This document shows positions 1 through 64,000 of a DNA stretch of 64,000 nucleotides, piece after piece. The first letter of the stretch is position 1. Every line of letters begins with the position of its first letter. A model generated the notes under the pieces. That model worked only from the letters and a program-made list of their open reading frames with translations. It did not search any database and was not told the origin of the DNA. Source of the DNA: Octopus sinensis. Taxonomy: Eukaryota. The position numbers and the translations under genes were made by a program. The stretch covers positions 12,896,001 through 12,960,000 of the forward strand of contig NC_043002.1 of NCBI RefSeq assembly GCF_006345805.1, written 5' to 3'.

Positions 1-351
1 TAGATTTTAGTAAAGTGCACGGCCTACGGTTTAACGGGTTGGTCTGAGGATCAGTAGATGATGGATTCGATTAATGGAGCTGATGGTTATACGTTAGGCC
101 AGTGTGCATAAAGAAGAATACAACCAGCAGAGTATTGGTGGATTACTACTCATGAATGTTTTACCGATTTTGTTTCCATCATTCAACCAAGACTTAAATT
201 TTCTTTTTATCATCTATTTGTACTCTCGTTAAAATCTCATCTTTCATTATCCACTGTATTGATTCTGTCAGCCTCTTGCACATACAGATGTTTATAACCT
301 GAGTTCTCTTCACCTTCCTTCATTGCTCCATCTCCTCGTATTTGTATACCT

Positions 352-1350
352 ATTTCTTTACTACCCACAAGGGGCTAAACACAGAGAGAACAAACAAGGA
401 CAGACAAACGGATTATGTCGATTATATCGACCCAGTGCGTAACTGGTACTTGTTTAATCGACCCCCAAAAGGATGAAAGGCAAAGTCGACCTCGGCTGAA
501 TTTGAACTCAGAACGTAGCGGCAGACGAAATACCTATTTCTTTACTACCCACAAGGGGCTAAACACAGAGAGGACAAACAAGGACAGACAAACGGATTAT
601 GTCGATTATATCGACCCAGTGCGTAACTGGTACTTGTTTAATCGACCCCCAAAAGGATGAAAGGCAAAGTCGACCTCGGCTGAATTTGAACTCAGAACGT
701 AGCGGCAGACGAAATACCTATTTCTTTACTACCCACAAGGGGCTAAACACAGAGAGGACAAACAAGGACAGACAAACGGATTATGTCGATTATATCTACC
801 CCAGTGCGTAACTGGTACTTGTTTAATCGACCCCGAAAGAATGAAAGGCAACGTCGACCTCGGCTGAATTTGAACTCAGAACGTAGCGGCAGACAAAATA
901 CCTATTTCTTTACTACCCAGAAGGGGCTAAACTCAGAGAGGACAAACAAGGAAAGACAAACGGATTAAGTCAATTATATCGGCCCAAGTGCGTAACTGGT
1001 ACTTTTTTAATCGACCCCGAAAGGATGAAAGGCAAAGTCGACCTCGGCTGAATTTGAACTCAGAACGTAGCGGTAGACGAAATACTACTAAGCATTTCGC
1101 CCGGCCTGCTAACGTTTCTTATTTCTTTATTGCCCACAAGGAGCTAAACATAGAGAGGACAAACAAGGACAGACAAACGGATTATGTCGATTATATCGAC
1201 GCCAGTGCGTAACTGGTACTTGTTTAATCGACCCCGAAAGGATGAAAGGCAAAGTCGACCTCGGCTGAATTTGAACTCAGAACGTAGCGGCAGACGAAAT
1301 ACCGCTAAGCATTTCGCTCGGCGTGCTAACGTTTCTGCCAAGTCACCACC
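352..1350 (-). mobile_element. Tandem array of five ~184-bp units of a tRNA-derived CORE-type SINE (octopus OR-like)
   Basis: Near-identical ORFs recur at 415/599/783 (period 184). On the minus strand each unit has a B-box (GTTCAAATTC) and a CORE-like GTCGACTTTGCCTTTCATCC...AGTACCAG segment. Confidence 0.85.
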
Positions 1351-1650
1351 CTCGTATTTGTATACCTTCACATCGGACCACTTTTCCTCACCTCAAAATT
1401 AATACTGCGTTATTTTGTAGTTCAAACTCCATTCGGATATCTTTAAAAAATATTCAAATACTAATTACTAGACAGTCCAGAAATTCCTCAATTTTGATGA
1501 ACCACTCCAAAACATTCATATAGAGTAGACGGGCCAGCTTTTCTATGCTTCACAACTGATCGCTGATTCTTTACCTTTGGTAATATACAAGTAAATGAGA
1601 GCTATTGTGGATAAAATCAGCGGCACACTGTTTCCCTCAAATATTCCACG

Positions 1651-2090
1651 TTTTATACTCTTTACTCTTTTACTTGTTTCAGTCATTTGACTGTGGCCAC
1701 GCTGGAGCACCGCCTTTAGTCGAGCAAATCGACCCCAGGACTTATTCCTTGCAAGCCTAGTACTTATTCTATCGGTCACTTTTGCCGGACCACTAAATTA
1801 TGGGGACGTAAACACAACACCATCAAGTGATGTTTGGAGGGACAAACAGAGACACACAAACATACACACACACGCACACACACACACATACACACACGCA
1901 CACACACACAAATATATATATACATATATACGACGGGCTTTTTTCAGTTTCCGTCTACCAAATCCACTCACAAGGCTTTGGTCGGCCCGAGGCTATAGTA
2001 GAAGACACCTGCCCAAGGTGCCACGCAGTGGGACTGAACCCGGAATCATGTGGTTGGTAAGCAAGCAACTTACCACACAGCCACTCCTGC
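1651..2090 (-). mobile_element. Composite tRNA-derived SINE (family 2) with internal (CA)/(TA) microsatellite and (TTTTACTC)-type tail
   Basis: Head GGAGTGGCTGTGTGG...GGTTCAGTCC (A/B boxes). More than 12 related copies in the window. Confidence 0.85.
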
Positions 2091-2411
2091 CCCTATGTTA
2101 ACATTTCCCAGACACTGCGTCCCAGTTACTAGTAATTCTGTCGTTTCATACTGCCATAGATTAATGCTTTGGTGTTATCTGACACTCCTTAGATAATCGT
2201 GATTTTCTGGTCTGTTTGTGTGCAACAATATCGTAGGTCATTTGGTAATCTATCCAGACCAAATCTGTATAATCTTACAATTCTATATTACCATCTTGTC
2301 CATTAACAGTTGATGATTGTGGCTCTGGATTGAAAGGGATGCTGATTTTGTCCGGCGTGCTACGAATCTACTGGTAGGCCGTCTCCATGATGACGATAGT
2401 GATGGTGATGA

Positions 2412-2449
<38 letters not shown>

Positions 2450-3530
2450 TAATTATATTAATAACAACAAGAGCATTCAGAGAGCGCAAACCTCCAAGGT
2501 AACACCAATGTCCTCTCAACGATTAGCCGGAGATGATTTTTAAAATGAGAATATCTTAAACTCGACTGCTCTCACAAACGAAAATACTAAAAATGAACTC
2601 GACCGCTCTCAAAAATTAAGTAAAAAACTGGAAAAATAATAATACAGAAGCCTTTTCCGCTACTTGATCGATCCCAGTGGTAGTCATGGAATGTGAAGGT
2701 GGGTGTGTGGGCTGTGTTTGTAATTCTGTGTGTGTGTGTGTGTGGTCTGCAGTGGGAACAAGGATAGGTTTCTCTATGAAGGCCCTTTTCTAGTCTATAC
2801 ATTGATATAGCGTCTCTACGACCATTAAGGTCTAGAGTGAAAAATGAATCCGTGCATGAACGAAAACGGAAAAGATCTGCATATGGTGCTGTTACCGGAA
2901 GTTTAACAACCTCGTTGCGCACAAAAACGGGAGTCCAAGAAGTAAAGCTTCCTTCAAGGCATAACTAGCAATGCAATCGTCAAGTAGGTAAGAGGTTTGA
3001 AACAGGAGCGATATATTCAAAATTGGTAAAACTGAAAATTGTCGAGGATAAATTAAATCTATTATTGTAACTGAATATGTTAGTGTTATTTAATCTCTGA
3101 TTGGTTTTACTGCTGTTTGTTTATGTAGTTTGATTTCTTTATCCATCAGTTTCTACTAAGATAGAGACGCGAGTAAAATTAATAATAGAGAAACGAAAAT
3201 AAAACTTTGGAAACAGCAACGCCGCCATAACTTACGTGGAAACTATGAGTGTGCTTTCAAGGGAGATAATCAGAGAAAGACTTGAAAGTGAACGTAAGAC
3301 CGTAACATTTCATGTAAAGCAAATTGAATATAACAAATAGTCCAGAATCCTTGTATTGTAGCGGATAGATCCCACAATTTAATCAGCTCGTGCCAGTCAC
3401 GAGGCCAAACATCCCTGAAAGTTTCATTCAGATCCACCCAACAGTTCTTGAGATATCTTGTCCACGGACAAGCAAACAAACAAGAAAGCACAACTGAAGA
3501 TATACCTCCGCCTTCGCTAAGGTGGAGGTA

Positions 3531-3568
<38 letters not shown>

Positions 3569-3569
<1 letters not shown>

Positions 3570-4726
3570 CATGAAAACAAGAAAGCATCATACTCAGTCA
3601 CAAAACAGGCAAAGGAATATCTAAGTGAATTCCGAATACAACCAATTTCGGAATTAGAGATAGACATACAAGAAACAAGCACAGAAAAAGCTAGGCGCAT
3701 GAAAACCCGTGCCAAAACTGCGGCCTTAGATATTCTGAATAATAAATGGCAAGAAAAACCTCTCTATGGCAAATACCCAAAGAGAGCGAATAATGCAGAT
3801 ATCGACAAAGCCCTGACCCATCAATGGCTAATGGCCTCTGGCTTAAAATCTGAAATAGAGGGGTTTATCATAGCAGCTCAAGATCAATGCCTACCAACAA
3901 GAAACTACCAGGCCAACATATTAAAGATCAGAAGCAGTCCAACGTGTCGTGTATGCAAGCAACAAAATGAAACCATTGACCATGTGGTCTCCAAGTGCAG
4001 TCTTCTAGCGCCTACAGAGTATCTCAACAGGCACGATAGAGCTGCACAATATATTCACTGGGTAATCTGTAAAAACCTGGATTTGCCCCATGAAAAAAAC
4101 TGGTGGGAACACAAACCACCCCCAGTGCTTGAAAATGACCACATCTCACTCCTCTGGAACTTCACCATTCAAACTGACAGGAAAATAGATGCAAATAGGC
4201 CAGACATCATATTGAAAGACTTCAAACAAAGAACATGCCTCCTCATTGATATGACTGTCCCAATCGATATAAACGTATCTGTCAGGACCTACCAAAAACT
4301 GAGCAAATATAAAGATCTTGAAATAGAAATCAGCAAAATGTGGAAGCTGAAGACTAAAACAATACCTGTTGTCATAGGTGCCCTGGGAATGATAGCAAAA
4401 GGGGCTGATAGCTACCTAACTCAGATACCAGGAAACCCAAAAATGGCAGAAGTTCAAAAGATAGTGCTCATGGGAACTGCTCATATCCTACGCAAAATAC
4501 TCTCTATGTAACCTCAAGGTTTAAAACAACCATAATTTTCGGTTTAAAAAAAAAAAAAAAAAAAAAAACTTTTTTTTAGACATTCATTAGTACAACATCC
4601 CCACCCCCCTAATATATGGCACACTAGGCATAACAACAACATGAACTTCCAACCCTGTTGTCTCTTGAGGTCTCTGGGTGAGACTTGGAGCCAACTTGTA
4701 CAAATATAAAGCAAAAGTCAAACATA

Positions 4727-4730
<4 letters not shown>
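3569..4730 (+). mobile_element. R4/Dong-clade non-LTR retrotransposon, 5'-truncated, intact C-terminal ORF
   Basis: ORF 3522-4511 has a CCHC knuckle (CRVCKQQNETIDHVVSKC) and restriction-like endonuclease motifs (RPDIIL...LLIDMTVP...KLSKYKDL), then a 3' UTR. Flanked by (AAT)n on both sides. Confidence 0.9.
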
Positions 4731-4765
<35 letters not shown>

Positions 4766-4787
4766 TAACAATAATAATAATAATAAT

Positions 4788-5300
4788 ATGCCCTGATGCA
4801 GTACCAGGCAGTGGCTCTAATGGCTTCTGATCTTAACTGGTTGGAAGTGTTATCATGTGCATTGTGTTATCAATACCACAGATTTGCTTGTCAGTTGTTT
4901 AAACTTAACATGTTCTTTGGTGCCTGATCATATGTGCATCTCTGATCGCGAGCAGAAGTAGTGAGGGAGCATCATAGCTATGTGTTGAGTGTAATTCTTT
5001 CGGGTTTGAATTATTCGCCTCTGGAAACATGGGTGTTTCATTCAACATCCTTAAACAACCCTTATTCAGGGACCTTTTGAACAGGATGGGTTACTCAACC
5101 TGAGGAATGTTCTAACTGGGCCACCCCCCCAATCTACAAGGTCATACACTGTTTGTCTTGATATGAGATCACCATGTCACGCACATAGGGTTGTGATGCA
5201 TGTCTGGTTAACCCTTATCAGACGGGTATTCATGATGGGGATACTGGGCTTCGTGTATTTTACCCCAGTGTCATTTTGATGACACATCGATGTCTCACTC
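4788..5300 (+). mobile_element. ~550-bp non-coding (AAT)n-associated repeat (ATGCCCTGATGCAGTACC...CTCTCACTC)
   Basis: Further copies at 24623-25170, 26918-27356, 63597-64000 (+) and 5370-5648 (-). Always co-oriented with, and flanked by, (AAT)n. Confidence 0.8.
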
Positions 5301-5649
5301 AATAACAACAACAACAACAACAACGACAACAGCAATAATAATAATAATAACAATAATAATAATAATTATAATTTTTCCAAAGGTGAATTATTCAAACCCC
5401 AAAGAATCCCTTTCAACACATGGCTATGATACTCCACTACTTCTGCTCGTGATCAGAGGTGCACATATCGTCAACCACTAAGGGACATGATCAACTGGTT
5501 AAGGTCAAACAACTGACAGGCAAATCTGTGGTATTGAGCAGAATATTTGCTGTAGCCCATCTTCTATCCCAAGTCAAAACAATGTACATGATAACACTTT
5601 CAGTCAATTGAGATCAGAAGCCATGTGAGCCACTGTCTGGTATTGCATT

Positions 5650-6205
5650 ATTATTATTATTATTTATTTTTTTTTTTTTTCCTTCTTTCTTCAAATTTTC
5701 CTCCATTTCTCGCCGAGTATTTTCCGTACACCTAGGGCAGAGAAGCTCATTGCATGCATTCCCAGATTACACACGCAAATTCACAGCTAAAATATGTATT
5801 TAAAAATTTAATAAATAAATAAATTCATGAATGGATGTTGTTATTCACACCGATAATGCTCTTCTCAGTAAATGAGCCGTTCCAGTTAGCACGATTTGTT
5901 GCACTTCCTGTAGGAATGGTAAGCCTGGTATCATTTTCAAATAGGTTTCAATACCTTTTTTTTATCATTCCTAGAGATCCTACAATCACTGGTACTGTAG
6001 TCGCCTTGAGATGCCAAATTTTTTCAATTTCTATTAGCAAGTCTTTATATTTACTGATCTTTCGCCGCTATATTGTGATCGCAAAGAATACTCATGTCAA
6101 TTAATAAACACACCTTTTTTGTCTGGTCTTTTATAATAATATCCGGTTTATTAGCTTTTATAGTTTTGTCGGTATGTACAGGGAAGTCCCCGAGAATCGA
6201 CACAT
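5650..6205 (-). mobile_element. R4/Dong-clade 3' end, separate lineage
   Basis: Minus strand reads TTVPVIVGSLGMI...EVQQIVLTGTAHLLRRALSV*. Its 3' UTR matches 53720-53905 and ends in (AAT)n. Confidence 0.75.
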
Positions 6206-6222
6206 TATTATTGTTGTTGTTG

Positions 6223-6280
<58 letters not shown>

Positions 6281-6652
6281 GGCCTAATGGTTAGGGTGTT
6301 TTACGCAGGATCACGAGATCGCTGTTTCAGTTCCTGGACTAGGTGGTGTGTTGTGTTTTTTCGGAAAGCACTTCATCTCACGTTGATCTGCAAACGCTTC
6401 AACACTTGATGTGTGGTAAGGCGTGCATATGTGGAGACAACGTCGATTTGACGAAGGGAGTAAACTCTTGATCACTATAACCGAATCATTTGTGCAAATT
6501 GTTCGGCAAAGAAACTGAACATCTATACGTCATTTTCGACGGGAAGGTCCATCATCATCATCATTATTGTTGTTGTTTTTGTGGCTGTTGCTGCTCATAT
6601 TGTTGTTGTTATTATTAAGAAGACAAAAACAAAGAAAAAAAAAGAAACTTAC

Positions 6653-6929
6653 TGAATTTTCCTCCAAAAACCTGACGGTTGCAGTCATCATACTGGCTGT
6701 TCCTGCGCACACAAACCTGCTGTGACTGCGAAAACACCGTGCCTTTTCCGCATGCCTGTGCTGTTGTATATACATAGTTACATGAATAGAACTCACTGCA
6801 GTTACTCGGTGAACGAACGAAATGTGAACCGACTCTTATTTGTGTTATTTTACACAAATTCGAGATATCTTCACAAAAAACGACTGACACTGCGATCAGG
6901 AGAACGGCGGCTGCAACACGAAACTCCAT
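6653..6929 (-). CDS. Gene A exon 1: signal peptide + peritrophin-A (CBM14) chitin-binding domain 1; downstream exons not found in the window
   Basis: MEFRVAAAVLLIAVSVVFC (hydrophobic signal), then six Cys spaced CX17CX5CX9CX12CX9C. Phase-1 donor TTCA|gtaagt at 6653/6652. 74% aa identical to gene B exon 1 (hand count). Confidence 0.9.
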
Positions 6930-6983
6930 AATTTTTTATACACTGTAAAATCGGATAATCAAAATAAATTGCTTGCAATAACT

Positions 6984-7192
6984 CTATCACAACAGACTGG
7001 TAATCTCTCTATTTCTGACTGAGTTGCTTGAAAAAATGTCTCTTATATAGTAACTTGCAGTGGTATGATACCAATCAGGTTTAGGGCTTGGGGAATTACT
7101 AGAGTTCATGTTTAATTGACTCAGAATTTGGTCACTGTTCTACAAGCAAAATGACCTCCACCCAACTGCTACACAACCTTGCTAGACAACTT
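6984..7192 (-). promoter_or_regulatory. Gene A core/proximal promoter
   Basis: On minus strand: CTATATAAG (7050-7042), Inr-like TCAGTC (7022-7017) about 29 nt downstream, TGATAG (6989-6984). On plus strand: CCACCC (7158-7163) and ACCTTGCTAGACAACTT (7176-7192). All conserved with B and C. Confidence 0.65.
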
Positions 7193-8029
7193 GTGTTATC
7201 GGACTTCTTCGTCATGATGTTGCTGTTCTTGTTGTTGCTGTTGTTGTTGTTGTTGTTGTTCTTCTTCTTCTTCTTCTTCTTCTTCTTCTTCTTCTTCTTC
7301 TTCTTCTTTATCTTTCTTTTTTTCTTCTTCCGTCGTAGCTCTTTCTTTGCTTTTATTGTTCTCTTAAACTTTGTCACACTTTTGTCAAAATCGAGTTTTA
7401 CTTGTGGTCGATAAAAAGAGTGTATACATACGTGCATACATACAAACATTCATGTCTATTATACACACATGCACATGTACATATTTACATTCATACAAAC
7501 GTACATACACATACGTATGCTTAAGCGTCCGCGTGCCTGCGTTTATGCCTAAACAACACCAATACACACACACACACATAAGTATGTATGCATGTATATA
7601 TATATACATATATATATATATACACACACTGTTTGTGTGTGCATTGATTCTGTACACCCAGAAAGTCCACTTTACATATGAAAATTGGTATTTCTGAAAA
7701 GAACGCCCTTACGTATACATAGAAACAAAAACGTTGTCTGTCATCTAGAAGCTCAGATAGTTAAATTGTCAGGAAGAATGACGCAAAATCCTGTAATCAA
7801 ACCTGTTTCATGTATTCGGTGCCAGAGTGGGCCTCGAAACGTTTTGTGTGGGTGCGCTAATTTGCAATAATTATAGAGTTAATTATAGAAGTGTTACAAT
7901 TTAACTAATTTTAGAATTTAACTATTTCAAATTCAACTAATTTTGGATCGTCTTGAAAACGTTGTGTCATCATGTATTTTCGGATGTATTTGTTTGAATG
8001 AGGTTCTTTGTATATATATATATATATAA

Positions 8030-8309
8030 GGCCCAGTGGTTAGGGCAGCGAACTCGCGCGGTCGTAGGATCGCGGTTTTGAATCCTAAACCGAGCGTTGT
8101 GAGTGTTTATTGAGCGAAAACACCTAAAAGCTCCACGAGGCTCCGGCAGGGGGGTGGTGGCGATCCCTGCTGTACTCTTTCTTCTGTTGGCTTGCTCGCT
8201 TAGCTAGCGGGATGGCGTCATTTCAAGGTTAAAACAATGCGAAGCGCATTGAGACAAGCGATGTGTAGCAACATCTGATAGCCTGGTCGGTCACGGTGAT
8301 CACGGTGAT

Positions 8310-8310
<1 letters not shown>
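8030..8310 (+). mobile_element. tRNA-derived SINE family 3, tail type 1
   Basis: GGCCCAGTGGTTAGGGCAGCG...GGTTTTGAATCC head; ends ...cggtcacggtgatcacggtgata. Confidence 0.75.
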
Positions 8311-8401
<91 letters not shown>

Positions 8402-8766
8402 CAAGCAGTATCGCCCGGCGTTGCTCGGGTTGTAAGGGAAATAACTATAAAGCATTTTTAGAGTTATAGCCAAAAAATGGAAAAAAAATTATGGTAAATT
8501 TTTTTAGTTAAAAAGGTCGAGTTGCGTCCCCTAGACAGTCTGTTGTTTGTGTTTCTGATTCTCGACCCCATGTCGAATTTATCGATTTTTTTCAGAACTG
8601 GGGGAACTTTTCAAAATTTTCGCTGCGTTAGTTTTGAATTATGACATTGGGCTATGTGTGTGTCAAGTTTCATCAGAATCGGTTGAAAGCCGTGGTCAGG
8701 GTGAGGGTACAACCTAACAGACACACAGAAACACACACAGACAAACTGCCGTTTATATATAGAGAG
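8402..8766 (-). mobile_element. Non-autonomous Helitron-like element
   Basis: Same 3' terminus (CCCGAGCAACGCCGGGCGATACTGCTTG|T), different body. Confidence 0.72.
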
Positions 8767-9049
8767 ATACATAAAACATATATACATGTCTGTGCAAATG
8801 TATATGTATATATATACACATACGCCATTTAAATTTGTTAATGGTAATGTTCTGAATATGCAAATAAATCTCCTTTTCCATTCTTCCGGCCACAGTCTAA
8901 TGATGCTGACTCGTGAGTCAATGTTTCGGGGTTGCATCAAGATAGACCGATATAATGTAAGATAAATACGATAATATAATGATATTGCAGGATAAATGTA
9001 CGATAGATATAATAATATAGTAATATTATATTATATATCCTTTTATTGT

Positions 9050-9276
9050 ATTTCAGAAATTATAGGAGCAGCTGTCTTTGAAGACTCGCATTGTCATTGA
9101 ATGCTGGAAATGAGGAGTAGATAGACAGCCGGCAACTGATGAAGAGACTTTTCTCTGTGTTAACTTGTAGTGTTTTCCATTTTTTTTTTCGTTTTTTACA
9201 TAGTACCCTCGTTTTATTTTATGTATTTCATTTTATTTGTTCCGGTGGTGACGTCCTGTACCCACATATGCATGTG

Positions 9277-9328
<52 letters not shown>

Positions 9329-9463
9329 TATTTAAATTGAACACGATGCATCTATTTCCAAGTAAGTTTATCTTCCCCTTTTTAATGCCACTCTTTACTC
9401 TATACTGTTTTCTTCCCCCATCTTTCTCTAATTCCCTTTTCTCCCCTCCCTCATTTGCCACTT

Positions 9464-9495
<32 letters not shown>

Positions 9496-9945
9496 GCCGT
9501 TGCTCATACGTGACCATCGTCCATCGTTTCCTCACATGACCATCTTTCATTCCCTGCATGGACGCTTAAACAAGCGGGCGTGTTTTCTTCCTCCCTTCTA
9601 TCTTTTCTCTTTTCACAAAAATGTTTCTCCCAGCGTTCACTATTTTTCTCTCGTTCTGGGTCTAATGACCCTCCATATTTGTTTTCGTTCGGTTTCCTTG
9701 TATATCTCCACTGTCCTGACCCTCCATAAATCTTAAATTTTATTTTAGAGTTTATGGGATAAACTGTCTTTGAAGATTCATATTGTCATTGAATGCTTGA
9801 AATGAGAGTAGATAGACAGTCGACAACTGATGAAAGGTCCTTTCTGTGTTAACTTTTCTAGTTGTTTACGTATTTCACTCGTTTTCCCCTTCTTTGTGAT
9901 GTATTTCATGCTATATACATCGTTGGTGACGTCCTGTACCCATAT
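9050..9945. repeat. ~200-bp direct repeats (9050-9270, 9740-9945), unclassified; related sequence at about 38900-39220
   Basis: Shared ctgtctttgaaga...caactgatgaa...gtgacgtcctgtaccc. Confidence 0.6.
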
Positions 9946-10442
9946 ATATATGATTTTGATTTTGATTTGATTTTTCCAGTTTCAGCTAATGAGCTGTGGC
10001 CATGCTGGGGCACCGTCATTAAAAGAAAAATTAGTTTATTAGGTTCTACCGAGATTTGAACTCGGATCGCTGGATTCAAAGTCCAGATTGCTAACCATTA
10101 CACCATAGAACCTCATTTGTTGTACTGTTTATTAGTGGTAAGATACCCGCTGTTTTTGTCCTGTTTTTACCATTATTGTTTTTTGTATTTTATATTCGTG
10201 TGGCATCGTCCGTTTTTCTGTCCCTGTTTCGTATACATTCGATCCTTCTTCCAAGAAATCTAATGCTCGTCGCTTAGTTTTTCCTTGGGACTGGCCAGAT
10301 CGGAGCGATCTCAAAATTAATCAGCCGAGATTGCTAGGATGATCCGGTTCTTGACTGAAGATTGAAGGCTTCGAATGTCCCGTCCGTGTTTTTTGTATCG
10401 TCTTCTAAATGTTTTACGTTCTTGTCCCAGTTTGTATTTTTC

Positions 10443-10509
<67 letters not shown>

Positions 10510-10513
<4 letters not shown>

Positions 10514-10710
10514 ACCGCGTGTGTACCGTTGGCGATTTTTTTCCCTCCGTCTTCCCTTCTCTGGATCTTTCCTTTTCCTTTGTTTCTGACGAAGAATTCC
10601 GCTCGAAACGTTAAACCTTCCTTCTTTCCTAAGCGCCCAGTAATACTATATTTGTTCCACGTCCTCGCGTTGTTGTGTTTTCTCCTTGTGTTTTCATGTT
10701 TGGATTAAAT
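10510..10710 (+). mobile_element. Short Penelope-type repeat carrying a minimal hammerhead-ribozyme motif
   Basis: GTTT-CTGACGA-A-stemII-GAAACGTT-AAAC at 10582-10617; second copy at 31898-32102 (-); lies between microsatellites. Confidence 0.6.
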
Positions 10711-11049
10711 TTATATATATATATATATTTATATATATAATGTTATTTTCTATTTAAGTGAACGCGTGGCATCAATTTCCAAGTAAGTTTTATACATATA
10801 TAAGGGGATATAATGAGGTGATGCGACTCACTCACATAACTTCCGGCCGACGTATCGTAAGCAATTTTTCGTAAATATGTAATAACAGATTGTGATATTC
10901 CGGTTTGTTTCCAATATTCTATTGTTCGTAACAATTATTTTACCTACTCAGTCTGTCTCCATATTATACGCACGAAATTCGTTTCATTCGTTTAAATATT
11001 TAAAACAACCGAGTCTTATACACCATCAAATCCGGCAATTGTAATCATA

Positions 11050-11559
11050 TCTATATATATAAAACTGTAGTTGTGTGAGTGTCTGTCCCCTTCGATTTAG
11101 ATTCCTAACTACTCCCACATTTTGCGGTGCAGTTTAACCAAATTCGGGTATCTTATAGTCGTGATTCATATCGAGCCCGTCTGAGTATTAGCGCGCGTCT
11201 ACGATGAGTCTACGATTTTAAAAATAATTTAACATCATTTTTTATTCCCTTTTAATGCATAATTTTTCGTGTGTCGATGGCGGCGGAGTTGGCGTCCATG
11301 GTCACACCTGCACCTGTTTGCTTCTCCCCCTTCTTCCCTCCCTCGTGAAGCTGTGGGGAAGGGAGTGTAAGGAAATCAACGTCGTAAAGCGTTGTCAAGG
11401 AGACCAGCGTTCTTTTAGAACGACTTCATGGCTTGAAGACACCAAAACAGAAATGGCTAAGAAAGCCCGAATTGGCATCTATAAGGGAAGTAACTCTCTA
11501 AAACTGCTTATATAGTTATTTCCCTTACAAACCCGAGCAACGCCGGGCGATACTGCTAG
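11050..11559 (+). mobile_element. Non-autonomous Helitron-like element
   Basis: A|TCTATATATATAAAA start, subterminal CCCGAGCAACGCCGGG hairpin, CTAG|T end. Confidence 0.8.
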
Positions 11560-11584
11560 TTGTATTTAAAACTTTTTATAAGTT

Positions 11585-11950
11585 ACATGTCTGTTTGGTA
11601 AGAACCCTGCTTCCTAACCATGTATTTTTCCGGGTCCAGTTCCACTGTGGGACATTTTTGGCAAGTGTATTTTAATATAGCCTCGGGTTGATCAAAACCT
11701 TGTGAGTGGATTTAGTAGAGGAAACTAAAAGCCGCTCGTCGTATATGTGTGTGTTTGTGTGTGTGTTTGCCTGTGTTTGTCCCCCAACACCGCCTAATAA
11801 CCGGTGTCGGTGTGTTTATATCCCCGTAACAAAGATATCGGTAGATTAAGTACTAGGCTTTAAAATATAAACTTCGACTAAAATTCTTAAAGGCAGTGCC
11901 CCAGCATGGCCACAGAGTAATGACTAAAACAGGTAAAAGATAAAAGATGA
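11585..11950 (+). mobile_element. Family-2 SINE, diverged
   Basis: Similarity to 1651-2090. Confidence 0.7.
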
Positions 11951-12429
11951 AAGATATGTAGTGAATCACGAATACAAGCAGAATGGTTTGGTTTCTGATT
12001 TAGGCACAAGGTAGTTAGCGTATTCGGCTCAGGATTGTGAGGCTGTGAGTTGGATTCCCAGTGCTTCGTTTTGTCTTTGAGCAAGACATTTTATTTCACG
12101 TTGCCCCATTCCACTTCCCTGAAAAACATGAGCTGTGCCTATAATTCAAAGGGCCAGCTTCGTTACATTGTGTGTCACACTGAATATCACACTGAATCAT
12201 CCTCAGAACTACGTTAAGACTACGCACGTCTGTGGAGTGCTCCAATCACTTTCGTGTTAATTTCACGTACCGGCTGTTCCGTTTATCGGATTAACTAGAA
12301 CCCTCATCGTGGTAATCGACGGTGTGGCAGAATGTAATAAAATATATTTCTAACATACTAAAGCAACAATTTCATAACAATAACAGCATGGAAGAGAAAT
12401 AATAGCCGTTTAAAAACACACAAATGCGG

Positions 12430-12845
12430 TTTACTTCCATTACTCTTACTCTTTTACTCTGTGACCATGCTGAAGCACCACCTTTTAGTCGAGCAAATCG
12501 ACCCCAGGACTTATTCTTTGTAAGCCTAGTACTTATTCTATCGGTCTATTTTGCCGAACCGCTAAGTTACGGGGACGTAAACACACCAGCATCGGTTGTC
12601 AAGCGATGTTGGGGGGGGGGCACAAACACACAAACACACAAACATATATACACACACACATACATACATATATATATATATATACGACGGGCTCCTTTCA
12701 GTTTCCGTCTACTAAATCCACTCACAAGGCTTTGGTCGGCCCGAGGCTATAGTAGAAGACACTTGCCCAAGCTGCCACGCATTGGGACTGAACCCGGAAT
12801 CATGTGGTTCGTAAGCAAGCTACTTACAACACAGCCACTCCTACG
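12430..12845 (-). mobile_element. Family-2 SINE
   Basis: Similarity to 1651-2090. Confidence 0.85.
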
Positions 12846-13304
12846 CCCATTAAATATTTATTATTTGGAAAAGCCAAAATGCGCTGCAACCGTGTCAGTG
12901 ACCAGGTCGCAACTGGAGTGACGAAAATTTCGACACCAAATAATGAAAATGTTTAAGTGAAGTTAATAATTTGTGTGTGCTTTTGAACGGCTGATATGTG
13001 TCTTTGTTACTGTAATTATTCGATATTGTAACTATTACAGAAGCTCAGATTAAGCCGCTTACCAGACATGTTCATCTCCGAAATATCTTCATAGGTATTC
13101 TTGCGGTTTAGCCGACAGCATCATGTCCACCTAGTACTTGACTGGTACTTTATTTCCTCATTGGCCAATGCGGAATAGAACCGAAAAGGCGTAAGTATGT
13201 GAATGAAATATAGAAAAATAATTTGCAACACGCATTACTTGTATTTTACGTAAGGGATGCAGCACCAAGCTTGTCTGAAATTGCTATAGTGATGGACAAA
13301 TATT

Positions 13305-13875
13305 TACTCTTTTACCCTTATACTTGTTTCAGTCATTTGACTGCGGCCATGCTGGAGCACCGCCTTTAGTCGAGCAAATCGACCCCAGGATTTATTCTTT
13401 GTAAGCCTAGTACTTATTCTATCGGTCTATTTTACCGAACCGCTAAGTTACGTGGACGCAAACACACCAGCATCGGTTGTCAAGCGATGTTGCGGGGACA
13501 AACAGATACACAAGCATATGCACACACATACACATATATATATATATATATATACATATATACGACGGGCTTCTTTCAGTTTTCGCCTACAAAATCCACT
13601 CACAAGGCTTTGGTCGGCCCGAGGCTATAGTAGAAGACACTTGTGAAGGCGGTGAGCTGGCAGACACGTTAGCGCACCGGGCGGAATGCTTAGCGGTATT
13701 TCGTCTGTCGTTACGTTCTGAGTTCAAATTCGCCGAGGTCGACTTTGCCTTTCATCCTTTCGGGGCCGATAAATAAAAGTACCAGTTTCGCACTGGGGTC
13801 GATGTAATCGACTTAATCCGTTTGTTTGTCCTTGTTCGTCCTCTCTGTGTTTAGCCCCTTGCCCAAGCTGCCACG
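13305..13875 (-). mobile_element. Family-2 SINE interrupted by a CORE-type SINE
   Basis: Similarity to 1651-2090; the head continues after the insert (cccaagctgccacg). Confidence 0.8.
13646..13861 (+). mobile_element. CORE-type SINE nested in the head of a composite SINE
   Basis: GGCGGTGAGCTGGCAG... head inserted at gacacttg|cccaag; 3'-truncated with cttg microhomology. Confidence 0.8.
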
Positions 13876-14317
13876 CTGTGATAACATTTGGTAACGCAGT
13901 GAAACGAGTTGTCCGAGAATATTATCTCCATAAGTTTCCCTATAAGAAATATATTTGACACTTATAATGTTTATTCATTCATAAATTAAACAATAACGCT
14001 TGCAAATGTCTTCCTGACTTACGATTTCTAACACCATTGTGGATACGGTTATGATCTACGTATTTGTTGTAAAAATTTCCATACTCCATCGTTGATATCA
14101 AAACTTATTGTTGTGTGACAAGTTCTGGAGCTCACATTTCGGAACATTTTATTATGCGATAGAGCCGCCATGATTTTAATCAATGCGCTCTGCCAATTAG
14201 TAAAATTTCCAATGCTAAAACTATAATCTGTGTTCAAGGATGCACAAAAAATGCCAGCAACAGTAACAGAAAACAACCTCGAAAAGAAGTACAAATTGTA
14301 ACCGATATCGTTAACAG

Positions 14318-14550
14318 AAGGCGGCGAGCTAGCAGAATCGTTAGCACGTCGGGCGAAATGCTTAGCGGTATTTCGGCTGCCGTTACGTTGTGAGTTCAAA
14401 TTCCGCCGAGGTCGACTTTGCCTTTCATCCTTTCGGGGTCGATAAATTAAGTACCAGCTAAGCACTGGGGTCGATATTATCGACTTAATACCTATGTCTG
14501 TCCATGTTTGTCCCCTCTATGTTTAGCCCCTTGTGGGTAATAAAGAAATA
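14318..14550 (+). mobile_element. CORE-type SINE, full length
   Basis: 14-bp TSD gatatcgttaacag (14304-14317, 14551-14564). Confidence 0.88.
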
Positions 14551-16132
14551 GATATCGTTAACAGGGTAAGGTCATCTGTCATGCGTAGATACTTCGAAAT
14601 AAAAAAAATAGCCTACGTCTATTGGTATACGTGTTATTCTGCTGCTCATTCAGTGCCAAGAGATAATTAATAACGATGTGACATAAGCTTCTTGACCCTT
14701 TGTGTTGCGCCGTTGCATTGTTGTTGCAGATGTGTTTTAATTTGGGAAGCCATACTACAGGGGATCCCATTTTAACTGAATCGCTATTGCAGAAAATCTG
14801 AGGTTTCTAAAGGACTTTTTAAATTCTTAAGTATAATGAATTACAATTTCCCGATTCTCTCCAATGCTATATAACAGAGTATCTCAACCATTATTTACTT
14901 ATACACTCCTTTGGTTCCTGTTTTACTCGATGGAGCCCCCAAAGTGATTCGATGTTTAAAAAATCCAATTCTATTTTTAGATTTACATATTATTAGATAT
15001 TGTATGAAAAAATTGCTAAAATATTTTGCGTATTGTAGAAGTGTACCAAATTTATGTCAAGTAAATTTTAACAAAAATCTTACAGGGATCCCCAAGGGCC
15101 ATATGAATCCCGGTTGAGAAGACCTGCTTTACAGCTACAGCAACTTCTTTGAAGTTCCTATAATAACTGTTAGAAGGTGCTGATACACACAGTGTCTGTA
15201 TCTGATGAAGAATAACGACACAGAAAGACGCAGCTTACAATCGGATGCGGTCCTTAATAGCCCAGCTCGTTGTTTTCCGCACACATAACCTGTAAGAAAT
15301 TCTTTTCTAAAGCAGTTTCTTCAAATAAGGTTTATCCACGAAACTACAAGAACGCGTTAAATATAATTATACACAGCTTTATTTTGGTCAAATGTATATA
15401 CCATTTCGCCTAGTTAAATATTATCAACTGTTCGACCTTTGTTTAAGCTTTTCTACCCCAACTCATACTCGTGGACTTATCGTCACTTTTCTTGAATGTC
15501 CAATAGCTGTTTTCAAAATCATAAAAAAGATCAGTCGCCTTAAAGTTGCAGTTTTAGCCCATACTACTACAGCCTCAATTTAACAGAGACGCACTGCATG
15601 ATAAAACGATAGAATTCGGTTTTTCAAAAAATGTTTGGAATGTTGACCCTAAAAGTTTTACTAAATACGTCTACATACTGCTACATAGTTAATATATACT
15701 GAGAAATCAAGTGGGATTTTTTTGTGACTACGTTGGTCCAGAAGATCTAAATGCTGTAAAATCTGGGTAAGTATGTCAAAATGGTAAGAAGGAGAAAATT
15801 ACTCGATAAAATTCTAACTCCAACCAACTGTTTTCTAAAGACTGATGCTGCCGAACAAAATACGATTGGTCTCTTTCGTTGCTGGTCGACAGCATTTCAG
15901 AGACAGCAACTTAACTACTTCTGCAGTTCCTCGGTTGTTTCTAGAGTAAGTGCCTAGCTCCAAATGCCTCTAACAATTTTCCACTCAAGGATACGCTAAG
16001 AAGGAAAGACAAATCGATACGTTCGTACCTTTGACGGAGCGGCAAGGGTTGCCAGGTAATTGTTTATTATAACAATGCATATCTGCCTTAAGGTTCTTCT
16101 CTATGGACACTTCGTTGAGTGAACTCTATTAG

Positions 16133-16545
16133 AATTTACTCTTTTACTTGTTTCAGTCATTTGACTGCGGCCATGATGGAGCAACGCCTTTAGTCGAGCA
16201 AATCGACCGACCACACTACTTATTCTTTGTAAGCCTAGTACTTATTCTATTGGTCTCTTTTGCCGAACGGCTAAGTTACGGGGACGTAAACACACCAGCA
16301 TCGGTTGTCAAGCGATGTTGTGGGGACAAATACAGACATACAAAAAGACACACACACAAACATATATATATACATAAACATATATACGACGGGCTTCTTT
16401 CAGTTTCCGTCTACCAAATCCACTCCCAAGGATTTGGTCGACCCGAGGCTATACTAGAAGACACTTGCCCAAGATGCCACGCAGTGTGACTGAACACGGA
16501 ACCATGTTGTTGGTAAGCAAGCTACTTACCACACAACCACATTCC
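16133..16545 (-). mobile_element. Family-2 SINE
   Basis: Similarity to 1651-2090. Confidence 0.85.
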
Positions 16546-16894
16546 CAATAAACTACACCCATATCCCAAGACTGCTGGATTTTTTTATTATCGTGAGCAT
16601 TTTTTGGTGTAGAGCCAGTTTCAATCGCTCATCCTTCAAACATGTATTGGTCGGGTGCAATAAGTGCCATGAGACAGCAGTTATGACGATGCAGAATTTT
16701 ATAGAATTACCTTCTCAATGAAGGGCACAGCTAAAAACCTGAAGAGTACCATCAGCGCTTGGTTCCGTTGTGGTAACTGTGAGTGATCTTCTGGAGACAT
16801 AATATACCGTAAAATGTTTATATATTTGAATTTCTATATAGTCTGCTCACTCTATTGATAAATAAATAAATCAATAAGCTAAAAAAGACAAAAC

Positions 16895-17027
16895 AATGGT
16901 TGTTATTTTAAGAAAACTTTTATTCTTTTACAAATTTGCAATTCTAATGATCATTAGTTTTTTGAAAGTTGTATTGATTCACGAAAACAACGCCAGGATT
17001 GATAATTACTGTGGCGGGAAGCTATTT
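16895..17027 (-). other. Gene B terminal exon 3 (supplies AA of the split TAA stop; rest is 3' UTR)
   Basis: Acceptor tttttctattgcag|AAAT. AATAAA at 16924-16919, then a U/GU-rich tract. Aligns with 45197-45065 and 41763-41635. 3' end approximate. Confidence 0.72.
16919..16924 (-). terminator. Polyadenylation signal of gene B
   Basis: AATAAA at a position conserved in the three exon-3 copies. Confidence 0.62.
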
Positions 17028-17297
17028 CTGCAATAGAAAAACATGAAATAATTCAATTAATTCATACGAAAAATGTAAGGAAAATCGGGTTTAGTAAATA
17101 TATAAGATATATTGCTTGCAGACGCATTCGTAACTGTGTGGTAAGAAGGTTACTCAAAAGCCACATAGTTCTGGATTTAGTCAAGAGCAAGTGTCTTCTA
17201 GTACAGCTTCTAACCGACCAAAACCTTGAGTGGATTTGATAGACGGAAGCTGAAAGAAGCCTGTCGTCTACACACACACACACACACATATATATAT

Positions 17298-17340
<43 letters not shown>

Positions 17341-17442
17341 TAATAATAATAGTAATAATATGAGGGAATATTATTCCAAACTTAAAGGGAAAAATTTAAT
17401 TTAGAAATAGTAAATCAAATTTCACAAAATATAATATATATA

Positions 17443-17630
17443 ATATAAATTAGAAAAAAATCCCCTTTTATCAATTCAATAATGAAAAATTAAATTATAC
17501 CATCTAGAAACTTACATATTATAGAAAGATTAAATATATTTAATCTTTCTATAATATGTAATTGTCTAGATAGTATAATTTAAGTTTTCATTATTGAATT
17601 GATAAAAGGTGTTTTTTTTCTAATTTTTAT
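17443..17630. repeat. 188-bp AT-rich spacerless palindrome
   Basis: Centre at 17536/17537; perfect over 17512-17561, a few mismatches and no indels beyond. Confidence 0.92.
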
Positions 17631-17666
17631 ATATATACACACACGCACACACACACATATATATAT

Positions 17667-17898
17667 CTTTACTCTTTTACTCTTTTACTTGTTTCAGTCA
17701 TTTGACTGCGGCCATGCTGGAGCACCACCTTTAATCGAGCAACTCGACCCCAGAACTTATTCTTTGTAAGCCCAGTACTTATTCTATCGGTCTCTTTTGC
17801 CGAACCTATAAGTGACGGGGACATAAACACACCAGCATCGGTTGTCAAGCAAAGCTAGGGGGACAAACACAGACACTCAAACACACACACAACCACAC

Positions 17899-17946
<48 letters not shown>

Positions 17947-18106
17947 TACGACGGGCTTCTTTCAGTTTCCGTCTACCAAATCCACTCACAAGACTTTGGT
18001 CGGCCCGAGGCTATAGTAGAAGACACCTGCCTAAGGTGCCACGCAGTGGGACTGAACCCAGAACCATGTGGTTGGTAAACAAGCTACTTACCACACAGCC
18101 ACTCCT
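17667..18106 (-). mobile_element. Family-2 SINE (gene B intron 2)
   Basis: Similarity to 1651-2090; inverted relative to the copy at 18494-18925. Confidence 0.85.
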
Positions 18107-18493
18107 GTATATATCGTTGCTAATATGCAAAAGTGTCGCAAGTTCAAAACATTACTTTTTCAGAAAACGAAGAAATAGTTTCACCATTCAATTTCTTTTT
18201 ACATCAGCAAAAGTTTCATCTTAAAAATAATACATTTTTGGCCGCATAAAATCGTTACTCCATGCATGTATGATATTTTCAGTAAGAAATATTTTTGCAA
18301 AACTGTCGTATGTGGAACTTACTACACTTTTGATAAATACTTAACCGCTGTACTGCACTTTGACAATTTTCATATATTAGAAGCAAAATGAAATATTGAA
18401 AAAAAAAATAAACAAAAAAACGCATCTGGCCAAATTTGGACATACGACAGTTTAACATAATTGCAAAGAAAAAAAAAATATATATATTATATA

Positions 18494-18925
18494 TAGGCGC
18501 AGGAGTGGCTGTGTGGTAAGTAGCTTGCTAACCAACCACATGGTTCCGGGTTCAGTCCACTGCGTGGCACCTTGGCCAAGTCTTCTGCTATAACCTCGGG
18601 CCGACCAAGCCTTGTGAGTGGATTTGGTAGACGGAAACTTAAAGAAGCCCGTCGTATATATGTATATATATATATATATATAAATATAGATATATATATA
18701 CATATATATACGCGTGTGTATGTCTGTGTTTGTCCCCCTAGCATTACTTGACAACCGATGTGGTGTGTTATTTTCCCGTTACTTAGCGGTTCGGCAAAAA
18801 GAGACCGATAGAATAAGTACTGGGCTTACAAAAAGAAAAGTCCGGGGTCGAGTTGCTCGATTAAAGGCGGTGCTCCAGCATGGCCGCAGTCAAATGACTG
18901 AAACAATTAAAAGAGAAAAAGAAAG
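18494..18925 (+). mobile_element. Family-2 SINE (gene B intron 2)
   Basis: Similarity to 1651-2090. Further partial copies at about 17105-17290, 19100-19390, 19699-19865, 20160-20260, 26183-26330, 31311-31555 and 40255-40600. Confidence 0.85.
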
Positions 18926-18961
18926 AGAGTATATACATACATACATACATACATACATACA

Positions 18962-18996
<35 letters not shown>

Positions 18997-19886
18997 GTAT
19001 GTATAATTGGTAAAAGAAGCCAACAAATCTAAAGGCAAGGCAAACATCTCGAGTCATATACATTCATATTATTGGAAAATATATATATTCTTTTATTGTT
19101 TTATTCTTTTACTTGTTTCAGCCATTTGACTGCGGCCATGCTGGAGCACTGCTTTTAGTCGAGCAAATCGAGCCCAGGACTTATTCTTCGTAAGCCTAGA
19201 ACTTATTCTATCGATCAGTTTTGCCGAACCACTATATTATGGGGGACGTAAACACACCGCCATCTCTTATCAATCGATATTGGGAGAGGGGAGAAACACA
19301 GACACACAAAGATATGCACACATAGATACATATATACAAATATATGTATATGCGACGGGCTTCTTTCAGTTTCCGTTTACCAAATCCACATGAATATATT
19401 TAACGATTCCGTACTATTAATGCTTACCACTCGCTCAGAGATTTAATATAGTCTGGATATATATATGTGTGCGTGTGTGCGTGTGTGCATATTTGCACGC
19501 GTGCACGCACGCATTTTTCTGTTTGCATTCCTCCTCACCGCAACATAACCAAATTTTACATCTGCGGCTGGGCCAAAGGGAACGATAGAAAAATTACAAA
19601 ACTTTGAAAAATCAAATACAGTGTTCAGTGTTCGACTAACACCTTTCAAGGTGCTGCCCCAGTATGGCCATAGTGAAATATGTAAAACATGTAAAATATA
19701 GGCGTAGGAGTGGCTGTGTGGTAAGTAGCTTGCTTAGAACCACATGGTCCCGGGTTCTGTCTCACTGCGTGGAATCTTGGGCAATTGCTTCTACTATAGC
19801 CTCGGGCCGACACAAATCCTTGTGAGTGGATTTGGTAGACGGAAACTGAAAGAAGCCCGTCGTATATATGTATATATATATATGCA

Positions 19887-19979
<93 letters not shown>

Positions 19980-20379
19980 CAATAATTGCATATATAGGTA
20001 AAGAATTATTAATTTAATGATTAATAAATTTTACCAAGTACTTTCAGTGTCGAAAAGAACCATATTCGGTAAAAACTTATACAAGAAATTATAACAATAA
20101 TTAAGGGTTTAGCAACAAGTTGCTTCACCACATAAATTTTTGGTATGTGGTGAAGCAACTGTGTTTGTCACCCCACCAACATCGCTTGACAACCGATGCT
20201 GGTGTGTTTACGTCCCTGTAACTTAGCGGTTCGGCAAAAGAGCCCGATAGAATAAGTAACTTTAAACGATTAAAAATTAAAAATGACTATCATATAGATG
20301 AGATTTGAAATGAATTCATTGCCAAAATCAATGTTTAACACGAGGGAAATGCATCCCACACCAGAGTAATACCTTTGCG

Positions 20380-20700
20380 TGATTCCGCTCACTTGGTGCC
20401 AGTTACTCCCAGCTTTCTCTCAATATGCTTCCAACTTTTTTCTGAATTTTTCACGTGACCGGTACCTCTTCCCCAACCTGATCTTACTGTTGAGGTGGTA
20501 ACTAAAAAAGTTGACCAACTCTGGGACCAGATACGAATGTACCCGTTACAATCCCTTTCAACCGCGCCTTCCATAATATTTCTTTCAATATGGCCACCAC
20601 GCAGAAAAAATAGGTCTTCCTCTCCTCGCTAAGGGAAGGAGGCAGCACAATCTCGATGATGGACTCAGCTGATAGTTGTACTCTACCCTAACGGTTTTCC
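20380..20700 (-). mobile_element. Tx1/L1-clade 3' fragment
   Basis: Reads ...YFFCVVAILKEILWKARLKG..., resembling Tx1 ORF2 C-termini. Confidence 0.55.
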
Positions 20701-20799
20701 ATTACTATGCCCACCAGAAACCTAGAAAATTCCATAACGCGTTATTTTAGAAACTCCACTGCTAGAGAAAGATATAGAATGAATTATAAAATTACTTAC

Positions 20800-20979
20800 A
20801 TTGGAATTTACAATCTGCCTCAGCTTCCGTGGTGCATCTCTGCTTATAGACGCTAAAGAAAAGACCAGCTTGGCATGCCATTGAAGGATATGAGGTTTTA
20901 TTGTAGCAAGGAATGAACCGGTGGCAACTATTAGGGTCACGGTTAAGTCCATTTGGGCGTCGGTTGCAGAGAGGATCAT
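20800..20979 (-). CDS. Gene B exon 2: CBM14 domain 2
   Basis: ttttag|ATGAT acceptor and CAAT|gtaagt donor; 180 nt, phase 1-1. DPLCNRRPNG...ADCKFQ with Cys spacing CX13CX5CX10CX12CX7C. Confidence 0.9.
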
Positions 20980-21095
20980 CTAAAATCAAAAAATTCATAC
21001 AAGATTTCAATAAGTGCTCCAGAACCATTTATTTTATATATTTCTTGTGCTTGTCACACTCAGTCTTATTCAAGAACAATGCGCACATATAGAAA

Positions 21096-21126
<31 letters not shown>

Positions 21127-21127
21127 T

Positions 21128-21204
<77 letters not shown>

Positions 21205-21225
21205 TAGATAGATAGATAGATATAG

Positions 21226-21275
<50 letters not shown>

Positions 21276-21953
21276 TAATCAAAATAAACAACAGGATATC
21301 AGGTGGTGATGTAGTACGACCGTTTCAAGCGACTCTATTTAATTGAACATTGCAATTATTACATCAATTCAAATGCAGTGTCATCTTCAGCTGTAAAAAT
21401 GAATAAATAGAATTTCAACCTGTAGGACACATTAATATAATTTTTCTGAAATATTTTAACAAAGCAAGGAGATTGAAGAAATTCATGTCGCTATTGTAGC
21501 TATGAATAGACTACACATCTTAGAATCGCATGAAGCCTATTGGAGTCATAGTGTTGTAAGGGATTTTTATTCATTTCTAATTCATTTATCTCATTATGAA
21601 CTACTAAATCTAAGACTAGAAGACTGTGTTTATTTTGAATTAAAGACAAGAGTGAGTTGACAGATCATGGCTAGGTATGATTATAAATATTATCATATGT
21701 ATTCCTTTTACTCAGGGAGGAAAAAAGATATAGGAATAGTCAATTGGATATAAGTAACTGTCTATAAAAAGAGGCTGTGTAGGGGAGGAATTTAAATCAT
21801 GATGTTAAACACTAAGAAACCTAAAATGTTAATTCAGAGGAAATTCCATTTTGGGGCATTATGGGTGTTTGTTATAAAGAATATTGTTATGCTGTATAAA
21901 AATAAAACATTTCCAAAAATGATATCGCAACCAAAATGGGTAAAACACGTGTA

Positions 21954-22512
21954 CACTTGTTCGGAAATTAATTAGCACTTCTCAAATTTCTACATTTCGT
22001 ACATTTCTTAATTTAATTAACTTATTATCAGAAACGAACTCGTTTTAATCAAAAATTATATAAAAACATATCCCAGCATACCACATAATTGTTATTAATC
22101 GTGAAATTAGTCAATATTGTTGCTCCTCCTTTGGCAGCAATGACAGCTGCTACGCGGGTCGGCATGCTGTCTATGAGTGCCTGCAGGTACTGTGCAGGGA
22201 TGGCCCCTCATGCAGCAAGAAGTGCCCAAAACAGCTCGTGTCGATTCCTGTATTGCTGCACATTCAAATCCCTACCCAATCGCTCCAGAGGTTCTCAATA
22301 GGGTTCAGGTCAGGTGACTGGCCAGCACGTACTCCTCGCCACCAAAGAGGTATCCCGTACTATCTCAACGTACTTTGCTGCGTTGATGTTGCCTTCGACG
22401 GATAGAGCCGCCCAACACCACTGTAGCTGAACGCCCCTCACACCATCAGACCACCCCCACCATGCTTCATGGTGAGCAAATCAAGGGTGCTAATTAATTT
22501 CTGACAGTAGTG
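21954..22512 (-). mobile_element. Internally deleted Tc1 element
   Basis: TIRs containing GAAATTAATTAGCAC, flanked by TA; transposase remnants. Confidence 0.8.
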
Positions 22513-23049
22513 TATATATCAATTATAAACATTAAAAAGGAAAGGTTACATAGAAACAGTTCAGTATTCATTCTTGTACTTAATTACTTATTTCATGGTT
22601 TCTATAAAGACTGTTCCGGGCATTTACTTATGGAATAACTGGAAAGATATACATGCTATCTACTAATTTTAAGCCATAAATTAGCAAAAAGTAAAGTTGC
22701 ATACAGATACACACACATTTGTATATGTGCATATATGCATATATACACATACACAAATATTTATATGTTTATATGGATATAATATAACCATCTGGCATAG
22801 ACTTAAGCAACTGAAGAATATCTAAGAACAAGAAAAGTAACAATTTTATAAGAGATAAGAGGTTAATAAGTAAGGATATGGAAATAAAACAAAATAATAA
22901 GAATTTATAGAAAATAATCAGAAATACATATAACCTACATTTAAGAAGACAGGGGATTAAAACTTGAAGTAGGAAAGAGATAAAGGTAACCCGAGAAGAG
23001 GGGTTAATGGGTATGGAAGTAGTGAGGGCAATTAAAGGTATTCAGACCG

Positions 23050-23950
23050 AAGAGATTTTATAAGTTGTAATGTAAGTGTATGCCTTCTGTTCTCTCTACG
23101 CCGTCCGCCACACTACCTCTTTCGCCACAGCCACACGGCAGAGGAAAGCTACCTGTCCTTCCCAGCTAACAGAAGGTGGCGCTGCGATCTTCTAGATGGA
23201 ATCGGCCGATAACCAGATGCGTCCTACACGCGTCAACAGTTGTCGGCAAAGCTCCACAAGTCATTAATGCCCGGATAATACATGAATGTATGCAGAACGG
23301 TTTCATCGCCCTACGCCACCTCGGACAGGTTTGTGTGAAAGTACTTCCGCGCCAGTAAAGCTTTTTTCGAACTGGCCCTGCAGCCACCCCCGCCGGTAGT
23401 GCTACCAAGCTAGAGATTTCTGGAAATTACCCATAGGCCCCGACTTCTCCTGGTTAACATTTACACCTTTCAATGCTTTGCATTCCCTTAAGATAGTGCC
23501 GATCAATTCGATTTCCAAGATGTCCTACACTCGGCATCCTAGTTCACGTGGGATGCCACTCGAAACATCCAACTTTTGTAGTAATGGGTCGAGATTCAGC
23601 ACGTACAGAAGAGGTGAGAGTGGGCATCCTTGACGGATCGATCGAACGATTCTAAACGATTCCGATAAGTGGCCATTCACTTTGACTATCGAACAGTACA
23701 TTGCAATGATCCAGCATCTGAAAACGGGACGGAAGCCGACTGCCTCACCGACAGTATCCAGGTATTGACGATAAACGCAGTCAAAAGCTTTTGATTGATC
23801 CAAATTGAAGAGCGTCCCACCTATGCCAAGTTCCTTATCGACTTTCACTATGATGTAACGTTTGAGGTGGAGGTTGCAGTGGATAGATCTGTTTGGGATA
23901 GCGCATGTTTGCGTGTCACTGACCAGTTTATAGACGACAGGCACCAACCA
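23050..23950 (-). mobile_element. Tx1/L1-clade LINE fragment
   Basis: LDQSKAFD and IRQGCPLSPLLYVL RT motifs; C-terminal DETVLH-like motif. Confidence 0.8.
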
Positions 23951-24027
23951 CTTTGCTATTATTATTTATTCTTTTATTCTTTTACTTCTTTCAGTCATTT
24001 GACTGTGGCCATGCTGGAGCACCGCTT

Positions 24028-24068
24028 TTTAATAATAATAATAATAATAATAACAATGATAATGATAA

Positions 24069-24112
<44 letters not shown>

Positions 24113-24201
24113 GATAAGATAATGATAATAATAATAATAATAATAATATAATAATAATAATAATGATAATGATAATAATAATATAATAATAACAATAATA
24201 T

Positions 24202-24282
<81 letters not shown>

Positions 24283-24290
24283 AATATAAA

Positions 24291-24345
<55 letters not shown>

Positions 24346-24398
24346 TAACAATAATAATGATAATGATAATAATAATAATAAACAATATAATAATAATT

Positions 24399-24429
<31 letters not shown>

Positions 24430-24622
24430 TAATAATAATATAATAACAATAATAATGATAATGATAATAATAATAATATAATAATATATATAATAATAAT
24501 GATAATAATAATAATGATAATAATAATAATAATAATAATATAATAATAATAATAATAATAATAATAAAATAATAATAATAACAATGATAATAATAATAAT
24601 AATGATAATAATAATAATAATA
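24028..24622. repeat. ~600-bp degenerate (AAT/GAT)n microsatellite
   Basis: Direct inspection. Confidence 0.95.
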
Positions 24623-25170
24623 ATGCCCTGATGCAGTACCAGGCAGTGGCCCTCATGGCTTCTGATCTAAATGATTGGAAGTGTTATCATGTACATTGTT
24701 TTGTCTTGGTATAAAAGATGGGCTACAGCAAATATTTGCTCAATACCACATATTTGCTTGTCAGTTGTTTGACCGTAACCAGTTGAGATTGTCCCTTAGT
24801 GGCTGACGATATGTGCATCTCTGATCACGAGTAGAAGTCGTGGGGGAGATCATAGCCATGTTGAGAGGCATTCTTTGGGGTTTGAATAATTACCTCTGGA
24901 AACATGGGTGGTTCTTTCAACATCCTTAAACAACCCTTATTCAGGACCTTTTGAGCGGGATGGCTTACTCAACCTGAAGAAATTTCTAACTGGGCCCCCA
25001 CCTGCAAGGTCATGTGCTGTTATCTGATATGAGATCACCATGTCGCGCACATATGGTTGTGATGCATGTGCCTGGTGTACCCTTATCAGACGGGTAGTCA
25101 TGATGAGTATACTGGGCTTCGTATATTTTATCCCAGTGTCTCTTTGATGGTATGCACTGCTCTCTCACTC
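24623..25170 (+). mobile_element. (AAT)n-associated repeat, full copy
   Basis: Similarity to 4788-5300. Confidence 0.8.
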
Positions 25171-25189
25171 AATAATAATTATGTTAATT

Positions 25190-25688
25190 GAGAAATAAGG
25201 CAAACGATGCTGAACCATAGATATAATATGGCCAGCCGACAAGGTATGCAATAAGGAAGAAAGAAAAGTCGATAGACATGAGAGGTTAGCATGGGTGGTT
25301 CAGCAGTTGTGGTCGCTGAAAAAGGTGGTAGTGGTGCCAATAATTGTCGGAGCCCTGGGAACAGTGAATAAAAATCTTGAGAACAAATAGGGGTTGCAAT
25401 AAGGGTGGAGCATTTGCAGAAAACAGAGCTGATTGGAACCGCTCGAAATACTCAGGAAGGAGCTCGAAAAATAAGGGGCGTTACCTTAATTCACTGGTAG
25501 TGGACAGCTGACACCGTAGTACATCTCTAGCGTTAGAAGTTGTACAAAAGCAATCAATAATAATAATAATAATAATGATGATGAAGATGATGATGATGAT
25601 GATGATGGTGACAATGATGATGATGATGGTGATGATGATGAAGATGATCATGATGATCATGATGATCATGATAATAATAATAATAATG

Positions 25689-25742
<54 letters not shown>

Positions 25743-26150
25743 TAGTTGTCAGAGATCTTGAAGAAAAAAAATGCTTTCTAATTGATGTATCAATACCGGC
25801 TGATGACAACTTGTCTCTAAAAGAAATGGAGGAGAAACTCTCAAAAACAAAGACCTGGAAATAGAGATAACTAGAATGGGAACCTGAAAACAGAAACAAT
25901 TCCTATCATAGTAGGTGCATTAGGCATGATAAAAAAATATTCAGACAAATACATAACAAAAATACCAGGACTTACAAAACACATATAACATACAGAAAAT
26001 TGCACTACTAGGCACTGCACACATCCTACGCAGAACACTTTCCATACAATAACCATCAGAGCATCACAACAAATCACAGCACATACCCAAGGCACAAAGA
26101 GCTGCGCTCGGTAGTGAAGTGAAAGCACGCTATAAAAATAAAACTACTGA
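25190..26150 (+). mobile_element. Two R4/Dong 3' fragments of different lineages, separated by (AAT/GAT)n
   Basis: 25190-25555 (VVVPIIVGALGTV; 3' UTR matches about 53500-53625). 25740-26150 matches 62980-63388. Confidence 0.75.
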
Positions 26151-26332
26151 TTTATAATAATAAAAATAATATTAATAATAACCGTTACTTAGCGGTTCGG
26201 CAAAAGAGACCGATAGAATAAGTACTAGGCTTACAAAGTCCCGGGGTCGAGTTGGTCGATTAAAGGCGGTGCTCCAGCATGGCCGCAGTCAAATGACTGA
26301 AACAAGTAAAAGAGTAAAAGAGTAAAGAGTAT

Positions 26333-26855
26333 AATAATGTGGTGCTCCAGAGATAGACATATCGTCAGCCACTGACGGTTAAGATGCACTGATTAAGGTC
26401 AAATAATCGACAAGCATATCTGTGGTACTGAGCGGAATATTTGCTGTAGCCCATCTTTTATACCAAGACAAGTACATGACAACTGAGAGGCACTTATTAT
26501 TATTAATATTATAAGGTGGTGCTCTAGCATGGTCACAGTCAAATGACTGAAAGAAGCAAAAGAATAAATAATAATAAGGGTATAAGGAAACCCCAAAATG
26601 GCAGAAATTCAAAAGACAGTGCTCATAGGAACTGCCCATATCCTACGTAAAATACTGTCTGTGTAATCTTAAATTTTAAAACAAACACGTAATTTTCTTA
26701 TGTTTTCTTAAATATTCTCTAGAACAATACTACGTACAAAACCAAATATATGGCACCCTAGGCATAACACCAACATGAACTTCAAACTTGTCTCTTGAGG
26801 TCTGTGGGTGAGACTTGGAGCCATCTTGTACAAATATAAAGTAAAGGTCAAACAA

Positions 26856-26917
<62 letters not shown>

Positions 26918-27367
26918 TGCTCAATACCACAGATTTGCTTGTCAGTTGTGTGACCTTAACCAGTTGAGCATGTCCCTTAGTGGCTGACGATATGTGCATC
27001 TCTGATCACGAGCAGAAGTAGTGGGGGAGCATCATAGCCATGTGTTGAGAGGGATTCTTTGAGGTTTGAATAGTTCACCTCTGGAAACATGGGTGGTTCT
27101 TTCAACATCCTTAAACAACCCTTATTCAGAGACCTTTTGAGCGGGATGGGCTACTCAACCTGAAGAAATTCTAACTGGGCCCCACCTGCAAGGGTGAATG
27201 CTGTTTATCTTGATATGAGATCACCATGTCGCGCACATATGGTTGTGATGCATGTGCCTGGTGTACCTTTATCAGACGGGTAGTCATGATGGGTATATTG
27301 GGCTTCGTATATTTTACCCCAGTGTCACTTTGATGGCATGAACTGCTCTCTCACTCAAATAATAATA

Positions 27368-27400
<33 letters not shown>

Positions 27401-27932
27401 CTAATGATAAAATAATGTGGTGCTCCAGAGATACACATATCGTCAGCCACTGACGGTTAAGATGCACTGATTAAGGTCAAATAATCGACAAGCATATCTG
27501 TGGTACTGAGCGGAATATTTGCTGTTGCCCATCTTTTATACCAAGACAAGTACATGACAACTGAGAGGCACTTATTTTTAAATTATAAAGGTGGTGCTCT
27601 AGCATGTTCACAGTCAAATGACTGAAAGAAGCAAAAGAAATAAATAATAATAAGGGTATAAGGAAACCCCAAAATGGCAGAATTCAAAAGACAGTGCTCA
27701 TAGGAACTGCCCATATCCTAGTAAAATACTGTCTGTGTAATCTTAAATTTTAAAACAAACACGTAATTTTCTTATGTTTTCTTAAATATTCTCTAGAACA
27801 ATACTACGTACAAAACTAAATATATGGCACCCTAGGCATAACACCAACATGAACTTCAAACTTGTCTCTTGAGGTCTGTGGGTGAGACTTGGAGCCATCT
27901 TGTACAAATATAAAGTAAAAGTCAAACAAATA
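26333..27932 (+). repeat. Local direct duplication, ~525-bp unit, period 1078 (26333-26858, 27411-27932)
   Basis: Near-identical mosaic of three repeat fragments. Confidence 0.88.
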
Positions 27933-28275
27933 ATAATAATAATAATAATAATAATGATAATAATAATAATAATAAAATAATAATAATAACAACAACAACA
28001 ATAAGGATATCCAGGAAACCCCAAAATGGCAGAAATTCAAAAGATAGTGCTCATGGGAATGGCCCATATCCTACGCAAAATACTTTCTATGTAATCTCAA
28101 CTTTTAAAACAAACTCGTAATTTTCTTGTTTTCTTAAATATTCTCGAGAACAACACTATGTACAAAACGAAATATATGACACCCTAGGCATAACACCGAC
28201 ATGAACTTCTAACTGTTGTCTCTTGGCTGAGACTTGGTGCCAACGCGTACAAATACAAAGCAAAAGTCAAGCATA
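26575..28275 (+). mobile_element. Cluster of short R4/Dong 3' ends (26575-26858, 27650-27932, 28000-28275)
   Basis: GNPKMAEIQKIVLMGTAHILRK-like ends + 3' UTR, each followed by a trinucleotide tract. Confidence 0.8.
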
Positions 28276-28810
28276 TAACAAGAAGAAGAAGAAGAAGAAG
28301 AAGAAGAAGAAGAAGAAGAAGAAGAAGAAGAAGAAGAAGAAGAGAAGATATTACAGTTCTTAGGGACTTTAGTATCCAGACTGATCGTACTATTCTGGTC
28401 AATAAACAAATATTGTTGTGAAAAAAAATCACATTGTCAAAATGTTTACTTACAGGGAGGAATGGATTTCAACACTCTTTTAAAAACATTTCAAAAGTTA
28501 ACTTTACACAGGACCTTGAAATAGGGCTCTCAAAAACGTGGCATCTAAAAGCAAGAATTATATTTGTGACTATCGAAGAGTTCGAGATAATCTCAAATGG
28601 CACTCTTAAATCTTATGGCCAAATAACAGGAAACCCAGAAGTATTAGAACTATAAAAATATTGTTTTCATGACTACTACCTACATCTAAGTAAACATTGT
28701 GAACCTAAAACTATCTGATTCACTTAAAATTCTTACAAAACCAAATTATTATAAATTGAAGACAATAATACTTCACAGTATCTGGCCTCACTTCCCTATA
28801 TTATATCATT

Positions 28811-29220
28811 GGCGTCCCCAAAGACCATCCCCTCCTCACCGTGGTGGGGACGCTGGCAGCGGGTAGTGTCAGAGCTATGCCGTCGGGAATTTCGGTTCCT
28901 GGTAGGGCCACCCAAGGCGGATTGGTCTGACACCGAGTGGTATTAGGGCCACAACCCGGCAGACGGGGCTCTGGTGAAAATCCTCGGAGTGTCTGTTTCG
29001 GCAACTGGCGGCTCCTCGGTCGTCCTGTCCCTGCGTCTGCAGACAATCTGCGGCAAACAGGATGTCTCTACATGCGGGATTGTTGGGGACCGCTTGTGAA
29101 ATACACATATTCCCACGAAACCTCTTCCATGAATTCTCAACGGCGAATACAATGCCTCGAGGGTGGTAGGAGAAGCCGACTCAACCCGCCCAGGGTGAAT
29201 GTCTCCACAAGTACAAGTAG
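28811..29220 (+). mobile_element. GC-rich non-autonomous RTE-derived element
   Basis: Resembles RTE 5' UTRs (CACCGTGGTGGGG...GAGCTATGCCGTC...CCTGGTAGGGCCACCCAAGGC). (caagta) tail. 9-bp TSD tatatcatt (28802-28810, 29478-29486) encloses the element plus a nested SINE. Confidence 0.55.
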
Positions 29221-29229
29221 TAATATATC

Positions 29230-29466
29230 TGTTTCTTTACTACCCACAAGGAGCTACACACAGAGGGGAGAAACAAGGACAGACAAACGGATTAACTCGA
29301 TTACATTGACCCCAGTGCGTAACTGGTACTTTTATTTATCGACCCCGAAAGGATGAAAGGCAAAGTCGACCTCGGCGGAATTTGAACTCAGAACGTAACG
29401 GCAGACGAAATACGGCTACGCATTTCGCCCGGCGTGCTAACGTTTCTGCCAGCTCGCTGCCTTAAA
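29230..29466 (-). mobile_element. CORE-type SINE, full length
   Basis: 17-bp TSD acaagtagtaatatatc (29213-29229, 29467-29483). Confidence 0.88.
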
Positions 29467-29496
29467 ACAAGTAGTAATATATCATTAACATTATAA

Positions 29497-29601
29497 ATAA
29501 CATAAGGGACGTTAGCCATCCGAATGTGGCTAGGGACAGGGCAGGGCGGGGGGGTGCCCTGTCCCTAGCCACATTCGGATGGCTAACGTCCCTTATGTTA
29601 T
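29497..29601. repeat. Perfect 47-bp inverted repeat with 11-nt G-rich loop
   Basis: Arms 29497-29543 and 29555-29601 are exactly complementary. Confidence 0.95.
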
Positions 29602-29780
29602 GGAGCAGTTACTGTCTATACCTCGTTTAGAGAATTATTATTGCATTATAAATAACATCCAGAGCAAATAAAAAAAAAAAAAAAGAGGACGGCTTGCTGT
29701 TGTCTGAGAATATCGGGTGAGACTTGGAACAGTTTGTACAAAGTAACGAACGAAAAATCAATGATAGTAAAACAACTTAC

Positions 29781-30057
29781 TGAATTTTCCTCCATAAATG
29801 ACTTGGTTACAGTCATCATATTGGCTGTTCCGCCACACACAGAGCTGTTGTGACTGCGAAAATACCGTACCATTACCACAGGCCAGAGGCATGGGAAACA
29901 TTTCGTTACATAAGTAGAATTCACTGCAGTTTCTTGGTGATCGGACAAAATGCGATCCGGCTCTGATTTCTGTCTGTTTACACAGATTCATTATATCTTG
30001 ACAATAAACTGCTGACACTGCAATCAAGAGAATGGCGGCCGCAACACGAAACTCCAT
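29781..30057 (-). CDS. Gene B exon 1: signal peptide + CBM14 domain 1
   Basis: 92 codons + 1 nt, same Cys spacing as gene A; donor TTCA|gtaagt at 29781/29780. Confidence 0.92.
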
Positions 30058-30119
30058 TGTTGTAATTTTATCAATTATAAAATCGAACGAGAGTTAAGAC
30101 GAATAGGCTTGCAAAAATG

Positions 30120-30321
30120 CTATCACAACAGACTAGTAACCTCTGTAAATGTGATGCAGATCCCTTAGAGCGAGCTTCTTATATAGACCTTTAATAGGGT
30201 TAGGGTGAGGTTTAGGATTAGGGTTAGGGCAATACAACATTTTACTTTCTGACTGGTCCTATATTTGGTCTCTATTCTTTAAGCTAACGGGCCTCCGCCC
30301 AAGAACCTTGCCAGACAACTT
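30120..30321 (-). promoter_or_regulatory. Gene B core/proximal promoter
   Basis: On minus strand: CTATATAAG (30186-30178), TCACATT (30154-30148), TGATAG (30125-30120). On plus strand: CCGCCC (30295-30300) and ACCTTGCCAGACAACTT (30305-30321). Confidence 0.68.
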
Positions 30322-30616
30322 ATTTTCTCCCTTGTTATTGTTGTTTTGCTATTTCTTCATTTTAAAATCAGTCATTATTTGTTATTATGACGATGGTTAG
30401 AATGAGAGGAAGATCGCTCTGGGTTTTGCTATTCATCAGTCTCTATTCATTCGCACAATTGTTTCTTTTCTTTTTCCGTTTTCAAGTTCACATTTTGTTT
30501 GATGTCAATATGATACAGAAAAAAAAATGCAATCCTTACATAGGCCAGTGTCAATGCGTATATTTGCGTCTGCGTACGAATAGATATGTATGCATACGTC
30601 TATATATACATACATA

Positions 30617-30647
<31 letters not shown>

Positions 30648-30771
30648 CTGTAAAATAATGTGTGACAATTATTCAATAGCCAATTGTCACATATTATTTT
30701 ACAGATAAATTCCACTCTTTACATAATATTGAGGTCTCCTTCTTTCTTTTGTTATCTTACCGCTTTTACCA

Positions 30772-30833
<62 letters not shown>

Positions 30834-31897
30834 GGGCGTGATCATGTGCATGCATGTGTGTGTATGTGTGTGTGTGTGAATGCAAAGAAAATTACGTATA
30901 TAATACGTTTGAGGTTGTATTATGTGCACCGAGAAAACCTATACATAAAATTTAGAATTTCTGCTTAAAATGCTTCCACACACGCTTACAGAGTTAGATA
31001 ATAGATGACAATTCTGAAAAATTATTGACACATGCAACGCGCAAAAATACACGCAAACAAACTCTGAAATAAAAAAAAAAACGCTAGAAAAGATTATCAT
31101 ATGAAACGAAAACAAACAAAAGAGAAGATTGCAGATGAATCTAAGAAAAGCGTCAAATTTGTTTACGCGAACAGAGTGTCTTTGTGGTTGCTTATCACGT
31201 TTGTTTATTGTCATGTTCAGTAGTAAGCCTGACTTTTCGAACTGGGCAGAGCAAATACGAGACGGATGGATGGTTGAATGGTTGGAGAAATGAAAGAAAT
31301 TAAAAGAAAAGCCTGTCGTATATATGTATATATATATATGTGTGTATGTGTGTGTGTGTTTGTCCCCCTAGCATTGCTTGACAACCGATGCTGGTGTGTT
31401 TATGTCCCCGTCACTTAGCGGTTCGGCAAAAGAGACCGATAGAATAAGTACTGGGCTTACTAAGAATAAGTCCCGGGGTCGATTTGCTCGACTAAAGGCG
31501 GTGCTCCAGCATGGCCGCAGTCAAATGACTGAAACAAGTAAAAGAGTAAAAGAGAGATACGGGGAATGAAATGTATTTCTTTGTTATTTTTTTTGTCTGT
31601 TACTTGTTTCAGTCACTGCGGCCATGCTGGGGCACCACCTGGAAGGGGTTTAATCCAACAAATTGACACTAGTGCTTATTTTGTTCTTAAAGTTTGATTC
31701 TTATTCCAGTGCTCGCAGGTACTCAGACGCTACGTTGCACGGACGTAAACAAACCAGTACCATTTGTTATGCTATGGTGAGGAACAAAAACACACATACG
31801 CACATATACACGCATACATTCACACACACATACATACACACACACACACATACACACACACACACATATATATCTATATATATATATATATATAAGT

Positions 31898-32102
31898 TAA
31901 TCCAAACAAGAAAGCACAAAAAAAAACACAACAACGCGAGGACGTGGAACAAATATAGTATTATTGGACGCTCAGGAAAGAAGGAAAGAAGGAGGGCTTA
32001 ACGTTTCGAGCGGAGCTCTTCGTCGGAAACATAGGAGAAGGAAAGATCCAGAGAAGGGAAGACAGAGGAAAAACAATCGCCAACGGTACACACGAGGTCA
32101 CA
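31898..32102 (-). mobile_element. Second copy of the hammerhead-motif repeat
   Basis: Reverse complement of 10510-10710; stem II GAGC/GCTC intact. Confidence 0.6.
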
Positions 32103-32295
32103 TTTTGAAATATATATTATATATATTTACACATACACACACAAATATACATCCACACACACATACATACATACATACATACATACATACATACATACAT
32201 ACATACATACATACATACATACATACATACGTACATACATACATACATACATACATACATACATACATACATACATACATACATACATACATACA

Positions 32296-33945
32296 TTATT
32301 ATTATGGCTGCCCCCTCATTATCGAGTATGGCCATTGCACGAAGCTTAACTGTTATTGGTGCTGTGATCGAATGTGACTTTTTAGCCCAGCTAAAGATCT
32401 ACAATGTCTTGTACAAAATTGGCAACTGAAACCTTTACGGTAATAGCCGGCTGTAGTTGTAACTGGGCTTCATGTACCTTTGCATGTCGCTTAAGTCGTC
32501 CCGCCGAATTACACTCTCTTCCACATGCCCGAAAGATATGATTAGTATGGTGTGTAACACCACCACCAGTGGCCAGGTTGTCACTCATCTGTCTCGTTTT
32601 ATGACTACGAAGATGACTCTTGAGTCCAACTTTACTGAGGAAGGGTCTTGCACAGACGTTGCATGTTAGCATCTAAGGAAGACCCTTCCCTTCTGGAAGT
32701 GTAACAGCGATGCCCTTCCTGACATCCCTCCTTACTTTCTCATGTGCAACTCGAGATTTCTCAAAAGTGGCTGTCCCCTCATGCACAATCCTTCTCCACC
32801 TGCTACGATCATTAGCTATGCCTTCCCATGTGTCAGGAGAGATGCAAGCATCTCTTAAGGAAGCCTTCAGCACGTCCTTATACCTCTTTTTTGGTTTATG
32901 TGGAGGTCGTTATCCTTTAGCTAACTCTCCATAAAGAGTTGTTTTGGCATCCTTGAATCCTTCATTCTGACCAGATGACCACTCCATCTGAGCCTTTGCT
33001 TTAACACAAGAGCTTCACACCGAGAGCCTTCGAGTATCTCAAGATCACTGATGCGGTCCTTCCACTTAATGCTATAGATCCATCTGAGGCACATCTGATA
33101 GAAACGTTCCAGTTGTTTAAGGTGGTATCGATATGTGACCCACGTCTCGCAGGCATAGAGAAGAGATAGGGAGCACACATGCCTTGTACACCTTTATCTT
33201 TGTATTTCTGCATATGTCTCACCGACTCCAGAGGCGCTTTTCTAGCCTTCCGAAAGCAACACTTGCTTTCCTAATTCTATATGGAATTTCATCATCCACA
33301 TTGCCATATCCATTAATAGTGCTTCCCAGGTAGACAAACTGATCGACTACATCAAGTCGTTTACCATTCACATAGATATTTGGTACACCATACTGCTCAC
33401 CAGGAGCAGGTTGATGCATGACAACAGTTTTCTTGAGATTGACTGTCAATCCTAAGGCAGTGCAAGCATCAGAGAATGCATTCAACACGTGTTGCATATC
33501 AATCTCTGTGTGTACTACTAGCTCACAATCATCTGCATACAAAAGGTCTCTTATGATAGAGGTAAATATCTTTGTTTTTGCAGCAAGGCGCCTGATATTA
33601 AATATGCTGCCAGAGGTTCGATAATGGATGTAAACACCGTATCTACAGTTTCTGAATGCAATACAGAACACCATAGCGAAATATTTGGAAAATAGGGTCG
33701 GTGCCAGAATATCCCCCTGTTTCACTCTATTTTGTATTGAAATGGACTCCGACATCTTCCCTCTAACATTCACTCTACCATTCATGTCTTCATGAAAAGA
33801 CCTAACAAAAGCAAGGAACTTTTCAGGACACCCAACTTTCTGGAGGACTTTCCACAATTCTTTTGTATTGACGGTATCAAAGGCTTTTGTCAGATCGACA
33901 ACCACCTGATACAAATCCAGACCCTGTTCCACACACTTTTCCTAT
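32296..33945 (-). mobile_element. 5'-truncated RTE-clade LINE inserted in a (TACA)n array
   Basis: RT motifs VDLTKAFDTV, VKQGDILAPTLF, LLYADD; C-terminal C2H2 fingers (CNVCARPFLSKVGLKSHLRSH). Short (ATA)n tail; (TACA)n on both sides. Confidence 0.9.
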
Positions 33946-33976
33946 ACATACATTCATACATACATACATACATACA

Positions 33977-34006
<30 letters not shown>

Positions 34007-34007
<1 letters not shown>

Positions 34008-35289
34008 TGGGTTGTCCGGAAAGTTTGTGTCGATTTTTAAAGGAAAGTAAAAGGTCAATAGATACTTGCCATTACATTTTTAATCGACCAAATATGAACC
34101 ATTTTGCTGCGCAATGTGTCTCCATCTTTCCTATAACGTGAAAATACTCTCTTCCCAGAATTGAGGAGGTTTCATGGCAAATAATTCATCAAGGTATCTT
34201 TTTACGTCATCCAAGTAATTGAAAGTTTTACCATTAAGACTATTCTGCAGAGACCTGAATAAGTGGAAATCCGAAGGAGCAACATCTGGTGAATATGGAG
34301 CGTGGGGTAACACATCCCAGCCAAGCGACAGCAATTTTTGTCTGGTTCCCGAAGAAACGTGCTGTCTTGCATTATCATGTTGGAAGACAACACCCTTCCT
34401 GTTGGCCAATTCTGGACGTTTCTCTGGAATTGCTGCTTTTAACTCGTCCAGTTTTGTGCAGTATTTCTCAGAATTAATTGTCTGGTTAATTGAGAGAAGC
34501 TCACAGTACAGAATTCCTTTCCAATATCACCAGACACAAACGAAGACTTTTTTAGAATGAAGACCCGCTTTTGGGGTGGCTAAGGGTGACTCATGTCGCT
34601 TACTCAAGGATCGCTTTCTCTGAACATTTCGGTAGATAATCCATTTCTCATTATCTGTCACAATTTGCTTTAAAAGAGGCACGTTTTCATTCCGTTTATA
34701 AAGCGATCACAGATGGAAATGCAAACCAAAATGTTCTTCTCACTCCACTCATGTCGTATCCAAACATCGCAGCGATTTGTGTACCCAAGCATTACCAAGT
34801 GCTCATGAACGACGGATTTTGATAGGTTGAGGCTTTCTGCCAATTCTCGGGTTGTGCAATGAGAGTTATTCTCAATTAAAGACTTGATTTAGTCATCATC
34901 TGTAGTGGATGGTCTGCCTGATCGCTCTTTATCAATAAGGCTACAATCTGCAGCTCGGAATTGTGCCAACCATTTCGGTACAGTTCTTTCGAATAAAGAA
35001 ACATCACCGTAAACTGCGCATATTTCTTTGGTTGCTTGTGAGGCATTTTTCCCTTTACAGAAAAAGAAAAGCATCAAGTGCCGAAGATGAACTTTCTTAT
35101 CTTCCATTTTAAAGGGTTACAGAATTAACACAGATTAAAGGAACATAAACCTTCTTCTCCGAAAAAATAGCTTAAACTTTGCTCTAAATGGAGGTATAGA
35201 CAAATCCTATTTTATGGACTCAACTATGTTCTAAAATATGTCGAAAAGTAAGCTACTATAAATCAGCACGAACTTTCCGGACAACCCAA
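34007..35289 (-). mobile_element. Full-length (1283 bp) degenerate mariner, DD34D, mellifera-like
   Basis: TIRs TTGGGTTGTCCGGAAAG / CTTTCCGGACAACCCAA with TA on both sides. MEDKKVHLRHLMLFFFCKGKNASQA start, FQHDNA and YSPDVAPSDFHLF motifs. Confidence 0.93.
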
Positions 35290-35529
35290 TATTTCTATAT
35301 TTTTATTATGAATATGTGGATATTTGTATGGAATATTACCTCATGTGCTACATCTGAATTCAGACAAGAAATGTCTGAATGTTTTAAGACAAATATCCGA
35401 AATTTTTATCGTATACCAGATTTTATTAATACTTAGCTCATATACGGAGACAAAAATGTTGTACTATATACTGCAGTTTATCTCCATCAAAATTCCCGTA
35501 TTATATACATTATATATATATAATATTCA

Positions 35530-36075
35530 CACTGGCGAAAATAAATTTAAGACCGTTAATAAAAGTTCTATTTCTTACAAAATATTGTTACTAGTCCTTA
35601 GCCGATCTTTATATTGACCAGTCTCCGAATATAACTTCCACGCTTGCACGCAAGCCGGTTTACTGCACTTTAGATGCTTGCTGATGTTCGAAAAGGAAGC
35701 TTTTTGCTGTAATATACGACTTTTGTTCTCGTGACTGGACTAAGGCTACGTTGTTTTCCCATTATTAATAAATTGTATAACATTAAATTATAACTTTATA
35801 TGGTGCATTTAGGCTCGTTGTGTGACCACCCATTTTGGCCAAAAAATTGCATACATATTACATGGTCTTAAACTAATTTTACCGTTAAATTTTTAAACGT
35901 TTATATTTAGCATTAGAATTCTTCAAGTTGTATAAAAATTGTCTGCATCATTCGAAAGAGAAATACATTTTGCATAAGGTGTAAAAAATAAAAATAATTT
36001 GTATGGTGTTAGTAACAAAATATTTTGTAAGAAGTAGAACTTTTATCGTCGGTCTTAAATATATTTTCGCTAGTG
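35530..36075. mobile_element. Tc1/mariner-type MITE with ~66-bp TIRs
   Basis: CACTGGCGAAAATAAATTTAAGACCG... versus ...CGGTCTTAAATATATTTTCGCTAGTG|TA; no transposase. Confidence 0.82.
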
Positions 36076-36083
36076 TATATATC

Positions 36084-38519
36084 TCAGGTCATCCCATAAA
36101 TTCTGTCCGAATTTTGGATAAAGAATATAAGTGATCAAATATTATATTTAATTGAAAGTTAATCATCAATGTACTTTCCCTGATTATCTATGATTTACTT
36201 CCATCTATTTACAAGCTTTTTAATCCCATCAATGTAAAACTCTTTTGGTTTCAAAGCGAAGAACTCTGAAATGTCAGGTTCGACCTCCTCCTGGCTTGCG
36301 AATGTTGTGCCCCCCTAATAATTCTGTAAACTATGAAACAAATAGTATCCTGAAGGAGTAAGGTCGGGAGAATAAGTTGGACGAAGACATTTTTCTAAAC
36401 CGACCTTTTCGATCTTCTGTGATGTGATCTTTGCAGTGTGGGGTTGCGCATTGTCCTGATGAAACATCACTCGTTTTCGACTCACTAAAGCGGCTCTTTT
36501 TTCCTTCAAAGCTTGGTTCAAATGCTCGAATTGCGTAGAGTTGAGCATTGATTGTTGCATTAGGTTGTAACAATATAAAGTGAATTACGCCTTTGCAATC
36601 GCACCAGATAGAGTAGAACCTTTTTCCTATGAAGTTCCCTTTTCGGTAGTGGTTGAACATTTTCCCTTTTAACAAGCCACTGTTTACGACGTTTAACATT
36701 TCGATAGAAAATACATTTTTCGTCACAAGTCTATCGAAAAAGGGTGAAATGAGTTTGCGAGAATGGAGAGAAGAGCAGATGTCAACTCGGGATTTGCGGT
36801 TGCTTTCGAACAATACATGAGGCACCTATTTTCCAAGTTTAGGAATCTTTACACGTTGTTGAAGATGACGATGAACTGTTGTATGGTTTGAAGTAAGCTT
36901 TATTGCCAATTCTTCAACTGATAATGAAGGATTTTCTTCAAGTAATGCCTCTAAGAGCATATCATCAAACTCAACTGGACATCCTGTTCGATATTCATCT
37001 TCAATTTTGCAAACGATCTCCTGCAAGTTCTTTCATTCAAGCATTTTCCCATAAACTGAGTGTATGTTTCGAGTCACTTCGGCTGCAGAGTTACTTTTAT
37101 TGTACTCATAAAGAATTATATGTGCCTTAAATGCTCCTTGGGTACTTCCATGTTGAAAAGGTTTTAATCAAAGCAATTTTAGGGTGTCCACGAAGTCTGG
37201 GTACATGGAATAAAATCATAACATAAACAAATAAATATAAGAAATACTTTTCCTTTTTTACTTTTGTTTAAATGAAATAAAAAAATACTTTACTTTTCTA
37301 ATTTTTTTTTTTCTACAGATGATCGAATGATGGCTCTGCCTAAAGAAGAAAGAATGGCAGATCGAATGATGGATCTGTCTAAAGAAGAAAGAATCGAGTT
37401 AGTATTATTAAGTGACGAGAGGGATGGTCGTATCGCAAAATTGCGGAAGAATTTGATCTTCGACACCCTTATAGGCAACCTATTTATTTTACTGCCGTCG
37501 GGAAATTGATAAAGACATTTAAAGAAACAGGCAGTGTTTTGAATAAACCCCGTTCCGGGCGACCAAAGACTTCAGAAGAAACGAAAGAGGCTGTCATGGC
37601 TAAAGTTTCTGCTAGCCCAAAGAAATCACTTCGTCGGACATCCACGGTGTTAGGTGTTCCAAAACCAACCATCCACAAAATGCTGGTTGAGGAAAAGTTT
37701 CATCGATACAACCTACAGATATTGCATCACTTAAATTGGATGGAAATTTTACAAAAAAACTTTGTTGTTCAGTGACAAAGCTACGTTTTATGTAAATGGT
37801 GAGGTCAACAGACAGAATCTTCTATACTGGTCTCGAGGTAATCCACATTGGATGGATCCATCCAAACAGCAAGGCAGCAAAAAGGTGATGATGTGGTGTG
37901 GTTTGTGGAAAGCTCATGTTCTAAGACCCTTCTTCATTGAACATGTAACGGATGAGACTTATGTAAACATATTGAGAGACAAATTAATATCTCAAATTGA
38001 GCGCCTAGGTGAGGGCCTTCCGAATTGGTTTCAGCAGGATGGGGCCCATACCCATTTTGCCACAACTGTTAGAGATTGGCTTAATGACACTTTTCCTCAC
38101 TGGATTGGAAGAAGGTGTCATATGGACAGTCAGACCTTTCTCCCCTTGATTTCTTTTTCTGGGGTATGTTGAAAGAGAAAGTTTACTCAATAAAGATTAC
38201 AGATTTAAAACACATGAGAGAACGCATAACCAGTCAGTGTGCTGAAATTGATGGCAATGTAGACTTATTTAATCAAGTTCACCTGAATTTTGCCAGGCGC
38301 ATCAAGTTAGAATTGTTTGTTTTAAAAGTATGTGTTAATCCTCATGTACGCAGACTTTGTGGACACCCTCTATTATTTTGTAAAACAATATTGAATTAGT
38401 TTAAACGTACACAAATGCATAAAAGTAATTTTTAATTGAATTAGACATTTGAAAATACTATTAAATTTCATTCAAATTTAAAAAAGGTAAAATTGGGCAG
38501 AACTGATTGGATGACTTGA
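36084..38519 (-). mobile_element. Degenerate mariner split by a nested rosa-like element
   Basis: Imperfect TIRs TCAGGTCATCCC / GGATGACTTGA. FHQDNA and YSPDLTPSGYYLF motifs. About 1.25 kb once the insert is removed. Confidence 0.82.
37180..38370 (+). mobile_element. Tc1/mariner-superfamily element, probably DD41D (rosa/Visitor) type
   Basis: TIRs AGGGTGTCCACGAAGTCTG / CAGACTTTGTGGACACCCTC. FSDKATF, WFQQDGA...WIGR, and frameshifted DLSPLDFFFWG (third residue D). Confidence 0.8.
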
Positions 38520-39269
38520 TATATATAATCTATGATATTCTAGTAAGTTTCAAGTTTAAAACACCTTGATTTCTCATGTTATGTCATTTTATATGCCTAA
38601 GACGTTTATTTTCTATTCTGGTTATTATATATTTCTGTACATTATATTTGTATCTATAATTTATTTTAAGCCGAAACATAATACGATCCTTGTACGAATG
38701 AAAGAAGAAGAATGTCCTCTGAAACTTTTATCTTCCACCGGTGTTTGTAATCGATGGTACATGTGCGATGATTTTGCGACTATCACCTATGTTACAGAGA
38801 AATTGGAAGCCCCGAATGTAAGCCACCACTTTATGCATAATTCAATATTTATATTTCTCTATTTCTAACTGAAATTCTGTCCTCAATAATTATAGATCTC
38901 TATTTCTAAATGTAATTCTTTTTCTTCACGTTCAGCTTATAAGACGCATTCTTGTCTGTCTCTTGACAAATCTTTTTTTCTCCAGCGTTCACCACTTCAC
39001 CTCGTTAGGGTTAAACCGCCCTAACCGAACGTTTTCACTGTCCTGTTTTTGTTAGCAGCTTTGACGTTCCATGTATCTCAAATTTTATTTAATTTGCTTT
39101 GGGGTGCAATTGCTTTGATGAAGACGCATCTCGTTTCAATGCTCGCTATGCGGAGTAGGTAAATCTGCAAACAACTGAGGAAGGGTTATCTTTTATGCTG
39201 CCTTCGTGCTATAGTTCCCTATATATAATTGAAATTCTGTTTCTTACATTCATTCTTGCCAAGCCAAGC

Positions 39270-39800
39270 CATAGCGCCGACAGTGGTGTCGTAGCCATGG
39301 ACCCGTGAGTACAGATCCTGGTAGTACTGCACCCGTGTATCCATTTGCTTGCTTTGGTCCTTGATGAGATCTCCAGTAGTTGATTTCAGAGGGGCTGACT
39401 TGGTAGCGGATGGACCGAGGGCCTTCTTCAAACCGGCATACATCCCACGGGTGTCGTCACTGTCTGCAGCTGACTTGATACTCTGACAGATTTCCTGCTA
39501 ATACCTATTTACACAGCGTCTGGCGGTCAGTTGGGCTTTATTTCTTGCCTTTCTGAGTTCTTCGTGTGACTTTGTAGAAGAATCACTCTTGTATTGCATC
39601 AGAGCTGCACGCTTTGCTTCGATAACTGTTTCCAGCTCTGAGAGCCTAGCACTGAACACAGTCTGGGTTTTGCCTTTCTCTGATGCCGAAAGTATCTATT
39701 GATACAAATCTTCCCTGATATAATTCCACCTACTTTCAGCAGAGGAGGTTGGGCAGCTACTGAGGGCAACCATGATAGAAACAGCAAAACATTGTCACAG
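39270..39800 (-). mobile_element. RTE-clade LINE fragment (endonuclease-RT linker)
   Basis: MYAGLKKALGPSATKSAPLKSTTGDLIKDQSKQM, typical of RTE/BovB-like ORFs. Confidence 0.7.
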
Positions 39801-40854
39801 TGTAGGGTCCGAGGTTCTGGCAGTGTTAATGCGTGGTCGGCCCACTTTCTTGGAGCGATGGACTTTTTGAGGCAGAATCCTCACCCTGCTTCTTATTAGT
39901 GAATAATGTATGTCACAATCCGCACTAGGGTAACTACGGGTCAGTTGAGCAGAATTCAGAAAGGATCTTCGTGTAATGATGAGATCCAGCTGATGCCAGT
40001 GGTGAGATCTTGGATGTCTCCAAGATGCCTTGTGGGATGTCTCTGGCCATTGTCATTCATGTTGCCAATACCAAAACACATACACTTACATATATACATA
40101 CACATATATATACGATTGATTTGTTTCATTTCCTGTCCACGAAATCCACACACACACACACACACACACATACACACACATATATATGTATGCACACACA
40201 TACACACACACACAAAGATACATTGATAGATACAACTGAGTGGTCAAACAAAAATATGAGACACTTCGTAGTGCTGTTTTATATTTTGATAAGCCTGGTA
40301 CTTATTCTATCAGTTTCTTCTTGTGAAACCAGTAAGTTATGGGGATGTAAATAAACGAATACCAGTTGTGAAGCAATGATGAGGGAGAAACACCAAGACA
40401 CACACATAGACTTACAGATATTCATACAAATACATACAATTGATTTCTTTCAGTTTCTGTCTACAAAATCCACTGAAAAGGCTTTGTTTGGTCTAAGGCT
40501 ATAGCAGAAGACACATGCCAAGTTACCACACTGTGGGACTGAACTGAGGACCATGTGTTTTGGAACCAAGTTTGTTACCACGCAGCCACACCTGCACCTA
40601 TGTGTGCGTGTGCGCGCGCGCGTGTGTGTGTGTGCGTTTGTGTGCGTGTGTGCGTGTGGGGGTATCGGTGTGTGTGTGTATGGGTGTATATATGTATGCA
40701 TGTATATATATGTATATACATATATATGTGCACATATTATATGTACATCTATATATACATCTAGACATACATGTTTACATATACATGTATACATATGCAG
40801 CTATACATATACATGCATACATATATATCTATATATACACACACATATATATAT

Positions 40855-40919
<65 letters not shown>

Positions 40920-41634
40920 ATATACATCCATATACATTCAGTAGAGAGATGATTTTGTTTCACTTTTAACACGTAATACTGAAATAGTGGAGAAGATGTG
41001 ATATTGCCGTGGGCTCGCCCTAGGCAAGAAGTTCAGCATTTTTTTGCCCATGACACTACATGGACCCTAAGTATGGCATGTGTAAAATTTGAATAAAATT
41101 GGTCGTGTAGTTCTGAAGTTTTAGGGATTCACACAGACAGACAGACACACACACATTCTCAATTTTAAATATATATATATAGATGTATTGTTCAGTTTAA
41201 AATTGCGAACGAATCCAGCTGTAAATACGGACTTTTCAGTACAATACCGCTTACTGTGCCTACATGATTGAAAAGCGATTGAGCAAAGGAATATATTTTT
41301 GTTTTATTTATGATCATTTAAAGTGTTTTAGGGTGTCATACTTATTGTTGTATCTAAATATCAATCTACACGTTGCAATACGGCCTAGATAAATGTCAAA
41401 TCACTAGCCATAAATGTAAATATATTGTGAAGGCACATGGCCAGAAGTTGTAAAACCAAGCTGTCTGCCGGAAGTTAAAAAGGGGCAAATACTTGACAGC
41501 AATCAGTTGTTTCATGAAACTTGTTCCCGTTTTGTTATACTGAGTAGAATGCATTAACATTATTTATATATATTTATTTAAATTTTTAATTATTCAATAA
41601 ATTCTGTTGAAGAATGACAATAAATAACTAAGCA

Positions 41635-41770
41635 GTGAATTATGCTTTAAAACCCTTTATTTTTTATTAATATGCAAATGGAGTCATTTCTGCCTCGAAA
41701 GTCACATTCTGGGTTATTTATAAATTTGTTGGGAAGGATCATTTATCAATATTAAGGTCACTTCTGACAA
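41635..41770 (-). pseudogene. Orphan duplicate of terminal exon 3 (relic of a partial gene duplication, or an alternative last exon of gene C)
   Basis: Homologous to 45197-45065. Two candidate acceptors (tatttcag| at 41770, gtcag|AA at 41763). AATAAA at 41661-41656 and 41668-41663. No exon 2 copy between it and the duplicated intron-1 segment. Confidence 0.6.
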
Positions 41771-42079
41771 CTGAAATACAGAAATACAGGTATTTATAGG
41801 CTAAAAGCATCTGTTAAAACTACAGCAAGATCTACTGCTTCGAAATATACTATTGGCGGATCAGAGGAATATACGTTCTTGGTGAACGCGACTGGAACGG
41901 CATTAAATTAAAATAATCAACTCTGCATAATACTTACCGCATATAAACTGGTCAGGGGCTGGATACTACAGATTGCCCCCTAAGAAAAGCCAAAAATCTC
42001 TTCACAGTCATAATATATTAAGGAATGTCATGAGAATGACGAATGCATTTTGCTCTGCGTACACTTAATTTTTGAGGAA

Positions 42080-42418
42080 GGGGCCAGTCGATTATATCGG
42101 CCCTAGTACGCAACTGGTACTTGATTTATCGAACCCGAAATGACGCAAGGCAAAATCGACCGCGGGGAAATTTGAACACAGAACGTAAAGACAAAAGAAA
42201 TACCTATTTCTTTACTACCCACAAGGGGCTAAACACAGAAGGGACAAACAAGGACAGACAAACGGATTAAGTTGATTATATCGACCCCAGTGCGTAACTG
42301 GTACTTATTTAATCGACTCCGAAAGGATGAAAGGCAAAGCCGACCTCGGCGGAAATAGAACTCAGAACGTAACGGCAGACGAAATACCGCTACGTATTTC
42401 GCCCGGCGTGCTAACGTA
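42080..42418 (-). mobile_element. CORE-type SINE, dimeric form
   Basis: Two units joined by the same gaaatacc|tatttctttactacc junction as the 352-1350 array. Confidence 0.8.
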
Positions 42419-42431
42419 TATATTTATATAT

Positions 42432-42494
<63 letters not shown>

Positions 42495-42569
42495 CCTGAG
42501 AGGGATAAATTGTCGCCATTATATATTTTATTTATTTCTCGTATGCACACTGTTTGTTTTTGATTTTGA

Positions 42570-43080
42570 CAAGTGCACAGTATAGTGGGTCAGTTGGAAA
42601 TTTGGAAACGACATGCTGTACTGCTTGACATTCGCACCAAAAACTTCAGAGTATTTTGGTGGACAGTATTTGGGAGGACATTACAGAGGATTAGGAAAAA
42701 ATTGGATGAGTCCAATGGTGGTTACGAAGGTACGGTAGATCGGAAACCTTACTCTGATCGTTCTGATAAGAAAGGAACTCCTGAATTTGTTGCTGATATC
42801 CAGTCCTCAATTGACAACGTTCTTTGCAAGTCAATCAGGTCCGTCGCCAGAGACATATGTGTGTTTGAGGTTTTTATCAGGCAAGTAGAGTATGAAGACG
42901 TCGGTATTCCTCATACTAGATAAGGAAGGGACAATTTGTATCTCGAGCCATCAAAGACAAGTGGAAAACCACGCTATAAAGTTTTTCAACAAATTCAAGC
43001 ATCCCCTCTAACCCAATATGCTATGGATTTTCTCAGACGAGAAAAATTTCTGCCAGGATCAGATGGTGAACACACGGGAA
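42570..43080 (+). mobile_element. maT/DD37D-like transposase fragment
   Basis: ...RSDKKGTPEFVADIQSSIDN..., WIFSDEKNFCQDQMVN motifs. Confidence 0.7.
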
Positions 43081-43387
43081 GAAATTATCCATGAAAACAG
43101 TTTTGCATGTAATCTGAAATAAATGTCATGTCACATTCACTAAAACTAATTACATTATGTGGCTACGAGAGAGCTTCTAGTTGGTCACTTTATATGTTTA
43201 GCCACATCTCTTTCAGAGTATCTCACACATCCTCATATTATGTGCCTTCCCAGTAGACATTTTATGTCGGTGAATAAGATATGCGAAATATTTGGTCTTG
43301 TAATTTCTCGCAGGTGTATATCACCACATGAAGTAGACTCGATGGCTCATTTTTACAACGATAGCACTGCTTTATGCTGTCAACGTA

Positions 43388-43838
43388 GTGGAGGCGCAAT
43401 GGCCCAGTGGTTAGAGCAGCGGACTCGCGGTCGTAGGATCGAGGTTTCGATTCTTAGACCGGGCATTGTGAGTGTTTATTGAGCGAAAACACCTAAAGGG
43501 GGTGGTGGGGAACCCTGCTGTACTCTTTCACCACAACTTTCTCTCACTCTTTCTTCCTGTTTCTCTTGTACCAGTTTTTCAAAGGGCCAGCCTTGTCACA
43601 CTCTGTGTCACGCTGAATCTCCTCGAGAACTACATTAAGGGTACACGTGTCTGTGGAGTGCTCAACCACTTGCACGTTAATAAATGATAACATCGGCGGC
43701 GTGGAGAGGGGAGGCTGGTATGCGCGGGCGACTGCTGGTCTTCCACAAACAACCTTGCCGAGACTTGTACCTCGGAGGGTAACTTTCTAGGTGCAATTCC
43801 ATGGTCATTCATGACCGAAGGAGGTCATTTGCATTTTC
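43388..43838 (+). mobile_element. SINE family 3, tail type 2
   Basis: 14-bp TSD atgctgtcaacgta (43374-43387, 43839-43852); empty paralogous site at 51375-51388. Confidence 0.9.
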
Positions 43839-45064
43839 ATGCTGTCAACGTATTGCAGTTAAAATATAAATAAACCGATGTTGAGATGTATTCAGAGAAG
43901 ATGCGAGAGAGTGTAACTTTACGATTGCTAAAGAAGATAAATATTGCCCTAGAAGTGTGGTGACATAGGATCTCTCATAAATACTCTGAGAGTACTTGAT
44001 GGTTTGGACGCAAGTCTACCTGTTGCAATTCGTTTGCAATTGCAACAAAGATTTGAATGTCATCTCATCTTGGTAAGCGAGAAATGAAAAAAAATGAACA
44101 ATAAGTTGACAAATACTTGAAGTGTTTTCAATCACCGCGTAAATATTTTTAATTACCTTTCTCTAGTGTTAACTATGCCAGCTCTAAGTTATCTTTTCAT
44201 TTCGTACATTGACATAGAAATACGGATACGTGTGGTGGTGGGGGATCGCACTTAGTTTCAACAGACTGGATCACGTGACAGTCAACTTTGTGACTTTGTT
44301 TTATTTTTCGTCTTTTACCGAAAGAATGAAAGAATGAGAGAATGAAGGTGCGTATCCTAGTGTTTAGGGTGTGGCACTCACGATCGGAAGATTATTTTTT
44401 GAGGTTCCGCCTGGAGTGAGCGGTATTTTGTGTTCCTTATTTCACGTTGATCCAGTTCACCCATTAGTGAGTAATCCTGCGATGGACTGGCGTCCTGTCC
44501 AGGATGTTTGTTCTGACCGCGCACATATATGCTAGGGAAATCGTATAACCGGCCCCAAGTGTTCTCGAAATCAAAATGTTCAATAATGTGTATGCCCTCC
44601 CTGGGTGTTCAAAACGGCAATACAACTTCGGTACATGGGGGTGGTTCCCAAAACACTTTGGCACCTGTGACCACACCCTGAGGAAAGCTGCCTCCACGTC
44701 CAGCCATTTAGTTATAGGGGCTATGGAAAGTGCGGGTGAAATGTTTCCCTGTAGTTAAAAGTTCATTACAAAGTATCCCTAAAGGGCTCAACAGATCGAT
44801 AGAAGAAATAAGCATAAAACGTAGTTTAGTGCGACTTCAGAAACAATATCATTAGGGATTTGACTGAATACTTAGTCAAACCAAGCTGTTTGCCGGAAGT
44901 TAAAAAGGGGGGAAATATATGACAGTAATCAGCTGTTTCGTCAAACTTGTTAACCTTTCAGTATATTTAGTTGAATACATAAAACTTATTTATATATTCA
45001 TTTAAATTTCAATAAATTCTGTTGAATAAAGGCAATAAATACCAAAGCAATGAAAAGACAATGC

Positions 45065-45197
45065 AGTGAATTATGCTTTAAAACACTTTATTTTTGTATA
45101 AAAATGCAATTGAAGTAATCTCAGCTTCGACGCTTGCATCGGGTTTTTTTTATATGAATTCGTTGGGAGGGATCATTTCGGAAGCTCAAAGTGATTT
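45065..45197 (-). other. Gene C terminal exon 3 (AA of split TAA stop + 3' UTR)
   Basis: Strong acceptor tttttttttattttcag|AAATC; AATAAA at 45092-45087, 105 nt from the acceptor. 3' end approximate. Confidence 0.72.
45087..45092 (-). terminator. Polyadenylation signal of gene C
   Basis: AATAAA followed by a GTGTTTT/U-rich tract; conserved position. Confidence 0.62.
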
Positions 45198-46625
45198 CTG
45201 AAAATAAAAAAAAACAGATTTTTAAAGAGTAAAATCATTTCAGTTAACTTCATCTGTTAAAAATACTGCAAGATCTGCTCCATAAAACGATGCTATTGTG
45301 GATCAGAGGAATATATGTTCGTGACATATGTTCTTGGTGTACGTGATTGAAACGGCCTTAAATTAAAATCTCTGCTTATAAACCGGTGAGAGGCTGGTTA
45401 CTACAGATTCTCCTCTGTGAAAAAAACCTCTTCACAGACATGTAGTTTTGTAAGCATAATATATTAAAGAAAGTAATGAGAACGCCTCTTATATTTTGCC
45501 CTGCGTACAACGAAGTTTTATTCAGCTCGTCGGCTATTCGCAATATCAGTGCATATATTATTTACTGTTTCCTTTATATCCGGGAGGACAGGCATCATCT
45601 ATGCACATGACTGGTAAGTACACATCATTGACAATGTCCAAGGAGGCCAAAATGGACCTGGCGTTTGCGAGAATCGCTACCAAGGCGACATTTTCGTGTT
45701 GTTTCTATCTATATATTTTGTTTTTGAATCATACCTGTCAATGATGTGTATTTATGATAAATAGAAAAGTATATAACTTCCTTATACTAAAGAGATTGGT
45801 GTGTTAAGTGACGTGAATTGGTTTATACCAAGAACGAAGACCTTAATAGTGATTTGGCTCATTGATTGTAATGTATATTTGAAATTTAAATCTAATTATA
45901 TAAGATCAATTCGTGAAATTCAACTGCATAATCTATATTTCGTTAATGGACACAAGACAGTTCAGAGAAATAAAACTGTTAGAGGATTCGAACTTTGATG
46001 TTATAATATCGAAATATTGTAAACATTGTTACGCATTTAGCCTTGCATTCTATCTTTGCGACATGTTCACGTACTTTTAGTCGAAAATATATGCAAGATG
46101 ATAGCACGTTCGCATCAGAGATAATAAAAGGAAGTTTTAATGACCCTACTCTGAAGTAAGCACCCTATCGGGTAACATTGCTCCAAAGATTCTTCGAAGG
46201 AATCATGTTTCGGACTCTTTTATTTACTTGTACTTTAGGAAAAAATAGAAATATTTGACAATTTAATTTTTCGGGCTCTTCAAAATACAGAGACTACTAA
46301 AAGTTCTGGGATGTTAAGAACGCAGTGGACCCATGGTTCTGCTTACGAAGCAGTTAGTTCGAGCTTGTTTTTGAATGGCTGAGATGACTTCTGCACTGAA
46401 ATTATATTTCTTTAAATAAACTTTTCTTCTCGTTTTCTTATATATTAACTTCACAATCTTTATAAAGAAGCCCTTGGAGATTAACCACGGAGAAATTCAC
46501 GACCGAACAACGAGCATAAATGTTTAGCGAATATGATTCTAGAACTTCTATATTACGAAATTTTAGGAATTTCATCACAAGAAACAAATGTCATAGAAGG
46601 AACAATGATAAAAGAAAATACTCAC

Positions 46626-46805
46626 AAACGACCCTGCAGTTGGCTTTACCGGGATTGGTACATCTTTGTAGCTGGACGCTAAAATAAAGACCAGCTTGGC
46701 ATGCCATGGAAGGATAAGAGGTTCGGTTGAAGCAAGGAATATACCTGGTACAATCTTGTGGGTCACGGTTATTTCCGTATGCGAATGGGTTACAGAGAGG
46801 ATCAT
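46626..46805 (-). CDS. Gene C exon 2: CBM14 domain 2
   Basis: ttttacag|ATGAT acceptor and GTTT|gtgagt donor; 180 nt, phase 1-1. 63% aa identical to gene B exon 2 (hand count). Confidence 0.9.
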
Positions 46806-47379
46806 CTGTAAAACAAATTAAATAAAATATTGGCACAAGGTCAGCAATTTTGTGTGTGTGTGTGTGTATATGTGTGGTGAGGTATGTTGAATGTATCGAT
46901 TCCTGTGCTCAGCTGGTATTTACATAATCGAACTCCCAAATATCTGTAAGATAAGGTCGACGTCGGCGGATTTAAATATAATATCAATAATCGTTTACAA
47001 TCACTTATGTTCAGTATTTCATGTTGTCATGGGGGCCAAGTTGATAGAAATGTTAGAGAGTCGGCGGGGAGGGGGGACTACCTTGTGATATTTATTCCGA
47101 ATTTTTGTATTCTGAGGTCGAGATCGATAGCATAAAGCACAAGTAAAGTATTGTGATCGGTGGTATCGATTATTCCACTCCACTCAAAATTGGTGAACTC
47201 GCGCCTCAGTTAGAAACCGGTATTTCTAACATCTAACATAGAATTTATCACACGTGACCAACTGTAAGCAGACGATAGATAATACTCGAATTTAATGCAA
47301 TTTAGAAAAATTGTCACGATGTACAGACTTTATCTATATATCTCTATCTGTCTTTTTGTCTGAGACACTCTCTTTTGCC

Positions 47380-47781
<402 letters not shown>

Positions 47782-48362
47782 AAGATGGAGGGGGAAATAG
47801 CACTGAAAGTAAATCTAAGACATTTCAATTTCAGAAGGAATTTAATGAAAATGATTTTAAAATTATATAAAGAAAATATTACTGGTACTGAATTTCATCT
47901 TATCAAATAGTAAAATTTTATAAAAATTGAAGTAAAAACAGTTTCTTTTGATCACAGAGTCTCCAGACCCACACTTGACCATTTTCAGGAAATACAGCAA
48001 ATCTGGACTCATCAGAGAATATGACAGTGTCCAAACATACTAGTGGCCTCTTCACTGGCTCAATCTATTATCCGCTTGATGTTGGCTTGTCGAAGAAGAG
48101 GCTTCCATCTTGCCGATCTGCCATATTAACCAAGATTTTGACTCCCATACAGAAGATAAACCGTTTTACTTCATATTCTTATAAATTTTTATAAACTTTT
48201 ATTGATATTTGATAAGATGTGATCCATCATCGAAAGCAGTAATATTTTCTTTATATAATTTTCAAATCATTTTATCAAATTCCTTCTTAGATTTACTACT
48301 CTGTTATTACCACCTCCATATTTTCTATTTTTGATTTGTATAGATCCCTAATCTCATTTCAA

Positions 48363-48422
<60 letters not shown>

Positions 48423-48498
48423 CACACATATATAATTTAATTAAAAGAAGTTTCAAACCCCTTCATGACTTTTCGTTCATATACACGTATATACACAG

Positions 48499-48885
48499 GT
48501 GGAGGCGCAATGGCCCAGTGGTTAGGGCAGCGGATTCGCGGTTGTAGGATCGCGGTTTCGATTCCCAGACCGGGCGTTGTGAGTGTTTATTGAGCGAAGA
48601 CACCTAAAGCTCCACGAGGCTCCGGCAGGGTATGGTGGTGATCCCTGCTGTACTCTTTCACCACAACTTTCTCTCACTCTTACTTCCTGTTTCTGTTGTA
48701 CCTGTATTTCAAGGGGCCGGTCTGGTCACTCTCTGTGTCACGCTGAATATCCCCGAGAACTAAGCTAAGGGTACACGTGTCTGTGGAGTGCTCAGCCACT
48801 TACACGCTAATTTCACGAGCAGGCTGTTCCGTTGATTCGGATCAACCGGAACCCTCGTCGTCGGAACCGACGGAGTGCTTCCACG
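48499..48885 (+). mobile_element. SINE family 3, tail type 3
   Basis: 10-bp TSD atatacacag (48489-48498, 48886-48895); inserted at the left end of a Tc1 element. Confidence 0.9.
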
Positions 48886-48890
48886 ATATA

Positions 48891-50080
48891 CACAGACATG
48901 ACAGAATTAAATAAAGACGCCATAAAATATCGCTTTATGTTTATTCTAACTTGTAAACGTTTATATTTTTTATTAATGACATTTTTATGTTTCAGGTCCT
49001 ACATGTGGCTGTTTAATCATGCCATGTACAAAAGAAGCCTTGAAACATTCTAGATATCCAAGAGGTCGTACTGTGTGTCATTCTGAAGGGGAACAGTCAG
49101 CTCAAAATCACAGAAAACGTTGGGATCACGCTTTCTACACTTAATAGAGAGATTGTGCAATTCACGAGAGAGGGAAAGGAGTCCACATCACTTCGCCTTG
49201 ATCAACCATGTCCCTCTGACAGGACCCTTCTCTTACGAAAGAGAAGCGTAGAGAGTAATTCTCGTTGCAAGGCGTCTGACATAGCAGAGGATGTTGATGT
49301 CAGTCCCAGAACAGCTGTCAGGTATCTCCACTAACTTGGTTACTATGGTAACAGCAAAAAGGAAGTACCTTTTTCGACCAGCCACATCAAGCGGAGAGAA
49401 GATTGGGTAAGTGCGATGGTGAAGATGTCACTAGCATTTTGGAACACTGTCAGATTTGCTCTATTTTCTGACAGTGATTGAGTGTGGTCTGGAGACTGTG
49501 ATCAAGAATTTCAAGTGAAAAGATTGCAGCCAACGATGAAACACGGAAGTTATTCTGTGATGGTCTGGGGAGCAATTTGGAGCAATGGTTGATAAGAACT
49601 GGGGGAGTGTGAAGGAAGCATAAACTCAGACAAATATGTGCCTATGTTGCAGAAAGGACTCCTTCCAATCTTTTCGAGTAGTGAAAGGATTACAGAAGAC
49701 CCAAGATTTGTTGGATGAGAATGGCATTAAAAAGATTTCATGGCCAAGCCAGTCACCAGATATGAATCCTATTGAACACCTCTGGGACATAATAGGCAAT
49801 ATACTTCATGAAAAGAACCAGAAAGCATCTGCAAAGCCGGAAATTTTGAGATTACTGCATGAAATTTGAGAATTTGACAAGACATTCCGCAAGAGAATTT
49901 CTGTCATCTGATCAGTAACAAGCCTAATAGGTTCCTTGCATTGAAAAATGCAAAGGGCGTGTCTACTAAATATTAAATATTCACATCAAAACAATTAATA
50001 AATACTTTGAATGTATATTTTCAGATTTAAATCAATTTTAGTATGTATAAAGGTGTCTGTTTACTTCTGTCGTTGCTGTG
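48891..50080 (+). mobile_element. Degenerate Tc1 (DD34E) element in gene C intron 1
   Basis: WPSQSPDMNPIEHLW motif; imperfect TIRs CACAG...GACAGAA. Confidence 0.82.
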
Positions 50081-50159
50081 TGTATGTATCTACGTGACAG
50101 CACTTACCTAGTGTACCTAATCGTTTAGATCACCTGTGAACTAAGCCCCCATATTTCGT

Positions 50160-50374
50160 ATGCATGCATGCATGTATGTATGTATGTATGTATGTATGTA
50201 TGTATGTATGTATGTATGTATGTATGTGTGTATGTATGCATACATGTATGTATGTATGTATGTATGTATGTATATACATATACATTTGTGAGTGTGTTTG
50301 TGAGTGTGCGTGTGTTTGTGAGTGTGTGTGTGTGCATGTGTGTGTGTGTGTGTGTTTGTGTGTGTGTATGTGTA

Positions 50375-50416
<42 letters not shown>

Positions 50417-50440
50417 GTGTGTGTGTGTGTGTGTGTGTTA
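50160..50440. repeat. Compound (TATG)n / (TG)n microsatellite
   Basis: Direct inspection. Confidence 0.95.
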
Positions 50441-50839
50441 TGCAAAATTACTAACGGTGAATAAATATGAATACAAAAAACGCAAATGTCTTCGTAAGCT
50501 GATTCAGAAGATAACGGAAAAGATACTGGGCTTTTCTGAAATATTCTAACACGATCTACAAATCTGTTGCAATATGTAATGTAAATTAAGTCGAAAATTA
50601 AAGATTTAAAGACTAAATGTAGAATTTAAAAATTGTAAGGGATAAAATATGCATGAAAACCGTTTTGCGTTTCATCTGAGAAATACTCAGAGACAGCAAT
50701 TAGATTATGTGTCTATGAGAGCGCTTTTATTTGGCCACTTTATATGTTTGACATAATAGCCACATTTCTTTCAGAGTATCTAAAGTATCCATATATATTA
50801 TATTAGGTGTCATCTCAATAGTCATTTTAAGTCGGCGAG

Positions 50840-51001
50840 GAAGGAGTGGCTGTGTGGTAAGTAGCTTGTTAACCAACCACATGGTTCCAGGTTCAGTCCC
50901 ACTGCGTGGCATCCTGGGCAAGTGTCCTCTGCTATAGCCCCGGGCCGACCAATGCCTTGTGAGTGGATTTGATGGACGGAAACTGAAAGAAACCTGTCGT
51001 A

Positions 51002-51052
<51 letters not shown>

Positions 51053-51263
51053 TTGTGTGTCTGTGTTTGTCCCCCTAGCATTGCTTGACAACCGATGCTG
51101 GAGCGTTTACGTCCCCGTCACTTAGCGGTTCGGCAAAAGAGACCGATAGAATAAGTACTGGGCTTACAAACAATAAGTCCCGGGGTCGATTTGCTCGACT
51201 AAAGGCGGTGCTACAGCATGGCCGCAGTCAAATGACTGAAACAAGTAAAAGAGTAAAAGAGTA
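50840..51263 (+). mobile_element. Family-2 SINE (gene C intron 1)
   Basis: Absent from the paralogous segment near 43280. Confidence 0.85.
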
Positions 51264-51784
51264 ATATATGAAATAGTTGTACTCGCAGGTTTATATGACC
51301 ACCTCCTGGCAGACTCCATATGACCACCTCTAGGCAGACTCCATGGTTCATTTTCACAACGATAGCACTGTTATATGTTGTCAACGTATTGATTGCAATT
51401 AAAATATAAATAAATAAACAGATGTTGAGATGTATTCAGAGAAGACGCAAGAGATTATACTTTTACGATTGCTAAAAAAGATAAATATTGCCCTAGAAGT
51501 GTGGTGAAATAGGATCCCTCATAAATATTCAAAGAGTACTTGATGGCTTGGACGCAAGTCTACCCGTTGCAATTCGTTTGCAAATGCCACGAAGACCTGA
51601 ATATCGTGTCATATTGGTAAGCGAGAAATAAAATTTATTAACACTCATTTGACAAATAATAGAGCTTTTTTTTTTAATCACCGCATAACTATTGCTAATT
51701 TCCTTTCTTTTTCTCTTGTGTTAACTACGTCAGCTGAAAGTTATGTTTCATTTCGTACATTGACATAGAAATACCGATACATGT

Positions 51785-52170
51785 GTGGAGGCGCAATGGC
51801 CCAGTGGTTAGGGCAGCGGACTCGCGGTCGTAGGATCGCGGTTTCGATTCCCAGCCCGGGCGTTGTGAGTGTTTATTCAGCGAAAACACCTAAAAGCTCC
51901 ACGAGGCTCCGGCAGGGGATGGTGGTGATCCCTGCTGTACTCTTTCACCACAACTTTCTCTCTCACTCTTACTTCCTGTTTCTGTTGTACCTGTATTTCA
52001 AGGGGCCGGCCTTGTCACTCTCTGTGTCACGCTGAATATCCCCGAGAACTGCGTTAAGGGTACACGTGTCTGTGGAGTGCTCAGCCACTTACACGTTAAT
52101 TTCACGAGCAGGCTGTTCCGTTGATCGGATCAACCGGAACCCTCGTCGTCGTAACCGACGGAGTGCTTCC
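51785..52170 (+). mobile_element. SINE family 3, tail type 3
   Basis: 12-bp TSD accgatacatgt (51773-51784, 52171-52182); empty paralogous site near 44222. Confidence 0.9.
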
Positions 52171-53086
52171 ACCGATACATGTGGTGGTGGAGGATCACAC
52201 TTAGTTTGAACAGCCTCGATCACGTGACAGTCAGTTTTTTTTTTTCATTTTTCGTCTTTTACCGAAAGAATGAAAGAATAAGAGAATGAAGATGCGTATC
52301 CTAGTGTTTAGGGTGTTGCACTCACGATCGGAAGATTATTTTTTGAGGTTCCGCCTGGAGTGAGCGGTATGTTGTGTCCTTTAGTTCACGTTGATCCAGT
52401 TCACGCATTAGTGAATAATCCTGCGGTGGACTGGCGTCCCGTCCAGTGTGTGTGTGTTCTGACCTCGGTCACATATTTCATGGAAATTGAATAACCGGCC
52501 TTATGCAGTCTCGAACTCAAAACGTAAATGTTCAGGGTTTGATGATAATGATGAAAGATTTGAAGGCAATGGCTGATTCAGTGAAATCGAAAATTAATAT
52601 AACATACTTTAGTCTGATATTAAATCGAACTGTCCTTTTATCTCCTTACCATAAAATTTCTAAAACCAGTGGTTTCAAATTTTAGCACAAGGCCAGAAGA
52701 TTTATGAGGGGGTTAGTCGGTTACCCTGAACCTAGAACTTCACTGGTACTTTATTTTATCCACCGCGAAAGGGTTTATAATAATGTTGACCTCTGAGGTT
52801 TGAACCCAGAACTCAAAGAGCCGAAACCAATAAAGCAATGCGAAATTACTTCCAATGCTGTAACGAATCCTGCTTCCTACCATTCTTTGTAATTTTGAAA
52901 TTAATCAAATGCCAGTGAAATCGACCTCAGTACTTGAGAAGAACTATATTTTCTCAAGAGTCGATCAGTGAAGAATAGCGTTAACCTTGAATGAATTTAA
53001 AAGCTCAAAGGAGGTGACAAATACCGCAAAGCACAGACGCCCTTCAGGATACTGTCAGTGTGCCACACTAAAGTAATAATAATAAC

Positions 53087-53152
<66 letters not shown>

Positions 53153-53640
53153 CTTTTCTACTCTAGGCACAAGGCCCGAAATTCTGGGGAGAGAGAGGGG
53201 CAGTCGAGTAGATCGACCCCAGTACGCAAGTGGTACATAATTTATCGACTCTGAAAGTATGTATTTGGTGTACCCTTATAGTTATGACAGGTATATTGGG
53301 CTTCGTATAGTTGTACCCCAGTGCCACATTGATTGCATGCGCTCCCACCACACTCAATAATAAAAATAAATAATAATAGTAATGATCATAAGAAGAAAAA
53401 TTCCTAGAAATGACGAAGAGCCTGTAAGGCTGTTCAGTAATATCATCGGGCTGCATCATTGGTCTTGATGAGTTTCATAATGCTAAGTTTGTATGAGGTG
53501 GCCTCAAGTAAACAGGCGATAAAACCTGCTAAACCATTAGCACCCTGGCCTTTGCTGGTAGTGAACAGCTGACACTGTAGTACATCTTCAGCGTTGGAAG
53601 CTGTGCAAAAGCAGCAGCAACGACAACAACAACATTAATA

Positions 53641-53701
<61 letters not shown>

Positions 53702-53914
53702 TAATAGAAGAGCACTATCGCTGTGAAAATAACATCCATCCATGAATTTATTTATTTATTAATTTTAATTTTTAAATGCATATTTTATCTGTGAATTTGC
53801 GTGTGCAATCTGGGAATGCATACAATGCCCTTCTCTGCCCTAGGTGTATGGAAAACACTCGGCGAGAAATGGAAGAAAATTTGAAGAAAGAAGGAAAAAA
53901 AATAATAATAATAA

Positions 53915-54318
53915 TAATACCCGAAACTGAGCAAGTATAAAGATCTTGAAATAGAAATTAGCAAGACTAAAACAATACCTGTTGTGATAGGTGCCCTAAG
54001 AATGATAGCAAAAGGGGTTGATTGCTCTCTAGTTCAGATAAAAGGAAACCCCAAAATTGCAGAAATTCAAAAGATGGTGCTCATGAGAACTGCCCATATC
54101 TACGCAAAATACTGTCTATGTAATCTCAAGTTTTAAAACAAACACATAATTTTCTTATGGTTTGTTAAACATTCTGTAGAACACCACTATGTACAAAGCC
54201 AAATATATGGCACCCTAGGCATAACACCAACATAAACTTCAAACTTGTCTTTTGAGGTCTGTGGGTGAGACTTGGAGCCAACTTGTACAAATGTAAGGCA
54301 AAAGTCAAACATAAATTA
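53915..54318 (+). mobile_element. R4/Dong 3' end
   Basis: Matches 4290-4730; flanked by (AAT)n. Confidence 0.82.
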
Positions 54319-54321
54319 ATG

Positions 54322-54361
<40 letters not shown>

Positions 54362-54409
54362 TGATGATGATTATGATGATGATAATAATAATTAACGTCG
54401 CCCTTTTCA

Positions 54410-54635
54410 TGAGCCTGGTTTCCCGGTTTCTGTGGCGTATGTTTTCCCCCCAGCTGGACGGGACGCCAGTCCATTGCAGCGTTACTCTAGAAACAGGAAG
54501 AGAAAGTGAGAGAAAGTTGTGGCGAAAGAGTACAACAGGGGTCGCCACCACCCGTTGCCGGAGCCTCGTGGAGCTTTTAGGTGTTTTCGCTCAATAAACA
54601 CACACAACGCCCGGTCTGGGAATCGAAACCGCGAC
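54410..54635 (-). mobile_element. SINE family 3, 5'-truncated, about 40 nt from the gene C exon 1 donor
   Basis: Reverse-complement similarity to 51785-52170. Confidence 0.75.
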
Positions 54636-54673
54636 AATAATAATTACAATAAAGTAAATAAACATAAACTTAC

Positions 54674-54950
54674 CGAATTTTCCTCCGTAAATGACACGGT
54701 TACAATCGTCATATTGGCTGTTACTCAACACACAGACTTGTTGAGACTGTGAAAACACTGTTCCCTTACCACATGCTAAAGGTCGTAGAAACATAGGATT
54801 ACATAAATAAAATTCACTGCAGTTCCTTGGTGATCGCAGAAAATGTGATCCCGGTCTGATTTCTGTCTGCCTACACAAGGTCATAATGTCTTGGCTGTAG
54901 ACTGCTGTGACTGCGACCAAGAGAAAAACAGCTGCAACACGAAGCTCCAT
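54674..54950 (-). CDS. Gene C exon 1: signal peptide + CBM14 domain 1
   Basis: MELRVAAVFLLVAVTAVYSQ..., same six-Cys spacing; donor TTCG|gtaagt at 54674/54673. 80% aa identical to gene B exon 1 (hand count). Confidence 0.92.
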
Positions 54951-55016
54951 TGTCGTAATAATTTATCGGTTGTTAAATCGAACGAGAGAGTTTTAACGAA
55001 TTGCTTTGCAGCGATG

Positions 55017-55220
55017 CTATCACAAGAGACTGATAACCTCAGAAAATGTGACGCAGACCCCTTGAAATCTGTTTCTTATATAGTATATCCACAGGGTTAA
55101 AGTGAGGTTTAGGTTTAGGTTTGGGGAAAATGCTTCGGGTTATTGTTTAAATGATTCATCATTTGGTTCTCTATTCTTTAAGCTCATGAATGTCCGCCCA
55201 AGAACCTTGCTAAACAACTT
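55017..55220 (-). promoter_or_regulatory. Gene C core/proximal promoter
   Basis: On minus strand: CTATATAAG (55083-55075), TCACATT (55051-55045), TGATAG (55022-55017). On plus strand: CCGCCC (55194-55199) and ACCTTGCTAAACAACTT (55204-55220). Confidence 0.68.
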
Positions 55221-55327
55221 ATTTCATCCTCTAAGTACAATCCCATCGTTCACTGTCTCCGTATAACACCCTACCATCCCTTCTATTTGAAGCCTTATTT
55301 TCTTTTCCTCATATTCATGGCACGCAG

Positions 55328-55360
<33 letters not shown>

Positions 55361-55849
55361 CACGCACACACACATGCACGCACACACACACATGCACGCA
55401 CACACACATGCATATACTCACACAGACGCATGAACACATGCATTCTTCTTTGTTATATGGGGAATCTGATGTTTGTTCATCGACTTGATTCTGAGTATCA
55501 CAACACACCTTTTGATACATTCTCCTCCTCTGTCTGCCTACTCCTCTTCCCTCTCCCCAATCTTTCTCTCCCCCCCTCTCTCTCTCTCCCTCTTTTACTT
55601 CTATGCTCCTTATTGTTGTTCCTTCTATGTATCCGGTTGCACTCTTTTTACTTTCTCTTTCACTTCTCGTTTCCGTCTCTCTCTCTTGCCCCTCTCTTTC
55701 TCTCTTCTCTTACTTTCGGCCCAGCCCACTCTCTGTCTCCTATCTTACATCTATTTATTTTCGTCCAGCGGGTCCCAAAAGCAAAGGAATCATATCAACG
55801 TGGTTTCACCGCATACTTCTCTCCAAAATTATATATTTTGCGTAACTAG

Positions 55850-56150
55850 TACGTATTTAACCGACCCCGAAACAATGAAAGGCAAAGTCGACCTCGGAGG
55901 AATTTGAACTCAGAATGTAGCGGCAGTCGAAATACCTATTTCTTTATTACCCACAAGGGGCTAAACATAGAGGGGACAAACAAGGACAGACATAGGTATT
56001 AAGTCGATTATATCGACCCCAGTGCGTAACTGGTACTTATTTAATCGACCCCGAAACGATGAAAGACAAAATCGATCTCAGCGGACTTTGAACTCAGAAC
56101 GTAACGTAACGGCAGACGAAATACCGCTAAGCATTTCGCCCGGCGTCTTC
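55850..56150 (-). mobile_element. CORE-type SINE, dimeric form
   Basis: Same junction (gaaatacctatttctttattacc). Further diverged copies lie at about 46870-46990, 52690-52870, 56640-56850 and 56900-57095. Confidence 0.8.
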
Positions 56151-57094
56151 TCTCCAAAATTATATTTAAACTTAACTTTAGTTAAGCCACGCTGAGAAAA
56201 TAACAGCAGACAGGGATGTAAAGGACTGTTGTTTATTGCGTGTCAAACATTTACAAACGTGAGAAAGAGCAATCTACCCCTACAGACCAGGTCGTGTTAT
56301 ACGCCTCACCAGAAGTGCTTTACGAGCACACATACTTGTTACATTTAAGCTAAAATAACCAATTCCCTAAACAACATCTAAGCAGTGTAATCGTTAACCT
56401 GGAGTCTTTCTTCCACTATCATCTTATAATCAAATTACGTTTAAAGCAGCCTTTTAATTTACTTATGTTCTGACAGACATTCTCTAGAAAAATTCTCTGT
56501 GCAAACCAAATATATGGCACCCTAGTCACAACACAAACTTGAACTTCTAACTTGTTGTCTCTTGGGGTCTCTGCGTGAGAATTGGATTCAACTTGTACAA
56601 ATACAAAGCAAAATCCAAGTATTAATAATAGTTGTAATTATCCATTCTACTAAGGCACAACGTCTGAAATTTTAGGGGAGAGGTCTCGTCGATTATGTCA
56701 ACCCCAGTACACGGCTGGTATTTATTTTATTGAAAGAACGAAATGCAAAGTCTTCCACAGCAGAATTTGAACTCAGAACGTATAGACGACCGAAAGGCAG
56801 CAACGCATTTTGCTTGGCGCGCTAACGATTCTGCCAACTCACCGTCTTAATAAAATAAAACTGATACTAATAAAAATAATGGTTTCACATTTTGCCACAA
56901 GGGCAGAAATTTTAGTGGGAGGGGATGAATTGATTACATCGACCATAGTACTTTACTAGTACTTAATTAATCGACCCCAAAAGAATGAAAGGTAAAGTCG
57001 ACTTCGGTGGAATTTGAACTTAGTGTAGCGACGGACGAAATACCGCTAAGCATTTTACACGACTTGCAAAAGATTCTGCCAGCTAGCTGCCTTA

Positions 57095-57106
57095 GTAGTA
57101 GCAGTG

Positions 57107-57196
<90 letters not shown>

Positions 57197-57226
57197 ATAC
57201 TAATATTACTACTACTACTACTACTG

Positions 57227-57260
<34 letters not shown>

Positions 57261-57316
57261 AAAGAAGAAGAAGAAGAGAAGAAGAAGAAGAAAGAGAAGA
57301 AGAAGAAGAAGAAGAA

Positions 57317-57347
<31 letters not shown>

Positions 57348-57415
57348 AAGAAGATAAGTATTAGAAGAAGAAGAAGAAGGAAGAAGAAAAGAGAAGAAGG
57401 CAAGAAGAAGAAGAA
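57095..57415. repeat. Compound (AGT)n-(ACT)n-(AAT)n-(AAG)n microsatellite
   Basis: Direct inspection. Confidence 0.95.
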
Positions 57416-57560
57416 ACATAATTGTCATCCAAGGCCTTCTATCATGCCATGTATCTCCCCACAAATAAATCTAACGCTGAACAAACCTGCTTAAACTGGA
57501 GACAGAAGCACCTTGAAGTAAGATCCTACATAGGCAGTAGCAGCTATACTTGCCTACGTA

Positions 57561-57934
57561 CACTTGTGTCAGAAATTAATTAGCCAAGCTTCTCAATTTC
57601 TACATTAAATAGGTTAATTAATTAACCTATGAGCTGTTCAAAACGTCTTACCGATGAGAAAACTTAGTATGGTGATTTCGGTCCTTGCGAGGTGCTACCT
57701 ATATCTATTACAAAGGAAGATTGTCTGCATCCGCCTCCCAAGTTGTTGTTGCACTGCTATGTCAACATCATAAGGCTGTAGACTCTCAAACTGCTCTGCA
57801 AACAAAGTTACGTCATCGTTCTGCGCAACAGTGAACTCGCAAACAAGCAATAGTTCGAGATATGGCCACTAGGTGACAGCAATACCTTGAGTGAAGAGCA
57901 AATCAAGGGTGCTAATTAATTTCTGACGGTAGTG
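57561..57934. mobile_element. TIR-bounded element of the same Tc1 family as 21954-22512
   Basis: Same TIRs, TA-flanked, different interior. Confidence 0.72.
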
Positions 57935-57939
57935 TAAGA

Positions 57940-60900
57940 AGAAACAGGATGAAAAAGGAATTATTAACTGAATTAGGGATTGACCAAATTAAACAATCAG
58001 TAAGGGATATAGGGAACGAAGTTGCAACTAAAAAAGATACTACAGAGGAAATAATTATAGACCAACTCAGGTCAGATGAAAATGCAGTAATTATAGAAAG
58101 AGTCAATGTAACTGATAAACCAAATGAAATACTCTCTGACCCAACCATAAACACCAAGGCAGATGAAAATCAAATAGAAGAAGAAAGTCACACAGAAATT
58201 GACCCAACTGAACTAGATGATCTAAAAAGTCAAATCATGTTTGAATGGCTGAAAATTATAGAAACCAGTGTGAATGAACGTGATACTCTCCTAAAAATTT
58301 GCCATCCTAATCAAAACCTGAAAGTAATTGGTAAAATCCGCCTTGCACGTAAGGATATATATTTTCAGCTAATGATGTTAATTATAGATTTCAACCACTT
58401 GTACTTATGCATCCGCGAAAATCTTAACGATTCTATGTGAAGAAAAGATTAGAAAGCGACAACATTCCCACAAAAAGCCAACTTGACAAGAACGTATTCA
58501 ACACCAAATTCAGCTACTTAGGTCTGACGTAGAATGCGTAAAAAAAACTTAAGTTTGACAAGACTGGCAAAACTACAACAATACGAAAATTAAAGAAATA
58601 ATATAATATGAAACCATATTTGTCATCGATGCCACCATAGAATCTATCCAGCAAAAGGTGTGTACTAAAGCTTCCCGCATAGCAAAGTATGAAAAGCGCG
58701 TTAGATTCTTCAAGGATAACAACATGTTCAAAAATAACCAAAAACTCTTTTTACAGAAAGACAGGGGAAAACAGTTACAGTAAACTCTACCCCATCAAAA
58801 GAAGAAGTGCAGGAATTTTGGAATAAAATTTGGGCAGGAGAAAAAACACACGATATAAAGGCCTCTTAGATTGATAGAATATCTACTGACTTAGATCCCT
58901 TAAAAGGGCAAAAGTTGAAGGGTGTCAAGGTAGAGGAGGTAAGATCTGCTCTCAGGAAGCCAAGCAAATGGAAGACTTCAGGAAAGGATAAAATTCCTAA
59001 CTTCTGGTTGAATGCCTTCCTAGAGAGCCATGAACTCCTAACAAAACTTTACAACAATGTTTTACAACAACCTAGCATGATTCCCTCTTCGCTAGTTAAT
59101 GGTGTTATATTCCTACTCCCAAAATATGAAGAAACAAATGAATCAAAAAATTATAGACCCACAATCTGCTTAAAAACAATGTATAAAATACTAACATCTG
59201 TATTGAGGATGTAAACGTGGGCGCTATGGTTGTAAAGATCAGCTATTCATCAATAAGATGATCTTGGAAGATTGTCACAAACGACAAAAAAACTATTCGA
59301 TAGCTAGGAGAGACTACAAAAATATTTTGATAGTCTAGCACATACCTGGAAATGTATAAAATAGCATCTAGTCTGCGAAACGTCTGGTCTGTAGGTATGA
59401 CATCATGCAGAACTACACAAGCTTTGAACAGTGACAATGAATCTCTCAATGCTGGACATGTAAGAATTTCATGTGGCATTTTCCAGGGTGATTCTCTATC
59501 ATAACCCCTCTTTTGTCTAGCCTTAATACGTCTCTCGAAATTGCTTGATGATTTACAGTATGGATATAAAATGATAGATAAAAATATAAACCGTCTCTTT
59601 TACATAGACAATTTTGAGTTCTTTGCATAAAATGACTAACAAATACAGAACTTGATAGCGATTGTTAAACAATTCAATGATGACATCAGAATACAATTTG
59701 ATTTCGATAAATGTGCAAAAGCTACCTTCATCAAAGGAAAAATGACAGAAATATTAATCTTGACCAACAGAATATCATTAAGGAGTTAGAACCAAAGGAG
59801 AGCTACAAATACCTTGTAGTATTTGGGGGTGATGGAATCAAACATTCAATGATGAATGAAAGGATCAGAAGAGAATGTTATCGCAGGGTGAGTATAATAC
59901 TCAAGACAGAGCTGAATGTAAGAAACAGGATCGAAATGATCAATACTGTAGCCATACTGGTCGTGATTTAGTTTCAATATCATTAACTGGTCAATTATTG
60001 AAATATGTAATCTTGACAGAATAACATGAAAATTGATGACAATACATAGGAAGTACCACCCTAAGACTGTTATAGAACGACTTTACCTACTAAGAAAAGT
60101 GGGGGGCCGTGAACTTTTACAACTGGCATTAACATTGAAGATTGCCACAATTGGCCTAGACACCTACCTGAAAATCTCTGATGACTGGATGTTAAAACTT
60201 GTCTTAAAGCATGAAAACAAGGAAGTATCATACTCAGTAAGAAAACAGACAAAAGAATATCTAAGTGAATTCCAAATACAACAAATCCTAGAATTAGACT
60301 TACTGGAAACAAGCACAGAAAAATCTAAGCGTATGAAAACTCGTGCTAAAACTGCTGCCTTAGATTTTCTTACTGATAAATGGCAAGAAAAACCTCTCAA
60401 TTGCAAATACCCAAAGAGAGCGAATAATGCCGATGTTAATAAAGCCCTTACCCATCAATGGTGAGAGGCTTCTGGCTTCGAATCAGAAACAGAAGGGTTT
60501 ATCGTAGCAGGCCAAGATCAATGCCTACTTACAAGGAGCTACCAGGCCAATATATTAAAGAACAGCAGCAGCGCAACATGTCGTGTATCTCAACAACAAA
60601 ATGAAACCATTGAACATGTTGTCTCCATGTGCAGTCTTCTTGCGCCCACAGAGTATCTCAATAACTATGATAGAGCAGCACAATATATTCACTAAGTAAT
60701 TTTCAAAAACCTGGGCCTGCCCCATGATAAAAATTAGTGGGAACACAAACCACCTCCAGTGCTTGCAAATGACCACATCTCATTCCTCTGGAACTTCACC
60801 ATTCAAACTGACAGAAAGATGGATGCGAATAGGCCAGACATTACATTGAAAACCTTCAGACAAAAATCATGTCTCCTCATTGATATGACTGTCCCAATCG

Positions 60901-61315
60901 ATATAAATGTATCTGTCAAGACCTACCAAAAACTGAGCAAATACAAATATCTTGAAATAGAAACTGGCAAATATGGAAAATCAATACTAAAACAATACCT
61001 GTTATCATAGGAGCCCTAGGAATGATAGCAAAATGGACTGATTCCTACCTAGCTTAGATATCAGCAAACCCCAAAATGGCAGAATTTGAAAAGACACTGC
61101 TCATTGTAATTGGCCATATCCTACGTAAAATACTTTCTATATAATCTCAAATTTTAAAACAAACTTATAATTGCCTTATGTTTTCTTAAACATTCTCTAG
61201 AACAATATTGTACAAAACCAAATATATAACACCAGCATGAACATCTAACTTGTTGTCCCTTGAGGTCTTTGGGTGAGACTTGGACTCAACTTGTACAAAT
61301 ACAAAGCAGAAAGAA
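57940..61315 (+). mobile_element. Near-full-length degenerate R4/Dong element (same lineage as 3569-4730)
   Basis: Fragmented ORFs: N-terminal region, RT (KWKTSGKDKIPNFWL; GIFQGDSL), CCHC and RLE, plus a matching 3' UTR. Many stops and frameshifts. Confidence 0.88.
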
Positions 61316-62360
61316 GAAAGACCTAAGTATGGCCTGGATCGACTACCGAAAGGCTTTTGACAGCATCCCCCACACATGGATCCTAGAAACACTAGCCATA
61401 AACATTGAAGCACCAATAATTATAAAATATATAAGACACTTTATGAAAATAAGGCAGACAGTGCTACAGCTCCAAACAAAAGAGTGACTTGTGAAACACA
61501 AAGCCATCCCCATTAGAAGAGGAATATTCCAGGGAGACACGCTCTCTCCACTCCTTTTCTGCTTGGCGCTGACACCTTTATCTGACATGTTAAATAGAAC
61601 TGGATGCAGATACAAACGTTACGGTAAAACAATTACCCAACTCTTATATATGGCTAACCTAAAACTATACGCTACAAATGATAAACAGCTGGAAACACTA
61701 CTAAAGACAGTTCATGCATTTATTAAAGAAATAATTATGAAATTTGGCTTAGAAAAATGTGCCACAGCAACCTTGAAAAGAGGAAAACTACTTTAGAGTA
61801 GCAACATCACACTAGACAAAGCCAATGAAATAAGAGAATTAGACCAAAGCCAAACTTACAAATATTTAGGAATCCATGAACGAGATAAGACAACAACACA
61901 CAACAATGAAAGAGAAAATAAGAAAGAATACTATAGACGAGTTAGATCAATATACTGAAAACAGAGCTCAATACTAAAAACAAGGTAATAGGTATCAACA
62001 CTCTAGCAATCCCAGTTGTAATTTACAGCTACAATATCCTTAACTGGACACTAAATGAACTAACCAAAACAGACAGGAAAATAAGAAAAATAATGACAGG
62101 ATCTGGGATGCACCACCTAAAATCCGACATAGAAAGGCTATATATACAACGTATAGAAGGTGGTAGAGGCCTTATACAGCTGGAAAACGATTATAGAATA
62201 ACCCCCATAGGACTGCAAAAATATCTACTTCAGAAGTAAGTAAAGCTAATACAAATAGCCGCAAAATAAAAACTGTTTTCAGTATTTAGGGAAGCTGACA
62301 AATACAAAAAATAAATCATACCACCTAACAAATAAGAAAAGAAGCGGAAGAAGAGAAGAA

Positions 62361-62391
<31 letters not shown>

Positions 62392-63388
62392 AAGAAGAGA
62401 AGAGAAGAAGAAGAAGAAAAGAAGAAGAAAAGAGAAGAAAAAAGAAGAAGAAAAGAAGAAACTACAAAAGCTATAAAACAAATAAGCCAAACTAAAACTA
62501 GAACGCAAAAACCATGATAAAACGATGGAAAAAATCCCCTTCATGGTAAATACTGCACTAAACTAAACGCAAAGAAATAGACAAAGAAACATCCCAGCAA
62601 TGGTTTGAGAGCTCAGGACTCAAAGCAGAAACGAGGGATTTTTAATTGCAGCACAAGACCAAAGCCTCCCATCAGAAATTACCAAAAACATGTAATGAAA
62701 GAAATATTACAAGTAACTGCAGAATATGTGGAGATGGACAAGAAACAATAATCATATTATCTCTGGCTGTCCAGTCCTGTTAAGAAGGAATATATTCACA
62801 GACACGAACGGAGTTGGGACTTACATACACTGGAAGCTATGCCAACATTATGGAATAACAACAGAAAAAAGATGGTATATAGGCACACACCAGAAAAGGT
62901 CACGGAAAACGAGAAAGCAACCATACTCTGGGATATGCCAATACACACAGGTAGAGAAATTAAGGCCAACAGACCAGATATAGTTGTCAGGAGTCATGAA
63001 AAAAAAAATGCTTTCTAATTGATGTATCAATACCGGCTGATGACAACGTGTCTCTAAAAGAAATGGAGAAACTTTCAAAATATAAAGACCTGGAAATAGA
63101 GGTAACTAGAATATGGAATCTAAAAACAGAAACAATTCATATCATAGTGTGCGCATTAGGTATGATAAAAAAATATTCAGACAAATACATAACAAAAAAC
63201 ACCAGGACTTACAAACACATATAACATACATAAAATGGCACTACTAGGCACTGCACACATCCTACACAGAACACTTTCAATACAGTAACCATCAGAGCAT
63301 CACAACAAATCACAGTACATACCCAAGGCAGACAGGAGCTGCGCTCGGTAGTGAAGTGAAAGCACATTATAAAAATAAAACTACTGAA
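61315..63388 (+). mobile_element. Degenerate R4/Dong element, second lineage (RT to RLE), interrupted by (AAG)n
   Basis: AWIDYRKAFDSIPHTW, GIFQGDTLSPLLF, RPDIVV motifs. 3' end matches 25740-26150. Confidence 0.85.
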
Positions 63389-63410
63389 TGATAATAATAA
63401 TAATAATATA

Positions 63411-64000
<590 letters not shown>

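Follow-up and report, generated by a model that had tools for sequence, protein, structure and literature searches.

A stop codon split by the last intron in a family of octopus chitin-binding beak protein 2-like genes

Introduction

In mitochondria, incomplete stop codons consisting of T or TA are completed by polyadenylation. Among nuclear genes, a documented case of an intron lying inside the stop codon is that of the plant EUL (Euonymus lectin) genes, in which the feature is family-wide and documented by cDNA (PMC2788552, PMC5449364), while phrase searches of the literature for split stop codons returned scattered examples only and no genome-wide frequency. As regards the proteins discussed here, a close described system is that of the DgCBPs of the squid Dosidicus gigas, which constitute the chitin-bound scaffold of the beak (PMC9716703; bioRxiv 10.1101/2020.01.08.899344). 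An octopod locus is described below in which two complete genes related to DgCBP-2 have a stop codon built as T/AA across the last intron (the slash marks a splice boundary).

The gene array

The window (the whole stretch of 64,000 nt that was analysed) is octopod DNA with a minus-strand tandem array of three-exon genes, of which A is truncated by the window edge and B and C are complete, together with one decayed terminal-exon relic (Table 1). Genes B and C each encode a 152-aa protein with a predicted signal peptide and two CBM14 (peritrophin-A) domains, a clean 459-nt ORF being obtained in both only when exon 1, exon 2 and the AA are joined. Exon 2 coincides exactly with domain 2 and has phase-1 introns on both sides. 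The true exon 1, with the entire first CBM14 domain, came to light when the two upstream regions were compared by tblastx; the idea of a signal peptide encoded in an exon of its own was rejected, a scan for one upstream of exon 2 having given only low-complexity artefacts. An Rfam scan of the window detected one tRNA only and nothing in the features of the B and C stop codons.

Table 1. Positions of the gene features and of the relic in the window
Feature	Position	Strand	Description
Gene A exon 1, coding part	6653..6929	-	phase-1 donor A/GTAAGT; exons 2 and 3 past the left end of the window
Gene B TATA box	30178..30185	-	TATATAAG; 128 nt upstream of ATG; invariant across 9 aligned family promoters
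Gene B exon 1, coding part	29781..30057	-	predicted signal peptide and CBM14 domain 1; phase 1 end (A/GTAAGT); Pfam CBM_14
Gene B intron 1	20980..29780	-	8801 nt, phase 1; 44% interspersed repeat
Gene B exon 2	20800..20979	-	CBM14 domain 2; 180 nt, phase 1-1; donor GTAAGT
Gene B intron 2	17028..20799	-	3772 nt, inside the stop codon; 46% SINE-like interspersed repeat
Gene B exon 3	16895..17027	-	AA (17027-17026) completes TAA; remainder 3'UTR; 3' end approximate
Gene C TATA box	55075..55082	-	132 nt upstream of ATG; family promoter alignment
Gene C exon 1, coding part	54674..54950	-	predicted signal peptide and CBM14 domain 1; phase 1 end (G/GTAAGT); Pfam CBM_14
Gene C intron 1	46806..54673	-	7868 nt
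Gene C exon 2	46626..46805	-	CBM14 domain 2; 180 nt, phase 1-1; donor GTGAGT
Gene C intron 2	45198..46625	-	1428 nt, inside the stop codon; 90.7% identity to the intron of the O. bimaculoides orthologue
Gene C exon 3	45065..45197	-	AA (45197-45196) completes TAA; remainder 3'UTR; 3' end approximate
Decayed paralogue relic	41183..42073	-	end of intron 2, terminal-exon copy and downstream flank

The relic has its acceptor, tcag/AA, at 41763 and an AATAAA at 41661-41656, 102 nt on, and neither exon 1 nor exon 2 was found nearby. Its counterpart in O. bimaculoides (L002 25554-25743), which is freed from its gene, has lost the AA and starts cag/CT. The AA is retained in the window relic, so selection alone does not account for the invariance of this dinucleotide.

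Protein family and domains

Judged by their sequences, B and C are members of the 'chitin-binding beak protein 2-like' family of cephalopods, and by this homology they are predicted to bind chitin. Homologues with precisely the same length of 152 aa occur in O. bimaculoides, O. sinensis, O. vulgaris and Argonauta. The best match to the gene B protein reaches 82% in the searched collection, from which the window's own proteins are absent. Bit scores against Pfam PF01607 are 63 and 55.8 for the full proteins, in two stretches each (E 2.8e-17 and 4.9e-15), and 38.4 and 35.1 for the exon 2 peptides alone (gathering score 22.1 bits); in a word-indexed protein search the 60 aa of exon 2 retrieved no homologue on their own, and the full spliced protein was required. 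Each CBM14 domain has six cysteines, invariant or nearly so over 14 family members, which gives the mature protein an even number, 12. The hydrophobic N-terminal stretch MEFRVAAAILLIAVSAVYC/QD, a putative secretion signal, is kept in all family members. A literature search for the LOC identifiers of the family returned nothing.

The likeness to beak proteins is sequence-based, the O. vulgaris name 'binding beak 2' being a label given by its source. DgCBP-2 (UniRef A0A0G2UIZ7, P0016), of about 158 aa and likewise with a signal peptide and two CBM14 domains, shares 49% identity with gene B over 93% of its length and matches the family profile with E 9e-41, and the solved structure of the DgCBP-3 chitin-binding domain matches domain 1 (7bwe, E 2e-4). 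It has to be noted that the recorded C-terminus of DgCBP-2 diverges from the family from mid domain 2 onward, as if frame-shifted, and its end is therefore not comparable with those of the family.

Conservation and specificity of the split stop

Exon 2 of gene B ends ...GAT TGT AAA TTC CAA T/GTAAGT, its last base (T, 20800) being the first base of the stop codon, and the acceptor, ttttctattgcag/AA, has 17027 as its first exon base; in gene C exon 2 ends ...AAC TGC AGG GTC GTT T/GTGAGT, the T at 46626 begins the stop codon, and the acceptor is tttttattttcag/AA at 45197. The donors are consensus (GTAAGT, GTGAGT), the acceptors pyrimidine-rich, and AATAAA follows at 16924-16919 in B and at 45092-45087 in C, the terminal exon being essentially all 3'UTR. 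The original prediction of a TAA assembled by splicing in both complete paralogues thus holds, as do all of its coordinates and numbers on recheck: acceptor-to-AATAAA distances of 103 (B), 105 (C) and 102 nt (orphan copy), an intron 2 of 1.4-3.8 kb (1428 nt in C, 3772 nt in B), and unspliced C-termini reading CK (B) and CEYFLLSLFLL (C) before a stop.

Both strands of the window were scanned for at least 11 pyrimidines out of 15, YAG, then AA, AG or GA, with AATAAA at +90 to +120. The rule matched three sites in 128 kb, two of them 17027 and 45197; in the intron 2 and exon 3 to which each of these two belongs, the scan gave no other acceptor-like site able to complete a stop. The evidence for homology between the two terminal exons comes from the wider family alignment and an nhmmer profile, the exons 3 of B and C being only weakly alike when compared directly (61 nt at 72%). 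In the alignment, seven homologous terminal exons from four species have a mean column identity of 52%, with the C-A-G-A-A and AATAAA columns invariant, and the terminal-exon profile gave one match behind each intact gene.

A T directly before a GT donor is found also at L001, L002, L003, L005, L006 and L007, and at Argonauta L006 canonical splice sites give T/AA; blastn and the nhmmer profile found no terminal-exon homologue in L004, L005, L007, L010 and L011. The coding ranges recorded in the public gene models for P0008 from O. sinensis and for two O. bimaculoides proteins, P0004 and P0009, run from the ATG to an AA directly after tttcag, situated 964-1719 nt past an exon 2 ending in T/GT. 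The NCBI gene models LOC106872971 and LOC106872972 of O. bimaculoides and LOC115213541 of O. sinensis have the three-exon plan and 152-aa CBM14 proteins of B and C, with exon 2 ending T/GT and the coding range ending cag/AA; their introns differ from those of B and C in length and in repeat load. The orthologue of gene C is LOC106872971, the two being colinear with exons 91-94% identical; exon 3 (94.5%) is only slightly more conserved than intron 2 (90.7%), a divergence of about 9% from O. bimaculoides being too small to set the two further apart. As the coding ranges of these three orthologous or paralogous genes indirectly suggest, the T/AA junction is presumably used in nearly all transcripts.

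One might alternatively suppose that the terminal exon is unused, with polyadenylation within intron 2, protein ends of CK or CEYFLLSLFLL, and the T/AA models as annotation constructs. Gene C does have an AATAAA 402 nt into intron 2, and at Argonauta L010 and L011 an AATAAA lies 35 and 56 nt past a contiguous stop, in intron-like sequence, which makes proximal polyadenylation conceivable within the family. This account is nonetheless very improbable, given that intron 2 of gene B has no AATAAA within its initial 1500 nt, that CAG/AA with AATAAA at about 100 nt is kept behind every intact Octopus gene examined but the AA is lost in the O. bimaculoides relic, and that a length of exactly 152 aa is found in most of the NCBI models of the family.

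Read-through ends and longer public models

The expectation that gene predictors would mis-model these ends proved right for some entries, whereas the NCBI orthologue models already have T/AA correct. Of the deviating models, P0030 ends ...QCK, which is intron read-through, and P0010 bypasses the stop by a non-canonical junction, that of the 169-aa model lying 3 nt past the canonical T/AA. In P0011 (O. sinensis) and P0026 (O. bimaculoides) the same T is joined to distant exons starting with GT or GC, which yields Cys and a tail; at both loci intron 2 is interrupted by N gaps at the place expected for the normal terminal exon, and the terminal-exon profile gave no match at either. The 94-aa tail of one of these Cys-adding models has what we take to be a resemblance to the end of a mariner-type transposase, and the other model ends beside a SINE-like repeat. 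The 169-, 171- and 247-aa public models were accordingly rejected as real alternative acceptor use, owing to the non-canonical junction of one and, for the other two, to the gapped loci and distant non-chitin-binding exons.

The same models bear on the idea that exon 2 is joined to more coding exons, such as a third chitin-binding domain, and that the 152-aa proteins are truncated models, an idea to which the existence of 169-247-aa models and the symmetric phase 1-1 of exon 2, a kind of domain exon repeated in multi-domain proteins, lend some colour. It is the least probable of the readings weighed here: tblastn of both full proteins against the window gave as CBM14-like pieces only exon 1 (A, B, C) and exon 2 (B, C), with no further CBM14-like coding sequence found within or beyond intron 2, and besides the irregular junction of the 169-aa model, the tails of the 171- and 247-aa models, which come from gapped loci, contain no chitin-binding domain.

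The original prediction had further seen in the unspliced ends an unpaired seventh Cys, and hence a possible switch between a monomeric and a disulfide-linkable form. On this reading, a second isoform with an unpaired C-terminal cysteine, able to form intermolecular disulfides or other cross-links, would arise where intron 2 is retained under regulation or a different acceptor is chosen, and the split stop would be kept for that purpose. Retention indeed adds a Cys in every copy, with CK and a stop exactly in five of eight genes, the two gapped NCBI models add one as well, and the 12 cysteines of the mature protein would otherwise be even. However, the additional Cys is uninformative, since a phase-1 split stop ends in T and the intron begins with GT, so that retention always reads TGT; CK, in turn, follows from the consensus donor GTAAGT, and selection need not be invoked. 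Further on the tails are not conserved (CEYFLLSLFLL and a stop, CEYLFFYF..., CKCRLF...), intron 2 of gene B has no polyadenylation signal in its first 1500 nt, and both Cys-adding models stand at assembly gaps. A switch of this kind is therefore very unlikely. Its more specific form, in which unspliced intron 2 would add a C-terminal Cys-Lys and tissue-specific retention would tune the cross-linking of beak, sucker lining and radula, is less likely still; if true, a chitin-bound scaffold protein would acquire a free thiol together with an amine, and the repeated occurrence in Argonauta of AA-initial insertions exactly at the T/GT boundary would signify that selection on the switch had been lost.

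Unsplit stops in Argonauta

Three Argonauta paralogues have the entire TAA in exon 2, ahead of the GT, which excludes the Cys and leaves the Cys-free end unchanged, so that the conserved feature is this end. The Argonauta comparison shows that what the family conserves is the protein end and not the intron. Precise cDNA-mediated intron loss was considered as the source of the contiguous TAA and rejected, because the post-stop sequence resembles intron 5' ends (GTGAGTAATTTT, GTAGGTATTTTT, GTAAGAGATATTT) and not exon 3.

Proposed explanation

The T/AA is, in our assessment, very probably an ordinary split stop codon, conserved across paralogues and species. Exon 1 would contribute the signal peptide and domain 1, and exon 2 domain 2 between phase-1 introns; with such borders the last intron comes to lie one base into the stop codon. 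The T of exon 2 would then be joined by constitutive splicing to the AA of a terminal exon of about 130 nt, which would otherwise supply only 3'UTR and the AATAAA signal, and the protein would end three residues past the last cysteine. According to the 50-55-nt rule, an exon junction downstream of the stop marks an mRNA for nonsense-mediated decay; with the stop on the final exon junction, no junction would remain downstream to trigger it.

To describe the intron as kept for two coding nucleotides is to mis-frame it, as it separates the coding part from the 3'UTR and polyadenylation exon. It would persist for that reason and because precise intron removal is rare, and not on account of those two nucleotides. 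Its length largely reflects its repeat content (46% interspersed repeat in B). Selection appears to hold the position of the protein end and the AA after the acceptor, while the tail residues and the intron sequence drift.

In practice, the value of these observations is mostly one of curation, in that the true C-terminus lies three residues past the last cysteine and depends on the T/AA junction. Entries ending ...QCK or ...CRKLFF, or with 17-95 extra residues (P0030, P0007, P0010, P0011, P0026), are probably mis-models, and as such should be kept out of proteomics databases, evolutionary studies and protein design. A further use of the family is as a handy test case for predictors and protein-to-genome aligners that are unable to split a stop codon across an intron.

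Comparison with known split and incomplete stop codons

The octopus split stop is an uncommon but ordinary gene-structure feature, already present in public models of sister species, and gives no sign of a regulatory switch; no new mechanism is opened by it. It shares with the mitochondrial case a stop that is absent from the DNA and is built post-transcriptionally by the placing of A after T, but in mitochondria it is the poly(A) tail that provides the A residues, whereas the octopus AA is encoded in a nuclear exon further downstream and brought to the T by the spliceosome. The EUL lectins are likewise small carbohydrate-binding proteins with a split stop conserved among paralogues; for them it was established by comparing cDNAs with genomic sequence in plants ranging from moss to Arabidopsis and rice (PMC2788552, PMC5449364). 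The two families are unrelated in fold and in lineage, and the octopus genes are an independent instance of the same gene-structure feature and, after the plant EUL lectins, a second well-conserved example of a stop-codon intron across paralogues and species.

Gene array and exon structure

The window, animal DNA rich in repeats and of 62% A+T, carries on its minus strand a tandem array of small genes. A conserved exon 1 was found by tblastx comparison of the regions upstream of the exon 2 copies of genes B and C, and in both genes exon 1, exon 2, and the AA that begins exon 3 join into an unbroken frame of 459 nt (152 codons). The encoded proteins begin with a hydrophobic, signal-like stretch, after which come two six-cysteine domains of the Pfam CBM_14 (peritrophin-A, chitin-binding) type. 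Exon 2 is symmetric (phase 1-1) and corresponds to exactly one domain; both introns are in phase 1 (intron 1 as A|AT or G|AT), so that intron 2 interrupts the last codon behind its first base.

Alignment of the promoters with those of the homologous loci L001-L006 revealed an invariant TATA box, TATATAAG, 120-132 nt 5' of the ATG. A CCAAT-like ACCAAAT is likewise common to these promoters, and telomere-like units run between the two motifs. A SINE-like interspersed repeat of ~450 bp, present in 8-14 copies of 80-94% identity, makes up 44-53% of the two first introns. Five ORF fragments resemble remnants of retroelement reverse transcriptases and DNA transposases, and one of them lies inside gene B intron 1.

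Features of the array and its surroundings, in window coordinates
Feature	Position	Strand	Remark
Gene A exon 1	6929-6653	-	sole part inside window; remainder past left edge
Gene B exon 1 (coding part)	30057-29781	-	
Gene B exon 2	20979-20800	-	
Gene B exon 3 AA	17027-17026	-	
Gene C exon 1 (coding part)	54950-54674	-	
Gene C exon 2	46805-46626	-	
Gene C exon 3 AA	45197-45196	-	
Relic terminal-exon copy	~41763-41656		remains span 41183-42073; without exon 1 or 2
Promoter stretches with telomere-like CCCTAA/ACCTAA units	30195-30235, ~55090-55130	-	
tRNA-Gln (anticodon TTG)	10040-10113	-	Rfam tRNA, 63 bits; between gene A exon 1 and gene B
SINE-like repeat copies	1656-2089, 12459-12842, 13300-13643, 16135-16540, 17654-18114, 18476-18939, 31296-31557, 50842-51264, others		
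ORF fragments	3522-4511 (+), 23525-23947 (-), 33219-33932 (-), 36331-36825 (-), 60033-60464 (+)		

Split stop codon and terminal exon

Exon 2 of gene B ends in ...TGT AAA TTC CAA T, followed by GTAAGT, and that of gene C in ...TGC AGG GTC GTT T, followed by GTGAGT; the respective acceptors are ttttctattgcag|AA and tttttattttcag|AA, giving introns of 3772 and 1428 nt. The acceptor is separated from AATAAA by 103 nt in B, 105 nt in C, and 102 nt in the relic, and without splicing the tails read CK-stop (B) and CEYFLLSLFLL-stop (C). These sites, distances, intron lengths, and tails, all reported in the original prediction, were re-found in the sequence.

Both strands of the window were scanned for a pyrimidine-rich YAG acceptor followed by AA, AG, or GA and then by AATAAA at +90 to +120. 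Just three sites match, two of them being the proposed acceptors of B and C, each the sole match within its own intron 2 and exon 3. When seven homologous terminal exons, drawn from four species, are aligned, the columns average 52% identity, yet CAG|AA and AATAAA never vary. The layout exceeds chance by the rarity of scan matches and by the invariance of the terminal exon, and the reading of these ends as T|AA, with T closing exon 2 and AA opening exon 3, is borne out by the 152-codon frames, the rare acceptors, and the invariant CAG|AA. The third match, at 49082 (minus strand) in gene C intron 1, would read GAA TGA if spliced to exon 1 (phase 1, G), giving a one-domain protein; it is without homology to the family terminal exon and may be a chance occurrence.

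A terminal-exon profile run with nhmmer matches once behind every intact Octopus gene and once behind the Argonauta locus L006, as well as at the relic and its O. bimaculoides counterpart. The latter starts with cag|CT, not cag|AA, and serves a gene no longer, which fits selection of the AA solely where it terminates a protein. In the O. bimaculoides relic (L002 23261-26187), a promoter and the initial 22 bases of the coding sequence persist, but domain exons are absent. The orphan terminal exon is a remnant of a decayed paralogue older than the split from O. bimaculoides.

Protein family and orthology

Full-protein searches returned 152-aa homologues from O. bimaculoides (LOC106872971, LOC106872972), at least 10 O. 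sinensis loci, an assembly labelled Argonauta hians (GCA_054771915.1), and O. vulgaris, where the source gives the name "binding beak 2". LOC106872971 is the orthologue of gene C, the loci being colinear with identities of 94.2% (exon 1), 91.1% (exon 2), 90.7% (intron 2), and 94.5% (exon 3), which places the window in an Octopus species at ~9% divergence from O. bimaculoides. With the family profile, Dosidicus gigas chitin-binding beak protein 2 (DgCBP-2; 49% identity over 93% of gene B) is recovered, and the solved chitin-binding domain of DgCBP-3 (7bwe) also matches; in the squid beak, the DgCBPs are the scaffold proteins bound to chitin (PMC9716703; bioRxiv 10.1101/2020.01.08.899344). The public DgCBP-2 (P0016) leaves the family consensus from mid-domain 2 on (…FIPCFNHT, then LILHVCQDGSLHLL…); judging by its sequence, it may be frame-shifted, making the recorded C-terminus unreliable.

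Public gene models of the C-terminus

For three database proteins, P0008 (O. sinensis) and P0004 and P0009 (O. bimaculoides), the recorded gene range runs from the ATG to the AA after ...tttcag; the exon 2 lying 964-1719 nt 5' of this AA closes with T|GTAAGT or T|GTGAGT. Canonical GT...AG sites likewise yield T|AA in L006, for which the submitted 169-aa model dodges the stop by moving the start of the last exon 3 nt downstream, to a position that lacks an AG. The expectation that gene predictors would mis-model these ends thus holds in some cases: P0030 is a ...QCK read-through, and P0010, P0011, and P0026 exceed 152 aa. P0011 (171 aa; O. sinensis LOC118763692) and P0026 (247 aa; O. bimaculoides LOC106872968) are NCBI models which join to the T a Cys-starting tail from exons at distances of 4.6 and 8 kb; in both loci, intron 2 contains N gaps as far along as the normal terminal exon would be expected. 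One of the two models ends beside a SINE-like repeat, and the tail of the other resembles what is presumably a transposase end.

Contiguous stops in Argonauta

Three Argonauta loci (L004, L010, and L011) have a full TAA in exon 2, located 5, 1, and 1 nt before a still recognisable GT, with AATAAA 35 and 56 nt further on in two of the three. The extra bases between the exon-2-final T and the GT, AAATGAC (L004 11851), AAA (L010 7803), and AAG (L011 6081), all begin with AA, and AAATGAC is identical at 6/7 positions to the exon 3 start of gene C and the relic. The trio is scattered in an approximate neighbour-joining tree that carries no support values, each member standing beside T|AA genes. In the more distant Argonauta paralogues P0013 and P0014, which consist of two coding exons, the tail is longer and the stop that follows it is unsplit. 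The contiguous stops of the trio may stem from insertions that happened repeatedly, from gene conversion, or from the ancestral condition. Once the split is abandoned, it is the Cys-free end, 2-3 residues past the sixth Cys, that is retained.

Read-through and the seventh cysteine

It had also been proposed that retention of intron 2, or choice of acceptor, could switch the protein between a monomeric form and one able to form disulfide links through an extra, unpaired cysteine. This functional part of the proposal is unsupported. As a phase-1 split stop ends in T and the intron starts with GT, read-through always gives TGT, so the "seventh Cys" is dictated by the splice site and uninformative, and the consensus donor GTAAGT makes the next codon AAG (Lys). 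The tails read CK-stop in five of eight genes (TAA or TGA next) and CEYF... or CKCRLF... in the rest, such that their conservation does not go past what the splice consensus requires. Also counting against a switch, no AATAAA occurs within 1500 nt of the gene B intron 2 donor, the Cys-tailed models P0011 and P0026 both come from the gapped loci, and L004, L010, and L011 drop the split yet keep the Cys-free end.

Proposed working and comparison with known split stops

In the arrangement we favor, splicing would assemble the TAA, and the terminal exon would otherwise supply just the 3'UTR and polyadenylation signal. The predicted joins read ...CAAT|AAATAG... (B) and ...GTTT|AAATCA... (C), with protein ends ...ADCKFQ and ...NCRVV. 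Rather than being kept for two coding nucleotides, as originally suggested, the intron parts the coding sequence from the 3'UTR/polyadenylation exon, and its length simply follows repeat load, the SINE-like element making up 46% of intron 2 in gene B. According to the established 50-55-nt rule, a stop needs a downstream exon junction to set off nonsense-mediated decay; as this stop is completed at the last junction, with none beyond, splitting it should make no difference to such decay. The family is useful in practice as a curation and benchmarking case. The split stop itself is of a known gene-structure kind, already modelled in the sister species, and plant EUL lectin genes have family-conserved introns within stop codons, documented by cDNA (PMC2788552, PMC5449364).
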